Part shown: positions 1-64,000 of the stretch, piece after piece | Position numbering within the stretch: position 1 is the stretch's first letter | How the letters are laid out: every line of letters starts with the position of its first letter | Origin: a virus | Reading direction: 5' to 3' (one strand) | DNA length: 64,000 bases | IMG/VR virus record: IMGVR_UViG_3300013131_004463 | Location: 15,231 to 79,230 of that record | Notes under the pieces: generated by a model | Seen by the model: only the letters and a program-made list of their open reading frames with translations | What the model was told of the DNA's origin: nothing | Database searches by the model: none | Position numbers and translations under genes: made by a program

Positions 1-573
1 ATATTTATATTAAAAAAATACGGAGAAGATTTTTTTAAAAATAAAACAATTTTAGAATTAGGCTGCTTCAATGGATATTTTGGAGAATCATTTAGACTAC
101 TTGGTGCAAACGTGTTATCTGTAGAAGGAAGAGAAGAGAACGTTCAAAATATAAAAATTAATTATCCTAACCTTAATATTATTTGTAAAGATCTAGATAC
201 AAAAGATTGGGATTTTGATAATTATGATATAATTATAAATTTTGGTTTATTCTATCATCTTGAAAAATATCATCAAGAACATTTAATAAATTGTATTGAC
301 CATTCAAAATTAATGTTGTTTGAAACAGTTATATTTGATTCTAATCAACCCGAAATTTATATGAATTCAGAACAAGGAATTGATCAATCTTTATCAAATA
401 AAGGCGGTGTTCCAAGCGTTTCTTATGTGGAAAATATTTTTAAAAATAAAAAATGTAAATATCAAAAGTATAGTGATTCTGTATTAAATGGAGGTGGACA
501 TTCTTACGATTGGGAAGAACGTAATACAAAAACGCTTTGTTCATCTTGCAGAAAATTTTGGATTGTTGAATAA
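1..573 (+). CDS. Class I SAM-dependent methyltransferase (5'-truncated by window edge)
   Basis: Frame 1 is open from base 1: IFILKKYGEDFFKNKTILELGCFNGYFG (SAM motif I LELGC), then VEGR and DIIINFGLFYHL. Confidence 0.8.
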   Translation: MFILKKYGEDFFKNKTILELGCFNGYFGESFRLLGANVLSVEGREENVQNIKINYPNLNIICKDLDTKDWDFDNYDIIINFGLFYHLEKYHQEHLINCIDHSKLMLFETVIFDSNQPEIYMNSEQGIDQSLSNKGGVPSVSYVENIFKNKKCKYQKYSDSVLNGGGHSYDWEERNTKTLCSSCRKFWIVE

Positions 574-580
574 ATATTTT

Positions 581-612
581 TATTATATATTATATATTAT
601 ATATTATATATT
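581..612. repeat. Tandem heptamer (TATTATA)x4.5
   Basis: Directly visible in the intergenic region before ORF 625. Confidence 0.8.
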
Positions 613-624
613 GATACAATTAAT

Positions 625-1053
625 ATGAAAATAATATCCCACAGAGGAAATTTAAATGGTGAAAATTTATCTACTGAAAATTCTATACCAGCAATTAATA
701 TAGCCTTATATCATGGATTTGACGTAGAAATAGATGTATGGTATAAAAACCACAATTGGTTCCTTGGTCACGATAAACCTCAGCATCTTATAGAAGAATC
801 TTTCTTACAAAATAAAAAATTATGGTGTCACGCAAAGAATCTAGAGGCTTTAAATTTTATGTTAAAAAACAAATCAATACATTGTTTTTGGCATCAAAAT
901 GATGATTTTACAATAACTTCAAAAGGATATATTTGGACATATCCAAATAAAATTACCAGAGAAAATTCAGTAATAGTATTAAATAACAAAAAAGATAAGA
1001 TTCCAAAAAAATGTTTTGGTATATGTACAGATTTTCCATTAAAATATATTTAA
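625..1053 (+). CDS. Glycerophosphodiester phosphodiesterase-like protein
   Basis: ISHRG...ENS...DVEIDV...HD...HAK motifs of the GDPD fold. Confidence 0.7.
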   Translation: MKIISHRGNLNGENLSTENSIPAINIALYHGFDVEIDVWYKNHNWFLGHDKPQHLIEESFLQNKKLWCHAKNLEALNFMLKNKSIHCFWHQNDDFTITSKGYIWTYPNKITRENSVIVLNNKKDKIPKKCFGICTDFPLKYI

Positions 1054-2027
1054 TGAAAATTATTGTAACTGGCGGACTTGGTTTTATCGGTTCTAATTTT
1101 ATTAAATATATAATTAATAAAAAAGAAACAAATATTGTTATAAACATAGACACAACAACAAAACAATATTCGGCATCGAATAAAGATAACGTAAAAGCTT
1201 TTGAAGACAATCCAAAGTATAAATTTTATGATTTCTGGTTAGAAATGCTAGATAATCCTTCCGTTAAAAATGAATTTAAACAAATAATAAAAGAAAACAA
1301 TATAACTCACATAGCGCATTTTGCCGCCGAATCTCATGTTGATAATTCAATATCTAATCCAAGACGATTTATTCAGTCAAATATATTCGGTACATTTAAT
1401 CTATTAGAAATTATTAGAGATTTTCCAGAAATTAGATTTCATCATATTTCTACTGATGAAGTTTATGGCAGTTTAGGTGAAGAAGGTAAATTTACAGAAA
1501 CAACAGCGTATGCTCCAAATTCCCCATATTCTGCATCAAAAGCGGCTAGTGATATGTTAGTCAGAGCTTATAATCATACTTTTAAAAGTTTAATTACAAT
1601 TTCTAATTGCTCTAACAATTATGGTCCAAATCAACATAATGAAAAATTTATACCAGTTGTTATAAATTCAATACTAAATAATAAAAAAATACCTGTTTAT
1701 GGCAACGGAAAAAACATAAGAGATTGGATTTTTGTTAATGATCATTGTGAAGCAGTATGGTCTGTATTAAATAATGGCAAAATTGGTGAAACATATAATA
1801 TAGGCGGAAATTGTGAAAAAACAAATTTAGAGATTATCAATGATATTTGCGAAATATTAAATGTTAATTCTCAAGATTATATATCTTTTGTAGAAGATCG
1901 TAAAGGTCATGATTTTAGATATGCTATAGACAACACTAAAATAAATAAAGAATTAAATTGGTATCCAATCACATCTTTTAAAGACGGATTAAAACAAACA
2001 ATTGATTTTTATAAAAATTTGTTATAA
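1053..2027 (+). CDS. rmlB: dTDP-glucose 4,6-dehydratase
   Basis: TGGLGFIG, HFAAESHVD, ISTDEVYG, YSASK, SNNYGP, GHDFRYA. Start moved to the ATG at 1053 (TAATG overlap). Confidence 0.95.
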   Translation: MKIIVTGGLGFIGSNFIKYIINKKETNIVINIDTTTKQYSASNKDNVKAFEDNPKYKFYDFWLEMLDNPSVKNEFKQIIKENNITHIAHFAAESHVDNSISNPRRFIQSNIFGTFNLLEIIRDFPEIRFHHISTDEVYGSLGEEGKFTETTAYAPNSPYSASKAASDMLVRAYNHTFKSLITISNCSNNYGPNQHNEKFIPVVINSILNNKKIPVYGNGKNIRDWIFVNDHCEAVWSVLNNGKIGETYNIGGNCEKTNLEIINDICEILNVNSQDYISFVEDRKGHDFRYAIDNTKINKELNWYPITSFKDGLKQTIDFYKNLL

Positions 2028-2036
2028 TATAACAAT

Positions 2037-3176
2037 ATGAGTTTGAACTTTCAAGAAACCTATTATGGTAAAAAGATAGATACTTCCAATATTTTAAATA
2101 TTGAAGACGCTAGTAGAATAATTAATGGAAAAAAAACAGTAGTAATAACTGGCGTAACTGGTCAAGATGGAAGTCATATGGTTGATTTTTTACTTAAAAA
2201 TACAGATTATCTTATTTTTGGTGGAGTAAGAAGGTTGAGCGTATATAATCATGAAAATATTAAACACATTAAATCTGATAGATTTCATCTTATTAATTTT
2301 GATCTAACTGATTCTCATGCTATATCTAGGACTGTAGAAAAACTTCAACCAGATTATTTTATTAACTTTGCTGCTCAAAGTTTTGTTGCAAGTAGTTGGG
2401 ATTTTGCTAGACAAACTTGGCAAACTAACTCCACAGCAGTTCTTGATATTTTAGAAGCAATTAGGCTCTATAAACCATCTTGCAGACTTTACCAAGCTGG
2501 ATCAAGTGAGGAATTTGGAAATGTACAATATGCTCCTCAAGATGAAAATCATCCATTAAAACCAAGAAGTCCATATGGGGCAAGCAAAGCAGCTTCTAGA
2601 CAATTAGTTAAAGTATACAGAGAATCTTACAATACTTATGCTATTCAAGGATGGCTATTCAATCACGAAGGAACTAGGCGAGGTGAGGAATTCGTTACAA
2701 GAAAAATTACAAAAAATGTAGCAAGGATTTATAATTCAATAAAAGAAAATAAAGAATTTAAACCTCTCGAACTAGGAAATATAGACGCAAAAAGAGATTG
2801 GAGTGATGCAGAAGATTTTGTAGAGGGCGTCTGGATGATGTTAAATCAAGATAAATATAATCCAAATTACGATGGAACACCAAAAGAATATATTTTCTCA
2901 TCTAATGAAACTCACACAATCAGAGAGTTTGCAGAAAAAGCTTTTGCTTATGCTGGAATTAATGGAGAATGGATTGGTGAAAAAGAACACGAAGTATACT
3001 TATCTAAAGATAAGAAAGTATTAATTCAAATTAATCCTAAATTTTATAGACCAGCAGAAGTAGAGGTTTTACTTGGAGACTCTAATAAAGCTAGAAAAGA
3101 ATTAAATTGGAAACCTAAATCATCATTAAATGATCTTATTGAAAAGATGGTAAAAAATGATATTAAAAATTTATGA
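2037..3176 (+). CDS. gmd: GDP-mannose 4,6-dehydratase
   Basis: ITGVTGQDGS, AAQSFV, PRSPYGASK, FNHE, FVTRKI, LGNIDAKRDW, RPAEV. Confidence 0.93.
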   Translation: MSLNFQETYYGKKIDTSNILNIEDASRIINGKKTVVITGVTGQDGSHMVDFLLKNTDYLIFGGVRRLSVYNHENIKHIKSDRFHLINFDLTDSHAISRTVEKLQPDYFINFAAQSFVASSWDFARQTWQTNSTAVLDILEAIRLYKPSCRLYQAGSSEEFGNVQYAPQDENHPLKPRSPYGASKAASRQLVKVYRESYNTYAIQGWLFNHEGTRRGEEFVTRKITKNVARIYNSIKENKEFKPLELGNIDAKRDWSDAEDFVEGVWMMLNQDKYNPNYDGTPKEYIFSSNETHTIREFAEKAFAYAGINGEWIGEKEHEVYLSKDKKVLIQINPKFYRPAEVEVLLGDSNKARKELNWKPKSSLNDLIEKMVKNDIKNL

Positions 3177-4027
3177 TACTATTAATTGGATCTAGTGGCT
3201 ACATTGGCACCGAATTCGTTAAACAATTAGATAAAAAAAATATAAAATATTATACTTTATCATATAAAGAAGCAAATTATAAAAATATAAAATCCCTATA
3301 TGATCTTTATAATATAAAATACTTGATAAATTCAGCAGCTTTTGTTGGCAAACCAAATATTGAAGCGTGTGAGTCTCAAAAAGATAAATGCATAGAAGGT
3401 AATATTTTACTTCCCATTTTATTGAAAAATATATGTGAGCAATTTAATATAATTTATTGCCATATCTCAACTGGATGCCTTTATAATGGTGCCACGTCTG
3501 AATTAAATGGATACAAAGAAATAGACGAACCTAATTTTAATTTTAAATATAATAACTGTGGTTTTTACACAGGGACAAAAGCCTTAACAGAAGACTTGAT
3601 TAAATCATATCCTCAAAATTATATCTGGAGAATAAGATTACCATTCGAACAATTTCATAACGATAGAAATTATATATCAAAAATTATAAAGTATGATACT
3701 TTGATTACAGAAAAAAATTCACTAAGTAATAAAAGTGAATTTGTAAATGCATGCATAGAAAGTATATTGAAAGAAATACCATTTGGAATATATAATATAA
3801 CCAATACAGGATCTATATCTGCATCTGATATTTTTGAAAAAATTAAAAAAACAATAATGCCAAACAAAAAAGCTAACTTTTTGACAATGGATGAATTTTA
3901 TAATAAAATAAGTTCTATGCCTAGATCAAATTGTATCACAGATAATTCAAAAATAAGATCTACAGGTATTAAAATGTTAGATGTAAACGAATCCATAGAT
4001 CTTTGTCTGAAACATTGGACTTGGTAA
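3173..4027 (+). CDS. NDP-4-keto-6-deoxyglucose 3,5-epimerase/4-reductase (NRS/ER-like; RmlD substrate-binding family)
   Basis: GSSGYIG, GKPNIEACE, STGCLY, FYTGTK, RIRLP, RNYISKI, GIYNITN. Confidence 0.75.
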   Translation: MILLIGSSGYIGTEFVKQLDKKNIKYYTLSYKEANYKNIKSLYDLYNIKYLINSAAFVGKPNIEACESQKDKCIEGNILLPILLKNICEQFNIIYCHISTGCLYNGATSELNGYKEIDEPNFNFKYNNCGFYTGTKALTEDLIKSYPQNYIWRIRLPFEQFHNDRNYISKIIKYDTLITEKNSLSNKSEFVNACIESILKEIPFGIYNITNTGSISASDIFEKIKKTIMPNKKANFLTMDEFYNKISSMPRSNCITDNSKIRSTGIKMLDVNESIDLCLKHWTW

Positions 4028-4028
4028 T

Positions 4029-5156
4029 ATGAATACTATTATTGATCTAGGAGAGATACCTTTAGTTAATAATCTATGCCTCTCTAAAGAAGAATCTTTA
4101 AATTGTAAAAAGTTTCCATTAAAAATAATTCAAAAAGAAGATCTAATTATGAAATTAGAGCTAGAAATTAATTCTAATGATATGTTCTTTAATTATCTTT
4201 ATAGAACAGCAGTAAACACTCCTTACATAGACCATTGTAAAAAAATGTGGAAACAATTAGAAAAATATAATCCTAAAACCATAGTTGATATTGGCGGTAA
4301 TGATGGATCTTTATTAAAATGCTTCAAATCAGAATCAAAAACTAATTTAAAATTAATAAATGTTGATGCTAGTTCATCTTTTAAAGAAGAAAATGAAAAA
4401 AATGGAATTATATATCATAATGCTTATTGGGGAGATTTTATACTTGATGAAAAAATAGATTTAATTACATCTACGAATGTATTTCAGCATAATCCAGACT
4501 ATCGTAAATTTTTAAAAGGTATAAAAGATAATTTAAATGGTATTTGGGTTTTAGAGTTTCCATATTTTTTACATACAGTTAAAACTAATCAATTTGATCA
4601 AATTTATCACGAACATGTCTATTATTGGCTAGTAACACCTTTGATTAAATTGTTCAGAGAATATGATTTAAAAATACAATCAATCACGCAATATGATATG
4701 CATGGAGGATCTCTTAGAATCATATCTTCAAATAGAACAGAAGATCAAGAGAACAAAGAAATTATTAATTATTATTTAAACATAGAAAGAGATTTTAATT
4801 TTAAAAATTGGGGCAAACAAATAAAAAATAGAATAATTCAAGATTTAAATTTTATAAACTCATTAAATGGTGAAATTGCTGTATTTGGTGCAGCTGCAAA
4901 AGGTTGTGTTTATTTAAACACATTAAATATCTCAAATAAAATATCATATATTGTAGATGATACAAAAGAAAAGCAAAACAAATTTTGTCCAGGAACTGGA
5001 TTGAGAATTGTTGATAGGGAATATTTTTACAAAAATAATCCAGATTATTTGATTATTTTAGCTCATAATTTTAAGGATTATATTACTAAGTCAATTAGAA
5101 ATGATGGATTTAAAAATAGAATCATAACTATGATACCCAATATACAAATATATTGA
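4029..5156 (+). CDS. NDP-hexose C-methyltransferase
   Basis: DLGEIPLVN, DIGGNDGSLL, FDQIYHEH, HGGSLR, FGAAAKG, LAHNF. Confidence 0.85.
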   Translation: MNTIIDLGEIPLVNNLCLSKEESLNCKKFPLKIIQKEDLIMKLELEINSNDMFFNYLYRTAVNTPYIDHCKKMWKQLEKYNPKTIVDIGGNDGSLLKCFKSESKTNLKLINVDASSSFKEENEKNGIIYHNAYWGDFILDEKIDLITSTNVFQHNPDYRKFLKGIKDNLNGIWVLEFPYFLHTVKTNQFDQIYHEHVYYWLVTPLIKLFREYDLKIQSITQYDMHGGSLRIISSNRTEDQENKEIINYYLNIERDFNFKNWGKQIKNRIIQDLNFINSLNGEIAVFGAAAKGCVYLNTLNISNKISYIVDDTKEKQNKFCPGTGLRIVDREYFYKNNPDYLIILAHNFKDYITKSIRNDGFKNRIITMIPNIQIY

Positions 5157-5181
5157 CATTTATATATAAAAATATTAAAAT
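5153..5181 (+). promoter_or_regulatory. Sigma70-type promoter TTGACA-17-TAAAAT, leaderless start at 5188
   Basis: Consensus boxes with 17-bp spacer; ATG 6 nt after the -10 box. Confidence 0.7.
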
Positions 5182-5187
5182 TATACA

Positions 5188-6492
5188 ATGACAAAAAAAG
5201 ACAAGATCTTAAATTTCATAAATTCTTTAGAACAAGAGGAAAACACTTTTATTCCTCAGTTTTGCCATAATTTAAAAGATACAAAAAATAAAGTATACTA
5301 TGGCGGACCATCATATACAAAAGAAGAACTTGTAGAAGCTATAGATACCCTTCTATTTGGCAAATGGTTAGCTAGTGGTGAAAATGTAGCCAGATTTGAA
5401 AAAGAATTTTCAAAGAGAATTAATGAAAAGTACTCTGTCATGGTTAATTCTGGTAGCTCTGCTAACCTAGTAATGATTGCAGCACTTAAGAAGTATTTTA
5501 ATTGGAAAGATAATGATGAGATTTTAGTTTCAGTAGTAGGTTTTCCAACTACATTAAATCCTATTATTCAAAATAATCTAAAACCAGTATTTGTAGATAT
5601 TGAGTTCGAAACGCTAAACTTTGATCTAGATCAACTAGAACAAAAGATCGGTAAAAATACGAAAGCTATATTTATATCGCCAGTATTAGGAAATCCACCA
5701 GATTTTGATAAACTTATTGAAATTTCTGAAAAACATAATATTCAACTAATTTTAGATGGATGTGATAGCTTTGGAAGCAAATGGAAAGATAAACATTTAA
5801 ATGAATATTGCATAGCTTCTAGTTGCTCATTCTACCCAGCGCATCATTTAACTACTGGAGAGGGAGGCATGGTCTCTTCTAATATCGAAGAAATCATTAA
5901 CTTAGCAAGAAGTTTTGCGTGGTGGGGAAGAGATTGTTATTGCATTGGTGCTTGTAATCTTTTGAAGAATGGAAGTTGTAATTCTAGATTTTCCAACTGG
6001 ATTAAAGAAGTACCATATAATATTGATCATAAATATTTCTTTACTCAAATTGGATACAATTTAAAACCGTTGGATTTACAAGGTTCAATTGGATTAGTTC
6101 AATTAAAAAAAATGCATGAATTTCATAGCGCAAGAGTATCAAATAAAAATAAAATTCAAAATATTTTATCTAAAATTCCTAATTTGAAATTTCCGTCTGT
6201 TTTTGAAAGTGCAGACGTTTCTTGGTTTGGAGTGCCAATTATTTGTGGTTGTTATCTATCTAAAAATAATCTAGTAAATTATTTAGAAGAAAATGGAGTT
6301 CAAACTAGAAATTACTTTGCTGGAAATATACTTTTACATCCAGCCTATAAACATTTAGAAGATTGGAAAAATTATCCTAACGCTAATACTGTTCTTGAAA
6401 AAGTATTTTTTGTCGGATGTTCTCCAACTATTAGTGAAAGTAACATAGAGTATCTAGAAGGTGTTATTCATAGATATGATATCAAAAATTGA
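5188..6492 (+). CDS. rfbH: NDP-4-keto-6-deoxyglucose 3-dehydrase (RfbH/DdhC-like, PMP and Fe-S dependent, DegT family)
   Basis: VNSGSSANL, SFYPAHHLTTGEGG (His in place of catalytic Lys), GRDCYC...C...RF cluster ligands, GYNLK, FAGN. Confidence 0.88.
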   Translation: MTKKDKILNFINSLEQEENTFIPQFCHNLKDTKNKVYYGGPSYTKEELVEAIDTLLFGKWLASGENVARFEKEFSKRINEKYSVMVNSGSSANLVMIAALKKYFNWKDNDEILVSVVGFPTTLNPIIQNNLKPVFVDIEFETLNFDLDQLEQKIGKNTKAIFISPVLGNPPDFDKLIEISEKHNIQLILDGCDSFGSKWKDKHLNEYCIASSCSFYPAHHLTTGEGGMVSSNIEEIINLARSFAWWGRDCYCIGACNLLKNGSCNSRFSNWIKEVPYNIDHKYFFTQIGYNLKPLDLQGSIGLVQLKKMHEFHSARVSNKNKIQNILSKIPNLKFPSVFESADVSWFGVPIICGCYLSKNNLVNYLEENGVQTRNYFAGNILLHPAYKHLEDWKNYPNANTVLEKVFFVGCSPTISESNIEYLEGVIHRYDIKN

Positions 6493-7297
6493 TCTTTTTG
6501 GCGGAACAGGTTTTGTAGGTAGTAATTTTTACAATTTATATAAATCAGAAACCTATATTCATCCAAGAGAAGACAATGTTCCACTTTATCGGGATGTTTT
6601 ATACATGATTAGTACAACTGATAATTATAATGTTCTTGAGAATCCATATAAAGATATAGAAGTTAATTTAACTAAATTAATTAAAGTGTTAGAAAGCTGT
6701 AAGAATAAAAATATTATTTTTAACTTTGTAAGTTCTTGGTTTGTCTATGGCGATGTTGAATTACCAGCGAAAGAAAGTTATTGCTGTAATCCTAAAGGAT
6801 TTTATTCTATTACAAAGAAATGCGCAGAAGATTTACTTGTAAGCTATTGTAAAACATTTAATATAAATTATAGAATATTCCGACTAGCAAATGTATATGG
6901 AAATAAAGATATTGGAGTATCTAAAAAGAAAAATGCTTTAACATATTTAATTAATGAAATAAGAAATAATCAAAATATTAATTTATATTTTAATGGAGAA
7001 TTTATAAGAGATTATATTCACGTAGAAGACGTTTGTAAAGCCATAAAACTCTGTATAGATAAGGGTAATTTAAATGAAGTATATAATATTGGAAATGGAG
7101 AACCTTTAATATTTAAAGATATTATAGATTATGTAATTAATAAAATTTCTTCAAAATCATTAGTAACTGCTATAGACCAACCAGAATTTCATAAAATAGT
7201 TCAAGTAAAAGATATGTATTTAGATAATAATAAAATTAAACAATTAGGTTTTAAAAAAGAAATTGACATTTATCAAGGAATTGATAGACTTATATAA
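6476..7297 (+). CDS. NAD-dependent sugar epimerase/reductase (SDR)
   Basis: GGTGFVG, SSWFVYG, YSITK, RLANVYG, RDYIHV. Confidence 0.88.
   Translation: MISKIDLFGGTGFVGSNFYNLYKSETYIHPREDNVPLYRDVLYMISTTDNYNVLENPYKDIEVNLTKLIKVLESCKNKNIIFNFVSSWFVYGDVELPAKESYCCNPKGFYSITKKCAEDLLVSYCKTFNINYRIFRLANVYGNKDIGVSKKKNALTYLINEIRNNQNINLYFNGEFIRDYIHVEDVCKAIKLCIDKGNLNEVYNIGNGEPLIFKDIIDYVINKISSKSLVTAIDQPEFHKIVQVKDMYLDNNKIKQLGFKKEIDIYQGIDRLI
7263..7290 (+). promoter_or_regulatory. Sigma70-type promoter TTGACA-16-(TG)TAGACT, leaderless start at 7297
   Basis: Boxes lie inside the 3' end of the upstream CDS. Confidence 0.55.
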
Positions 7298-7623
7298 TGT
7301 CAAAACACAAGCTTTGCCAATTACTAGTAAAAAAATTTGTAAAAGGAGATGTTAATTGGCCAAGAGAAATTAAAATAGCTCAAAAACTAGTTAAAAGATT
7401 TAAAGAATTTGAATTTTGGAATAATCTTAAAGAACTAGGAAGTCCACCGCCATCATTAGCTTGGTTTCTTAAAACTGAAGGGAAAGCTTTTTTATTAAAA
7501 GAATATGAGAGTTTTAATATAAAATTAAATATACCTAAAATAAAATTAAAAGAAAATAAAGTAGAAGATGATAAAAAGATTTGCAAAAAACCAAAAACAT
7601 TGTTAGACTTTATAAGAAGATAA
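7297..7623 (+). CDS. Hypothetical basic protein
   Basis: ORF in operon context with its own promoter. Confidence 0.65.
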   Translation: MSKHKLCQLLVKKFVKGDVNWPREIKIAQKLVKRFKEFEFWNNLKELGSPPPSLAWFLKTEGKAFLLKEYESFNIKLNIPKIKLKENKVEDDKKICKKPKTLLDFIRR

Positions 7624-7624
7624 A

Positions 7625-8332
7625 ATGAAAAATACAGCTCTTACATCAGCAATAAACTATAATGATTATTTGAAAATTTTTAAACAACATAATTATGATT
7701 ATTTTGATGAAATATATGTTGTAACAGATTTAAATAAAGATGAAGAGTTAGAGCAAATATGTAGCCAATCTAAATTTAAATTAATAAAAACAGATAAATT
7801 TTATAGTTTTCAAAATCAACCAGCTAAATTTAACAGGGGCGCAGCGTATACATACGCTATGAGTTTATTTGAAAATCCCGAAATAATTACTATAATAGAC
7901 GCGGATACATTACTTCCAGAAATCTATCATCTTATATTTAAAGAATTAAAATCAAGAGGTAAATTTGATCAAATGATAAGCGCCAGAAGATTTGTTCTAG
8001 AAACTTATCAGGATTATTCAAAAGTTTTTATTGAAAAAGATGTTAATTATACTCCAGAAATGAGAAGTTTTGATTGGGGTTGGGGATATCTTCAAATTTT
8101 TCATGCAGGAAGTAAATGGTTAAAAAATGGACTAATATATCCAGAAAATTATGACTGCGCTGTTTCAGATTTTATGTTTAGAAAACAATTCGGATGGCAC
8201 ATTTTTAGGCAAGATACAGAAGAGCATTATTGGGACCCAGAAGCACAAATTTGTTTAAGACAGCATTCAGTTTATGGACTTGGTCCGAATAATATAAATT
8301 CTAGAGGTAGAAACGCGCCAGCATTTAAATAA
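7625..8332 (+). CDS. GT-A fold (GT2-like) glycosyltransferase
   Basis: VVTD, FNRGAA, IIDADT (DxD), GYLQIF, SDFMF. Confidence 0.7.
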   Translation: MKNTALTSAINYNDYLKIFKQHNYDYFDEIYVVTDLNKDEELEQICSQSKFKLIKTDKFYSFQNQPAKFNRGAAYTYAMSLFENPEIITIIDADTLLPEIYHLIFKELKSRGKFDQMISARRFVLETYQDYSKVFIEKDVNYTPEMRSFDWGWGYLQIFHAGSKWLKNGLIYPENYDCAVSDFMFRKQFGWHIFRQDTEEHYWDPEAQICLRQHSVYGLGPNNINSRGRNAPAFK

Positions 8333-8337
8333 TTTTC

Positions 8338-8365
8338 TTGCATTTTATTTAAAAAAAGATATAAT
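8338..8365 (+). promoter_or_regulatory. Sigma70-type promoter TTGCAT-16-TATAAT, leaderless recA start at 8372
   Basis: Boxes visible; ATG 6 nt downstream. Confidence 0.6.
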
Positions 8366-8371
8366 AAAATT

Positions 8372-9514
8372 ATGGGTAGGAAACCTAAAGAAGAAATTGT
8401 TGAATCTACTGGTCCAAGCGCATCAGATAGATTATTATCATTTTTAAAAGATAATAAAGAAGATCACTATAACTTTGAAGAAGATACTTATTACAAAGTA
8501 TCTACTGGCAGTCTTAATTTAGACATTATCACAGGAGGAGGACTATCTCCTGGGCTTCATAGATTTATTGGTCAAACAGAAGGCGGAAAAAGTAGTCAGT
8601 CTCTTGAGGTAGCTAAAAATTTTCTTAAAATAGTAAAAGAATCTAGAGCCTTGTTATTTAAAGCTGAAGGACGATTAAGTAAAGAGATACAAGAAAGATC
8701 TGGAATTAAATTCGTTACAGACCCTAAAGAATGGGTAGACGGAACATGTTTTGTCTTTGAGTGCAATGTATTTGAAACTGTATCTGAATTAATGAAAGAT
8801 TTAATTCAGTCAAACGACGAAAATAAAAGATACATATTTATTCTTGATTCTGTTGATGGATTAATTACAAAAGGAGATAAAGAAAAAACATTAAGCGAAG
8901 CAACCAAAGTCGCGGGTGGAGCAGTAATTTCCTCTATGTTAATGAAAAAAATCTCTCTCGCGTTATCTAAACGTGGTCACATGGCAATCTTTATCAGTCA
9001 GGTGAGGTCAGACATTAAGCTTGATCCTTACGCAGCAAATAAAGAAGTAAGACAAACTAGCGCTACTGGAGGAAATGCTTTATTGCATTTTGCAAATTGG
9101 ATTCTTGAATTTGAACCTCGCTATAACAAAGACCTTATTCTTGAAAAACCAAATGAAAAATATGATCCAGTAAAAAATAAAATCATTGGACATAATGTAA
9201 AAATTGCTATTAAAAAATCCACAAATGAAACCACAAATTCTAAAGTTCAATATCCAATTAAATATGGTCGCAAAGATGGAACTTCAATATGGAAAGAATA
9301 TGAAGTGATAGATCAAATTTTATCTTGGGAATTCGCAACAGCAAAAGGAGCATGGGTTACATTTTCAGATGAAATTATAGACGAACTTAAAAAATCTAAT
9401 ATAGAACTTAAGAAACAACATCAGGGTATTGATAATCTAAGATCTTATCTAGAAGAGAATAAAGAAATTACAAATTATTTCTATAATAAATTTATTAATA
9501 CATTAGCTTCATGA
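8372..9514 (+). CDS. recA: RecA/UvsX-like recombinase
   Basis: STGSLNLD, GQTEGGKS (Walker A), ILDSV, IFISQVR, TGGNALLHFA, KGAW. Confidence 0.9.
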   Translation: MGRKPKEEIVESTGPSASDRLLSFLKDNKEDHYNFEEDTYYKVSTGSLNLDIITGGGLSPGLHRFIGQTEGGKSSQSLEVAKNFLKIVKESRALLFKAEGRLSKEIQERSGIKFVTDPKEWVDGTCFVFECNVFETVSELMKDLIQSNDENKRYIFILDSVDGLITKGDKEKTLSEATKVAGGAVISSMLMKKISLALSKRGHMAIFISQVRSDIKLDPYAANKEVRQTSATGGNALLHFANWILEFEPRYNKDLILEKPNEKYDPVKNKIIGHNVKIAIKKSTNETTNSKVQYPIKYGRKDGTSIWKEYEVIDQILSWEFATAKGAWVTFSDEIIDELKKSNIELKKQHQGIDNLRSYLEENKEITNYFYNKFINTLAS

Positions 9515-9930
9515 GACTTTTAAATATTAACGGCAAACTCGTTAATAAAAATGTAAGAAAAAATCTTATAAACTGGGAAGGCAAAAGTCGTAGTAAATTA
9601 CAATTTAAATTTAAACAATTTTTTTATCCATATTGGAAAAATCATATTGTTTATGAGGAGTTCCCTGTATATGGAAGTATGCTTAAAGTTGATATATTAA
9701 ATGCAACAAAAAAGATAGCCGTTGAGATACAAGGAGATCAGCACGAATCATTTAATGAATTTTTTCATGATCATTCTAGATTAAAATATCTTCAAAGCAT
9801 AAAAAGAGATGTAAAAAAAGAAAAATGGTTAGACATGAATGAATTTAAATTTCTTGAATTGTATGAAAATGATTTGAAAAATTTATCACCACAATATATA
9901 GAAGAAAAAACTGGAATTTTAATTATTTAA
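9511..9930 (+). CDS. Vsr/DUF559-like endonuclease
   Basis: YEEFPV...VD...IAVEIQGDQH...RD..K pattern. Confidence 0.7.
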   Translation: MRLLNINGKLVNKNVRKNLINWEGKSRSKLQFKFKQFFYPYWKNHIVYEEFPVYGSMLKVDILNATKKIAVEIQGDQHESFNEFFHDHSRLKYLQSIKRDVKKEKWLDMNEFKFLELYENDLKNLSPQYIEEKTGILII

Positions 9931-9945
9931 GTGTAAAACTTTTTA

Positions 9946-10224
9946 GTGATAAACAAAAAGAAAACTTTTAAAGTACCAGATTCTCTTTTAAAACAAATTG
10001 ATGAGTGCAGCTTCGGCGGATATATAATGTTTAACTTTTCGAGTAAAGGCGAGCCTCAAGTATTTACAAAATTTGATAATCAAATAAATGCCATGGCTCT
10101 TTTATATTATGTTAATACATGGAGTCAAAGCATAGATCAACTAAATTTAGAAGCAACAACAGACCAAATAGCAAAAACTAATCAAGACGACGATAATTTT
10201 GACGAACCAGAAAATAAAGATTAA
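9946..10224 (+). CDS. Hypothetical protein
   Basis: ORF with GTG start preceded by GTGTAA at 9931. Confidence 0.65.
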   Translation: MINKKKTFKVPDSLLKQIDECSFGGYIMFNFSSKGEPQVFTKFDNQINAMALLYYVNTWSQSIDQLNLEATTDQIAKTNQDDDNFDEPENKD

Positions 10225-10227
10225 AAC

Positions 10228-10256
10228 TTGACTTTTAATTTTTGTTCTGATATCAT
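10228..10256 (+). promoter_or_regulatory. Sigma70-type promoter TTGACT-17-(TG)TATCAT for the dnaB operon
   Basis: Boxes with 17-bp spacer. Confidence 0.65.
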
Positions 10257-10265
10257 ATATATTGG

Positions 10266-11750
10266 ATGATTTACTCTTTACAAGTAGAAAGACATGTATT
10301 AAGCGGTTTATTAAAACACCAAGATCTTTTTGCAGATATTGATGTTTTTTTAACAGAAAATGATTTTTATAACGATGTTCATTCCACAATATATACTGTG
10401 TTTAAAAATATAAAACACAAAGGAGAGAATGTAGATAAAATACTGTTAGCAGAAAAGATAAAAAATCTAGGCATCTCATTTAAAGATGAGATTAATATTT
10501 TTGATTATATTGATAATTTAAGCTTCTCTCAAATCACAGAACAAGCAACGATTAATTCTTGTAAAGAATTAATTAAATTAAGAATAAGAAGAGAGATATC
10601 TCAAACAGCGGATAAACTAAAAGAATATATTAATAAAAACTCAGAAGATTCTGTAGATCAGATCATTGGCAAAATAGATCAAATATACAATAAAAAAATA
10701 TCATCATATTCTGAAAATGATGTGCCAATTAATATTTTTGAAGGAGTAGAAGATCTTGTTGAGGATATTGGAAATACGCCAAAAGATGAAACAGGATTAA
10801 TTACTCCATATTCAGAATTTAATAGAATGTATGGTGGTTTAAAAAATAATAATATTTATGCTATTGCAAGTAGACCTGGTCAAGGAAAATCAACTTGGCT
10901 AAACGATATTTGTTTTAAAACTTCTATTAATCCAAAAAACAAAACTAAAACCCTAATTCTTGATACAGAAATGCAAACTATAGACATTCAATTAAGAATG
11001 GTGGCTTCTTTAACTGATGTTCCAGTTTGGTATCTTGAAACTGGAAATTGGCGCAAAAATGAAGAGATGACAAAAAAAGTAAGAGCAGCTTGGGAAAAAG
11101 TAAAAACGTACGAATATTTTCATTACCATGTAGGAAATAAAAATATAGATCAAGTATGCTCTATTATTCGTAGATGGTATCTTTCAAAAGTTGGCCGAGG
11201 AAATCAAGCAATGATTGCCTATGATTATATTAAATTAACTGGCGAAAAGGTCGGAGCAAATTGGGCAGAGCATCAAGCTATCGGAGAAAAGATTGATAAA
11301 CTCAAAAGAGTTTCAGAGGAAATACATTGCCCCATTGTTACTGCTATGCAATTAAATAGAACTGGCGAAAGTTTTAATAGAAATTCTAATAATGTAGTAG
11401 ATGACAGCTCTGTGATTTCTCTTTCAGATAGACTACAATGGTTTGCTTCATTTGTAGCCATCTTTAGAAGGAAAACTTTAGATGAAGTTACGCTAGATGG
11501 TCAAGCATTTGGAACGCATAAATTAATTCCAACAAAAACTAGATTCCAAGGTAAAGACGCAGCTGGGCATCAAGATCTTGTTAGAAGACTAGACTCTTCT
11601 GGAAAAGAAATATGGGCCCAAAATTATCTTAATTATCAAGTAACAAATTTTAATATAGAAGAACGCGGGTCTTTAAGAGATGTTGCTGAAAGCCAAAGAG
11701 AGCAATATGAACTAAATGATTCGAATAGAAATGATGGAGAGTTACTATGA
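10266..11750 (+). CDS. dnaB: Replicative DNA helicase
   Basis: N-terminal ERHVLSGLL; ASRPGQGKS, DTEM, YDYIK, AMQLNR. Confidence 0.92.
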   Translation: MIYSLQVERHVLSGLLKHQDLFADIDVFLTENDFYNDVHSTIYTVFKNIKHKGENVDKILLAEKIKNLGISFKDEINIFDYIDNLSFSQITEQATINSCKELIKLRIRREISQTADKLKEYINKNSEDSVDQIIGKIDQIYNKKISSYSENDVPINIFEGVEDLVEDIGNTPKDETGLITPYSEFNRMYGGLKNNNIYAIASRPGQGKSTWLNDICFKTSINPKNKTKTLILDTEMQTIDIQLRMVASLTDVPVWYLETGNWRKNEEMTKKVRAAWEKVKTYEYFHYHVGNKNIDQVCSIIRRWYLSKVGRGNQAMIAYDYIKLTGEKVGANWAEHQAIGEKIDKLKRVSEEIHCPIVTAMQLNRTGESFNRNSNNVVDDSSVISLSDRLQWFASFVAIFRRKTLDEVTLDGQAFGTHKLIPTKTRFQGKDAAGHQDLVRRLDSSGKEIWAQNYLNYQVTNFNIEERGSLRDVAESQREQYELNDSNRNDGELL

Positions 11751-12403
11751 ACGTTGAATTAATATCTGTAACAAAACCAGAAATTAAAGATATTAAAAAA
11801 GCAGAAGATTTAGTAGCTTATTGCGCTAGGGTAAGTAATCCTTCCAATCAATTAAATTTAGATACTGCGCCTAAATTATTAAAATTTTTAATAAACCATA
11901 AACATTGGTCGCCATTTGAGATGGTAGATATGTGCGTAGAGATTAAAACTAGTAGAGCTATTGCAGCTCAAATCTTAAGACACAAATCATTCTTTTTTCA
12001 AGAGTATAGTTTAAGATATAGCGCCGCCGTAGATTACGAAGATATTGAATTAAGATTACAAGGAGATAAAAATAGGCAAGTTGGAGAAAAATTATTGCCA
12101 ACAGGCACAGACGCTTATGATAAAATTAATGAACTTTTGATAGAATCTTTATCCTTGTCTCAGCATTGTTATGAAACTATGATAGAAAATGGCGTAGCAA
12201 AAGAAGTGGCGAGAATGATACTACCATTGACAACTCAAACAACAATGTACATGAAGGGGACTCTAAGAAGTTGGATCCATTATATAGAATTAAGAACAGA
12301 ACAAAACACTCAGAAAGAGCACAGAGAAATTGCTGAAAAATGTAAAAAAATATTTGTTAAAGAATTTCCAATAATTAGCGAGGCTTTAGAATGGAACAAA
12401 TAA
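11747..12403 (+). CDS. thyX: Flavin-dependent thymidylate synthase
   Basis: HWSPFE, QILRHKSFFFQEYSLRY, EVARMILP, TQKEHR. Confidence 0.93.
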   Translation: MNVELISVTKPEIKDIKKAEDLVAYCARVSNPSNQLNLDTAPKLLKFLINHKHWSPFEMVDMCVEIKTSRAIAAQILRHKSFFFQEYSLRYSAAVDYEDIELRLQGDKNRQVGEKLLPTGTDAYDKINELLIESLSLSQHCYETMIENGVAKEVARMILPLTTQTTMYMKGTLRSWIHYIELRTEQNTQKEHREIAEKCKKIFVKEFPIISEALEWNK

Positions 12404-13296
12404 GCATTTACGAGATCCTAACAGAACTAGGATATCAATTAAAAGATTATGGTAAAGAGTTTAGAACAAAACCTCTTTATAGAGATAGCGATAACGATAC
12501 TGTATTAAGAATATACAAAGATACAGGAAAATGGTTTGACTTTAAACAAAATATTAGTGGAGATATAAATTCATTAGTAAGATTAACTTTAAAAATTGAT
12601 GATCCAGATAAAGCTCAAGAATGGTTAAAAAATAAAAATTTTACTACAAACTATAGCATAGAATATACAAAACCAATTCTTAAATCAACAAAGAAATTTG
12701 ATATTAATTTATTAGAGAATCTTGAGTATAATCATTCATATTGGAATAAAAGATCTATCACTAACGATACCTTAATTCAATTTAAAGGTGGAGTTGGAAA
12801 AGCTGGTAAAATGAAAAATAGATATGTTTTTCCAATTTTTGATATAAGAAATGATATAATCGGTTTTTCTGGTAGAGATATTACTAATTTATCTAAAATA
12901 AAATGGAAACATCTTGGAGAAAAAAATGATTTTTTATATCCTTTATTTTTAAATTCAAACATTATAGAAGAACAAAAAGAAATCATTCTTGTAGAAAGCA
13001 TTGGGGATATGCTTAGCCTTTGGCAAAATAATATCAAAAATGTATTAGTTATTTTTGGCACAAATCTTAGTCTTTCAGTTTTAAATTATTGTTTAAAAAC
13101 AGACATGAAGAAAATATATATAAGTTTAAATAATGATTCTGAAAAAAATAAAGCTGGAAATATTGCTGCAGAAAAAACCTACTTTAGATTAAAAAGATAC
13201 TTTGACGACAAACAACTTAAAATAGCATTACCAATAAAAAAAGATTTTGGTGAAATGACCTCTGAGGAAATATTACAATGGAAAAAGAGTCTTTAA
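12391..13296 (+). CDS. DNA primase (DnaG-like, Toprim)
   Basis: NRYVFPI, GFSGR, KWKH, LVESIGD, KDFGE. Confidence 0.85.
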   Translation: MEQISIYEILTELGYQLKDYGKEFRTKPLYRDSDNDTVLRIYKDTGKWFDFKQNISGDINSLVRLTLKIDDPDKAQEWLKNKNFTTNYSIEYTKPILKSTKKFDINLLENLEYNHSYWNKRSITNDTLIQFKGGVGKAGKMKNRYVFPIFDIRNDIIGFSGRDITNLSKIKWKHLGEKNDFLYPLFLNSNIIEEQKEIILVESIGDMLSLWQNNIKNVLVIFGTNLSLSVLNYCLKTDMKKIYISLNNDSEKNKAGNIAAEKTYFRLKRYFDDKQLKIALPIKKDFGEMTSEEILQWKKSL

Positions 13297-14252
13297 AAAT
13301 ATTATCTGCTTCGAGAATTAAAACTCTTGAAACTTGTTCTTGGGTTTATTGGAATAATTATCATATTAAAGTTCCCCAAACCCAAAACGATGGTAGTTTG
13401 AGAGGTACGATTTGCCACACAATTTTTGAGCTTCTTTTAAGTCCAAAGCATAAAAATCATTATAATAAAATACTAAAAGCAAATTCTATTACTGGAAGTA
13501 AAGCTGTAACTAAATTAGTTAAAAAATTAAAATCAAAAGTAAAACTTGATGAGTCAAATTTTGAAATATTAGACCAAATGATTATGGTTGGATTAAAGCA
13601 TGATTTTTTTGGAGAAAAAGATGGAAAGATTGTGTCTCCAGAATATGCTTTTGAGATTAAAAATGATAGACCCAAATATCATATTAAGGGGTTTATTGAT
13701 AAGCCTATAAAATCAAAAAATAAAATGGTTATAATTGACTACAAAAGCTCTAAAGCTAAATTTAGGGGAGATGACCTAGAAGCCAATATTCAAGCTATGA
13801 TGTATAGTTTAGCAAGTAAGAAATTATGGCCAAAATTAAAACCTATTATAAGATTTCTATTTCTTAGGTTTCCCAAACAACCAATACAAGAGCTAGAGTT
13901 TACAGAGGACCAAATAAAAGGATTTGAGCATTATTTAGAGCATATAAATGATTATATTAATAAATTTGACGAAAGTTCAGCAAAAGCGAACTTCGCCATA
14001 GATAATGATAAGAGCAAATGGATGTGTGGTATTGGTAATTGGAAGTGTCCATATAAAGACCCTTATGATTATTATGTTAAATTAAATAATAAAAACGAAA
14101 TAGTAGAATCTAATTTTGATGGTAATTTTAAAAATATAGAGGGATTTACAATAGAGAAAAGAAAATATGAAGGATGTCCTAGATTTAATACTCAAACACC
14201 CAAAATGAAAGATGAATTTCTTGATCCAGATAAAGATGAGTTTTTAGATTGA
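13278..14252 (+). CDS. PD-(D/E)XK exonuclease (RecB/Cas4-like)
   Basis: SASRI...C, GTICH, GFID, IIDYK, QAMMY, C-terminal cysteines. Confidence 0.85.
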   Translation: MEKESLKILSASRIKTLETCSWVYWNNYHIKVPQTQNDGSLRGTICHTIFELLLSPKHKNHYNKILKANSITGSKAVTKLVKKLKSKVKLDESNFEILDQMIMVGLKHDFFGEKDGKIVSPEYAFEIKNDRPKYHIKGFIDKPIKSKNKMVIIDYKSSKAKFRGDDLEANIQAMMYSLASKKLWPKLKPIIRFLFLRFPKQPIQELEFTEDQIKGFEHYLEHINDYINKFDESSAKANFAIDNDKSKWMCGIGNWKCPYKDPYDYYVKLNNKNEIVESNFDGNFKNIEGFTIEKRKYEGCPRFNTQTPKMKDEFLDPDKDEFLD

Positions 14253-14277
14253 AATTAAACTAAATCTATAATATACT
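14249..14277 (+). promoter_or_regulatory. Sigma70-type promoter TTGAAA-17-TATACT, leaderless start at 14285
   Basis: Boxes with 17-bp spacer. Confidence 0.6.
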
Positions 14278-14284
14278 AAATAAA

Positions 14285-15031
14285 ATGATACCATTGTTTA
14301 AATCTCATTATTCATTAGGAAGATCTATATTAACTTTAGAGGACAAAAATGAATCTGATGATTATCCAGATTCTATTATTCAAATAGCAAAAGAGCATAA
14401 ATTAAAAGAAATATCTATTGTAGAAGATAATATGTCTTCTTTTTTAGAGGCGTATACTAATACAAAAAATAATAATATTAAATTAAATTATGGATTAAGA
14501 ATTTCTATTACCGAATCAATAAGCGAAAAGAGCGAAGAATCAATACAAAAAACATCAAAAATAATACTATTTTTTAAGAACAAAAATGGCTATGAAAAGT
14601 TAACTAAACTATTTAGTATTGCTGCAAAATCTGGTTTTTATTATGGCCCTAGACTTGATTACAAAATTTTAAAAGAGAATTGGAATGAAGATTTAATTTT
14701 AGCTATACCATTTTATGATTCATTTATATTCAATAATACTTTAAAAAATATGATTTGTATACCTCAATTTGAATTCACAAAACCGATTATGTTTATTGAA
14801 GAGAATGATTTGCCGTTCAATGATATTATTAAAAATAAAGTAAAAAAATATGCAGAAGAAAACTCTCTAGAAGTTTATAAAGTCAAAAGCATATACTACA
14901 ACAAAAAGAAAGACTTTAAATCTTATTTAACATTTAGATGCATTAATAATAGAAGCATATTAAACAAACCAGAATTAGAACATATGTCTAGCAATGATTT
15001 TTCTTTTGAGAGCTATATGAGGACAAAATAA
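14285..15031 (+). CDS. Stand-alone PHP domain of DNA polymerase III alpha
   Basis: KSHYSL, KNKNGYEKL, FYYGPRLD resemble the DnaE N-terminus. Confidence 0.8.
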   Translation: MIPLFKSHYSLGRSILTLEDKNESDDYPDSIIQIAKEHKLKEISIVEDNMSSFLEAYTNTKNNNIKLNYGLRISITESISEKSEESIQKTSKIILFFKNKNGYEKLTKLFSIAAKSGFYYGPRLDYKILKENWNEDLILAIPFYDSFIFNNTLKNMICIPQFEFTKPIMFIEENDLPFNDIIKNKVKKYAEENSLEVYKVKSIYYNKKKDFKSYLTFRCINNRSILNKPELEHMSSNDFSFESYMRTK

Positions 15032-15669
15032 TGGACGAACACTTATTAAGATATGATAAGAAAAAGACTTTAGTTTTTGTTGATTGCGAGACTTTTAACT
15101 TATGTTTAAATTTTTGCCATAATTTACCGTGGCAAATAGCAATGATTAAAGTAATAGGAGATAAAAAAGTTGATGAGAAGAATTTTTATCTTAAATGGCA
15201 AACAGATTTAAAAATTAGTCAAGACGCAGCAAGAATAACAAGATATGATCATAAAAAAGTTCAAAAAGAAGGTCACGACCCAAAAGAAATATTCCCTACT
15301 ATAAAAGATTGGCTAGATCATGCTGATTATATTATTGGACATAACACACTAGGCTTTGATATTTATCTAATAAAAGAGTATTATAAATTCATGGGTTTAA
15401 AATCTAATCACCTAGTATCTAAATTTATTGATACAAATGCAATAGCAAGAGGTATTAAATATGGAACTCCTTTTAATAAAAGTGATAATTTAATTGAATA
15501 CCAATACAAAATATATCACACAAAAAAGAAAAATGTAAAAAGCTCTTTAACTTTTTTAGGTAAAGAGAATGGCATAGATCATGATTATGAGAAACTGCAT
15601 GACGCTATTAATGATCTTGACTTAAATTTAAAAGTATGGAATAAATTGAAGTGGCAAATAGAGGTATGA
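15031..15669 (+). CDS. DEDDh 3'-5' exonuclease (DnaQ/epsilon-like)
   Basis: VDCET, GHNTLGFD, IDT, LHDAINDL. Confidence 0.85.
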   Translation: MDEHLLRYDKKKTLVFVDCETFNLCLNFCHNLPWQIAMIKVIGDKKVDEKNFYLKWQTDLKISQDAARITRYDHKKVQKEGHDPKEIFPTIKDWLDHADYIIGHNTLGFDIYLIKEYYKFMGLKSNHLVSKFIDTNAIARGIKYGTPFNKSDNLIEYQYKIYHTKKKNVKSSLTFLGKENGIDHDYEKLHDAINDLDLNLKVWNKLKWQIEV

Positions 15670-15670
15670 T

Positions 15671-15886
15671 ATGGCTTCGCTAGATGATATATATGATATG
15701 ATTCAAAAATTAGATGATTCTAATATTGAATATCTTCTTATTACTATTCAAAAAGGCAAGAAGAATGGCAAAGCAGATGTCTTTTATTCTTTAAAAGATA
15801 AAAATTCAATGAAAATATTAACTCAAGGATTAAAAGAATTTACAAAAGAAGTAGATAGGGCAGACGATGAAGGCAAATTTGATTAA
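15671..15886 (+). CDS. Small hypothetical protein within the polymerase locus
   Basis: ORF with GAGG RBS, overlapping the dnaE start. Confidence 0.6.
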   Translation: MASLDDIYDMIQKLDDSNIEYLLITIQKGKKNGKADVFYSLKDKNSMKILTQGLKEFTKEVDRADDEGKFD

Positions 15887-18464
15887 TTATTCAGAAGACA
15901 AATCTTTCTTTTCTAAGTTCGAAGATATAGACTTAGGACTTCACGGTGTAAGATTGCCAGAATTTAATATTGATAGTTCAGCAAAAAGACATTTAAATTT
16001 AAGCGAAGATGTATCAAATTATGAGTTTTTAAGAGCTTTATCTTTAAATGGATTTAAAGAACTAAAAATAGATAAGAATCAACCAGAATATAAAAAATAT
16101 ACAGATCGAGCAAAGCACGAACTAGAAACTTTAAAAGAGTTAGGGTTTATAGATTATATATTATTGGTTTGGGATGTTATTAATTTCTGCAAAACCAACA
16201 ATATCCCAGTTGGGCTAGGTAGAGGTTCTGCGGCCGGATCATTAATATTTTATTTAATTGGAGTCACAAGAATAGACCCAGTTAAATATAACCTTTATTT
16301 TGAAAGATTTATATCTAAGATTAGAGCTAAAAAGCAAGTTATTAATAAGATAACATATTTGGATGGTAGTTTAATGTGCGACGTAGATCTTGATATATGT
16401 TATTATAATAGACATAAAGTTCTTGAATATCTTGAAAATAAATTTAAAGGCAAAACTAGCAAAATATTAACTTTAAATACTCTTAGCGGAAAACTTCTTA
16501 TAAAAGAATGCGGTAAAATTGTTGCAGAAAAATCAGAAGAAGAAATGACAACAATCTCATCATTAATCCCTAAGATATTTGGTCAAGTAAAAGATATTAC
16601 ATCTGCATATGAAGAAATACCCAAATTTAAAGAATGGTGCGATGATAATAAAGAAGCGTATGAAATTGCTTTAAAGTTAAGAGATTTAATTAAAAATAAG
16701 GGAGTTCATCCTTCTGGAGTATTGTTGTCTTATGATGACCTAGAAAAAGTTTGCCCAACAGAACTCTCTTCAGATAAAGAGGCAGTCTCCAGCTTTGATA
16801 TGAATTGGGTCTCTTTATTTAATATTAAATTAGATATCTTAGGCTTAAGAAGCGTTTCTGTTGTTGATGATGTATGTAAAAGAATAAATATAAAAATATC
16901 AGATATTGATCTTAATGATCCATCTATATATAGAGCCTTACAAGATTTAAGAAGTCCTCATGGTTTATTTCAGATAGAAGCAGATACAAATTTTAAAGTC
17001 TGCCAAAAAGTAAAGCCTAAAAATTTAGAAGAGTTAAGCGGGGTATTAGCTCTTGCAAGACCTGGCGCTTTACAGTTTGTTGATAAATATGCAGCACATA
17101 CAAATCTTCAACAATCAGAAAGTATACATCCATTCTTCGATGATATTCTAAAACAAACTGGCGGTGTAGCGCTTTATCAAGAGCAGCTTATGCAAATGGC
17201 AAACAAGATTGGTTTTACTTTGGATGAAGCAGAAATTTTAAGAAGGATTGTAGGCAAAAAGAAGACTGATGAAATTAAAACTTGGCAGAAAAAAATTGAA
17301 ACAAAAGTAAAAGAAAATAGATTGCCAAAAGAAGTCGGAGATATCCTATGGAAAATTTTAGAAGATTCAGCAAATTATTCTTTCAACAAATCTCATTCGC
17401 TTGCCTATGCAGCTTTAGCGGCAGTTACAATTTATCTTAAGTTTAATTATCCACAAGAATTTTTCTTATCCTTATTAAAAATGAGCAGGAACGAACCAGA
17501 TCCTATAGGTGAAATATCTAAAATACAGAAAGAAATGCAAGCATTTGCAATTGAACTATTACCTCCGCACATTATTAAATCAGAAATGGATTTTTCGCTA
17601 GAAAATAGAGATGTAAGATTTGGCTTGCTTTCAATTAAAGGTATTAGCGATAAATCAATAGAAAAATTAAATAGTTTTAGAAATAAATATTCTAACAAAT
17701 TTGAAATATTTCAAGCCGCAGAAGAAGCAGATCTTAATATTGGAGTATTATCTGCCTTAATTCAAGCTGGCGCGCTAAGCGGATTTAGTCAATCAAGAAG
17801 TAAAATAGTATTAGAAGCTCAACTATGGAACATCTTAACCACGAAAGAAAAGAAGTACTGCATTTCATTCGCTGATCAATTTGATTATGACTTGATTAAA
17901 ATCATTAAACATTTAAATAAATTTACTGATGAAAAAAATCACGCTATTATTAAAGACAATAGACTTAAAACAATTAAAAATAAATACGAACCTTATCTCC
18001 AAATATATAATCAAAACAATAAAAGCGAAAGCTTTGCTAACTGGTATTATGAGAAAAAGCTGTTAGGTTATACTTACGATAAAACTTTAAAAGATATATT
18101 TAATGAAAAAAGACAAGACTTAATATATATTAATAATATATATAACTATCCAATTAATTCTAAGACTATCTTTGTTGGACAAGTAGAAGAAATATTTTCT
18201 GGGGTATCAAAAAGTGAAAAGAAAACTAGATATGTAAGATTAAAAATATCAGACGAAACAGGAACGATAAATTGTTTATTATTTAATGATAATATAGAAA
18301 ACAATAAATTACTTAATAACTCCAAAAACTTTGAAGAAGGCAATATTGTTATTGTTAAAGGCATGATAAAGCAAGATTGCTTATTTGCTGATTTAGCCGC
18401 AATACAAGATCATCAAATTTATATGAAATTAAATGATTTAAAAAAGATAGATAAAAATAATTGA
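15867..18464 (+). CDS. dnaE: DNA polymerase III alpha catalytic core (family C, lacking the PHP domain)
   Basis: GRGSAAGS, FERF, DVDLD, HPSGV, KLDILGL, YQEQ, YSFNKSH, C-terminal OB fold. Confidence 0.93.
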   Translation: MKANLINYSEDKSFFSKFEDIDLGLHGVRLPEFNIDSSAKRHLNLSEDVSNYEFLRALSLNGFKELKIDKNQPEYKKYTDRAKHELETLKELGFIDYILLVWDVINFCKTNNIPVGLGRGSAAGSLIFYLIGVTRIDPVKYNLYFERFISKIRAKKQVINKITYLDGSLMCDVDLDICYYNRHKVLEYLENKFKGKTSKILTLNTLSGKLLIKECGKIVAEKSEEEMTTISSLIPKIFGQVKDITSAYEEIPKFKEWCDDNKEAYEIALKLRDLIKNKGVHPSGVLLSYDDLEKVCPTELSSDKEAVSSFDMNWVSLFNIKLDILGLRSVSVVDDVCKRINIKISDIDLNDPSIYRALQDLRSPHGLFQIEADTNFKVCQKVKPKNLEELSGVLALARPGALQFVDKYAAHTNLQQSESIHPFFDDILKQTGGVALYQEQLMQMANKIGFTLDEAEILRRIVGKKKTDEIKTWQKKIETKVKENRLPKEVGDILWKILEDSANYSFNKSHSLAYAALAAVTIYLKFNYPQEFFLSLLKMSRNEPDPIGEISKIQKEMQAFAIELLPPHIIKSEMDFSLENRDVRFGLLSIKGISDKSIEKLNSFRNKYSNKFEIFQAAEEADLNIGVLSALIQAGALSGFSQSRSKIVLEAQLWNILTTKEKKYCISFADQFDYDLIKIIKHLNKFTDEKNHAIIKDNRLKTIKNKYEPYLQIYNQNNKSESFANWYYEKKLLGYTYDKTLKDIFNEKRQDLIYINNIYNYPINSKTIFVGQVEEIFSGVSKSEKKTRYVRLKISDETGTINCLLFNDNIENNKLLNNSKNFEEGNIVIVKGMIKQDCLFADLAAIQDHQIYMKLNDLKKIDKNN

Positions 18465-18489
18465 CATTTACATATATAAATAGTAACAT
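18461..18489 (+). promoter_or_regulatory. Sigma70-type promoter TTGACA-17-TAACAT
   Basis: Boxes visible; ATG at 18498. Confidence 0.65.
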
Positions 18490-18497
18490 AAATTAAT

Positions 18498-19031
18498 ATG
18501 ATATCATTTTATAAACCTAATAGTAAAAACAATGGAACTGCTTGTAGTTTTAGCGTAAATCCTAGAGACGGCTCTATTTGGAGCTCTTTGATTAAGCAAA
18601 GCGGCTGGAATGAAAAAACAAAAACTGGATCTTTTATGGACAACAAAGATAATCCACAAAAAAGCGCAAAGATTAAATATTCAATAACAGAAGCGGCGGG
18701 ATTACTAGAAGCTCTAGATAAAAATACAGAGTTCTCAGCTTATCACTCTTCAGAACAACAAATAACAAAGATTAAATTTGCGCCTTATATTAGAGATGAA
18801 AAACAAGTAGGATTTTCTTATAGTGTTCAAAAAGAAAGCAAAGAAAACGTAGAAAATAAACAATCATATTTAATTGGATTTTATTTTAACGAATCAAGAC
18901 TATTAAAAGAATTTCTACAATATTCATTAAATTCTATATTTGAATCACAAAGAATAGAAACAATTAAAAAAATTAAAAATTCTTCCAAAGAAAAGCCTGT
19001 AGATAATCAAGAAGATAGCGAACTTTGGTAA
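18498..19031 (+). CDS. Hypothetical protein, possibly ssDNA-binding (acidic/aromatic C-terminal tail)
   Basis: Beta-rich, follows dnaE, ends NQEDSELW. Function is inferred. Confidence 0.4.
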   Translation: MISFYKPNSKNNGTACSFSVNPRDGSIWSSLIKQSGWNEKTKTGSFMDNKDNPQKSAKIKYSITEAAGLLEALDKNTEFSAYHSSEQQITKIKFAPYIRDEKQVGFSYSVQKESKENVENKQSYLIGFYFNESRLLKEFLQYSLNSIFESQRIETIKKIKNSSKEKPVDNQEDSELW

Positions 19032-20947
19032 TCGTGAGAAGAAAAAAGGTTTTATTTCAAAGCGATTTTTCTTTAGCTAAAACTGGCTTTGGCAGAAACG
19101 CCAGAGCTTTGTTAAAATATTTACATTCTACAGATAAATACGATATTGTTCATTATTCATGCGGAATGACTTATGATCATCCAGAGTTTAAAAAAACTCC
19201 ATGGAAATCAGTTGGATCATTACCAAACACCCAGCAGGAAATGGAGCAGCTGAATCGAGACCCTAATCTTGCAAGACTAGCTAGTTATGGCGCACATTTT
19301 GTAGATAGAGTAATTAATGAAGAAAAACCAGACGTCTATTTTGCTGTTCAAGATATATGGGGCGTAGATTTTGCTATAGAGAAACCATGGTTTAGTAAAA
19401 TTAGTTCTGTTATATGGACAACTTTAGATTCGCTGCCTATTCTTGAGTCTGCCATTAAAAACGCTCCAAAGATAAAAAATTATTGGATTTGGAGTAGTTT
19501 TGCGACAAAAGCACTCAATAAGTTAGGATATAGCCATGTTAAAACTGTACATGGATGTTTAGAGGATAAAGATTTTTATCGTTTATCTGATTTTGATAGG
19601 AATCAACTAAGAAAAAAGAACAATATCCCACAAGATGCATTTATAATAGGATTTGTTTTCAGAAATCAATTAAGAAAAAGCGTTCCAAATTTACTTCAAG
19701 GATATGCGCTTTGGAAAAAGCAAAATCCCGAAATTAAAAACACATATTTATTATTTCATACTCATTGGGGAGAAGGATGGAATATTTATAAACTCGCTAC
19801 AGAAATAGGCGTTAATCCTCAAGAAATATTAACAACTTATGTATGTAAAAACTGTGGCGAATATGAAGTAAAACAATTTACAGGCCAAGATTTAAATTGT
19901 AAACATTGTGGGGCAGAAAAAAGTCAAATTACTACAAATGTTGGATTGGGAGTAACAGAGAATCAATTAAATGAAGTATATAACTTAATGGATGTATACT
20001 GTCACCCATTTACAAGCGGGGGTCAAGAGATACCGATTCAAGAAGCTAAGCTAACAGAACTAATCACTCTTGTAACAAATTATAGTTGTGGAGAAGAAAT
20101 GTGCGCTCCAGAAGCAAACTCATTACCCTTAGAATGGTCAGAATATAGAGAGCATGGAACAGAATTTATTAAAGCCTCAACCTCGCCAGAGTCAATAGCT
20201 AAACAATTAAATATTGTTTATAAAATGCCAATCCATAAAAGGATCGAAATTGGTAAAAAAGCAAGAGATTGGACAATTAAGAATTTTGGAGTAAAAAATG
20301 TAGCAAAAATTTTGGAAGATTTTATAGATTCTCAGCCATTTGCTGATTGGGATAAGATAAAAGAAAATCCAGAAGATAAAAAAGATCCATATTTTCAAAT
20401 ACCAAACATTATTGATGATTCTGAATGGCTAACATTTATGTATCATAATATATTAAAAATGAAAAATATTGATTCAAATGACTCTGGTCATCAATATTGG
20501 ATGGGCGAATTAAGAAAGGGTGCAAAAAGGCAAGATATTGAAAACTATTTTAGAAATGTAGCCTTACAAGAAAACAATAAATCTAAAGAAGTAAAATTCG
20601 AAGATCTTCTAGATCAAAATAATAAAAATAGAATCTTATATGTTATGCCAGAAAGTGCTGGAGATGTATTTCTTAGCACAGCACTATTTAAGTCTATAAA
20701 AAATAGATATCCACAGCACGATTTGTATATTGCCACAAAACCTCAATACAAAGAAATTCTAGAAGGCAACCCTTATATTCATAGATGGATTGAATATAAT
20801 CCAATTATGGACAACTTAATTTGGCTAGAAGGCAATAATCAACACGATGGTCATTTTGATATTGCTTATTTACCATACACATGCACTCAAAGGAATTTAA
20901 ATTATCTTCACAATGGCCTAGATAAGTTAGATTTTAGTTTAACTTAA
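19025..20947 (+). CDS. Multidomain glycosyltransferase: GT-B (GT4-like) with CxxC..CxxC insert plus a GT9-like N-terminal half-domain
   Basis: TGFG, RNQLRK, NEVYNLMDVYCHP..GGQEIPIQEA; CKNC..CKHC; C-terminal SAGDVFLSTAL...GNPYI. Confidence 0.8.
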   Translation: MVIVRRKKVLFQSDFSLAKTGFGRNARALLKYLHSTDKYDIVHYSCGMTYDHPEFKKTPWKSVGSLPNTQQEMEQLNRDPNLARLASYGAHFVDRVINEEKPDVYFAVQDIWGVDFAIEKPWFSKISSVIWTTLDSLPILESAIKNAPKIKNYWIWSSFATKALNKLGYSHVKTVHGCLEDKDFYRLSDFDRNQLRKKNNIPQDAFIIGFVFRNQLRKSVPNLLQGYALWKKQNPEIKNTYLLFHTHWGEGWNIYKLATEIGVNPQEILTTYVCKNCGEYEVKQFTGQDLNCKHCGAEKSQITTNVGLGVTENQLNEVYNLMDVYCHPFTSGGQEIPIQEAKLTELITLVTNYSCGEEMCAPEANSLPLEWSEYREHGTEFIKASTSPESIAKQLNIVYKMPIHKRIEIGKKARDWTIKNFGVKNVAKILEDFIDSQPFADWDKIKENPEDKKDPYFQIPNIIDDSEWLTFMYHNILKMKNIDSNDSGHQYWMGELRKGAKRQDIENYFRNVALQENNKSKEVKFEDLLDQNNKNRILYVMPESAGDVFLSTALFKSIKNRYPQHDLYIATKPQYKEILEGNPYIHRWIEYNPIMDNLIWLEGNNQHDGHFDIAYLPYTCTQRNLNYLHNGLDKLDFSLT

Positions 20948-20961
20948 ATTATTATTCTAAA

Positions 20962-22113
20962 ATGAGACTTCTTGATACATACGCAACTAATACAGGATCA
21001 AAGATTGATCAACCTTTTATATACTCTAAATTCTTTCCTTTGCCTTTGAAAAAATTTGTTACTTTTCAATCTCAAACTCCTTATGACTCAAGAAATTATT
21101 CTTATTGGCAAGAAGTCATTAATTTAATACATCCTTATTTAATAAAAAATGATATCCATATAATTCAACTAGGCGTAAAAGACGAGAAGCCTCTTAATGG
21201 AGTAGTTAATCTTTTGGGCCAAACCAACATTAATCAACTAGCATATGTTATTGAAAATGGCATTTTACACTTTGGGCCAGACAGCTTAAGCGTTCATTTA
21301 GCTTCATATTATAATAAATTAATCGTGGCACTCTATAGCATAAGTAATCCTAATGTTGCCGGGCCACATTTTGGAGATAAAAACAAGCATCTTTTATTGA
21401 AAGGATACGAAAGAGTAGGTAATAAAAAACCTTCATATTCTCAAATAGAACGACCAAAATCAATAGACACTATTAAACCAGAAGAAATCGCTATTGGAAT
21501 ATTAGATTTTCTTAATATAGAATATGCAAAATTACCAGAAACAATATATTTTGGACCAGATTATAACGTTAAAAGTTTTGAAGTGGTTCCAGACGATAAT
21601 CTAGATGTAAATTCTATACCAATTGAAAATCCAATTATAAGAATGGATTATCTTTTTAACGAACAAACTTTTGAAAAAATAATTTCTTGTAAAAAATCAA
21701 TAGTTTTTACTAATAAACCTATTAAAAAAGATCTTATACAAAAATACAAAAAGAATATAACTCAATTAATATATATTATAGATGAAAATAATGATGTTAA
21801 TTTTGTTAAATTATTAAAGAATAATTCAATTAATTATGCGCTTCTTTCTTTTTTAGAAGAAGATATTTTAAATAAATATAAAATAGACTACATGGACTAT
21901 AATCTAATAATTAATAGAAAATATAAAACAAAAGCAGATACAAGTATAAAAGATATTAATAATTTACACTATAAATCTTCAAGAGTAATACATTCTTCAA
22001 AAGGACAATTTATTTCTAGATATGATTGGCTTCATGGAACAGGAGATAAAGTAGTAGAAGATCCTGATTTTTGGAAAGAAAGTGATAATTTTTATATTTT
22101 TAAATTGACTTAA
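20962..22113 (+). CDS. GT9 (heptosyltransferase-like) C-terminal half-domain plus unknown domain
   Basis: RNYSYW, IIQLG, NLLGQT, GPDSLSVHLA. Confidence 0.65.
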   Translation: MRLLDTYATNTGSKIDQPFIYSKFFPLPLKKFVTFQSQTPYDSRNYSYWQEVINLIHPYLIKNDIHIIQLGVKDEKPLNGVVNLLGQTNINQLAYVIENGILHFGPDSLSVHLASYYNKLIVALYSISNPNVAGPHFGDKNKHLLLKGYERVGNKKPSYSQIERPKSIDTIKPEEIAIGILDFLNIEYAKLPETIYFGPDYNVKSFEVVPDDNLDVNSIPIENPIIRMDYLFNEQTFEKIISCKKSIVFTNKPIKKDLIQKYKKNITQLIYIIDENNDVNFVKLLKNNSINYALLSFLEEDILNKYKIDYMDYNLIINRKYKTKADTSIKDINNLHYKSSRVIHSSKGQFISRYDWLHGTGDKVVEDPDFWKESDNFYIFKLT

Positions 22114-22133
22114 CTTAATAATTAAAGTATACT
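22105..22133 (+). promoter_or_regulatory. Sigma70-type promoter TTGACT-17-TATACT, leaderless start at 22140
   Basis: Boxes with 17-bp spacer; ATG 6 nt downstream. Confidence 0.7.
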
Positions 22134-22139
22134 ATTAAA

Positions 22140-22949
22140 ATGAGTCCAAAGATCAAAGACGACCAAAACACAATTTCAATAGGTAGTTCAGAATTAAACG
22201 AAGCATTGTCTAATAATGAATTGATTATAGATAACACAATAACGCAAACTCCTCCAAATCTTATAACAAGAAATAAATACGGTCTTTTAGAAAATTCAAA
22301 TGTTAATTATGTTTATCATGATGATGGTTCAATAAACTGGCGCAAAATGGTAAAAACAGAATATCTTGTACCAAATCGTCAAAAAACTCAAGAAACAGAT
22401 GTAACAAAGCTAGAGGATAAAGATTTGTTAATATTGCTTGGTGGGATTAAAGAACTAGCTCAAATTCGTGGATATTCTAAAGTTGAATACAAAGTCGTAG
22501 CAGCTTCAGAGAATTATTTTGCCACAAGCTGTAGAATTACTTGGTTGCCAAATTATGAAACAGGTGATAAAGAAATAGTTTTTGAAGCTCTTGCGGACGC
22601 AACAACTAATAACACAAAGTCTTTTGCCAGATTCTTTCTGGCTGCAATAGCAGAAAATAGAGCGTTTGTTCGTTGTGTGCGCAATTTTCTTAAGATTAAT
22701 ATTGTTTCTCAAGAAGAGCTTGGTGATGCTAAACTAGTTGACGATTCAAGTTTTGCTCAAGAAAATCCAACTTCTCCTCAATCATTACTTGAAAAAGTAA
22801 TGAAAGATAAGAATATAAATTTTGATCAATTGAAAAAAAGATTAATTAAAGAGAAATTTGATGGCGCAGAAAATCTAAACTCAATAACAGACATCTCAAA
22901 AGTAAAGATATTCGAACTAATTGATAGAATTAAAAAAATTAAAGATTAA
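22140..22949 (+). CDS. Putative single-strand annealing protein (Rad52/Sak-like)
   Basis: GIKELA...AIAENRAFVRCVR helix resembles the 'AETRAxxRA' motif of SSAPs. Confidence 0.45.
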   Translation: MSPKIKDDQNTISIGSSELNEALSNNELIIDNTITQTPPNLITRNKYGLLENSNVNYVYHDDGSINWRKMVKTEYLVPNRQKTQETDVTKLEDKDLLILLGGIKELAQIRGYSKVEYKVVAASENYFATSCRITWLPNYETGDKEIVFEALADATTNNTKSFARFFLAAIAENRAFVRCVRNFLKINIVSQEELGDAKLVDDSSFAQENPTSPQSLLEKVMKDKNINFDQLKKRLIKEKFDGAENLNSITDISKVKIFELIDRIKKIKD

Positions 22950-23242
22950 TAATCTTTATATTTGACCAAGTGATTTCTAACAAAATATAAATTAATAAAA
23001 AACCCACAAAACGCGCTAAAAATATTACTTAAAAATGGATAAGTTAATCCAAAAAATGGATTAATAAAAAAACTAATAGCTAAAGATATCCAAAAACTAG
23101 AACATTCATGACAAAGCAAGGGTTTGTGAATATAAGGAATCTTAGCTATAAAGTTGCGAAAAGGTCTAGCTACTTCAGTATCGTTCCAACCGTAAGTTAT
23201 ACCAAGACAAATAAAAAGATAAACTATAAAAGTATAAAACAT
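22946..23242 (-). CDS. Small membrane protein (DUF1360-like)
   Basis: Hydrophobic segments and CHECSSFW (CxxCxSxW). Confidence 0.6.
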   Translation of the reverse strand: MFYTFIVYLFICLGITYGWNDTEVARPFRNFIAKIPYIHKPLLCHECSSFWISLAISFFINPFFGLTYPFLSNIFSAFCGFFINLYFVRNHLVKYKDY

Positions 23243-23529
23243 TATTTTCTCATAGATCCTATTCTTTGCTTTTTTTCTCTGCTTCTTTTGGCTACATTTT
23301 TTATATTTTCTTCTGAAAATATTTCAGAAAAAATATCTTTTTTGTTTTCAATCTTTGAAATAAGATAATTAATTGTTCTATACCTACAAGAACAATTCGG
23401 CGAGTTTCTTAGAGTTGTTAAATCCGCAAGGATTTCAGGAAACTTTTCTTTCAAAGAATTTAAAAAAATATCGTCCTCTATAAAGACTTCCAAAAAAGTT
23501 CTAGATTTTATTATATCCTCTATAATCAT
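23242..23529 (-). CDS. Hypothetical protein (PNCSC motif)
   Basis: ORF overlapping the next gene's start; TAGAAA-17-TATAAT upstream. Confidence 0.6.
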   Translation of the reverse strand: MIIEDIIKSRTFLEVFIEDDIFLNSLKEKFPEILADLTTLRNSPNCSCRYRTINYLISKIENKKDIFSEIFSEENIKNVAKRSREKKQRIGSMRK

Positions 23530-23599
23530 ATTAAATTATAATATTAAATATTAATATTTTCTAATATTTTAAACTCCACTTAATATATAGGTATATTTT

Positions 23600-24541
23600 T
23601 TATAAACCAATGAAACCAGGAGGTGATGTAGATGGATCGGTTTGTATACTTAATGAAGAGTCAGAATTTAAATCGTATCCATCTTGTCCATATGAAAATT
23701 GTGTTACTTGGTTATTATTCGCAGCAATATTAATATTTGCATTATTTGTAATTTGGGTAGTTAAATTTATATTTAATTTAGCATCATTATCTAATGAATA
23801 ATTAAGGTCTCTTGATGTTTGTGTTAACTTAGAAAAATTAAATTTTAATAAATCTCTACTAGTATTATAGTCCTTAAAACCAATACTTAATGGACCTGTA
23901 GCGATTTGATTAAAGATATTTGTAATCCTTTCTTGATTATATTCGCTCATGGAAAAGTTAAAATTTAAATTAATATTTATTGGATATTTAATAATTACTT
24001 CATCTGGTAAATAATTATTTATCGTATAAACCGGTTCTCGTGATACTTCAATACCTAAATCCAATGATTCTAATCTATTGTTATTTGCTTCATTTAAATT
24101 TAAATCAACATAATAATTATCTGCAGGGATAAAATTATTTAATCTAAACGGCGTATAAGAAAAGGTTCCAGATGTATTACCAAGTTCACCAAGTATTAAA
24201 GCCCTAATATTGACTCGAGGATATTCCCCTAATCTATAATTAATTGAATAATTTGTAAGATAGCCACTCGAAAATGTAAAAAATTTATTCCCATACTCTA
24301 TTTTTCCAGAAAAAGCATCGCCAGTGACATATCCTATTAATGGATCATTTCTAGTTAGAAGATAATCTAAGCTTAAATTTGCAGCGATTGGTTTAGATAT
24401 AAAATAATTTAAATTTCCATCACTTATAGCCAACGATGTTCCTATATTATTATTATATGATACTTGAACATTTTGTATCCCAGAAATAATAGAATTATTT
24501 AGATAAAAATTTTGATTTTCTATAGAATAAACATTAAACAT
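23600..24541 (-). CDS. Tail-tube-like structural protein (possible distant paralogue of 42259..43440)
   Basis: LESLDLGIEVSREPVYTI...YPININL parallels IQSYTLSFDLARTPIEKL...FPLTVTL; GTGTAA motif upstream. Confidence 0.55.
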   Translation of the reverse strand: MFNVYSIENQNFYLNNSIISGIQNVQVSYNNNIGTSLAISDGNLNYFISKPIAANLSLDYLLTRNDPLIGYVTGDAFSGKIEYGNKFFTFSSGYLTNYSINYRLGEYPRVNIRALILGELGNTSGTFSYTPFRLNNFIPADNYYVDLNLNEANNNRLESLDLGIEVSREPVYTINNYLPDEVIIKYPININLNFNFSMSEYNQERITNIFNQIATGPLSIGFKDYNTSRDLLKFNFSKLTQTSRDLNYSLDNDAKLNINLTTQITNNANINIAANNNQVTQFSYGQDGYDLNSDSSLSIQTDPSTSPPGFIGL

Positions 24542-24550
24542 TAAATATAA

Positions 24551-24572
24551 TTACACTTCTTTTTAAGTGTAA
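24551..24572. promoter_or_regulatory. Divergent pair of GTGTAA late motifs (TTACACTT-N6-AAGTGTAA)
   Basis: Inverted repeat between divergent genes 24541(-) and 24594(+). Confidence 0.65.
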
Positions 24573-24593
24573 AATATAAGAGGTAAAAGGTAT

Positions 24594-25133
24594 ATGCCAA
24601 GTATTTACGACACAGTTCCGAATTGGACTACTAGTCCAACTAGTTTTGATAAGTATGCTATCGTCAAGGGTAGCGACAACAGATTTTATTATTCTGTTAT
24701 AAATTCTAATGTTGGCAATAATCCCATCACGATTTCTAATTTACAATCCAGATGGGATGGATATATATCTCTAAACTCAGTTTTATATCCAAATTTTTGG
24801 TGGAAATCTTCTTATGGTATAGATTTTCTTAGTAACCCTAGAATTAAAATAAATCAATTTGGTAATGGTTATCAACAAAGAGTACAAGAATCAATTAATA
24901 ATAATCTGAAACAAATTAACATAAGTTTTGAAAACAGAAGTGAATTAGAGACCGTATCAATTTTACATTTTTTACAACAAAGAAATTCCAAAGAAAGTTT
25001 TGTTTATAATTTACCTACAATTTATTCGAGACCAAGCGTTAAAACTATGTTTACTTGCCCAACATGGGTGGTTCAGCCTGTTTCTTACAATGTTTATACT
25101 ATAAAAGCTGAATTTTCTGAGGTACCAGAATAA
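24594..25133 (+). CDS. Minor tail protein, lambda gpM-like
   Basis: FGNGYQQR...INN, FLQQR, AEFSEV. Confidence 0.8.
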   Translation: MPSIYDTVPNWTTSPTSFDKYAIVKGSDNRFYYSVINSNVGNNPITISNLQSRWDGYISLNSVLYPNFWWKSSYGIDFLSNPRIKINQFGNGYQQRVQESINNNLKQINISFENRSELETVSILHFLQQRNSKESFVYNLPTIYSRPSVKTMFTCPTWVVQPVSYNVYTIKAEFSEVPE

Positions 25134-25134
25134 T

Positions 25135-26511
25135 ATGTCTGTATCCCAAAATCAAACTTATTTATCAATTGTAAGTGGAAGTAGAGATATTAGGGAAAAT
25201 ATTTTATCTTTAAATCCATCTTCATTAATAGAATTATTTGAAATAGATTTTTCTGAAGTTCATCCAATAACGAAAACCTTAAGCTACGGAAATGATCAAC
25301 CTACTAATATGGGGATATTGCGTATTTATAACAATTTTAATTTATTTAAAATGACAAATAATCCATATGGAATAATTAATTGGAGAAATAATTCATATTA
25401 CCCATTTCCTATAAAAGCAGATGGATTTGAATATAATTCATCAACGACATTACCAACCCCAAAGATATCAATATCAAACTCTTCTCCTGATCGTTCAAAT
25501 AATTCTTTCTATAATTATCTTAGAATGCAGTTTCAATCTTTTGACGATATAATTGGGGCAAAATTTACAAGAATTAGAACATTTTTGAAATATCTAAATT
25601 CTTCAAATTTTGACGAAGGATACAATATATATACTACAAATACAGGTATCTACGAAATAGAACTTCCAAAAGATGTCTATTATATAGATAGAAAAACCAT
25701 CGAAAATAGTGCTACGATCGAATATCAACTTAATACAATACTTGATTTAGAAAATTTAGTTTTTCCAGGAAGGACAATATATTCAAAAAAATGTCCATTT
25801 CAATATCGTGGAGAAGGATGCTGTTATGAGTATAATAATAGATTGACTTCATTGCATAGTGGAATTTATGCATATACAATAAATCCCAGTATTAGGGTAT
25901 CAGGTCTTTTAACTGCTCCTCCAGTTGCAACAGAAAATAATCAATTATTTATTGGTGGAATTTTTCCCACAGGACAAATTGGAGCTAGCGCAATACATAG
26001 AATCACTGGATCAAATCAAGGAAACAATGGTCCACTTGGTAATTCTGGAGCTTGGAACATAAATAATACATATATTTCGGGTGATTTTGTTTTTTTAGAA
26101 AATAGAAATTTAAAAAACTATTTTGTTTGCATTAAGAATCATACCTCAAATGCTTTCGATACACCTTTAAATAATAATTATTGGACACCAGATGTTTGCG
26201 CTAAAGATATTCGCTCGTGTAGACTGAGATGGTTAAAAAATCCTGCATTTAGACCAATTATTTGGCCCGAGAATAGAGGTGGAGAAAATTTTAATGCTAC
26301 AGCTTCAAGAATACACTGGACGTATTATAACAATGAAAGTCTTTTTGTCACTGGTGTTACTGGACAAGCAGTAAATTTTCCTAGAAGACCTGGAGCTGAA
26401 AATCCTAGTTCACCCGAAGCGCATGGAATTCCTAAAGATGCAAATGGAAATTATTTAAATGGATTTTTACCATTTGGAGGATTTCCTGGCACAAATAAAC
26501 CAAATGTTTAA
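25135..26511 (+). CDS. Tail tip protein, lambda gpL-like (Fe-S cysteines)
   Basis: LIELFEID, GFE, PTPKISISN, RIRTFLKYL, YYIDRK, CPFQYRGEGC, DVCAK...CRLR, LPFGGFPG. Confidence 0.88.
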   Translation: MSVSQNQTYLSIVSGSRDIRENILSLNPSSLIELFEIDFSEVHPITKTLSYGNDQPTNMGILRIYNNFNLFKMTNNPYGIINWRNNSYYPFPIKADGFEYNSSTTLPTPKISISNSSPDRSNNSFYNYLRMQFQSFDDIIGAKFTRIRTFLKYLNSSNFDEGYNIYTTNTGIYEIELPKDVYYIDRKTIENSATIEYQLNTILDLENLVFPGRTIYSKKCPFQYRGEGCCYEYNNRLTSLHSGIYAYTINPSIRVSGLLTAPPVATENNQLFIGGIFPTGQIGASAIHRITGSNQGNNGPLGNSGAWNINNTYISGDFVFLENRNLKNYFVCIKNHTSNAFDTPLNNNYWTPDVCAKDIRSCRLRWLKNPAFRPIIWPENRGGENFNATASRIHWTYYNNESLFVTGVTGQAVNFPRRPGAENPSSPEAHGIPKDANGNYLNGFLPFGGFPGTNKPNV

Positions 26512-26896
26512 TAAAAAAATTAAAAATTTTATAAAAGAGGAGTGCTTAAAAAATAGCTCAGAAGAGTCTTGTGGTTTTATAGTTTTTAAAAATGATTTCA
26601 TTTGCGTTCCATGTAAGAATATATCTTCTGATCCAACCAATTTTTTTAAAATTTCTTCACTTGATTTTTTAAAAACAAAATATTTATATAATGAAATACA
26701 TTACATATACCATAGTCATATAAGCGAAAATTGCGAATTTTCTGAATTAGATAAAAAATGTTCTGATTTTTTGATGATACCAATCATATTATATAATATT
26801 CAAAAAAATATATTTAAACTTTATAGTTCTACTAATTTAAAAAATTCTAATATAGAAAAAGATTTTGCATGTAATCATTTAGAGGTAAAAATATGA
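26504..26896 (+). CDS. Tail assembly protein, gpK-like JAB/Mov34 domain
   Basis: EESCGFI, YHSH...SELD; located between L and I. Confidence 0.8.
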   Translation: MFNKKIKNFIKEECLKNSSEESCGFIVFKNDFICVPCKNISSDPTNFFKISSLDFLKTKYLYNEIHYIYHSHISENCEFSELDKKCSDFLMIPIILYNIQKNIFKLYSSTNLKNSNIEKDFACNHLEVKI

Positions 26897-27708
26897 TAAA
26901 AGTTAATTTACATGGTAAATTAGGACAAGAGATTGGACAAGTTTGGGATTTAGAAGTCTCAAGCGTTGCAGAGGCTCTAAGGGCAATAGAAATAAATACA
27001 AAAAAATTTAGAAAGCATTTAATAGATAATATGGACTATGGATATGAAATATTAATTAATAGTAGTCCTCTCTTTTCTGAGGTTCCAAATATTAAAAGTA
27101 TAGAAGAAATTAAAAATACAGAATTATTTATTATTCTAGATGAAAAAATTGAAACAATAGACATTGTTCCATGTTTAATTGGCGCCGATTTTTTTCAAAG
27201 TGTTGCTAATTTCTTTACTAAAACTATACCCAAATTCGCTAGTAGCCCAGTAGGTCAAATAGTGATAGGTGGAATTGGATTAGCGGCTGGATTTGGAATT
27301 GGTTACGCTTACCCTCAATTTATGCCACTTGCAGTTGGTATTGGTTATGCTAGCATAGGTTTAATAGCTAATGGTACTAGTGCGCTATTATCTAAGCCTC
27401 CACCACCCGTACCATTCACAGCTAACCAAGCTGATCCAATAGGTGGATCAGCAGGTGGTGCAAATTCATACCTTTTTAATGGTCCATCTAATACAGTAGG
27501 CGAAGGTGGCCCAGTGCCAGTCGGATATGGAACTCTACTAGTTGGAGGAAATAATATTTTTGCAAATTATGATATACTATATAAAACATATGTTGGCACT
27601 TATGATAGCGCAACTGAACAATCTATTCTTGAAGGAGATAATCAATATATATTTAATTCGAAATGTTATCTAATAGATCAGAAATCTCTATCTTCAATTC
27701 CTTTTTAA
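26893..27708 (+). CDS. Tail assembly protein, lambda gpI-like
   Basis: VNLHGKLG...EALRAI, SYLFNGPSNT, PVPVGYG. Confidence 0.85.
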   Translation: MIKVNLHGKLGQEIGQVWDLEVSSVAEALRAIEINTKKFRKHLIDNMDYGYEILINSSPLFSEVPNIKSIEEIKNTELFIILDEKIETIDIVPCLIGADFFQSVANFFTKTIPKFASSPVGQIVIGGIGLAAGFGIGYAYPQFMPLAVGIGYASIGLIANGTSALLSKPPPPVPFTANQADPIGGSAGGANSYLFNGPSNTVGEGGPVPVGYGTLLVGGNNIFANYDILYKTYVGTYDSATEQSILEGDNQYIFNSKCYLIDQKSLSSIPF

Positions 27709-27711
27709 TTT

Positions 27712-30700
27712 ATGCCAATTAATAAATATGCAGATGGTTTGGCTTATGTACTGTTTCCTGGAAATATTGGATATGGACCTGCTGGATATAATTTTCCAGA
27801 AAGTACGGCTCAAGATGATGGTGGTGGTGTTGGAGCTATATCTTTATCTTTTAGCGGTTCTACTGTACCATATCTTAGTTCTACCGATGTAAGTGGCTGG
27901 GGATATGGACCAAGTGGCTTTTACTCTGCTTATACTCCTCTAGCGACATTAAGTAGTCACACTTATAATCCTTTCACTTCACATCCAACGCTTCCAACTA
28001 GTAGAATATACTCAGGTGTAGATCCTGACACGCCAAATTTAAGATCTATTTTTTCTGTAGATACACGTGCAGCAACTGAGGCTAGTTATGGAGATAGAAA
28101 GAAGCGAACAGCAATAAGCTCTATTTCAGAAATTAATATTTTAGATTTGGTTTGCGAAGGCCCAATTGAAGGTTTTCCTACTGGAAAATATTATTATAGT
28201 TTAAGCGGTAAAACTACTGGAGATATTGGATATACTTCAGCCATCTTTGAGCCTTATGGTTCCACGAATAGCGTACCACAAGCAAGATCCATATTTTGGG
28301 ACGACACACCTTTAGCAGATCAAAATGGTTTTAATAATTTTCAATATTCAAATTATAAATTTTCTTATGGGGAAAAAACTAATGATCACACGATATTTAA
28401 TCCATATTTAAATATTTACGAAGAAAGAAGGAATTATTTTGGAAGACAAGTAGATAATAATAAAATACCACTTCAGACTTCTGTAACTAAGCAAATTAAT
28501 GAAAGAATTTATGGATATTATCTTATAAGTGGTAGTAATAGAATAGTTACTCCAAAAACATATTATATATATAATACAGACGTTTCTTCTATACAAATTA
28601 ATATTAAAATAAACAGTCTATACGAACAAATAGTGAAAGGTAGTAACGCTGGAGATATAGAGCAACAAGAGATGCAGTTTCAATTTATAATCTATAGAGT
28701 TTTAAAAGATTACTCATTAGTGCGATTAGATACCTCAAAATATCCACCTTTTGAATCAGATGCTTGGTCAAGTGATGAGATTACATTAAAAGGTAAAGTC
28801 ACAAGTTCACCTGTAATTTGGACATATCATATTACATTAAGACCATTCGCAGAGAATAGACCAACTTTTAAATTATTTGACGACCAAATTGGCTGGGCGA
28901 TAGACATTATCAAACAAAGCAGAGAAGCTACATCTACCAGTTTAAAAAGTGAGAGCTCTATAGATAGCATAACTGAAGTCTATTCTGATAGATTTGTTTA
29001 TCCAGATTCTGCATTAGTTTTTTCTAAATTTGACGCAAGATATTTCAGCGCAATTCCAACTAGATCTTATCTCTTAAAACTTTTAAAAGTTAAAATTCCT
29101 GTTAATTATGATCCAATAGCAAGAAATTACAATGGTCCTTGGAATGGCAAATTTAAAGTCGCATGGACAGATAATCCAGCTTGGTGTTTTTATGATATTA
29201 TAACAAATAATAGATTTGGATTAGGTAAATATATAGACGAAAAATTAGCAGATAAATGGAATTTATATGAAATAAGCCAATATTGCGATCAATTGGTAAG
29301 CGACGGGGTTGGCGGACTAGAACCAAGATTTACATGCAATGTTATGTTTAATACAAAAGAAGAGGCGTATAAAGTTTTAAATGATATGGCCAGTTTATTT
29401 CTAGGAATACTTTATTATTCTGCTGGTCAAATCTTTTTATCACAAGATTCACCAAGAGATTCAGTTTATTTATTTAGTAATAGCAATGTAATCGCCCCTG
29501 GATTCTCTTATTCTGATGCTTCAAAAAAATCAAGAAAAACAGTAGCTATAGTAAGATATAATGATGAAAATGATAATTATAAACCCGCGATAGAGGTAGT
29601 TGAAGATGTAAGTGCGATGCTTAAACTTGGAGTCAGAGAAACAGAAATTACATCCTTTGGTTGTACCAATAGAAATCAAGCAAGAAGAGCGGGCAAATGG
29701 CTTCTTGCTACTCAAAATTCAAACACAGAAATTGTAGAATTTCAAGCTGGTTTAGAGGGAAGTCTGATACGACCTGGAGATGTTATATCTATTTATGATC
29801 AAGCAAGAAAAAATTTAAGTTATGCAGGTAGAACATTAGAATTAACAACTGGATATGCGGTATTAGATTTACCATATGATTCTATAAATACATATGCTCT
29901 AACTGGAGTTAATGCAAATAATTCATTTATATTTGATGTTATAACCCCAACTTATAACCTAGATTTCGGAACAGATCTAGGTGATCTTTATGCTACGGGT
30001 TATAGCTCTGTAAACTCTTCTGGAGTTAGTGGTTTAAATAGTTCATTTTTCAAAAGAAGTCAAATACAATCTATTAGAATTAATAATCCAAGAAATTTTA
30101 TAACTAGCGGATCTGGTATATACACCAACAACATAAGGTTAAATTTTAGTTCTTCTTTAGGTAATTTAACTAGTGGATATATATTACCTCAAAGTGCACC
30201 TTGGATTATAAACATAGATACTACTGGATATTTGGCCGCAGGTATTAATACAAAATCTAATATCAATAATGATGCTCAAAATCTTTATCCAGGATACTAT
30301 CTAGAATCTTACTTAAATAAACCTCAAAAATATAAAGTTTTAAATATTACAGAAAATGACAACGCTTTATTTACAATTAGCGCCTTAGAATATAATGATA
30401 AAAAATTTAAAGATATAGATAATATTGGACAACTTGTAAATACACCAATAAGACCGGCTTCGCCTACTACTCCTAATTTAATACTTAGTACAATATTTAG
30501 GGATAAAAATGGTTGTTATTACACACCATATCTTAATGATTATGCAACATATGGATGTGGCTCACCAGTATACGGAGACTTACCTTATTCTACAAATCAA
30601 AATGGTATTAACAGTATAATGTATAACATAATTCCACCAGCAAATTCTTCGAATACAATTTATTATACATATGTTAAAACTGGGACAAATTTTGATTCAA

Positions 30701-30951
30701 CTACTCCATTAGAATCTTTTGTGAGTGCAATTTCGAGCGAAAATTTACAAACAGGAATATCACATAATAATATATTAAACGCTCCGATATTTCCTCCTTT
30801 TATAACTCCACTTCGTACTGGTTCTTATTTTTTCAGAGTATTTGCACAAAATAGTATAGGCGAAAGATCTTCTGCTGCTACAGGATTATTAATTCTTAGG
30901 AATCAGATAAAAGCTGCAGATGTAGAGGCTTCAGGAATTAATGTATATTAA
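27712..30951 (+). CDS. Central tail tip / host specificity protein, lambda gpJ-like
   Basis: LDLVCEGPIEG, KVKIPVNYDP, WTDNPAWCFYD, EPRFTCN, GCT..QARR, RPGDVI. Confidence 0.9.
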   Translation: MPINKYADGLAYVLFPGNIGYGPAGYNFPESTAQDDGGGVGAISLSFSGSTVPYLSSTDVSGWGYGPSGFYSAYTPLATLSSHTYNPFTSHPTLPTSRIYSGVDPDTPNLRSIFSVDTRAATEASYGDRKKRTAISSISEINILDLVCEGPIEGFPTGKYYYSLSGKTTGDIGYTSAIFEPYGSTNSVPQARSIFWDDTPLADQNGFNNFQYSNYKFSYGEKTNDHTIFNPYLNIYEERRNYFGRQVDNNKIPLQTSVTKQINERIYGYYLISGSNRIVTPKTYYIYNTDVSSIQINIKINSLYEQIVKGSNAGDIEQQEMQFQFIIYRVLKDYSLVRLDTSKYPPFESDAWSSDEITLKGKVTSSPVIWTYHITLRPFAENRPTFKLFDDQIGWAIDIIKQSREATSTSLKSESSIDSITEVYSDRFVYPDSALVFSKFDARYFSAIPTRSYLLKLLKVKIPVNYDPIARNYNGPWNGKFKVAWTDNPAWCFYDIITNNRFGLGKYIDEKLADKWNLYEISQYCDQLVSDGVGGLEPRFTCNVMFNTKEEAYKVLNDMASLFLGILYYSAGQIFLSQDSPRDSVYLFSNSNVIAPGFSYSDASKKSRKTVAIVRYNDENDNYKPAIEVVEDVSAMLKLGVRETEITSFGCTNRNQARRAGKWLLATQNSNTEIVEFQAGLEGSLIRPGDVISIYDQARKNLSYAGRTLELTTGYAVLDLPYDSINTYALTGVNANNSFIFDVITPTYNLDFGTDLGDLYATGYSSVNSSGVSGLNSSFFKRSQIQSIRINNPRNFITSGSGIYTNNIRLNFSSSLGNLTSGYILPQSAPWIINIDTTGYLAAGINTKSNINNDAQNLYPGYYLESYLNKPQKYKVLNITENDNALFTISALEYNDKKFKDIDNIGQLVNTPIRPASPTTPNLILSTIFRDKNGCYYTPYLNDYATYGCGSPVYGDLPYSTNQNGINSIMYNIIPPANSSNTIYYTYVKTGTNFDSTTPLESFVSAISSENLQTGISHNNILNAPIFPPFITPLRTGSYFFRVFAQNSIGERSSAATGLLILRNQIKAADVEASGINVY

Positions 30952-30953
30952 TT

Positions 30954-32369
30954 ATGAAAATAAATAATTTTAATTTAACTTTTAAATGGGATACTTTGAG
31001 GTCAATACCTGATTATTTTGGGGAATATGAAGATTTCCCTAGTTATGATGTTATTATAAAAAATGGCGAAGATGAATTAGTGCAGGAGTTTAAAAATGTT
31101 GAAGGTTATGAACCACACCTAGATCAAACTGCCAGAAGGATACCTGGCTGTCCCAAGATAAAATTCTATAGTAGTGTCTCTAAAAATAAAGCTAAAAATA
31201 TTTTTAAATATAATTTTTTAAATAATTTTTTAAAATATAAAGAATTAAAAAATAAATTAGGATTCTTTAAAAAATTAAAATTTCAAATTAAATACAATAA
31301 TTCAATTAATAATTTTGAAAAAGAAATAGAATATGATGAAATAGAAAATTTAAATAAAAATACCTTGTTTAATAAAATATACAGAAGCGCAGATTATATG
31401 AGCGCAAAAGTGTTAATAAATAAAAATTATTTTGATGAAAAAAACATACATTCTTTTCTAATTCTAAGTCAAATTTCTAATAAAATTTTAAAGAATAAAA
31501 AATTAAATAATTTATTTGTAGAGAATGTTAAAGAAAAATGGTTGGATGTTAGCGATTCAATAACTTTACTTACTATACCTTTTATGGAAACTGATATAGT
31601 AGAGATCTCAGAAAATTTAAACATTAAAATTATCCCATTAAACTATTTTCAGTCTGAAGTTTATAAATTTTTAATAGAACAAAACGAAAAACAAGAAGAC
31701 ATAAATAATTTATATGAGGATTTCTTCCCTAATCAAGTATTTGATATAGGTAAAATATATAAACAAGTATCTAATAATGAAACTGTAGCATTTTATCAAA
31801 ATTATATTTACTTATTTAATACAGACAGTATTGAGACTAGTTCTTTACAAACAGATTTAACTATTAATGGTATTGTTTTTAATAAATATCTACCCTTGCT
31901 TAACAAGGGTCAAGAAAACAAAACGGTATGTTTATCTGATGATTTAAACACGGACAATGTTCTTGATAACCCTTATAATTTACAAAAAGACTATTTGGGT
32001 TATTATGATAAAAATCTAATTGATTACGAAGATATTGCTATGGATGTTGATTATCTTCAAAATGAAGGTATAAGTAGGGTAAAAATACTTGAAGTTGAAG
32101 AATTAGCTAATACTTGTAATATTTATATCGAATTTATAACATCTTTCTATAACAATGAGAAGTTCTATATAGAAACTAGTAATAATCTTAAATTTTATGA
32201 AAAATATAAAACAACAATCGAAGATAAAGAATATATAACTTTGTTGTTTAAATATTCCTATAATTTAGAATACTTGAATCAATATTTATCACAAAATCTT
32301 AATATCAATAAGAATCAAATAATAGCTGAAAAAGATTTAATTAATTTTTCTGCTAAACTAATAGTTTAA
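30954..32369 (+). CDS. Hypothetical protein downstream of J
   Basis: 471-aa ORF, no recognised motif. Confidence 0.65.
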   Translation: MKINNFNLTFKWDTLRSIPDYFGEYEDFPSYDVIIKNGEDELVQEFKNVEGYEPHLDQTARRIPGCPKIKFYSSVSKNKAKNIFKYNFLNNFLKYKELKNKLGFFKKLKFQIKYNNSINNFEKEIEYDEIENLNKNTLFNKIYRSADYMSAKVLINKNYFDEKNIHSFLILSQISNKILKNKKLNNLFVENVKEKWLDVSDSITLLTIPFMETDIVEISENLNIKIIPLNYFQSEVYKFLIEQNEKQEDINNLYEDFFPNQVFDIGKIYKQVSNNETVAFYQNYIYLFNTDSIETSSLQTDLTINGIVFNKYLPLLNKGQENKTVCLSDDLNTDNVLDNPYNLQKDYLGYYDKNLIDYEDIAMDVDYLQNEGISRVKILEVEELANTCNIYIEFITSFYNNEKFYIETSNNLKFYEKYKTTIEDKEYITLLFKYSYNLEYLNQYLSQNLNINKNQIIAEKDLINFSAKLIV

Positions 32370-35300
32370 TTATTTTCTGAGTATACCGCCAGGTCTTTGC
32401 TGCTGAGTAATTACTTCTATTACTTGATTTTTAATTAAAGCAGCCAAAGATTTAGCTTCTTGATTTTTTTGTTGATTTTGCTCTTGAGCGCTTTGACTAG
32501 AGTCTTGACTAGTTTCGCCTACTGCTTGTCCATTAGCAACATTTACAGTTATGTTTATATTATTCGTAGGATTAGATGCTATATTTTTATTTAGTTCATT
32601 TAATGAATTACCAGCTATACCACCATTAGCAAATTTCTTAACTCTACCTGTATTTAAATCGTCAAAGAATTTTCTGCCGTAAGAATTAACCGCTTGTTTT
32701 CTCATTACAAATTCACCGTCCATTAATAGAGCTGGAATATCATCTTTACCACTAGAACCCCCATTTGCAAAACCTTGAATATATCCTCCGCTAGCTCTGC
32801 CGAATTTTAATCTTCCTCCAGAATATGGAGCAGTTTGAGTAGGTTTATAGGCAGTATTACCATCATCCGCTGGTCTTAGGTTCACATCGTGAACAGGACG
32901 AGCTCTTCTTACTTCTTTCGAACCCAAAGCTTCCCCTGCGCCGAATATACCTTTGAATCCTCCCATCTCACCAAACTGATTCATACCTGCGCCTAATAAG
33001 CCTAATCCAAAACTATATAATCCTCCTCGAAGTTTAGCATTTTTTTGTCGATTATATTCATCTCTAATCTCTCTGTTAATTCTTTGGTTTTCAGCATAAG
33101 CCTTTCGATTTTCCTCTTGGACACTCTCTACATAGTTTAAATAATCGTACAGAGCGGCTTCTCTATCTATTCGTCTTTGATTCTGTGGGTTATTTTCGTC
33201 AATTATAGCTCTTATACTTAATCTTTCATCAATAACGTCTTCTCCAGCAGTCGGGCGATTAGCGTCATTATATCTATAATTATTTGCTCCTATAAATTTA
33301 GCTTCACCACCATTAGCAAATTTTTTAACTTTCTTCTCTTTAAGATCAGTAGTAGGTGTTACAGCTCCAGGCATTTCTGAAATAGTCGCTTTTCCTCCTC
33401 CTCCCCCTGATAATGAGCCAATTGCCTGACCAAGAATTCCTTGAAAAATCGGCATCCCTACTAGCTGTCCTCCGAAAAAATTCTTCTGGACTTTTCCTTC
33501 ATTTAACATTTGTAAATATTCTGGACCATATTTCTTAACAGCACTTTTTCTTATAACATACTCACCAGCGCTTAGCATAGCTGGGATATCATCTTTTGTG
33601 CCTGATCCACCAGTTACATTGCCACCAGACGAATAACCTTTTATCATTCCACCTTTTGATTTAAACAAAGAACTAAAGAAGTCTCCAATACCCTCACTAC
33701 CATTAACACCAAAAATATTGCTAGTGCTACCGAAAAGGGAACCAAAAATTTGATTACTAGCAAATTCAAGCGACAATTGTTGTATTTTATCGCTTATATT
33801 TAAAGCCATTTTTGTAAATGCATCACTAGCGTTTTCTGTTCCATTAGCAAAAGATAAAAATGCGTTATTGAATTCGCTTTTTATTGTTCTAGCTGTATCA
33901 ATTGTGCTATTTTGAACATCTCTAAAGAATGTAGATGTATTATAATCAAAAGCATCAGTAAAGGCGTCTACGAAATCCATAGGTTTAGTATTTCCAAGTT
34001 TTATATCTTTTTCTCTAACTGCTTGTCTTCCGCTTAAAAATTCATCTGAAAATATTGAGCCTTCCGCGCTTTGAGCTAATAAAGCTAAGTTTTCTGCCGC
34101 AGCTTGCGTGGCAAGATCTAGTTTTACAAGATTATCTTTATATTTAGTTTCTAAACCAGCTCTAATTGTTTGGAGTTTATTACCAGCATCTTGCTGTCGT
34201 TTTGAATCTAGAATAGAAGTGTTTAATATATTAAATCCATTTGTTAAAGAAGTATTACTAGCATTTAACGCTTTTAATCTTGATTGGTAATCAGCCATTT
34301 GTCTTGTAGTTAACCCTCCCTGAGTCTTTATTAGATTTAATTGTTCTTGCTCAAGAGCTTTTAATCTTTCTTTTGCTAAAATTTTTGCTTGATCATCTAA
34401 TGTGTTTTCATTTATTGAATTAATGCCTTGTAAAGTTAAATCTGCAATTTCTTTTCGATAATCTGATGTTGTTTTTGTTGTTAATTCTTCTATATCTAAA
34501 CCTTCAAATCTGTTAGATCTTATGCTATCAATAGAGTCTTTAATAAGTTGTGAATTTTTTTCTTCTAAAAATATCTCGCCACTTCTGGCTTGTTGAATAA
34601 CGCTTAAACTTTTTACAGCGTTTGATAAAGCAGGGATTAATAAATTGACGTTTCCATTTAGTTTTTGAGTTAAGTCTGCTTCTATAGCTTTATATTTATT
34701 AACCGCTTCTTGTCTTAAAGCCGAGTCTGAAATACTTGAATTTAAAATATCAAAATTATTAGAAGAAATAGAAGCTTTTTGACCAGCTTTATCTAACCCA
34801 ACTCTGAGTTTAGAGAGTTGTTCGTCTGTTAGTTTTCCTTCCTTAGCAAGTGCATCTAATTCTGTTTTAAATTCATTTGAAAATTCGGTTATTAAACTTG
34901 TTCGTTTTAAATCTTCTTGAGTCCCTTCTGCAATTTTCGTTGCTGCAGATTTTGTTAAATTTTCAAGTATAGTTTGAGGGCTATATTGTTGTATAAATTG
35001 TGGATCTTTGAAAAGCTCAGCAAAGTTTGCTTGTTTTAATATTTCTGCTCCAGCTAATCTTCGCGCTTTTGCTTTAGCATTACCTTCTTCTGTTCCATCT
35101 CCTTGAGCGAAAAGTTCAGTTAAGGTTCTTGATAACTTTGTAAAAGAAAATATCCCTTTTGCAGCATTATCCATTGCTCTACCGGCTAGCTCTATGCTAC
35201 CGCCTAATTCTAAAAATTTTGCTATTACTTTATCTATTTTTTCTCTTGGATCTCCATCTCCTTCTAATATAGTTTTAATAGATTCTTTTATGCCTTTACT

Positions 35301-38300
35301 ATTTCTTTCTGTTATTTCTCCAGAAGTAACTAAACCACCAACAAAATTATCTAATTCGGCATTAAAATTCTTTAAGCTTTCTGCTGCTAAATCCGATGAT
35401 AGTTTTTGAATAGCAACGTTCTCTTTTTCTCCTTGAGTTAATTTTGCATAATTTTTTGGTACCGCATATTTTTCGAAAACTCCTCCGAAACCTTGAGATG
35501 ATCGAGTAATAGCTTCTGCATATGCAATATCCATTTGTTTTATTTTCTTATCTATTTGTTCTTGTGAAAATGGTAACATTCCTGTCTCCATAACACTTTT
35601 TGGTCCATTTTGAATACTAGTTAAATTTGTAAAGCCAAATGGATCACGAACATCGCCAAAAGGAAGTCCGTCTGCCAATGATTTCTCTAAATCTTTCATA
35701 CCTTTAGACGTAGTAAATGAAACTAATTCAACAGCATTAGCATATCCAGATAATGATCCAATTAATTTTTCATTATTAGAAAATAATTCTGCAAAAGTTT
35801 CTCCAGATTTTGTTCGTAACATGCCAAAAGCAGTAATATTTTCATCAAATGTATTTTTTAAATTTCCATCTTTTTTAAGTTGAGCTATTTTACTTGTGAA
35901 TTCATCTATACTTTTTGTAGACTCTTTTATTACAGAAGCTCTTCCTAAAGCTTCTCTTAATCTTTCTTCATCTCCAGATTCTATAGAGTTTATGATTTGA
36001 TCTTTTAGTTCAGGACCAACGTCATTAAGTATTCTTCCCAAGCTTGCTCGAGACTCTTTCTCTGCTCTTTGCAAGTCTTTATTTGTACCTTTTATTTCTC
36101 CAGTTTGTAGTCCTCGAATTTGGTCTCTAGAAGTTAAAAACCCTTGAACATTTTCATTAAATCTAGATAAATTATTTAAGGACTCAGCCGCTTGTTTCGC
36201 AAATTCTCCAGTTTTATCATTAACTATATCTAAAGCTTTTCTAAATCCTAAAACTGCCCCCGTTGCAGCACCGATAGCAATCCCCCATGGTCCAAATAAA
36301 GCTCCTGCTCCAGCAAAACTTGCAAATGTCCCAAGCCCTTCTGCCGCAGCTTGCGCATTTTTATCTCCTGGCCTAGAAGCAGCAATTGTTTGAGCAAGTA
36401 TTGGTGCGCCTATGCTTAAACCAATTCCAGCAGTCTGTAATCTTGCTCCACCAGCTTGTCTCGCTTGTTGGGCTCTACCTAAAGCTTCGGATGCTCTCTG
36501 TGCCCTTTCACCAGTTGTAGTGTCTCTAATTCTTTCTAATTCTCTTAATTGCCTACCTCCACCGATACCTAATCCTAAAAATCCTCCAGCAGATCTTTCT
36601 AAATTAGAAACATTTTGATTAAATGATTTTGTAGCATTTGCAACGCCTTGTAAACTACGATTCATATTTGTAGCGCTTTGATTTGTTAAATTATATTTTA
36701 AAGCTAGCGCGTCAACCTGCTTATTTGCATTTTTTAAACTTATTTGTTGATTTCTTAATTGATCTACGATTCCACGGAATTCTTTCTGTGCATCTGCTAG
36801 AAAAGTTTTTTGATATTGAAGCGCTGCTTGTTGGCTTGACATTCCGCCTCCGGCCATTGAAGCAACCATTGCGGGATTAACTTGCATAAATGGAGAAGCA
36901 AAATTAGGAATAAATCCTTCAGAAAAAGATCCTGCTTTTTTCGCAACATTAATATTTTTTTGCGCCGCAATTCCTTGTTTAATTCCATTTGGCTCATCTT
37001 CTGTATTATAAACTCCTACTCCTAATGGGTTATATGAACTTGTTAATCTATTATCCTGTCCAATTCTAATTTTGGAAGATGGTACTCCTGCGGCTAATTC
37101 TCTTTCTATTGCTGCATCAAGTGCGGAAAAATTAGGTATAAAACCAGAGTTTTTTAATCTTGGGGTAGGCAATAAAGGACGAGTAGTAGCGTCTCTATAA
37201 GCTTTATCTATTATTTCTCTCGCTTGTTCCGAAGTAATAGTTCTCTTTGCGTCAGCTTTTATTACAGGGGGAGTAAATCCAAATTTACTATTAAAAGATG
37301 TTGCTGGAGGAGAACTTTCTTCAAAATCAAACGGTTTTTGAGAAGCATCTTGATTAAAAGCTTGCTCTAACGCTCCTCCTCTTTTTGTTCCTAAATTTAC
37401 TGCAGCTTCAAAAATAGATCCCTCGGCGCCAGGAGGGAAAAGATTAATGCCTGGTTTTCTTGTATTAGAAACTAGTGTTGATTTAAATTTTGGATCAGGA
37501 CTAATTGGCCCAAAAATACTATTTGCTAAATTTGCTAAAGGATCTACGAATAATTTATTAATTTCTGTTGAAAAAGCGCCTTTACTATTAATTGTGCTAT
37601 TTTTTAAATCTTCTAATGTTCGAGCTTGAATTCCTTCAAATCTTATAATTCTTGGATCATTCTGATACCCTAAAGTATTAAATGAAGTTTGGGCGTTAAT
37701 TGCGCCTCTTCTTCCAGTCACGCCAACTATACCAAGATTTTGCGCTTTAAATGAAACAGTCTCTTTTGGTCCATTTTTCTTAAGCAAAGCTGGACTAGCT
37801 TTAATAGAGTCTAATTCTTTTCTTACTTCTGGAGATATATTATAACCTCTTTTTTTAATTAATTCTTCTACATCTATTTTAGATCTACTCGCTTCTGTTA
37901 TATATCTTTGAGCTTGTTGAAATGGATTTGCTGCAAAATTAGGAATAAATCCATCTGAAGCATAAGGATCAAAACCATTTTGATTAGTAAAATCTTTTTG
38001 ATATTGTTTTCCAGCTTTACTATTTTTAGGAGGAATAATCGCTGGTTGAGACATTCCAGGAAATTTTTTGACTTTTTCTGCAGAGTTATATATTACTCTG
38101 CCTTCTCCAGAAATATTCATTTCTTTTATTTTACCTGGTTTGTAACCTCCAGATAAAGCACCATATACTTCTGATAATGAGTAATTTGGTATAAATCCAG
38201 AAGATTTGGTAGTTATCTGACCACCTTTAACTCCTACGCCTCTTGTAACTAATGAAGCGCCAATAGTTGAAGATAATGCTGCAGCCTGGGTTCTTAAAGC

Positions 38301-39815
38301 ATTTTGCTCTTTCAATATTCTTAATATTTGATTTTCTACAGATAAAACCGTGACTTGTTTTGCATTAATCGCTGCAAGTAATTGAGGCTCTTGACTTAAA
38401 ACTTGATTAATTTTTGTTTGTAATTGAGCTCTAGCCTCAGCTTGTTGATTTATACCTAATAAAGCTTTTGCTCCAGACGCTGCAAATTTAGATAAATCTA
38501 AAGCAAGTTTTCCAATAACAGCAGTAATTAAAACTATTCCAGGACCAGATATAAATGTTGAAAGACCCTTTAATATACCCTCTCCTAGTCTACCTCCAAT
38601 ACTTTCACTATCTTGACTATTTATAAATTCTAAAACTTTATTAACGCTTTTTAAAACATTCTCTATAGCTGGTTGAAAAGCTCCAGAGCCTATTGTAGCG
38701 CTAAGTTGTGCAGTATTTGCTACAGTTCTATTAAATAAAGCAGCTATAGTTTCGTTTAAAGCTTGATTTCTTCTAATAGCTTCATCTGTAGATGATGTAG
38801 AAGTTTTTAGAGCTCTATCATATACAGAATATTCTTTACCTAGATCTCCTAAGGCAGCTTTTAGGACGTTAATTTGAAAAACTCCTCCAACACTTTCAGC
38901 AACTTGTGCTCTTTGAGAGTCTCCAAGAGTATCAAATGTTACGCCTAATTCTCTTAATATTTGTAGTGCTGGTAAAGTATTTCCTTCTAAATCTCTTACA
39001 GTTATTCCTAAAGATTGAAGTTGATCTAAGACGTCTGTTCTTTGTATTCTTGTAAAAATAGTTTTTAAAGAATTTCCAATAACTGCACCACCTCTAGCAG
39101 TAGTTTGCTGTACGCTAGTAACAATAGCTAATAATTCATCAAAATCAACATTAACATCTTGAGCCGAACTTCCTACTCGTTTAATTGCTTCTGCAAGATC
39201 CGCAGAACTTACGGCAAATGCAGCATCAACATTAGCTAATTTATTAATAATAGCAGTTGAATCTAAAGCTGATTTACTAAAGCTATTTATCGTTGCAGTC
39301 AAAGCTTCTACTGCGCTTAGAGTATCTAAACCGCTAAGACGAGTTAATATAAGAGCATCTCTGGTCCTTTTTAATGTTTCCTCTGCGCCGAGACCTTGAC
39401 GAGCAAGTTCTGTTGCAGCTTCTGCTACAGAGCGAAATGATTGGCCGGTATCTTTAGCTATATTAAATACTTCTGCACCAAATTTAGCTAGACCTTGGGT
39501 AGTCGTATTTAATATAACATTAATATCTGTGAGTGATTTTTGAACATCTACAGTTGTTCTAATTAAATCTGTAAAAGCTTTTTGTACTGTATAGATTAAA
39601 CCTGCGCTTGCTCCGAATGCAATAACGCGCGCATTTGATGCATCTAACGATTTTTGAAACTCATTTGCAGCGCCAGTAATTCTACCTAAAGGCTGAGTAA
39701 AATTCTTTTCGTTTAGTCCTTTAAATTTAAAATCACGAGATAACGCATTTTGTATATCTCTTTCGAGTTGTCTCGTGTCTGCACCTACTGAAATTGTAGC
39801 CGAAGTCCTAGCCAT
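32370..39815 (-). CDS. Tail tape measure protein (TP901-type N-terminal domain) with internal motif-delimited domains
   Basis: ELARQG, AVSSADLAEA, IGNSLKTIFTR; 2481 aa; follows the chaperone genes. Confidence 0.92.
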   Translation of the reverse strand: MARTSATISVGADTRQLERDIQNALSRDFKFKGLNEKNFTQPLGRITGAANEFQKSLDASNARVIAFGASAGLIYTVQKAFTDLIRTTVDVQKSLTDINVILNTTTQGLAKFGAEVFNIAKDTGQSFRSVAEAATELARQGLGAEETLKRTRDALILTRLSGLDTLSAVEALTATINSFSKSALDSTAIINKLANVDAAFAVSSADLAEAIKRVGSSAQDVNVDFDELLAIVTSVQQTTARGGAVIGNSLKTIFTRIQRTDVLDQLQSLGITVRDLEGNTLPALQILRELGVTFDTLGDSQRAQVAESVGGVFQINVLKAALGDLGKEYSVYDRALKTSTSSTDEAIRRNQALNETIAALFNRTVANTAQLSATIGSGAFQPAIENVLKSVNKVLEFINSQDSESIGGRLGEGILKGLSTFISGPGIVLITAVIGKLALDLSKFAASGAKALLGINQQAEARAQLQTKINQVLSQEPQLLAAINAKQVTVLSVENQILRILKEQNALRTQAAALSSTIGASLVTRGVGVKGGQITTKSSGFIPNYSLSEVYGALSGGYKPGKIKEMNISGEGRVIYNSAEKVKKFPGMSQPAIIPPKNSKAGKQYQKDFTNQNGFDPYASDGFIPNFAANPFQQAQRYITEASRSKIDVEELIKKRGYNISPEVRKELDSIKASPALLKKNGPKETVSFKAQNLGIVGVTGRRGAINAQTSFNTLGYQNDPRIIRFEGIQARTLEDLKNSTINSKGAFSTEINKLFVDPLANLANSIFGPISPDPKFKSTLVSNTRKPGINLFPPGAEGSIFEAAVNLGTKRGGALEQAFNQDASQKPFDFEESSPPATSFNSKFGFTPPVIKADAKRTITSEQAREIIDKAYRDATTRPLLPTPRLKNSGFIPNFSALDAAIERELAAGVPSSKIRIGQDNRLTSSYNPLGVGVYNTEDEPNGIKQGIAAQKNINVAKKAGSFSEGFIPNFASPFMQVNPAMVASMAGGGMSSQQAALQYQKTFLADAQKEFRGIVDQLRNQQISLKNANKQVDALALKYNLTNQSATNMNRSLQGVANATKSFNQNVSNLERSAGGFLGLGIGGGRQLRELERIRDTTTGERAQRASEALGRAQQARQAGGARLQTAGIGLSIGAPILAQTIAASRPGDKNAQAAAEGLGTFASFAGAGALFGPWGIAIGAATGAVLGFRKALDIVNDKTGEFAKQAAESLNNLSRFNENVQGFLTSRDQIRGLQTGEIKGTNKDLQRAEKESRASLGRILNDVGPELKDQIINSIESGDEERLREALGRASVIKESTKSIDEFTSKIAQLKKDGNLKNTFDENITAFGMLRTKSGETFAELFSNNEKLIGSLSGYANAVELVSFTTSKGMKDLEKSLADGLPFGDVRDPFGFTNLTSIQNGPKSVMETGMLPFSQEQIDKKIKQMDIAYAEAITRSSQGFGGVFEKYAVPKNYAKLTQGEKENVAIQKLSSDLAAESLKNFNAELDNFVGGLVTSGEITERNSKGIKESIKTILEGDGDPREKIDKVIAKFLELGGSIELAGRAMDNAAKGIFSFTKLSRTLTELFAQGDGTEEGNAKAKARRLAGAEILKQANFAELFKDPQFIQQYSPQTILENLTKSAATKIAEGTQEDLKRTSLITEFSNEFKTELDALAKEGKLTDEQLSKLRVGLDKAGQKASISSNNFDILNSSISDSALRQEAVNKYKAIEADLTQKLNGNVNLLIPALSNAVKSLSVIQQARSGEIFLEEKNSQLIKDSIDSIRSNRFEGLDIEELTTKTTSDYRKEIADLTLQGINSINENTLDDQAKILAKERLKALEQEQLNLIKTQGGLTTRQMADYQSRLKALNASNTSLTNGFNILNTSILDSKRQQDAGNKLQTIRAGLETKYKDNLVKLDLATQAAAENLALLAQSAEGSIFSDEFLSGRQAVREKDIKLGNTKPMDFVDAFTDAFDYNTSTFFRDVQNSTIDTARTIKSEFNNAFLSFANGTENASDAFTKMALNISDKIQQLSLEFASNQIFGSLFGSTSNIFGVNGSEGIGDFFSSLFKSKGGMIKGYSSGGNVTGGSGTKDDIPAMLSAGEYVIRKSAVKKYGPEYLQMLNEGKVQKNFFGGQLVGMPIFQGILGQAIGSLSGGGGGKATISEMPGAVTPTTDLKEKKVKKFANGGEAKFIGANNYRYNDANRPTAGEDVIDERLSIRAIIDENNPQNQRRIDREAALYDYLNYVESVQEENRKAYAENQRINREIRDEYNRQKNAKLRGGLYSFGLGLLGAGMNQFGEMGGFKGIFGAGEALGSKEVRRARPVHDVNLRPADDGNTAYKPTQTAPYSGGRLKFGRASGGYIQGFANGGSSGKDDIPALLMDGEFVMRKQAVNSYGRKFFDDLNTGRVKKFANGGIAGNSLNELNKNIASNPTNNINITVNVANGQAVGETSQDSSQSAQEQNQQKNQEAKSLAALIKNQVIEVITQQQRPGGILRK

Positions 39816-39874
39816 ACCTTATTCCTTTGCTACTATAAATTACACAAAATATACTTAATTATGATAGTTTTAAC

Positions 39875-40888
39875 TTATTTAACACCATGTAATTTCATTA
39901 GATCTTCCATACTTAAAACTCCACCCTTTTTTAAAGCCTCTTGATGTAAACTTACACCTTTTTGATTTTTGTTTATTTTTTCAAGATCTTCTTTGCTTGC
40001 TCCAATAATAGAAGTACCTACAGCGCCTTCGCTCTTTTTATTTTCTTTTGAGACGTTTTTATCTAAAACCTCTTCTAAATTTCTTGAACTTTCTAACCAA
40101 TCAATTAATTTATCTGGATCTTCGTATAGGTCATCAGAAGGTTTATTCTTTGCTTCAGTTATAATACTCTTAAAATATCTTGCATATCCAAATACCTCAA
40201 CTTGATAAAAAGTAAGATGCATAATTGGTTTACCATAAAAATAATAAGGATTATCTTCGCTAATATTGAAAAGATTTAAATAAAAAGGAGACAACGCTAT
40301 CTTCTTAAGGTTTTTATCAAAGAAATCTTTATTAAATTCATCATATATTTTTAATATATTTACAATATCTTTATCTTCTAATTCATCGAATTCGTTTTCG
40401 GAAAAATATGTATTTTTTAAATTTTCATCTTTATATAATGAATTCTTTATGTAATATTCATTTATTTTTTTGTTAGCATAGTCTTCTGCTGTAAATCCAA
40501 TTAATTCTTTCTTTTCTGATTTTAATTTATTTAATTTTAAATTTTCTTCATTAATTTGAACATTTATGGATTTAATTTCTTCACTTCTAAATAATTTTGA
40601 TTTTGTAGTTTTCAAGTTAGATATATAAAAGCCTATTTTGTCTATCTCTTTGTTTTTTTCTTCTGACCATAGTTTTTCTTTAATAATATATTTATCTTGA
40701 TCTTCTATAGTTGGAAGTCCCCCTTGAATTGCTTTATTTTTAAATTCTTCTTTTTTGTGATCAGCATCGCCAGAATCAAAACTTGTTTGATGTTTGATGA
40801 ATATTTTATCTTTACCAAACGCTCTAATAGAATATCCTCTAAGGACATCTATAAAAATTAATCTTAATTTATTCTTGTCATGAATCAA
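39875..40888 (-). CDS. Probable tail assembly chaperone
   Basis: Helical and charged; directly upstream of the TMP. Confidence 0.5.
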   Translation of the reverse strand: MIHDKNKLRLIFIDVLRGYSIRAFGKDKIFIKHQTSFDSGDADHKKEEFKNKAIQGGLPTIEDQDKYIIKEKLWSEEKNKEIDKIGFYISNLKTTKSKLFRSEEIKSINVQINEENLKLNKLKSEKKELIGFTAEDYANKKINEYYIKNSLYKDENLKNTYFSENEFDELEDKDIVNILKIYDEFNKDFFDKNLKKIALSPFYLNLFNISEDNPYYFYGKPIMHLTFYQVEVFGYARYFKSIITEAKNKPSDDLYEDPDKLIDWLESSRNLEEVLDKNVSKENKKSEGAVGTSIIGASKEDLEKINKNQKGVSLHQEALKKGGVLSMEDLMKLHGVK

Positions 40889-41664
40889 GTTGCAACTTCC
40901 GCTTTATCATTTTTATCTTCGTCAGAATCAATTAGTTTGACTAATTTTTCAAATTCTTCTTGAGAAGAAGCTCTTCCAGTATACCAAAAGCTTATCAGGT
41001 ATACAAATTTCGATAGAGCTTTTCTTTCCCAAGAATCTTCGCTTTTTTCTTCTACTAAATCGTATGCTTCTAATTTTTCCTCATAAGATGATCCTTTGAA
41101 TAAATCTTGAAATTTTCCTTCATCGTCTTGCAATTGGCTTAACTGCAAAACCCACCACATAATAGTTTTATTTCTAGCTCTATTTTCGGCAGTTTGCTCG
41201 AATAGACTTGCTTGAGCAAATTCATAGTCTTGCAATTTTTCTCTTGTTTGCGCGATTTCTTTTATAATTCTTTTGTATTCACTTTTTTCAGATTCGCTTC
41301 TATCTTTTTCTTCTTTTAAAGAAACCCTTTGGAATTCTGTTTGTAATTCAAAGAGTTTAACGTATAGCTTTGTGTATTCTTCTTTATCAGAATCACTAAA
41401 TACTCCTCCGTCATTGCTAAATCTTTTAGCTAAAAGAGCTCTAGTTAAAAGGCCAGCTTTAATGCCTTCTGAAAGACGAACTCCGAAAAATAGCTCCGCT
41501 TCATCAAAAAGGCCTCTGCTAGGTTTTTTAATTGATAGCTTTATTGGCGCATTGACTTTTATTTTAGAAGTAATTTTAACTTCTTCGCCTTTTTCATTTG
41601 TAGAAACATCTACTTTTTCGACTTCTTTTTCTTGATTAATAGTAAATTCATACATTGTTTTCAT
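40885..41664 (-). CDS. Probable tail assembly chaperone
   Basis: Located between tube and TMP; coiled-coil character. Confidence 0.5.
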   Translation of the reverse strand: MKTMYEFTINQEKEVEKVDVSTNEKGEEVKITSKIKVNAPIKLSIKKPSRGLFDEAELFFGVRLSEGIKAGLLTRALLAKRFSNDGGVFSDSDKEEYTKLYVKLFELQTEFQRVSLKEEKDRSESEKSEYKRIIKEIAQTREKLQDYEFAQASLFEQTAENRARNKTIMWWVLQLSQLQDDEGKFQDLFKGSSYEEKLEAYDLVEEKSEDSWERKALSKFVYLISFWYTGRASSQEEFEKLVKLIDSDEDKNDKAEVAT

Positions 41665-41936
41665 ATTTTTTCTCCGTTATTTTCAACTATTTCATTAAGG
41701 TATCTTTTTATTTTACCATAATAGACTACTCCACCAATTGTTTTAATAAATTGGTGTTTTTTATTTTCATCCCAATTTTTATAATTATTAATAAAATTAG
41801 GATTTTTAAAAATTGTTAAACTAGGTTTTAGTATACCAAAATTATCTTTTAAACTTTTTTGTATGCTTTGGATAGACAAGTTGCCCTCTATTATCTTATC
41901 TACTGGAAAATTATAGTTTATTCTTTTAGGTCTCAT
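41661..41936 (-). CDS. Hypothetical protein
   Basis: ATGA-coupled ORF. Confidence 0.6.
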   Translation of the reverse strand: MRPKRINYNFPVDKIIEGNLSIQSIQKSLKDNFGILKPSLTIFKNPNFINNYKNWDENKKHQFIKTIGGVVYYGKIKRYLNEIVENNGEKI

Positions 41937-42157
41937 TTTATTGATATATTTAATTTACTGAAACTTTCTTCTATTTCTCTAATAGCATCATTTGCATTAT
42001 CGAGAATTCTTTTGCGTATTTTTTGATAAGTTTCATCATTTATATTATAGCCTGAATCACCTAGATCTTCAAGTATAAAAAAGAAATTTTTATATATATT
42101 TGTAATTTTTCTCTTTATCTGAAAAAGAGTAATATCTTTTATAGGATCATTTTCCAT
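41933..42157 (-). CDS. Hypothetical protein
   Basis: ORF with GTGTAA motif upstream (42197-42202). Confidence 0.6.
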   Translation of the reverse strand: MENDPIKDITLFQIKRKITNIYKNFFFILEDLGDSGYNINDETYQKIRKRILDNANDAIREIEESFSKLNISIK

Positions 42158-42202
42158 AATCTTTTACCTTTATTTTAACCTTTAACCTAAACTGAATTAC
42201 AC

Positions 42203-42238
42203 AAAAAATAACCCCCGCGAGAAGCGAGGGTTATTTTA
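42203..42238 (-). terminator. Rho-independent terminator after the tail tube gene
   Basis: AAATAACCC-CCGC..GCG-AGGGTTATTT hairpin, followed by a U-run on the minus strand. Confidence 0.8.
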
Positions 42239-42258
42239 TAATTTTATTTAATTATTTA

Positions 42259-43440
42259 TTAGAACTGACCGTTAATAAATAATCCATTAGTTGTATCTTG
42301 AGGACCACCAACTTGAGTACTAAATGTTAATGTAACAGTTTTGTTAGCGCCAATATCAGAACTAAATTCTTGACTATCTAATCTAGAGCCTTTAAGCTTA
42401 AATTTAGCCATAGTCAAGGTAGAGTCTGTTGGACTTTTGATTGTTATTGATGGCTCATAAGTTGTAGAATCATTTGCAACTATATTTGCAAGACTTCCGG
42501 TTACCATATCTGTTACTTGAGCGTCTACGCTTAATGTAACAGTTAATGGGAAGTCAATCTCTCTAGAGAATGCAAACTTATTTCCAAGTTTTTCAATTGG
42601 AGTACGAGCAAGATCAAAGCTTAATGTATAGCTTTGAATGTTAATAGCATTAACATCTGCGCCACCAGCAGTAGTATTACTTAAACTTAATGTAATATCA
42701 CCTGGACGAAGAGCGCTAATAGTATTTCCATTTGAAATTCCAACATTTTGTAAAGCTTGTGGAAGCTGATAATAGTTAGTAAGGGGTAGTCCATTAATTG
42801 GGTTAACTGCTGGTACAAAATTACCACTTGATGCTGCCCCGTCTGTGCCAATACCAGTTTGGAAATTCATATTTAATCCTTCAACATTAATTGTAGTTGT
42901 TGGGAAATTACCAACAGAAGCTTCTGTTGAATAAGAGGTTATGAATGCATTTCCAATTCCAATAACACCATTATTTGGATTTGTATTATCTGTATTACCT
43001 ACTGCATCTGTTCCTTCTGGAGTTGTGCGGATAAAATAATTTCTTTCATCACTTGTTTTATTTAAGAATCCAGAGATTGCAGAAATGTTAGAATCTGTAC
43101 CGCCAGAAACAATTGTGAATCCAAGAATATTTTCATTCGCAAGACTAGCATTAATATAGCTAAAATCAAGAGCAACAGTTGGATTTGTTAGAATTACGCG
43201 ATCAATTGCTGCGAGTTGACCGAATTGATTTACGTCTGTGCGATCAACAGTAAAACTATAATTTGCAGTTTGAATTCTTTGAAGTTGTTTGACTAAGTTA
43301 CCGCTAATGCGCGCCCAATTATTACCAGCAACAGCGTCATTTGTTCTTGCTCCGTTTGCGTCTTGAAAGTGAAAACCTGTTGCTGGTGCTGGGCCAGCGT
43401 AAAGAGCTTCTGATTGATAAATTATTCTATTTCTAGGCAT
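42259..43440 (-). CDS. Major tail tube protein
   Basis: Strong GGAG RBS, own terminator, beta-rich composition, upstream of chaperones and TMP. Confidence 0.75.
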   Translation of the reverse strand: MPRNRIIYQSEALYAGPAPATGFHFQDANGARTNDAVAGNNWARISGNLVKQLQRIQTANYSFTVDRTDVNQFGQLAAIDRVILTNPTVALDFSYINASLANENILGFTIVSGGTDSNISAISGFLNKTSDERNYFIRTTPEGTDAVGNTDNTNPNNGVIGIGNAFITSYSTEASVGNFPTTTINVEGLNMNFQTGIGTDGAASSGNFVPAVNPINGLPLTNYYQLPQALQNVGISNGNTISALRPGDITLSLSNTTAGGADVNAINIQSYTLSFDLARTPIEKLGNKFAFSREIDFPLTVTLSVDAQVTDMVTGSLANIVANDSTTYEPSITIKSPTDSTLTMAKFKLKGSRLDSQEFSSDIGANKTVTLTFSTQVGGPQDTTNGLFINGQF

Positions 43441-43493
43441 ATTAAATTCTCCATTTATCTTTATTACACCTTATTTTTAGGTTTTTCCTTTTT

Positions 43494-44357
43494 TTATTGA
43501 TGAGGGTATCTATTTTGGCTTAGTTCAAAATCAATAAAAGCTGTAAAGAGATTAGGATTTAATTTATTATAATTATTACTTAATCTATTATCTATTTTAG
43601 ATATAGTAACATTATCTATATATAAATACTCATAATCTGGCTGTTTATTTGATATTAATTCTTGATAATTAAAGCAATGTCCAGTGCAGCTCCCAAGCAT
43701 ATTAAATGGCATCTCATTATCATATATTAATGGCACAAGATCCCTAGAAGTATCTCTAAATATGCTAGTTACAGCGTCTAATTTAAATATATTATCAGAT
43801 AATACGATTGCTCTTACATTAATGTTAGTTTTATCTAAACCACCAAAAGCCAAAGGTTCATTTGCTCCGCCTTGATATTTTAAATATATAACAGGATATG
43901 TTTCAAAATTAGGAGCTAGTCCGGTTGGATTTTGATAAGTTTGAGGTTTAAGTTGAAACTGAGTTTCAAACAATAAATCCTCTTCTGTTTCACTTGTTAG
44001 GTATACATTAAAGTCTTTAACTGCATAATTTCCACTTATAGATGTTGGCGTGCCAGCTATTGGCTGACTAAAATATAACTGCCCTTGACTAGCATTTATG
44101 CCGCTTAGATAGTTTTGTCCTACGGTAGTAAATGTATTATTAATATATACTCCGCTAATAATATTTGCATTTGGCACAGATTCGTCAATTACCATCTGTT
44201 TAAATGGCGCGCCATAAGTATAATATCCATAATATCTTGTTTCTATTGGCCAAAAATTACTTGAATAATTAGTAAAAGCTTCTCCTTTAGTAAGTAATTT
44301 ATTATCAAACCAAAATAGCATACTGGTCATTGCGACGTTATTAAATTGAACTTTCAT
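43494..44357 (-). CDS. Tail terminator / neck protein
   Basis: Gene order and YPVIYL motif. Confidence 0.5.
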   Translation of the reverse strand: MKVQFNNVAMTSMLFWFDNKLLTKGEAFTNYSSNFWPIETRYYGYYTYGAPFKQMVIDESVPNANIISGVYINNTFTTVGQNYLSGINASQGQLYFSQPIAGTPTSISGNYAVKDFNVYLTSETEEDLLFETQFQLKPQTYQNPTGLAPNFETYPVIYLKYQGGANEPLAFGGLDKTNINVRAIVLSDNIFKLDAVTSIFRDTSRDLVPLIYDNEMPFNMLGSCTGHCFNYQELISNKQPDYEYLYIDNVTISKIDNRLSNNYNKLNPNLFTAFIDFELSQNRYPHQ

Positions 44358-44358
44358 T

Positions 44359-44940
44359 TTATTTAAAACTTCCTATAAAATTTTTGTATAACAAGCTAAA
44401 GTATTTTGCTGGTTTATAAGATGCTCTTCTAACTTTATTCTGACTTTGTATGCCTCTTCCAGATCTGCTTGAAGAAAACATAAGTCCATATAAATAATTA
44501 CTAAATCCAGATATACCTTTTTCTATACTCTTTAACCAACTATTGCCGCCTTCAAAAGGCATTGGTGTATAAGCTTGAAGTTCTTCTAAAGAAGGCGAAG
44601 AGACTCTAAAATTAAATATTCCATCTTTAAATTCGCCTTTTTCTATTCTTGTGTTTTTATCTATTAAATCTGTAAGATCTTCTATAGGTTTTTCGCCCTG
44701 ATTAAATCCTATAAAAGTGTATAAATTTCCTTCTCCATTTAAAGTTCTTGAAATATTTTCAGAATCTGGTCCATTCATTAATTCTTGAGAAATTGGATGA
44801 TTATTTATGTTATTTAAATATTCTTTTTTTTGATCTTCTAAGATTTTATTAGCAATAATATTAGCTTCTTTTTCTAAAGATCTTGCTTTAGTTTTAGATA
44901 TTTCATCTTTAAGGATTAATCTGTTAATTCTACCAGCCAT
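44359..44940 (-). CDS. Tail completion protein (HK97 gp10-like position)
   Basis: Gene order; IEKG motif and basic C-terminus. Confidence 0.45.
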   Translation of the reverse strand: MAGRINRLILKDEISKTKARSLEKEANIIANKILEDQKKEYLNNINNHPISQELMNGPDSENISRTLNGEGNLYTFIGFNQGEKPIEDLTDLIDKNTRIEKGEFKDGIFNFRVSSPSLEELQAYTPMPFEGGNSWLKSIEKGISGFSNYLYGLMFSSSRSGRGIQSQNKVRRASYKPAKYFSLLYKNFIGSFK

Positions 44941-45377
44941 TATTTTGTTTCCTCTAAATAGTATTGATAGTAAGTATTATTCAAATATTTTCTTACTCCT
45001 GCTGTGGTAATTTGATTAAAAGTTTTGCCATCTAATTGAATATTTATTACTTTGCCTTGATCCATGTAATCTCTTGCGTCTTGTTTAACTACTAAAGTGA
45101 TAATACCACGAGCGATAGACAATCTAACATCCGCTAATATATCTTCGCTTTGTTTTTTATTATAAGATATTCTACCTTTGAAAGTAGCTTGAACAGGAAT
45201 ATAATTATAAGCTTCTGGTACAGATTGAGTATCATAGCCGAATAATGGTGTGGTTGCAGGAGAAACAAGAACTTTAATTGGTTCTTTGTTTACGGTGAAC
45301 TCTCTAGAAAAATAATCAAAGAATTTATCAAACTCTTTAGAGAATTTATCTGCTACGCTGGGATCTATAAAGCTCAT
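44940..45377 (-). CDS. Head closure / stopper protein
   Basis: Gene order and size. Confidence 0.45.
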   Translation of the reverse strand: MSFIDPSVADKFSKEFDKFFDYFSREFTVNKEPIKVLVSPATTPLFGYDTQSVPEAYNYIPVQATFKGRISYNKKQSEDILADVRLSIARGIITLVVKQDARDYMDQGKVINIQLDGKTFNQITTAGVRKYLNNTYYQYYLEETK

Positions 45378-45379
45378 TT

Positions 45380-45889
45380 TTAACCAGCATTATATACTGT
45401 GCGAATATTATATAACGCATCTCTTTCTGAGTTGTAAGATCCTGCTATAGTATCATCTCCAGCGACTTGTAATGGAGACGCTTCATTTATATTATATTTA
45501 TCAACTAAAGACTTTAATTCTTCATGCTCCTGCTTACGGATTTGATAAAAGCTTTTTAAGACTTCATTAGTATTTAGTTTTTGTACGCTGCCAAAATCAT
45601 CTTTGATTGAAGTATAATCAGCAGAAGCAAGGCTACCAATACTCTTTATTTTAATATCAAAAAAGTATATGGAATACATTTTTTTAAATATATATTTTTG
45701 TACATCTGTAAGACTTGGACTAATTTCTAAAGTTGAACTATCAATTACAAACTCTATATTCAAAAGATTTCCAAGACCACCAATATTTCTTCTTACCCAA
45801 GCAGCAATCGCAGCTATACTAAAATCGCTTGGTTCGCCCATTTCTTCATATATTTCTTGCGCAATAGATGGTACGGTATTAATAATCAT
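45380..45889 (-). CDS. Head-tail adaptor protein
   Basis: Gene order, helical, GTGTAA motif upstream. Confidence 0.45.
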   Translation of the reverse strand: MIINTVPSIAQEIYEEMGEPSDFSIAAIAAWVRRNIGGLGNLLNIEFVIDSSTLEISPSLTDVQKYIFKKMYSIYFFDIKIKSIGSLASADYTSIKDDFGSVQKLNTNEVLKSFYQIRKQEHEELKSLVDKYNINEASPLQVAGDDTIAGSYNSERDALYNIRTVYNAG

Positions 45890-45920
45890 ACCTTAAATTA
45901 CACTTTAAATTATTGTAAAT

Positions 45921-46787
45921 TTAAAGCAAAGTTGATAATATTTCTTCTGTATTAAATGCTTCTGCTATATTATAATTACACTGATGAGGCAATCCAACAA
46001 ACTCTTTTTCAAGTATAATCCCATCTATGTTATGAGTGAAAACTTTAGCTTGATCTTTGGCTAATATATTAGAATGTATATTATAACCAAGTCTGTCTGG
46101 ACGAGTGCCTATCCAACAAACAGTAGATGGAAGCATTAACGCAGCTGCGGCATGTTGAGCAAAAGAATCTATAAATAATCTTTTTTGACTTAAACCTATC
46201 AAACAAAACATGTCTCTCCAATTTGCATTAACTTTTTCTGTATTTTCAAATGATATCTGATCATCCCTAGCAATATGAAATATATGATATTTATCTTTTA
46301 ATCTACTCACTAAATTATTAACTAAAAATTCTGGAAGATCTCTTGCCCAACTATAATTATTTCCTTCTCCACCGCCATTAGTTTGTAGAAGTAGAATTGG
46401 TTTTTCTCTTTTGAACTTCTTTATATTTTCATAAATTTCTGGATAGTTTAAGAATAATCTTGGATTTTCTCCACTATATTTTAGTCCAAACATGCCACAC
46501 CAAGCTTCAATTAAATGTTTATTTTCAACTACATATTCATTGCTTTGATATACTTCATTGCCTAAAAATATAGTATCTTTATCTTTTATAAAATCTTCAT
46601 GAAAATATTGAACAGTGTTTGATCTGTATACTCTATGCACAAATGGATTATTAAGAAACGCCTCTGGATAAGGACAAATTATTATTAATTTTCTATCTGG
46701 ATAATTTTTATTTATATTTTCAGCAACTGCAGTTGCAGCTATATGTTTACCAATTCCACCTTGAAGAAAAAATACTACAGTTTTCAA
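45921..46787 (-). CDS. GT9-like glycosyltransferase
   Basis: GGIGKHI, NNPFV, ARDLP, FIDSFAQHAAAAL..PSTVCW. Confidence 0.75.
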   Translation of the reverse strand: MKTVVFFLQGGIGKHIAATAVAENINKNYPDRKLIIICPYPEAFLNNPFVHRVYRSNTVQYFHEDFIKDKDTIFLGNEVYQSNEYVVENKHLIEAWCGMFGLKYSGENPRLFLNYPEIYENIKKFKREKPILLLQTNGGGEGNNYSWARDLPEFLVNNLVSRLKDKYHIFHIARDDQISFENTEKVNANWRDMFCLIGLSQKRLFIDSFAQHAAAALMLPSTVCWIGTRPDRLGYNIHSNILAKDQAKVFTHNIDGIILEKEFVGLPHQCNYNIAEAFNTEEILSTLL

Positions 46788-46788
46788 T

Positions 46789-47535
46789 TTATGCTAATAA
46801 AATTTCATTTGCGAATGAAGAATGACCATTATCTCCATTTCTTTCGGTTTGAAAACTAACATCAATTCCATAACAATTAATATTAGGATATATTGTTGAT
46901 AAATATTCATCTACTGGACCGATTATAGTTGATTCTGATAATTTTTTAGCAATTTCTCCTTTTATTATGTAAGCTTGTAAATATAATGCTGCATTTATTT
47001 TATATATATTCTGTGAGTGAGAACGTATCTTAAAATCAGTTGGTTCAAAACTTAAAAAGTTATTTTTATTACCCCAGCCAAGTAAAAATATATCAAAATT
47101 TAGCTTATTTTTAATATTTTCTAAATCATTAAATAATTCGTTTAGTCTCAGGAAGAAGGTAACATCGTCTTCCATAATTAATGAATATTCATAATTTTGC
47201 GCTAATTTCCAAGCTTTTCTATGACTTTGCGCCACGCAAGCTTCTGAGATAGATATATTAACTAAATCTTTTTCATAATCATAAGATTTAAGCTTCATTA
47301 ACTCACTTTGACTAGTAGTTGTGCAGAAATATTCTTTTTGTATTAAATTAAGAAGATTAGCATTCTTGACTTTATCTTGATCAACGTATTCTTTACCGTC
47401 TTTATTAATAGATATAAAATCTTTATAGTCAATAGCTGGGACTCTTTCAAATTCAACTTCGTGAAAATTTAAAAGCCCAGTACTATGAATTAGTCTATCT
47501 TGTCTTCTATCAAGATTAATAACAAAAGTTTTCAT
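46789..47535 (-). CDS. GT25 family glycosyltransferase
   Basis: FVINLDRRQDR, RVPAID, CVAQSHRKAW, IMEDD, AYII, PVDE. Confidence 0.88.
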   Translation of the reverse strand: MKTFVINLDRRQDRLIHSTGLLNFHEVEFERVPAIDYKDFISINKDGKEYVDQDKVKNANLLNLIQKEYFCTTTSQSELMKLKSYDYEKDLVNISISEACVAQSHRKAWKLAQNYEYSLIMEDDVTFFLRLNELFNDLENIKNKLNFDIFLLGWGNKNNFLSFEPTDFKIRSHSQNIYKINAALYLQAYIIKGEIAKKLSESTIIGPVDEYLSTIYPNINCYGIDVSFQTERNGDNGHSSFANEILLA

Positions 47536-47536
47536 A

Positions 47537-47557
47537 TATTATATATTATATATTATA
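47537..47557. repeat. Tandem (TATTATA)x3, read as stacked TATAAT boxes on the minus strand
   Basis: Directly upstream of the GT25 start; TTGATA at 47567-47572 (minus). Confidence 0.7.
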
Positions 47558-47585
47558 TATATTTTATATCAAAATTATTTTATAA

Positions 47586-48329
47586 TTAAATTATTAATCT
47601 ACTTTTTACTGGATCTGAAGAGTGGGCGTTATCTATTAAATCATTTTCAGTTTGTAGAGAGGCATACATTCCATAACAATTTATATTTTCATATAGCGCC
47701 GCCACATGTTCATCTACTGGACCAATAATAGTAGATTCATAAAGTTTTTTAGCCATATCTTTGGTTACTATATATGCATGCAAGCATAATGCATAATTAA
47801 TTTTTTGTATGAGATATGAAGTATTAATATTTTCTAAAAAAAACATATTCGTTGCATATCCAATAGCCCAGCCTAATAAAAATATATCAAAATTAACATT
47901 AAACTCATTTTCTATATGGTTTAATAAAGGTGGAATTCTTTGAGTAAATGTAATATCATCTTCTAATATCAAAGAGTAATCATAATTCATGGCTTCTTTC
48001 CAAACTTTCTTATGACTTTTAGCAACACAAACTTCTGATAATGTCATCTTTAAAAGATCATTTTCTTTATCATAATGTTTTAATTGTAACAATTCATCTT
48101 GGCCTCTATGCAAGCAAACATATTCTGTTTGGATCTTTTCTAGTAAATCTGTTTTATTTATTTTTTGATAATCTATATATTCTTGATTATTTTCATCTAT
48201 AGAAATAAAATCTTTATAATCTATTCCTGATATTTTTTCAAAAGATGGAATACCATGAAATTCAAGATGTTTTTTCATATACTCAAGCCTATCTTGTCTT
48301 CTGTCTAAATTAATAACAAAAGTTTTCAT
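47586..48329 (-). CDS. GT25 family glycosyltransferase (tandem paralogue)
   Basis: Same motifs; identical N-terminus MKTFVINLDRRQDRL. Confidence 0.88.
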   Translation of the reverse strand: MKTFVINLDRRQDRLEYMKKHLEFHGIPSFEKISGIDYKDFISIDENNQEYIDYQKINKTDLLEKIQTEYVCLHRGQDELLQLKHYDKENDLLKMTLSEVCVAKSHKKVWKEAMNYDYSLILEDDITFTQRIPPLLNHIENEFNVNFDIFLLGWAIGYATNMFFLENINTSYLIQKINYALCLHAYIVTKDMAKKLYESTIIGPVDEHVAALYENINCYGMYASLQTENDLIDNAHSSDPVKSRLII

Positions 48330-48338
48330 ATTTTATAT

Positions 48339-51300
48339 TTATATAGCAGTATTCCCATATATTATGTATCCGTTATCTCCGCTATGCAATAATGAGATTG
48401 TTGCATATTGACCTGCGGTTCTAAATTGATTATTATAACTATTTAGAGTTACTCCTGCTGAACCAGTAATTTGAACTTGACCTGCTCCAATTTGTATAAT
48501 TGATGTATTAAATCCAGTAGGATTTCCAAAACTTATTGTGCCAGTTAACATTGATCCAGAGTTTGCAAGAACAATTCTACTATTATATCCTGTGCCAATT
48601 GAAAAATTTGTATTTGCATTTAATATATTTGATGTAGCATTAATTAAATTACTATCACAAAAATCAACTCTTCCAGGAAGTGGAGATGGAGATAAAGTTA
48701 TATTACTGCCTGTTAAAAATATTCCACCATTAAAATCTAACGATAAAGAGCAAGCGCCTCTTGATGCTTTACCTCTTGATCCGCCATCACCAATTACTGT
48801 CGCTCCAATGTGAGAAACAAAATTTTGTCTTCCTCCAAGAACTGATGCGAAACAAGAAGTTATTTTATTACTATATCCACCAAAAATTGAACTATATTCC
48901 GTTGCAGTAGTGCAATTTAAAAAATTGCCAGTAATGATATTAAAACCTCCACCTGCTATAAATCCTGCATTAGCGCCTCTTGTCTTTATACCTACAAGAT
49001 TAGAATGCCCACCAATTATAGAACTACAATTTCCATTTATTTTATTATCGCAACCTCCTAGTGCAACTGAAGAGTCTCCATTATCTAATCTATTCCTATT
49101 TCCACCAATTATAGAAGCAAAGAGTACGCCAACAGAACTAGCTCCACTATTACAAATACCGCCCAATATTACTGTAGAACAATAAGAGCTAAGATTATTA
49201 CAAAATCCTCCTATTATACTATTATGAGCTTGAAAACATATTGAGTTGTTTGAACCACCTAATATAGAATTATTATTTGCACATGTAAAACCGGGAAGGG
49301 AATGAGTTATACAATTACGTAATCCGCCACCAATAAAATTATTAAATACAGTACATCCTGGTCCTATAAAATTACAAATTCCTCCAGCAATAACATTATT
49401 TAAATTAGAAGCATTAAATATATTAGGAAAAGAGCTTCCTACAGAACCAATTATATTATCTCTTCCACCGCCAATAGTATTCAGATTTCCTTGTATTATA
49501 TTGGAACATCCACCACCAATAGTAGATCTTACTCCCGTTATAAGATTACAAACTCCTCCACCAATTGCTGAATGATTTCCAGAAATTGAATTTGTTTCTC
49601 CGCCTGGCATAGATGGATATAATGAAGCATTAAAAGATTGATCTTTCCCAAAAATACCACTGCCTCCACTAGTTAAAAAACTAACAGTAAGAGAACCTAC
49701 TAAATTTGTATTATCGTAAATATTTAGAAGACCAGAAGCATTGATATTAATATTTGCGCCAGTTAATGTCAAATCGCGAAGAATACCAAAATTTGTTGCT
49801 TGAGAACCAATGATTAAATTATTATTTTGCCAACCAAACAATCCAAATTCGCCAGAATTAGTGCCAGTTGCATTAAATATTCTTAAACTTTGAGGACTCG
49901 TTCCGCTATAGATATCTATACCAGATGTAAAAGTTTTTGCGCCATTTATAGTTTGATTGGTTGTTGTATTAACATATAATGCTGGAGTTACTCCTACTCC
50001 ACTAATGTAAAGTCCAATTCCGTTCCCTAATGCTCCAACCATTGGACTATTAATAGATACCTTATCTTGATCGATCGTAATAGATGGGAAACTTGTAGCA
50101 GTTCCAAATACTAAGCCACTTTTATATATATTAATTGTTCTACTAATATTTGTAAATGGATTAAAATTTAAATTACCAAATATATTAACATTCCCTCCAT
50201 AGATTTCATTTGCTTGAGTTCCTCCATACAAATTAACACTTCCTCCGTCACTTAGTCCGCTTCCACCTACTATATTTATGTTTCCTCCATAACCCACACC
50301 AAATGTTGGTGTAAATATATTATCTCTAGTAACTAGCTCAAGCCCTACTCGTGGATTAAGTAAGGCACCATTTCCAGATATACTACTAATTCCTTTTCTT
50401 CCAACTATAGTTTGAATTCCTGTTATATATACAATATCGTATAATGAATAATCTACGTATCCGCTAAGTGAGTTAATTTTATTATTTAAAAAAATTCCAG
50501 TTGAATTAAGCTCTCCACTTAAAACAACTCCTGTCCCATTTACATTGGGACGATTTGTTAAACTAATCGTGCCATTTACTATTGAAACATCTGCTCCAGA
50601 AATAGAAAGAGTATCAACGTTATTTAAATCAATCGCATTAAAAACTCCAGTTCCAGAAACACCTATATTATTAACAAAAGTTTTATTACCCGAGATAATT
50701 TGATTACCAAATGTTAAAACTGATACTCCGCTAAGAGCGTTAATCTTATTATCTAACGTGCTACCAGTCGAAGCGAGATTTGTTATAGTGGCGTAAGAAC
50801 TTAAATTTACTCCAGTTAAAACAGAATTGCCGCTAAGTAAAATATTTCCTGTTACATTTAAATTTCCAACTATATTTGTAGGATCAAATATATTTAAAAC
50901 ACCAGAAGCATTGATATTAATATTTGCGCCAGTTAATGTCAAATCGCGAAGAATACCAAAATTTGTTGCTTGAGAACCAATGATTAAATTATTATTTTGC
51001 CAACCAAACAGCCCGAATTCTCCAGAGTTAGTGCCAGTTGCATTAAATATTCTTAAACTTTGAGGATTTGTTCCGCTATAGATATCTATACTAGATGTAA
51101 AAGTTTTAAGACCACCTATAGTTTGATTGGTTGTTGTATTAACATATAACGCTGGAGTTACTGGTACGCCACCAATAATTAAACCAAATGGTGGAAATCC
51201 GGGAAGTATTTCATTTAATGAAATGTTATCATTATCAATAACTAAACCAGGCATCGTTCCCACTTGCCCCCCCCAGCCCGCGGCGGAGCCTGTTTTATAA

Positions 51301-52025
51301 ATAAGAAGATTATGTTGGGAGACAGTTGGAAAACCAGGATGCGTATATTTATTAATCCTTATATTTCCATATAAATTTATATCTCCATCGAATTGCGGTC
51401 CACCAGCGTATAAAGTAATACCTCCATAATCTGAATTTCCAAGTACTGTTCCTGTACCTGCTGTTAAAATTATATTACCACCAGGAGCTACTGCGCTCGG
51501 CGCTCCAATTATATTATCATTTGCTGCTATTAAATTTAAACTATGTGGTTGTGAGCCTTGGAGTCCTGAAATTATTCTTACACCTAATACTCTATAATCA
51601 TCAAATGTTTTATCACCATAGATTGTTTGATTACCAAATGTTAAAACTGATACTCCGCTAAGAGCGTTTATCTTGCTGTCTAGCGTACTACCAGTCGAAG
51701 CAAGATTGGTTATCGTGGCGTAAGAACTAAGATCTACACCTGTAAGAACTGGATTTCCAGATATATATATCGAACCTCCACCACTAATATAAATATTACT
51801 ATTTATTAAATTTATATCTGTGCCAGAGAATTGAAATTCACTAATATTACTTAAATCAACAGCATTAAATATTCCAGTGCCTTGAACTTCTACATTATTA
51901 ATAAAAGTTTTGTTTCCAGAAATAGTTTGATTTCCAGTATTATATACAAGATTTGGAGCAATTACTTCGTGAGAAAAAATCCCTGTTCTGCCTACAAGCG
52001 TTTTTGCTTTAAATATATTTGCCAC
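48339..52025 (-). CDS. Long fibre-like virion protein with internal repeats and Gly/Cys-rich beta-helix
   Basis: NQTIxGxKTF repeats, GGxCN repeats, C-terminal QIGAGQV...AGQYA domain. Confidence 0.75.
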   Translation of the reverse strand: MANIFKAKTLVGRTGIFSHEVIAPNLVYNTGNQTISGNKTFINNVEVQGTGIFNAVDLSNISEFQFSGTDINLINSNIYISGGGSIYISGNPVLTGVDLSSYATITNLASTGSTLDSKINALSGVSVLTFGNQTIYGDKTFDDYRVLGVRIISGLQGSQPHSLNLIAANDNIIGAPSAVAPGGNIILTAGTGTVLGNSDYGGITLYAGGPQFDGDINLYGNIRINKYTHPGFPTVSQHNLLIYKTGSAAGWGGQVGTMPGLVIDNDNISLNEILPGFPPFGLIIGGVPVTPALYVNTTTNQTIGGLKTFTSSIDIYSGTNPQSLRIFNATGTNSGEFGLFGWQNNNLIIGSQATNFGILRDLTLTGANININASGVLNIFDPTNIVGNLNVTGNILLSGNSVLTGVNLSSYATITNLASTGSTLDNKINALSGVSVLTFGNQIISGNKTFVNNIGVSGTGVFNAIDLNNVDTLSISGADVSIVNGTISLTNRPNVNGTGVVLSGELNSTGIFLNNKINSLSGYVDYSLYDIVYITGIQTIVGRKGISSISGNGALLNPRVGLELVTRDNIFTPTFGVGYGGNINIVGGSGLSDGGSVNLYGGTQANEIYGGNVNIFGNLNFNPFTNISRTINIYKSGLVFGTATSFPSITIDQDKVSINSPMVGALGNGIGLYISGVGVTPALYVNTTTNQTINGAKTFTSGIDIYSGTSPQSLRIFNATGTNSGEFGLFGWQNNNLIIGSQATNFGILRDLTLTGANININASGLLNIYDNTNLVGSLTVSFLTSGGSGIFGKDQSFNASLYPSMPGGETNSISGNHSAIGGGVCNLITGVRSTIGGGCSNIIQGNLNTIGGGRDNIIGSVGSSFPNIFNASNLNNVIAGGICNFIGPGCTVFNNFIGGGLRNCITHSLPGFTCANNNSILGGSNNSICFQAHNSIIGGFCNNLSSYCSTVILGGICNSGASSVGVLFASIIGGNRNRLDNGDSSVALGGCDNKINGNCSSIIGGHSNLVGIKTRGANAGFIAGGGFNIITGNFLNCTTATEYSSIFGGYSNKITSCFASVLGGRQNFVSHIGATVIGDGGSRGKASRGACSLSLDFNGGIFLTGSNITLSPSPLPGRVDFCDSNLINATSNILNANTNFSIGTGYNSRIVLANSGSMLTGTISFGNPTGFNTSIIQIGAGQVQITGSAGVTLNSYNNQFRTAGQYATISLLHSGDNGYIIYGNTAI
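49731..51162. repeat. Direct repeat pair of about 260 bp (49731-49992 and 50901-51162)
   Basis: First 110 bp identical; offset 1170 bp. Confidence 0.9.
50701..51745. repeat. Direct repeat pair of about 115 bp (from 50701 and from 51628)
   Basis: Encodes LSSYATITNLASTGSTLDxKINALSGVSVLTFGNQ twice; offset 927 bp. Confidence 0.85.
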
Positions 52026-52132
52026 TTTTTATCCTTTTTATTAGCTTGCGCTAAATTGCTGCTTTTTATAGCAGACTAAAGAACAAAAGAATTTGTAATT
52101 CTAATATTCTAATCAGAATTACACTTTAATTT

Positions 52133-52744
52133 TTATTGAGTGCTAGCAAAAGTATGTATATATACAGGAGATTCTGTGATATTATCAGAAAGAACACCCG
52201 TGTATCCATCTGATCCAATAGATCTAATACTAAGATTATACATAATTTCGCCTGGGACTTCTAATGTTGCTTGAACCTTCGGAGTGCCTACAAAAGCAAC
52301 TGGATACATAATTGCATATGCATCAAGGTTTAATGGAGTAAGCTCTTTTGTAAATACTTGATTACTAGATTTTGCAACAAATTGTGCATTTGCCCAACCG
52401 CTATAATTAGTATTATAAGTAGCGAGATTATCTGTTAAATATTGAAAATATCCACTATTTCCTACTAGTTTAATTTCGCCAAGATTTGAGTCTACTTGAA
52501 TTGTTATTCCATTGTCGCCAGTAACATAAACATTGCCTTGTAGATTATTTATAGAATTTACATCTGCTGTAGCGGTATTAATTAATCCTTGTAGATAACC
52601 ACTAATTCCAGTAAGTTCGCTATAGTAAGCAAGACCGCTATTTCCAAATCCAAGACGCAAAGCTGAACTTCCATCGTATGCAACTCCTGGGACTGGAGTT
52701 AAGTTATATCCGCTAAGTCGGAGGTGTTTAAAAGCGCTTATCAT
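52133..52744 (-). CDS. Virion structural protein (fibre-associated)
   Basis: VNSINNLQGNV motif, SGY repeats, late motif upstream. Confidence 0.6.
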   Translation of the reverse strand: MISAFKHLRLSGYNLTPVPGVAYDGSSALRLGFGNSGLAYYSELTGISGYLQGLINTATADVNSINNLQGNVYVTGDNGITIQVDSNLGEIKLVGNSGYFQYLTDNLATYNTNYSGWANAQFVAKSSNQVFTKELTPLNLDAYAIMYPVAFVGTPKVQATLEVPGEIMYNLSIRSIGSDGYTGVLSDNITESPVYIHTFASTQ

Positions 52745-52781
52745 AGTTTTTTATTTACTTTCACTAGATTACACATATTTT

Positions 52782-53321
52782 TTATTTTTTTATTTGAACA
52801 TTTAAATAATATCCGTTATTTAATAAAATATCACTAAAGTTTATATAGAACCCATTAGAATTGATTGCTCCTATCGTAAAATAGTAAGCCATATCGTCTA
52901 CTATATTTTGAAAAGCGCATACCACAGATTTTGGAGCAGAAGATAATGTTTGGGGAAAACTAATATAATAGTTATCAGATCCTTGAGTTAAATTAGCGGT
53001 ATATCCAAGTATATTTTCACTTTCAAAATAACCACTTAATGGAGCAGCATCTATAGTAATTGATTTATAAGGATTTTGAGAACTATTTGTTGATATTTTA
53101 ATCCCAGTTTCAGCAATAAATTTTAATGTTTCTATGCCAGTTGGTATTAAATCTGGTTGATTATTAACTTTGAAGGTTTTAAATTGATTGACTGGGCCTT
53201 CTGGTCCTTGTGGGCCTTGTGGTCCTGGTATAAAAATATTTGCATCCCCTTGAAAACTTGGAGAAGTTACATCCGTAGTTATTGCATTTGGCAAAATTAC
53301 ATCTACAATTAAATCTGCCAT
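52782..53321 (-). CDS. Virion protein with short collagen-like repeat
   Basis: GPQGPQGPEGP. Confidence 0.65.
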   Translation of the reverse strand: MADLIVDVILPNAITTDVTSPSFQGDANIFIPGPQGPQGPEGPVNQFKTFKVNNQPDLIPTGIETLKFIAETGIKISTNSSQNPYKSITIDAAPLSGYFESENILGYTANLTQGSDNYYISFPQTLSSAPKSVVCAFQNIVDDMAYYFTIGAINSNGFYINFSDILLNNGYYLNVQIKK

Positions 53322-53325
53322 AAAA

Positions 53326-53700
53326 TTAAAAAGATGTTACTTCTGGACTTACAATAAACTTTCCTCTAATCAACTTTATAGAATTACCAGTTGGTATTCC
53401 ATAAGGAAATCGCTCTATATCATAAACAAAAGTTCCTACTGGAATACTTGCAGTTGTATAAGAATCTACGTTTATATCTACTATTCCAGATGGATAGTAT
53501 GAACCATTATTGCCAGAGATAATAGTTGGATTTAGATTAACTAAAATTTGTTGATCTCCTGTGTATCCATAAGCATATTTTACAACTCCTCTAACATCAT
53601 ATCCACTTAAATTTATTGAATTATTATTAGAATCTTTTACTCTTAAAGAAAGCTGTAAATGGTCGCCTTGAATTGTGTTTATATTATATGTAGTGGACAT
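53326..53700 (-). CDS. BppU N-terminal-like fibre attachment protein
   Basis: QGD...INLSGY...GTFVYDIE...GKFIVSPEVT pattern. Confidence 0.6.
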   Translation of the reverse strand: MSTTYNINTIQGDHLQLSLRVKDSNNNSINLSGYDVRGVVKYAYGYTGDQQILVNLNPTIISGNNGSYYPSGIVDINVDSYTTASIPVGTFVYDIERFPYGIPTGNSIKLIRGKFIVSPEVTSF

Positions 53701-53732
53701 ATAATAAATTACACCAATTAAAAATTAATAAT

Positions 53733-55199
53733 TTAAGGAATATTTAATTTAACGCCGTTAACCTTGACTGTTCCGTATAGGTTTATTTCATTAGCAGAAA
53801 TTTTTATACCTAAACCACTAACAGTACCATTTCCACTTTGAAAATTGAAACCAACAAATATTGAATCTTTTGAACCTGTTATTCTATTATTATAACCAAA
53901 AACAAAAGACTTATTATTTAAAATAAATTCATTATCTCTCCCTATCAACAAAGATTCCGTATTACCAGCTAATTTATTACTATTACCTAAAGTGACTGTA
54001 TCATAATTATTAGTTCCTCTAATAAGATTTCCTGCGTAATAATTAGAATTTCCAGCAGAGAATTGTAGAATACCTGTTAAATATGCATGATTATTAGATA
54101 ATTCTGACCTAAGTGAGCCATCTGAAGAATTCCCATTGCCAAATATAAAATTATTATTTGCACCAGATACAACATTGTTATTACCGAAAATAGCATTTTC
54201 ATCGCCTGAACTTAAACTATTAATGCTACCAAATACGGAATTATTTGAACTTAAAATTGTATTTGAGTTGCCATATATTATATTGTTTGAAGATTTTTGT
54301 AAGCTATTTATTCCTCCAAATACATAGTTCAAATAACTGCCTGTACTAAAATTTAGTTTACCTATTACAATATCAGAATTAGCAGATTCAAAGATATTAC
54401 TGTCTCCTATCGAATAAATATTGAAGCTTTTATTGATGTCGTTGCTAAAACCAATTACATAAGTATTTCCACCCTGTGTTTGAAAAAAGTTATTTCCATT
54501 TCCATAGCAGGAAATTCCAGAACTTTGAGTAAATTGATTATAATTACCAACTAAAGTTACTTCGCCTGCACCTTCAAATAAACTATTATTATCCCCAATA
54601 ACAGCAACTTTATAATTCTCATATCCACTAAAAGTACTACCTAAGACTCCTGGAGCAGATAAAAGTCCTTCTACATTATTTTTTGCGTATAAATAATTAT
54701 TTTTTCCTAAAACAGTTGATTCAGAAAATCCAGATAATTGATTATAAGTTCCTATTACAGAAGAGTAAGCACTCTGAGTTGCGTAATTATACGTGCCAAT
54801 CATATACATTCTTTGCGTGCGATTAAAATCGTTAAAATGACCAATAGCTACATTACCTACGCCAGAAAGAAGAAGGTTAGAGCTTCCTAATGCTATTTCT
54901 GGGCCCCAAGCAAACTTTCTTATAATCTCTGGACTCCAAGTTAAATTGTAAGTTCCAATATTAATTGCTGGACCATCAACAGTTTGACAATTTCCTATAA
55001 TAACTGGACAGGCAATAATTCTATCATTTTTGAATATAGGTATTCTTAAACCACTAAAAAAAGTTCGGTCACCATATATAGGACTATTAAGGTCGCCAGT
55101 AGTAAACTCAAAGCTAATTCCAGTCAGGTTTTGCTCAACGAAAGATTTGGTTGTTGAATCGTAAAACTGAGTATATAGAGGTTTATTTATTGGTGTCAC
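53733..55199 (-). CDS. Beta-helical (YadA-head-like) fibre/spike protein
   Basis: Many repeats of about 14 aa with hGxxN pattern; C-terminal NLYGTVKVNG. Confidence 0.65.
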   Translation of the reverse strand: MTPINKPLYTQFYDSTTKSFVEQNLTGISFEFTTGDLNSPIYGDRTFFSGLRIPIFKNDRIIACPVIIGNCQTVDGPAINIGTYNLTWSPEIIRKFAWGPEIALGSSNLLLSGVGNVAIGHFNDFNRTQRMYMIGTYNYATQSAYSSVIGTYNQLSGFSESTVLGKNNYLYAKNNVEGLLSAPGVLGSTFSGYENYKVAVIGDNNSLFEGAGEVTLVGNYNQFTQSSGISCYGNGNNFFQTQGGNTYVIGFSNDINKSFNIYSIGDSNIFESANSDIVIGKLNFSTGSYLNYVFGGINSLQKSSNNIIYGNSNTILSSNNSVFGSINSLSSGDENAIFGNNNVVSGANNNFIFGNGNSSDGSLRSELSNNHAYLTGILQFSAGNSNYYAGNLIRGTNNYDTVTLGNSNKLAGNTESLLIGRDNEFILNNKSFVFGYNNRITGSKDSIFVGFNFQSGNGTVSGLGIKISANEINLYGTVKVNGVKLNIP

Positions 55200-55244
55200 G
55201 TATGAATTACTTACACTATAAATTTAACATTTTTAAAAAAAAAA

Positions 55245-55589
55245 TCACTTTCCTTCAGAAAGGATATCTTTTGATTTTTTATCTAAATTTACAGAATTAT
55301 CTATATTTTTTGGAACATTAAAAGAGGATATAAATTTCTTAAATTCTGATACTAATCTTTTTGTTAGCATTTCTCTGTTGTCTATTGGCACAAGGCCTAT
55401 TTTATTAGCATGAGCTTGAAGATCGCTTTTGTTCATTTCATTGATAAGATTAGTATAATCTTGAAGGTTAGTTGTATTATACTTACTTAGTCCAGTATCT
55501 CCCCAAATTTGATCTAAACTCTTATATTGAGTATTTTCTAATTTTCCATGAGTTTGGGAAAGTTCTTCTATTTTCTTTCTTTTTGGCAT
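55245..55589 (-). CDS. Hypothetical protein downstream of the capsid gene
   Basis: AGGAG RBS. Confidence 0.65.
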   Translation of the reverse strand: MPKRKKIEELSQTHGKLENTQYKSLDQIWGDTGLSKYNTTNLQDYTNLINEMNKSDLQAHANKIGLVPIDNREMLTKRLVSEFKKFISSFNVPKNIDNSVNLDKKSKDILSEGK

Positions 55590-55650
55590 ATTTTATCTCC
55601 TTAATATATTATAATTTTAACTAAAAAAATATCTAAAATATTTATAAAAT

Positions 55651-55686
55651 AAAAGACCCAGCAGAGATTAATCTGCTGGGCCCTTT
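55651..55686 (-). terminator. Rho-independent terminator after the major capsid gene
   Basis: CCCAGCAGA-gattaa-TCTGCTGGG stem, followed by a U-run on the minus strand. Confidence 0.85.
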
Positions 55687-55706
55687 AAATTTAATCTAAT
55701 TATTAA

Positions 55707-56777
55707 TTAGATTCTGATTCCAACGATTGCGCGAGCATCGATACAAACGCGGCCTTCTTCGAGAGAACCGTAGAAACCGGTTTTCTCAGAACGGGCAACG
55801 AATTGATCATCAGGAAGAACAGTGAATGTTCCACCAGATTCTGCTTGGCGAGCGATTGGACGAATAAACGCTTCTTTGCTAAGATCAAGACCAATAGCAA
55901 GCTCTTGCGTAACGCTGTTGAAGGATTGAGCACCTTTGAAAGCATTGAATAGAGCGCTATATTTTTGACCTACGCCTAGCTCAACCAATTCATGGATAGT
56001 AACACCATAAAGTGATTCTGAACCAGCACCACGATAGATTTCTTCACGGACACCATCAGGAAGATTTGTTCCTGCTGTGCCAGTTGTGGTGAATGGTTGA
56101 TAAGCAAATGCACGGATGTCAGCTTTGACTTCTGGGCTAACAAATAGATCTGTTAGACCATAAGAGCTATCAGTTGCGCCACCAGCATAAGAAGTATTAA
56201 GTCTTTTTACTAGTGTCATTAAACTATTTAGATCAGCTAATTGGAATGTGCCAGGTGAACTTGCGTCAACAATATGGCTACCTCCAGCTACTGGACTATT
56301 AGCTTCAGCAAGAGCTTTTAGCACTACTGCCCAAGCATTACGTTCTTGTTTTACAAGAACTTCATTGCTCATTCTCTCAACTGCTTTGCTTACTACATCA
56401 AGACGACCACGACGAGCATAGCGTTTTAGGAAGCTTACTGCGCTATCTAGACGATAGGTAGAAACTTTTAATTCGCTAAATCCTTCTACGGTTGAAGAAG
56501 GAAGACCACCTGCTACACTTTGACTCCAAACTGTAACATAGTCTTGATTCTGGTCGTGCCATAGATCAAGAGGAAGACTTGGATTATCGTCTTCATCATA
56601 AGGGGCATCAGAATAGATTGCGCTAGCTGTGCCTGCTTGCATTAGGACTTTGCTTACAACTGGTCCAATGAAAGCGGCAAAAGCTTCAGTAGCTTCGCGA
56701 GCTACTGCAACATCTCTGCTGCCCATGGCTTTTACAAGCTCAACTTGTTCTGGGGTATTTTTTAGTTTAATCTTCAT
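55707..56777 (-). CDS. Major capsid protein (HK97-fold inferred)
   Basis: 356 aa, strong AGGAG RBS, terminator, follows protease and decoration genes, highly expressed codon style. Confidence 0.8.
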   Translation of the reverse strand: MKIKLKNTPEQVELVKAMGSRDVAVAREATEAFAAFIGPVVSKVLMQAGTASAIYSDAPYDEDDNPSLPLDLWHDQNQDYVTVWSQSVAGGLPSSTVEGFSELKVSTYRLDSAVSFLKRYARRGRLDVVSKAVERMSNEVLVKQERNAWAVVLKALAEANSPVAGGSHIVDASSPGTFQLADLNSLMTLVKRLNTSYAGGATDSSYGLTDLFVSPEVKADIRAFAYQPFTTTGTAGTNLPDGVREEIYRGAGSESLYGVTIHELVELGVGQKYSALFNAFKGAQSFNSVTQELAIGLDLSKEAFIRPIARQAESGGTFTVLPDDQFVARSEKTGFYGSLEEGRVCIDARAIVGIRI

Positions 56778-56796
56778 TTTAAATTTTCTCCTTTAA

Positions 56797-57399
56797 TTAG
56801 AAGTTGAGTTTGATTAGAGCAACACCATTTACTGGTTTGCTAAGTAGTGAGCCAACTTTTGCTCCTGCATTATGATTGACTACTGTACTTAATTCACCAG
56901 CGGTTGTGCTTAGATAAACTCCTGCACCAACTGATGCAGAATTAGAAATTTCAGTTCCGCTATAGACAACTACGCCTTTAGTTAGAACTGGAACGCCTTG
57001 TCCACTGACTACAACGTTCTTCTCTGCAGCTTTACGTGGGTTGAAAATTAATTTTTCACCATTTTCGTCTAGCTCTTGAGTAGAAAGTAGAGTAATGCCT
57101 AGAGCAGCATCTCCAGAAGAGGCTGCGCCAACCTTTGAAGTTAGGGCGTAACGATTAGAAACTGTGTTTGCAAAACCAGCGCCAACTAGTCCAGCCATAT
57201 CGACTGGTACTGCGCCAAGGAAGCCTGTGCCTCCTGGGGTTGTTGAGGCGACGATTGGTTGAAAACCATTTCCAATAACTTTTACTACTGTACCTGCGGT
57301 AGCAATAACGCCATTAGCATCTTGCGCACCATCAAAGGCAAATAGGTTGACTACATCATGTTCGCTGTAGTCTCTGAATGGTCTTAGTGTATGTGCCAT
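56797..57399 (-). CDS. Capsid decoration/cement protein
   Basis: Between scaffold and MCP; GQGVPVLTKG...VYL...VG pattern. Confidence 0.65.
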   Translation of the reverse strand: MAHTLRPFRDYSEHDVVNLFAFDGAQDANGVIATAGTVVKVIGNGFQPIVASTTPGGTGFLGAVPVDMAGLVGAGFANTVSNRYALTSKVGAASSGDAALGITLLSTQELDENGEKLIFNPRKAAEKNVVVSGQGVPVLTKGVVVYSGTEISNSASVGAGVYLSTTAGELSTVVNHNAGAKVGSLLSKPVNGVALIKLNF

Positions 57400-57417
57400 A
57401 TTATTTCTCCTTATTTA

Positions 57418-58938
57418 TTAGTTAACATCAAATCCTTCAAAACCGAAAGCTTTGCTATACTTTTCGCGTAGCGAAACTTCAGCGGTAGTTGTTGAATTTG
57501 GGATTGAAGTCTTTTCAACTTTTGAGTTGTCTAGAACTTCATCTACAACTTCGGTTGCAGATTGTTCAGAAGATGTCGAGGCTTTTACTTCCTCTTTAAC
57601 TTCAGAAGCTTTTGCTTTCATGTCTTCTTCCATTTTAGCTTTTTTAGCAGCTTTATTTTTTTCTTTCATAAGAACTGCCATTTTCTTTTTATAAGCAGCA
57701 AAGGCTTCTTCATCTAAATCTTTAATATCACTAGCTAAAATTTGACGATCTTCGTCAGATAGATCAAATTCCTCATCAAGAGCAGCCATTCTCAAATTAA
57801 AAGCTTCTTCTTTGGCTTTAGCTACTTTTTCTTCTTCTAGTTTCATAAGAGCAGCTTTAACTTTTTCTAGCTCTTCTTTTACTTTTTCCCCTTCGGTAGA
57901 AAGTGCTTCGTATTTTTCTTGAGCAGCTTTAATAGCAAGATCTTTTTCATTCTTCTCGGCTACAAAAGCTTCTGAGGCTTTCTTTAGCTCTTCTTGAATA
58001 AAATCAGTAACGCTAGAAGCTTTGACTTGCTTTAGTAGCTCGTCAGTAATTTGATTGATATTTTCTATTTTCATAATTATTCTGTTTATAACTCCTTCTT
58101 CATTTACAGTATTTTCTGTATTTTGTGAAATACTATTTTCTGAGGCTTCAGAAGACTCTTTTTCATCGTCTTTTGATTTAAATTCAATAACAGCAATTTT
58201 ATCTTTATCTTTGGTTGCTACGCCCATAACATCTGCTGCTGGATTAGAGGTTAATCCTATTCCTAAAGGAATAACATCTCCTACTACTTGACGATAAATA
58301 TATGTGTTATTATCAACTTTGCCAGTTCCTCCAAAAGCTTTTAGATTTTTGCTTAATTTATCTTTTTCATCTTCATCTGTTACGAATTTAGCATCTTCTA
58401 GATTCTTATTATTATTATCTAATAAAACAAGATCATATTCACTAAAACCTAATTCCCATGAAGCACTAACTTTCATGTAATTTTCACTAGAAGGATCATT
58501 GCTCTCTTCTATTAAATTAGCTAATTGAGGATTAATTATCTTCCACATTACGCCACCAAGAGTAATATAAAATGGCTCTTTTAAGTCTTTTACTTCTGCT
58601 AAAGATTCATTTGATCCAAATTTACTAAAATTGGCTGTTAAGATGCAGCCAATAACTCTAGAACGGTCATGTTCTATATTAATTGGTTTATTAATAAAAT
58701 TTTTAACCATCTCTGCTGCTGTAGCAGAATTAATAACATCACCATTTTTATTAACTCTATTGACAACACAAGCATCAAATGCTATTGGTAGTAAATCTAT
58801 ATTTTTATCAGTATCAATATCTGGTAAAAATTTCTTTAAATTAGCAATAGAAGCAAGAGATAAATATTTATCTTTTTCTTCGCTAACTACTGGCTTAATA
58901 TGAATATTAGCAAAAGTTGTGTTATATTTAAATTCCAT
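57418..58938 (-). CDS. Prohead protease fused to scaffold coiled-coil
   Basis: NKNGD, PINIEH, VSASWE, GIGLTSNPAA; E/K/A-rich C-terminal half. Confidence 0.75.
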   Translation of the reverse strand: MEFKYNTTFANIHIKPVVSEEKDKYLSLASIANLKKFLPDIDTDKNIDLLPIAFDACVVNRVNKNGDVINSATAAEMVKNFINKPINIEHDRSRVIGCILTANFSKFGSNESLAEVKDLKEPFYITLGGVMWKIINPQLANLIEESNDPSSENYMKVSASWELGFSEYDLVLLDNNNKNLEDAKFVTDEDEKDKLSKNLKAFGGTGKVDNNTYIYRQVVGDVIPLGIGLTSNPAADVMGVATKDKDKIAVIEFKSKDDEKESSEASENSISQNTENTVNEEGVINRIIMKIENINQITDELLKQVKASSVTDFIQEELKKASEAFVAEKNEKDLAIKAAQEKYEALSTEGEKVKEELEKVKAALMKLEEEKVAKAKEEAFNLRMAALDEEFDLSDEDRQILASDIKDLDEEAFAAYKKKMAVLMKEKNKAAKKAKMEEDMKAKASEVKEEVKASTSSEQSATEVVDEVLDNSKVEKTSIPNSTTTAEVSLREKYSKAFGFEGFDVN

Positions 58939-58940
58939 AA

Positions 58941-59120
58941 TTATACCTCAAAAGTAAATTGAAAACCTTCGTCTTCATCATCTAAATAAAGTTCATCAGC
59001 ATTAGTAAAATCAAAATCATTTAAATTGTATTCTTTAATATCTGCAAAAGCTTGATTTAGATCTTCTTCAAGAATTTCCATATTTTCTGTGGCGTCAACT
59101 TCTATTTCGTGTTTTTTCAT
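58941..59120 (-). CDS. Unlisted 59-aa highly acidic protein
   Basis: Own translation [59 protein letters not shown]; ATGA overlap with the HNH stop. Confidence 0.7.
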
Positions 59121-59644
59121 ATTATATTAGATTTTTTAATATTCTCCTCCGCAGTTAAAACTTGTAAATTCCAAGGAACATGTGTTCCGCCTTTTGATAA
59201 AGGCATGATATGGTCTACATGATATTTTTTACCAGTTATTGATTCAAAATATTTTGCCGTATCATAAAATACTTGACAAAAATCTCTTAATATCTTTGGC
59301 GATTTCATCTTTTCTGCTCTTGCTCTTTGCTGATTTGCATGTCTGGATAATTGCTCTAAAGTTCTTCGCCTTCCCTTTTTTCTTGTCAATTTATTTCGAA
59401 TTAAAATTTTATTTTTATAATTTAAATCGTTTTGATATTTTAATTTCCTTTTCAAATTGGCTATAGGTCTATATTTTGCGTCTGATATTCTTTTTTTATT
59501 TTTATACTCTATAGTGTTTTGACAAGCTTTATATTCTTTAAATTTATCTAAACTCACCCAATATTCTCTATTTTTATTAATATATCTCCAAAAATATTTT
59601 TGGGTCTTTGGGTCAAAATCTCCTCTTTGGAATTTATTATTCAT
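59117..59644 (-). CDS. HNH endonuclease (free-standing homing type)
   Basis: [32 protein letters not shown]. Confidence 0.9.
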
Positions 59645-60060
59645 TTTGACATTAGATCTTTATCTGCTTGACGATAAGAGTCTTTAACTTTTCCGCCTTT
59701 TACCATTCTAAGAAATGCATTTACTCGGGCTAATCCCCAAGCAGTTCTTGAGACTCCTGGCCTATGAGAAGAACTATATGCACCAGCGCCTCTGCGAAAT
59801 ACTTTTTTTAATTGGCCAAGAGTAACTTTCTTTTTACTTTTACTATTGTGTTCTTTTACTTTATTTTTAAGAGCTTCAATAACTTTCTTTGAAAATTCAA
59901 TAGCTTTATCGCTCTTTGTTCCTGCGCTACCTGGTTTATTTTTAGAAGAGCCTTTGCGTCTTTCACCTGGTTTTGCTGGTGTTTGAGCTCCTGATTTTGG
60001 ACCAGGTCTGGCGGCTTTAATAGGTTCAAAGCCAAAGTTATCGAGATTATTAATGCTCAT
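59641..60060 (-). CDS. Highly basic nucleic-acid-binding-like protein
   Basis: K/R-rich; [28 protein letters not shown]. Confidence 0.65.
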
Positions 60061-60102
60061 TTATATAATATACACTTAAGAAAGAATTAAATATAATTAA
60101 AA

Positions 60103-60252
60103 TTAAGGCTCTAAAGTGCCTCTATTAGCATCTTCTGCGCTACCCATTGTGGCGCTTTCTGAATATTTTGTAGGTAATTCTCTGCTTTCATAAATTGGTT
60201 CAGAGCAAGAAACTAATAAAAATAGTGGCAATATTAATATAAACTTTTTCAC
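60103..60252 (-). CDS. Unlisted 49-aa lipoprotein
   Basis: Own translation MKKFILILPLFLLVSCSEPIYESRELP...; lipobox LVSC. Confidence 0.7.
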   Translation of the reverse strand: MKKFILILPLFLLVSCSEPIYESRELPTKYSESATMGSAEDANRGTLEP

Positions 60253-60265
60253 AAACAAGATCACA

Positions 60266-60955
60266 CTATTTAAGTTTTTTGCCTATGATTTTATCTGTTT
60301 CTTTTATATTATCAATAGGATTAATTACAACATTAGAAAGAGCTTGCTCTATTATTTTAGCTTCTGCATCTCGTCTTCTGCTCATGCCTTTTTCTATACT
60401 GCCGCCAATCCATATTCTTTTCATTTTTCTTACTTGATCAGCAATTTGAGCTAATGTTTTTTCATCAAAATTATTTATTCTTGCCATGATATCTCTTATA
60501 GCTTTCATCTCGCGCCTTCTATCGCCCTCTAATGCTGCTCCTCTATTAAATACAAGACTAACTAATCCTCCTTTTGCATCTTCTGGTAATTTATCAAAAT
60601 TAGGAAAAGTTTTTTGAGTTAAGTCATAGAATTTTTTTACTGTTTTATTCATGAATACTTTGGTTGATAATTCCCAAGGAATAGTTATATCTTTTAATCT
60701 TCGGGCTAATTCTTTTGCATTATATCCTTTTACCCCAACAACTTTATATAATCTATCGAAAACTTCTTTTGGAAGATCTTTCCAATCATTTGCGAATTCA
60801 GTCTTGTTTACATATCCAACATCATAACCAACTCCAATCGTAACTCCGCTTTGCTCTCCTGGCCAAACTGGATTTTTTAAAAATTTATTATAATAGTTTT
60901 CACCGCCACCCACTTCAAATTCAAGAATAAGATCAAGAGATTTTTTATTTAACAT
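60266..60955 (-). CDS. Endolysin (lysozyme-like, GH24/pesticin C-terminal type)
   Basis: ILEFE, SGVTIGVGYD, LVSLVFNRG, RRRDAEA. Confidence 0.8.
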   Translation of the reverse strand: MLNKKSLDLILEFEVGGGENYYNKFLKNPVWPGEQSGVTIGVGYDVGYVNKTEFANDWKDLPKEVFDRLYKVVGVKGYNAKELARRLKDITIPWELSTKVFMNKTVKKFYDLTQKTFPNFDKLPEDAKGGLVSLVFNRGAALEGDRRREMKAIRDIMARINNFDEKTLAQIADQVRKMKRIWIGGSIEKGMSRRRDAEAKIIEQALSNVVINPIDNIKETDKIIGKKLK

Positions 60956-60960
60956 ATATT

Positions 60961-61968
60961 TTAACTAAAATAAAGATAAGGATTATAAAAAAACATTCCG
61001 CCAGCATCAACCTCGTCATTATTATTCAAATAAACAAAACTTTCTGCTAAGTACATATGTAAAGATACATGCTCTGGTCTACCATTTGTTGCATCATAAT
61101 CTACTGTAGAAAAAGTTGGTATTGTAACAGATCCATTTATAATTCTCCAACTATCATAAGTATCATCTTGAACAGTTTGAGATAATTTTTTTACTTTTAC
61201 TTTAGTTGTATTTGGTCCTAACCATTGAGATGTTGCATTAGAATTAAAATCTGTATTAAACATTGTATATGGACTATCATCTCCTAATAAAGTTGGAACT
61301 TCACTTCCACATATTGCTATATAATTAACATAACTTCTAAAAGTTGATTTTTTAAAATTAATAAATATTCCACCAAAATTTTTAGCTCTTAATTGATCAT
61401 TTTTTGCTATTCTAACAGAACATCCAAAATTAACAGTTGTTGCTTCTGCTGGAATTGATATAGGCACCTTGATATGCGAACCGCGAGATGCCCAAGTTAT
61501 CCCTCCAATTGTTTCTGCTGAATATTTTACCCAACTTGTTAAATCTGTATCTCCGCCGCCACCAGCAGGAGAATATACACTTGAAATTGTTCTTAACAAT
61601 CCAAGGTCTGTATTTATTGCTGGAAATCTCTTTCCAACTGGTAAAATTTTCATAAATCTTTTTTGTAATGGAAAATCATATGGTAATAAATCATATGGTG
61701 GTTTTGCTAAATGAAAAGTTTTACGAAATAAAGTTAAATATGAAGTTGGGTCATATCTTAATGGCGAATTATGAAAGTATTTAGACATAATAATTGAACC
61801 ATCAGTAGTATTTCCGAAATAATTTTGATCAAATCCATCAAAAGGATAATAATTGTCTTGATCAAATTTAGCATTTTTTATTAAATTTGGACCATTATAA
61901 CTTATGGAATCTGCAAAGTTTTTAACACTAATGTTACCTAAACCTTTATTAGTAGAAATATTTGTCAT
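60961..61968 (-). CDS. Hypothetical protein, possible carbohydrate-binding fold
   Basis: NLIKNAKF start, beta-sandwich-like composition. Confidence 0.5.
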   Translation of the reverse strand: MTNISTNKGLGNISVKNFADSISYNGPNLIKNAKFDQDNYYPFDGFDQNYFGNTTDGSIIMSKYFHNSPLRYDPTSYLTLFRKTFHLAKPPYDLLPYDFPLQKRFMKILPVGKRFPAINTDLGLLRTISSVYSPAGGGGDTDLTSWVKYSAETIGGITWASRGSHIKVPISIPAEATTVNFGCSVRIAKNDQLRAKNFGGIFINFKKSTFRSYVNYIAICGSEVPTLLGDDSPYTMFNTDFNSNATSQWLGPNTTKVKVKKLSQTVQDDTYDSWRIINGSVTIPTFSTVDYDATNGRPEHVSLHMYLAESFVYLNNNDEVDAGGMFFYNPYLYFS

Positions 61969-63248
61969 TTTTTAAATATCCTTAGATTTTGTTTTGGTTT
62001 AATATAAACTGTTACATTATAATTAAGAAAATTAAACATTTCTGCCCCAAAAGTAAATGGAGTAGTAAAATCATTAAAAAAAATCTCAGTTAATTGAGTC
62101 ATCAGCGGTTGGTTAAATGCTCTAAAAGTAGATGCTCCTAACGAACTCATTGTTGCTTCAAAAGTTATAGATTTTAAATTTTGTCTAAACGTCGTTCCAG
62201 ATTGAAATGAAGCAGTTTCAACAGCAGTTATTCCTTTTCCAAGTATTAAATTTGATATATTTGCTCCATCAAATATTTTAGAAAAAGTACTGTGGCTACT
62301 TATCGTTAATCCATCTCCAATTCTTAAAGTATCTAAAGTAGTGAAAGTAAATGGTGCATCTGTATAAGGATACCCTCCGGGATCTATACTAATTGGATTT
62401 ATAGTAGTTACAGAATTTGGAATATATAAATTTTTTAAATAAACACAAGAATAAAAAACTCCAGGACCAATTGTTGTTAAATTTCCTGTAATAAAAGTAA
62501 GACTTGTAGCGTAACATTCAAAAAAACAATGAGATGGAAGATTTGTTACACCTGAACCAATTATAACATTAAATTGATTCGATGCAGATGGAACTACTCC
62601 TGTTTTTTCAAATGCTCTTAAACCAATTGTTGTTACAGTATTAGGAATAGTTAAAGTTCCTCTCAAAGACCTGCATCCATAAAAAGCTTGAGTTGCAATC
62701 GTTATTAATCCTTCATTTAATACAACTGTTTGCAACCCAGATATAGTAAAAGCATCAGTTCCAATCTGTGTATAATTTGAAGGTATAGTTATTGATGTTA
62801 ATGATGTGCAATTTACAAATGTTCCTTGAGGAATTGCATTTATAGTTCCATTAATTGGTAAAGTAGCACTAGCTAAATTAATACAATCTACGAATATACT
62901 ATCTGACATACTTATTACTGAGTTTGGAATAGCTACGCTAGTCAATCCAGATCCCCAAAATGCACTACTACCAATTGTTGTTAAACTACTTGTAGGAAAT
63001 GTAACTGAAGTTAAATTACTGCAATATTTAAAAGCAGAAGCTTCAATTGTTGTTACATTATTACCTATTATAAGAGTTATTAAACTTGTGCAATTTAAAA
63101 AAGCGTTATTATTAATTCTTGTTACTGGACGAGTTCCATTAGTTAAATCATTATATGTATCTGGTATAGTTATAGTAGCATCACCACAACCACCAGTTAC
63201 AAAATAAGAGTCTGTTGCTGCATTATATGAATAAGTAATGCTAGGCAT
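61965..63248 (-). CDS. BspA-type leucine-rich repeat (LRR_5) protein
   Basis: Repeats of about 23 aa, AFxxCxxLxxxxIPxxVTxIG. Confidence 0.9.
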   Translation of the reverse strand: MPSITYSYNAATDSYFVTGGCGDATITIPDTYNDLTNGTRPVTRINNNAFLNCTSLITLIIGNNVTTIEASAFKYCSNLTSVTFPTSSLTTIGSSAFWGSGLTSVAIPNSVISMSDSIFVDCINLASATLPINGTINAIPQGTFVNCTSLTSITIPSNYTQIGTDAFTISGLQTVVLNEGLITIATQAFYGCRSLRGTLTIPNTVTTIGLRAFEKTGVVPSASNQFNVIIGSGVTNLPSHCFFECYATSLTFITGNLTTIGPGVFYSCVYLKNLYIPNSVTTINPISIDPGGYPYTDAPFTFTTLDTLRIGDGLTISSHSTFSKIFDGANISNLILGKGITAVETASFQSGTTFRQNLKSITFEATMSSLGASTFRAFNQPLMTQLTEIFFNDFTTPFTFGAEMFNFLNYNVTVYIKPKQNLRIFKK

Positions 63249-63253
63249 ATAAT

Positions 63254-63670
63254 TTAATTATTTATTTTATCTATTGTTTTATCTAGTATATTATCTGCTG
63301 GTACTTTTTCTTTTAGCCAAGAGTTCATTACTCCAAAATAAACAAGATGCTCATTATCAATTAAAAAAAGATCATTTCCATATCGGTCTTTGTATGGTGT
63401 GATTCCAGCATTCTCAACTAGTTCAATAGCTTTTTCTTTTTTAAATTTTACTTTGTACATTTTTATTAAATTGTTATAGCGATCTTTTGCAGAAGATGTA
63501 ATAACAGCGCCATTTTCTAGTATAGCTATCACTCCTCCATTGTCTTGATTATATTGAGAGGGAGTAGAAGAATCATATGATGCAGTAAAATCTTGTATTT
63601 TGTTTGGCGTAATAGTAGCGCAACCAATAAATAAGAAATTAAGAACTAATATGCTTGCGAATTTTTTCAA
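63254..63670 (-). CDS. Lipoprotein, putative o-spanin
   Basis: MKKFASILVLNFLFIGC lipobox; overlaps the upstream gene. Confidence 0.6.
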   Translation of the reverse strand: MKKFASILVLNFLFIGCATITPNKIQDFTASYDSSTPSQYNQDNGGVIAILENGAVITSSAKDRYNNLIKMYKVKFKKEKAIELVENAGITPYKDRYGNDLFLIDNEHLVYFGVMNSWLKEKVPADNILDKTIDKINN

Positions 63671-63836
63671 GATCTTTTTCCTTAACTGCTTTTTCTATAT
63701 CACTTTGATGATCTACTTCTTTTTGAGCTTCTTGACGCTCTTTCATTTCTTTGACATTTTTAGCGCCAAAGACATTATTTATTGCGTCAAATACTCCAGC
63801 AACAGCTCTAATTAATGCAGCAATTAATCCAGTCAC
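63639..63836 (-). CDS. Putative i-spanin
   Basis: Hydrophobic N-terminus plus charged coiled-coil, overlapping a lipoprotein gene. Confidence 0.5.
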   Translation of the reverse strand: MTGLIAALIRAVAGVFDAINNVFGAKNVKEMKERQEAQKEVDHQSDIEKAVKEKDLEKIRKHISS

Positions 63837-63837
63837 A

Positions 63838-63999
63838 TTATTCTACGTATTGTTCTGTTGCATCTTTGCATCCAGCTGCAATTGCATTAAGAACTTTTAC
63901 TCCCAATTCAGCATTACCATTTAACTTAGCAAATTGGGCAGCATAAATATCTTTAACAACAACAACATACTTTGCCCAATGAGTTTTACTTACAGGAAG
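63838..63999 (-). CDS. C-terminal part of a protein cut by the window edge
   Basis: Open frame ...LPVSKTHWAKYVVVVKDIYAAQFAKLNGNAELGVKVLNAIAAGCKDATEQYVE*. Confidence 0.6.
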   Translation of the reverse strand, partial: LPVSKTHWAKYVVVVKDIYAAQFAKLNGNAELGVKVLNAIAAGCKDATEQYVE

Positions 64000-64000
64000 A

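Follow-up and report, generated by a model that had tools for sequence, protein, structure and literature searches.

This uncultured phage places Ser or Thr directly before Gly (written [ST]G below) about twice as often as expected by chance in the proteins of its fibre, tail tip and collar. The excess is specific to domains and not protein-wide, and it holds across the lineage. It may be the structural turn or cap signature of outward-facing modules in this lineage, with no glycan required; to this reading we give an even chance. These modules would be the side-fibre shafts and the beta-roll fibre, together with a T5-like collar and the gpJ and gpL outer domains. An earlier note on this DNA had taken the same dipeptides for sites of phage-encoded virion O-glycosylation, an interpretation that is partly supported and survives the composition and counterpart tests only when narrowed. 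The structural features of the window, meaning the whole stretch of 64,000 nucleotides that was analysed, lie as follows.

48339..52025, minus strand, side tail fibre of 1228 aa with shaft (aa 1-800), YadA/UspA1-like beta-roll head (aa ~790-1080) and C-terminal domain
49626..52025, minus strand, fibre shaft, aa 1-800, rich in [ST]G (44 sites vs 21.9 expected)
48786..49658, minus strand, fibre head, aa ~790-1080, Gly-rich and [ST]G-depleted (UspA1 head alignment)
52133..52744, minus strand, short fibre protein of 203 aa with 8 [ST]G sites
52782..53321, minus strand, 179-aa protein containing GPQGPQGPEGP, a short collagen-like stretch
53326..53700, minus strand, 124-aa Ig-like beta-sandwich, probable fibre collar (AF2 model with pLDDT 84.9, and Foldseek)
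53733..55199, minus strand, 488-aa beta-roll fibre protein (Pfam LbR_Ice_bind, E=1.6e-10)
27712..30951, plus strand, gpJ-like central tip protein of 1079 aa (phrog_31, E=7e-137)
29848-30948, plus strand, C-terminal domain of gpJ, aa 713-1079, rich in [ST]G (14 vs 5.0)
25135..26511, plus strand, gpL-like protein of 458 aa (Phage_tail_L, E=5e-27)
25831-26508, plus strand, lineage-specific C-terminal extension of gpL, aa 233-458 (8 vs 2.9)
55707..56777, minus strand, major capsid protein, a control (weak Phage_capsid_4 match)
42259..43440, minus strand, probable tail tube protein, a control, so assigned from its location upstream of the tape measure gene
32370..39815, minus strand, tape measure protein (TMP) of 2481 aa, a control (30 vs 32.2)

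A recount found 55 [ST]G dipeptides in the 1228-aa fibre, 8 in the 203-aa protein, 5 in the 124-aa protein, 7 in DnaE and 30 in the TMP, in agreement with the earlier figures (~55, 8, 5, ~7 and ~29). The three peptides quoted with those figures map to gpJ (aa 761), gpL (aa 405) and the 203-aa protein (aa 44). The raw contrast between proteins is mostly composition. After correction for composition, the observed/expected ratio (O/E) was 1.51 in the fibre (55 vs 36.3 expected, p=0.0008), 2.16 in the 203-aa protein (8 vs 3.7, p=0.018), 2.26 in the 124-aa protein (p=0.04), 1.64 in gpJ (p=0.007) and 1.93 in gpL (p=0.02), both taken as whole proteins. The "tube-like" ORF at 23600 gave 1.98 and the neck protein 2.20 (each p=0.06), and ratios of 0.93, 1.01, 0.68 and ~1.0 were obtained for the TMP, tube, capsid and portal. 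DnaE, previously offered as the low-[ST]G contrast, reached 1.80 and exceeded the fibre, and is therefore invalid in that role. The pooled ratios of virion (1.38) and non-structural (1.25) proteins did not differ significantly, and most single-protein p-values would fail correction for the 56 tests made. In a grouping chosen after the data were seen, the fibre module with J and L had 117 sites vs 73.5 expected (1.59) and the remainder 100 vs 94 (1.06). What is left after correction is a 1.5- to 2.8-fold excess in the shaft, the gpJ/gpL outer domains and the collar. The claimed enrichment of virion proteins is confirmed in part, for these and not for the tube, capsid, portal, neck or TMP.

Within the fibre, the excess of the shaft (p=2e-4) persists when shuffling is confined to blocks of 100 aa, and 8 of the 55 sites fall in two internal duplications; the UspA1-like head (aa 801-1100) is depleted, with 4 sites vs 10.3 expected. 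The cores of gpJ (1 vs 3.9) and gpL (2 vs 1.9) stand against the rich C-terminal domain and extension listed above. The 488-aa protein has 14 sites vs 10.6 expected and the 179-aa protein 3 vs 2.0; the capsid (3 vs 4.4) and tube (7 vs 6.9) show no excess.

The same distribution was observed in relatives. Their fibres (n=65-66) pool to an [ST]G ratio of ~1.9 (2864 vs 1454 expected). Among 52 gpJ homologues the core stands at 0.57 (127 vs 223) and the C-terminal domain at 2.63 (780 vs 297); among 47 gpL homologues the values are 0.98 and 1.98 for core and extension, and the capsid pools to 0.70 in 72 homologues. The comparison proposed earlier, with counterparts in phages without virion glycosyltransferases (GTs), gave ratios near 1 and no excess in lambda, T1-like, T4 and T5 phages: 0.84-1.26 for J of lambda, SBP9, Acba_16, pVa-1 and tunus, 0.88-1.31 for T4 gp34-37, and 0.75 for T5 pb1. 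Small T5 ORFs, including one of ~134 aa beside the tube-like gene, also lack it. The T4/T5 long fibres, the C-termini of lambda-type J and the ~134-aa T5 ORF use NG/DG in place of [ST]G (in T4 fibres, NG 1.36 and DG 1.38). Fold alone leaves unexplained why these counterparts are without the bias, a point against a purely structural turn.

The motif is directional, [ST]G standing at 1.92 and G[ST] at 1.01, and its flanks are hydrophobic. Where [ST]G is high, [ND]G is low: 0.52 in the fibre module, 0.69 in the relatives' fibres, and 0.38 for NG and 0.50 for DG in the fibre of the window. In the fibre module of the window the summed [NDST]G is at expectation (109 vs 100.9), which indicates that Ser/Thr substitute for Asn/Asp without added sites. 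Among relatives the sum reaches 1.39, which replacement by itself does not account for.

In the TGSxLDxKINxLSG repeats, Thr occupies position -4 in 156 of 164 distinct units and Ser position +8 in 162, with Gly almost invariant; thus TG and SG are two distinct positions and not one interchangeable [ST]G. The BppL_N-like unit (n=141) carries TG in ~70% of cases (Thr 99, Gly 134) and SG in 64% (90), the Gly of the latter being invariant. At 31 conserved [ST]G columns, Asp/Asn make up 48% of the replacements by residues other than Ser/Thr, vs 24% at 266 control Ser/Thr columns; Asp alone accounts for 21% vs 4%. In the 124-aa family, three of the five sites keep Gly in 56-59 of the 60 sequences, and the Ser/Thr position varies, swapping with Asp/Asn. 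In the gpJ C-terminal domain, 69-78% of [ST]G sites are retained at 27-65% identity, vs 16-55% for other dipeptide classes. The sites thus behave like structural turn or cap residues, with fixed register, Gly conserved above Ser/Thr, Asp/Asn swaps and conserved position. Masking the two main repeat families leaves the excess at 1.73, and [ST]G occurs in 1961 different hexapeptide contexts; both observations fit a structural turn less well.

A solved structure related to the module carries the same turn. The 488-aa protein aligns to the beta-roll 3ult (E=1.6e-6), whose repeats (NTISG, NTVRSG, NTVISG, NSVSG etc.) end their heptads in ISG, VSG or VTG. The fibre head aligns to the UspA1 head repeats (3pr7, E=3.6e-7), and the fibre carries six BppL_N motifs (Pfam E=2.4e-12) and three TGSxLDxKINxLSG units. 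In the 203-aa protein all 8 sites are invariant among 13 homologues; its relatives have extra TGSxL...LSG repeats inserted between the N- and C-domains, and the N-terminal half of its predicted structure is of poor quality (pLDDT 60). The N-terminus of the 179-aa protein is joined to the fibre in relatives. The 124-aa model matches 8hqz_Q/T and 7qg9_J/L in Foldseek (probability 1.00, TM 0.64-0.70), so the protein is probably a collar resembling a ~140-aa chain of the T5/DT57C tail tip; all five [ST]G sites of the model are in strand-adjacent loops, three directly preceding a strand or helix. It had been suggested that unrelated proteins gained these sites convergently. This holds only in part: the fibre-module proteins have repeat modules in common, and for the J/L extensions and the collar protein sequence comparison detected no similarity to them. 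That the excess also occurs in domains whose sequences show no relation to the fibres in this comparison is another point against a purely structural turn.

The earlier count of at least six GT ORFs with a sugar pathway proved an understatement: at least nine GT ORFs score above Pfam cut-offs in the 79-kb record. The genes within the window are these.

46789..48329, minus strand, two tandem GT25 genes directly downstream of the fibre gene (PF01755, E=4e-12 and 2e-16)
45921..46787, minus strand, 288-aa conserved protein, fold unassigned (no Pfam match)
19025..22113, plus strand, 640-aa GT4-like protein and 383-aa protein with a GT9 C-lobe (PF00534, E=3e-7; PF01075, 25.8 bits)
1..8332, plus strand, nucleotide-sugar pathway (Pfam)

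The pathway comprises two 4,6-dehydratases, a reductase, a C-methyltransferase, a DegT aminotransferase, an epimerase and a GT2-like ORF; upstream of the window are GT1, GT17, GT25, GT11 and GT10 ORFs and a HAD-nucleotidyltransferase fusion. The GT25 pair begins 9 nt past the fibre gene, and none of 80 relatives' loci has a homologue of it at this position, which is taken there by lectin-like ORFs or a sulfotransferase (the latter in two close relatives, L002 and L017). The PF01075 score of the 383-aa protein exceeds the family cut-off, and the protein weakly matches WaaF (1psw); homologues of the GT4-like/GT9-like pair occur in 11 of 12 large relatives and in a distant clade. The 288-aa protein has no significant PDB profile match, and since its homologue lies upstream of the capsid gene in four relatives, it is not tied to the fibre. 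A search of this record and of 5 near-complete relatives found no ThyA-homologue, TET or C5-methyltransferase, so that DNA glycosylation is a less evident role for the GTs.

These genes give some room, on balance doubtful, for the possibility that soluble phage GTs use the hydrophobic-[Ser/Thr]-Gly turns in the fibre, tip and collar domains as acceptors, candidates being the GT25 pair, the conserved GT4-like/GT9-like pair or others. Sugar would be added in the cytoplasm during assembly, and a structural motif would guide it, much as autotransporters are heptosylated. The abundance of GTs and sugar genes, the GT25 pair (or a sulfotransferase) next to the fibre, and the preference for Ser/Thr over Asn/Asp before Gly are consistent with it, as is a directional, lineage-wide excess in outward domains only that T4, T5 and lambda-type counterparts lack. 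TibC acting on TibA is a precedent, and virion O-glycosylation in mycobacteriophages Che8, Corndog and Myrna was reportedly described by Freeman et al. in 2023. However, relatives without the GT25 pair have fibres richer in [ST]G, and the distant clade, which has the conserved GT4-like/GT9-like pair, shows gpJ ratios of 0.90-1.13 with [ND]G above 1. A PDB search gave the GT9-like protein no match to TibC/AAH, Asp/Asn swaps are common at conserved sites, Thr-only and Ser-only repeat positions suggest packing constraints, and the distal fibre head is not enriched. A glycan "coating the virion", as had been proposed, does not fit because capsid and tube, both high-copy surface proteins, are not enriched, and the analogy with Ser-Gly of proteoglycans fails because the flanks are not acidic.

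Asn-Gly and Asp-Gly are the dipeptides most liable to deamidation and isoaspartate formation. In long-lived extracellular particles they could have been exchanged in exposed flexible turns for stable Ser/Thr-Gly that retains the turn-forming hydrogen bond. The coincidence of [ND]G depletion with [ST]G enrichment, the unchanged sum in the window's fibre module and the Ser/Thr-Asp/Asn interchange agree with such an exchange. It is nevertheless improbable: enteric phages facing 37 C keep NG/DG in their fibres, no shift is seen in the fibre head and capsid, which are just as extracellular, and the relatives' sum exceeds expectation. Least credible of all is that Gly/Ser/Thr-rich fibres, AT bias and chance alone produced the pattern. 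The DnaE ratio, the pooled ratios and the p-values that fail correction would allow it, but the lineage-level counts and the asymmetry between [ST]G and G[ST], which composition cannot yield, contradict it; the shaft withstands block shuffling, and T4 at 35% GC has no bias.

A structural turn or cap is preferred. The analysis shows the fixed register of the sites, their confinement to particular domains, the way they are conserved, and homology to a solved beta-roll that has this turn. No enrichment is seen in capsid, tube or the fibre head, the most distal part of the fibre and the richest in Gly, and relatives with lectin-like ORFs and no GT after the fibre have higher [ST]G than this window (median 1.98 vs 1.51). 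We infer for the fibre shaft a capping or turn geometry in which hydrophobic-[Ser/Thr]-Gly-hydrophobic would mark where a beta-strand or short helix ends. Gly would adopt the turn conformation there, and the Ser/Thr hydroxyl would take the hydrogen-bonding role filled by Asn/Asp in other phages' fibres. The dipeptide may then have multiplied as a few units (TGSxLDxKINxLSG, YTTGNQTISGxKTF, beta-roll heptads) were duplicated and shuffled. The same sites may serve both structure and glycan acceptance.

Several known systems are close. In 3ult, the Lolium perenne ice-binding protein, the hydrophobic-Ser/Thr-Gly at the heptad ends is the motif enriched here. The 488-aa protein resembles LbR_Ice_bind and the fibre head the YadA/UspA1-type trimeric adhesin heads; here, however, the proteins are phage fibres and not plant or bacterial surface proteins, the UspA1-like head is depleted, and most [ST]G sites lie in shaft modules without a solved relative. 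The ...TGNQTISGxKTF... unit is shared with BppL_N of the lactococcal phage TP901-1 receptor-binding protein (PF18338; 3da0), where it forms a single N-terminal shoulder; here it recurs as a joint between modules of fibres 1000-2400 aa long, with six copies in the window's fibre and 141 in relatives, and supplies both a TG and an SG.

The GT9-like enzyme TibC attaches heptose to Ser-313 of the TibA beta-helix, within ...QNS*GG... (PMC4358343). TibC/AAH on TibA/AIDA-I thus offer a GT9-type enzyme acting on Ser in beta-helix turns, and this lineage keeps a GT9-like C-lobe protein; the phage enzyme, however, has no detectable similarity to TibC and is split, fused to a GT4-like protein and encoded among replication genes. 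These heptosyltransferases (BAHTs) act on Ser alone, but TG and SG are equally enriched in this phage, and no heptose pathway was identified in it. In the available text of PMC12363180 and PMC12582341, Che8, Corndog and Myrna glycosylate virion proteins and, as here, encode GTs near structural genes; the targets reported there are capsid and tail tube, both without motif excess in this phage, and no sequon of the [ST]G kind is cited in that text.

The 124-aa protein shares the fold of the ~140-aa T5/DT57C tail-tip chain and is encoded among long fibre genes. That chain is presumably the collar protein p132. The module of this phage differs in lying between the capsid and neck genes, and T5 pb1 and the small T5 ORFs are without excess.

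The record is linear and 79,230 bases long (IMG/VR; GC approximately 29%), with a completeness estimated by CheckV at approximately 53%; the window covers its positions 15231-79230. It belongs to a siphovirus, whose lambda-type tip proteins gpM, gpL, gpK, gpI and gpJ are encoded in the window together with a tape measure protein (TMP) of 2481 aa. The late block runs on the minus strand in the order portal, capsid, fibre module, two GT25 genes, neck genes and tube, and contains the following features:

45921-46787, minus strand: 288-aa protein beside the neck genes
46789-48329, minus strand: pair of GT25 glycosyltransferase (GT) genes, directly after the fibre gene
48339-52025, minus strand: side tail fibre of 1228 aa (shaft, aa 1-800)
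52782-53321, minus strand: 179-aa protein of the fibre module
53326-53700, minus strand: 124-aa protein of the fibre module (putative collar protein)
60266-60955, minus strand: 229-aa protein with a pesticin-type lysozyme domain (E=6e-9), a probable endolysin
61965-63248, minus strand: 427-aa phage protein with BspA-type leucine-rich repeats (LRR_5, E=3.8e-56), near the lysis/packaging end of the block

The numbers of Ser/Thr-Gly dipeptides ([ST]G) estimated in an earlier note agree with exact counts: 55 in the fibre, 8 in the 203-aa protein, 5 in the 124-aa protein, 7 in DnaE and 30 in the TMP. The enrichment drawn from them survives only in part when each count is divided by the expectation from the protein's own composition. 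The contrast with DnaE is lost, since DnaE (1.80) exceeds the fibre (1.51), and neither tube nor TMP shows an excess; the fibre shaft, the gpJ C-terminal domain (aa 713-1079) and the gpL extension (aa 233-458) keep theirs. Raw dipeptide counts mislead in proteins rich in Gly, Ser and Thr.

Observed/expected [ST]G ratios in the window
Fibre: 1.51
203-aa protein: 2.16
124-aa protein: 2.26
gpJ: 1.64
gpL: 1.93
DnaE: 1.80
Tube: 1.01
TMP (as single protein and as group): 0.93
Fibre module, grouped: 1.55
gpJ and gpL, grouped: 1.73
Capsid, portal, tube and neck, grouped: 0.94
Non-structural proteins, grouped: 1.26

Pooled virion proteins contain 146 sites against 106.0 expected (1.38) and non-structural proteins 47 against 37.5 (1.25), a difference that is not significant. 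The residual excess is domain-specific. Both the fibre and gpJ depart from shuffled sequences (p=0.0008 and p=0.007); fibre residues 1-800 hold 44 sites against 21.9 expected (p=2e-4), and the head, the Gly-richest part, holds 4 against 10.3. In gpJ, the core has 1 site against 3.9 expected and the C-terminal domain 14 against 5.0; in gpL, the core has 2 against 1.9 and the extension 8 against 2.9. The lack of motif excess in capsid (0.68) and tube (1.01) speaks against a virion coating directed by [ST]G, and is silent on glycosylation at other residues. The observation of the earlier note is partly confirmed in this way, and its interpretation, that [ST]G is a candidate sequon for phage-encoded virion O-glycosylation, is partly supported in a narrowed form.

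The confident model of the 124-aa protein (pLDDT 84.9) matches a chain of approximately 140 residues in the tail tip of T5 and DT57C; on this structural likeness, the long proteins around it are most plausibly side tail fibres mounted on a putative collar. The window fibre comprises six BppL_N-like joints, three TGSxLDxKINxLSG units, a UspA1/YadA-like beta-roll head (aa approximately 790-1080) and then a C-terminal domain. Internal duplications were read by eye, because self-BLAST of the fibre gave no off-diagonal matches. The 488-aa protein of the module is a beta-roll akin to the Lolium ice-binding protein (LbR_Ice_bind, E=1.6e-10; 3ult, E=1.6e-6). The 179-aa protein begins with MADLIVDV and continues with a collagen-like GPQGP stretch. 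In some relatives, such as the IMG/VR contigs L070 and L075, its N-terminus is that of the long fibre itself, and the collagen run in such fibres is longer and, unlike that of the window, rich in Ser/Thr (GPSGATGPSG). Searches by tblastn with the tube protein, the window fibre and one relative's repeat-rich fibre against 50,697 cultured phage records gave no usable relatives, so the same modules are found in no cultured comparator.

Related IMG/VR contigs numbered 378 by capsid protein and more than 578 by gpJ. In 65 fibre-like proteins of these relatives, 2864 [ST]G sites were counted against 1454 expected (1.97), and approximately 43% of glycines are preceded by Ser or Thr. TG (2.06) and SG (1.77) are enriched, and all other X-Gly pairs reach at most 1.14. 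Pooled ratios are 2.59 for the collar protein, 2.48 for the 203-aa protein, 0.70 for the capsid and 0.52 for the portal; gpJ homologues (n=52) give 0.57 in the core and 2.63 in the C-terminal domain, and gpL homologues (n=47) 0.98 in the core and 1.98 in the extension. The bias depends on the order of the two residues (1.92 for [ST]G, 1.01 for G[ST]) and is best defined after a hydrophobic residue ([VILFY][ST]G, 2.66-3.11); [ND]G is depleted at the same time, to 0.69 in the fibres of relatives and 0.52 in the window fibre module. The longer pattern [ST]G.T is enriched in relatives' fibres (2.46) and not in the window fibre module (0.44). Composition and chance alone, as the source of the excess, are contradicted by these lineage data and hardly credible. 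A DNA-level cause, third-position T followed by GG, was ruled out: NG, DG and other X-Gly pairs with T-ending codons are not enriched.

Counterparts from phages without virion GTs, the comparison proposed in the earlier note, show no excess in any case. The gpJ proteins of lambda, Burkholderia SBP9, Acinetobacter Acba_16, Vibrio pVa-1 and T1-like tunus range from 0.84 to 1.26 (C-terminal parts, 0.74-1.24), and T5 pb1 gives 0.75. T4 gp34-37 range from 0.88 to 1.31 and have the opposite preference (NG 1.36, DG 1.38); the GC content of T4 is 35%. Thus, the bias is not generic to fibres or to AT-rich phages. Within the lineage, no GT-free relatives were found, and GT1 and GT2 matches occur in nearly all large contigs.

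The sites stand in a fixed register in the repeat units, as position tables show, with 12 and 6 residues as the commonest spacings. The main repeat was compared in 164 distinct copies: one position is Thr in 156 of them, the other is Ser in 162, and Gly is nearly invariant, so that TG and SG mark two separate, fixed places in S/T-G-S-x-L-D-x-K-I-N-x-L-S-G. Under the established rules of helix capping, such a pattern resembles an N-cap box (S-x-x-D) with a Gly C-cap. The BppL_N-like unit has the consensus Y-T-T-G-N-Q-T-I-S-G-x-K-T-F. At least one enriched protein is homologous to a solved beta-roll with the motif in its turns: heptads of 3ult end in ISG, VSG and VTG, as the alignment to the 488-aa protein makes visible. 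In the model of the 124-aa protein, all five sites lie in loops beside secondary-structure elements, three of them directly before a strand or helix. In its family, Ser/Thr exchange with Asp/Asn at the site columns, and three of the five sites retain Gly in 56-59 of 60 sequences. Where a residue other than Ser/Thr stands in one of 31 conserved [ST]G columns from 14 families, it is Asp/Asn in 48% of cases, against 24% at 266 control Ser/Thr columns; the Ser/Thr position tolerates turn and cap formers, and Gly is more constrained. Homologues of the gpJ C-terminal domain at 27-65% identity retain 69-78% of the sites present in the window, well above other dipeptide classes.

The best reading, with an even chance of being correct, is that the excess represents a structural strand-turn and helix-cap motif of fibre, tip and collar domains, multiplied by module duplication. 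[ST]G would act as strand turn or helix cap in these domains, and duplication of modules in the lineage would multiply it. When the two main repeat families are masked, 1.73 remains; the sites are spread over 1961 hexapeptide contexts, and the gpJ and gpL extensions have no detectable similarity to the fibre modules. Summed [NDST]G in the window fibre module is at expectation (109 against 100.9), and the lineage puts Ser/Thr where other phages put Asn/Asp. Fold alone does not account for this preference for Ser/Thr ahead of Gly in the outward domains. Replacement of deamidation-prone NG/DG by [ST]G, a reading with which the [ND]G deficit is consistent, is quite improbable. Should the motif be purely structural, it would serve to describe a large family of modular fibres, so far unstudied, that abundant uncultured phages build from BppL_N joints, capped helical units and beta-rolls.

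That the hydrophobic-Ser/Thr-Gly turns are glycan acceptor sites is possible, though on the unlikely side. A fuller and rather doubtful version is O-glycosylation directed by a structural motif: soluble phage GTs would read the turns of fibre shafts, gpJ and gpL outer domains and collar protein, the members of a large uncultured lineage of lake siphoviruses would carry a sugar coat on their host-recognition apparatus and none on the capsid, and the switch from Asn/Asp to Ser/Thr before Gly would be the genomic footprint. If the sites are acceptors, they would reveal fibre glycosylation in sequence for the first time in phages of (probably) Gram-negative hosts, would give a role to the unusually large GT sets of these phages, and would allow glycosylated virions to be recognised from the genome, with relevance to host recognition and to evasion of immunity or grazers.

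Known systems were compared with this reading. Virion glycosylation is described in PMC12363180 as established for mycobacteriophages Che8, Corndog and Myrna. Phage-encoded GT genes adjoining a structural module, a feature of the Che8 type, are found here as the GT25 pair; in the Che8 type, capsid and tail tube are the reported targets. Neither has a motif excess in the window, which leaves glycosylation at their other residues untouched. TibC, a GT9-type enzyme, heptosylates Ser-313 in the QNSGG context of the TibA beta-helix, and Ser only (PMC4358343). Heptosylation of the BAHT type accepts Ser and not Thr, whereas TG is enriched here as much as SG; it also uses an ADP-heptose donor and an iron-finger dodecamer, and here only a HAD-nucleotidyltransferase fusion was seen. 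The analogy with proteoglycan Ser-Gly xylosylation fails because flanks here are hydrophobic (I/L/V at -1, V/Y/I at +1) and not acidic. Collagen-like Thr-Gly glycosylation (BclA type) needs G-X-Y with Ser/Thr at Y, and the only such stretch in the window, GPQGPQGPEGP, has neither.

The earlier premise of at least six GT ORFs and a sugar pathway is borne out. At least nine GT ORFs exceed Pfam cut-offs in the record (two GT1, one GT17, three GT25, one GT11, one GT10 and one GT9), besides a weak GT2-like ORF, and the sugar-pathway genes are two 4,6-dehydratases, a reductase, a C-methyltransferase, a DegT aminotransferase, an epimerase and the HAD-nucleotidyltransferase fusion. The GT25 pair is absent from all 80 relatives' loci, where concanavalin-like lectin ORFs take its place, or a sulfotransferase in the two closest cases; relatives' fibres without the pair are nevertheless richer in [ST]G than the window fibre, which argues against acceptor sites. 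The lineage as a whole conserves a 640-aa GT4-like protein together with a GT9-like partner. This pair is also carried by a distant clade found with gpJ (contigs L158-L164), yet the gpJ of that clade lacks the bias (0.90-1.13) and exceeds 1 for [ND]G; the ORF that follows it gives 1.5-2.45. The 383-aa GT9-like protein matches PF01075 at 25.8 bits; its sole PDB match is weak (WaaF, E=0.22), and TibC was not matched in that search. The signature enzymes of DNA hypermodification (a ThyA-homologue, TET or C5-methyltransferase) were found neither in the approximately 53%-complete record nor in any of five near-complete relatives, which makes DNA glycosylation a less obvious, though possible, role for the GTs.

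The sulfotransferase (Sulfotransfer_3, E approximately 1e-18) lies directly after the fibre gene at 17113-17946 of contig L017 and 19528-20337 of contig L002, where the window has its two GT25 genes. As in many relatives, contigs L059, L070, L074, L022 and L042 have 2-5 small concanavalin-like (Laminin_G_3) ORFs in a row after the fibre gene, which may be exchangeable receptor-binding tips. The distant-clade gpJ homologue is 1700-1975 aa long, and one of the L158-L164 records is classed as a provirus by IMG/VR. The 288-aa protein has a homologue in only 8 of 80 relatives' loci and lies 5-8 kb upstream of the capsid gene in contigs L036, L056, L070 and L075. The N-terminal sequence of the protein, VVFFLQGGIGKHIAATAV, looks like the beginning of a Rossmann-type GT-B fold; a GT9-like fold is not supported by Pfam or PDB profile search. 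Just upstream of the window, at G000:C1:13801-15177 (L088), a 458-aa protein joins a HAD phosphatase to a sugar-1-phosphate nucleotidyltransferase. Because this fusion adjoins GT10- and GT11-type (fucosyltransferase-family) ORFs and a GDP-mannose 4,6-dehydratase, the gene neighbourhood suggests a phage-made GDP-deoxyhexose or GDP-heptose glycan.
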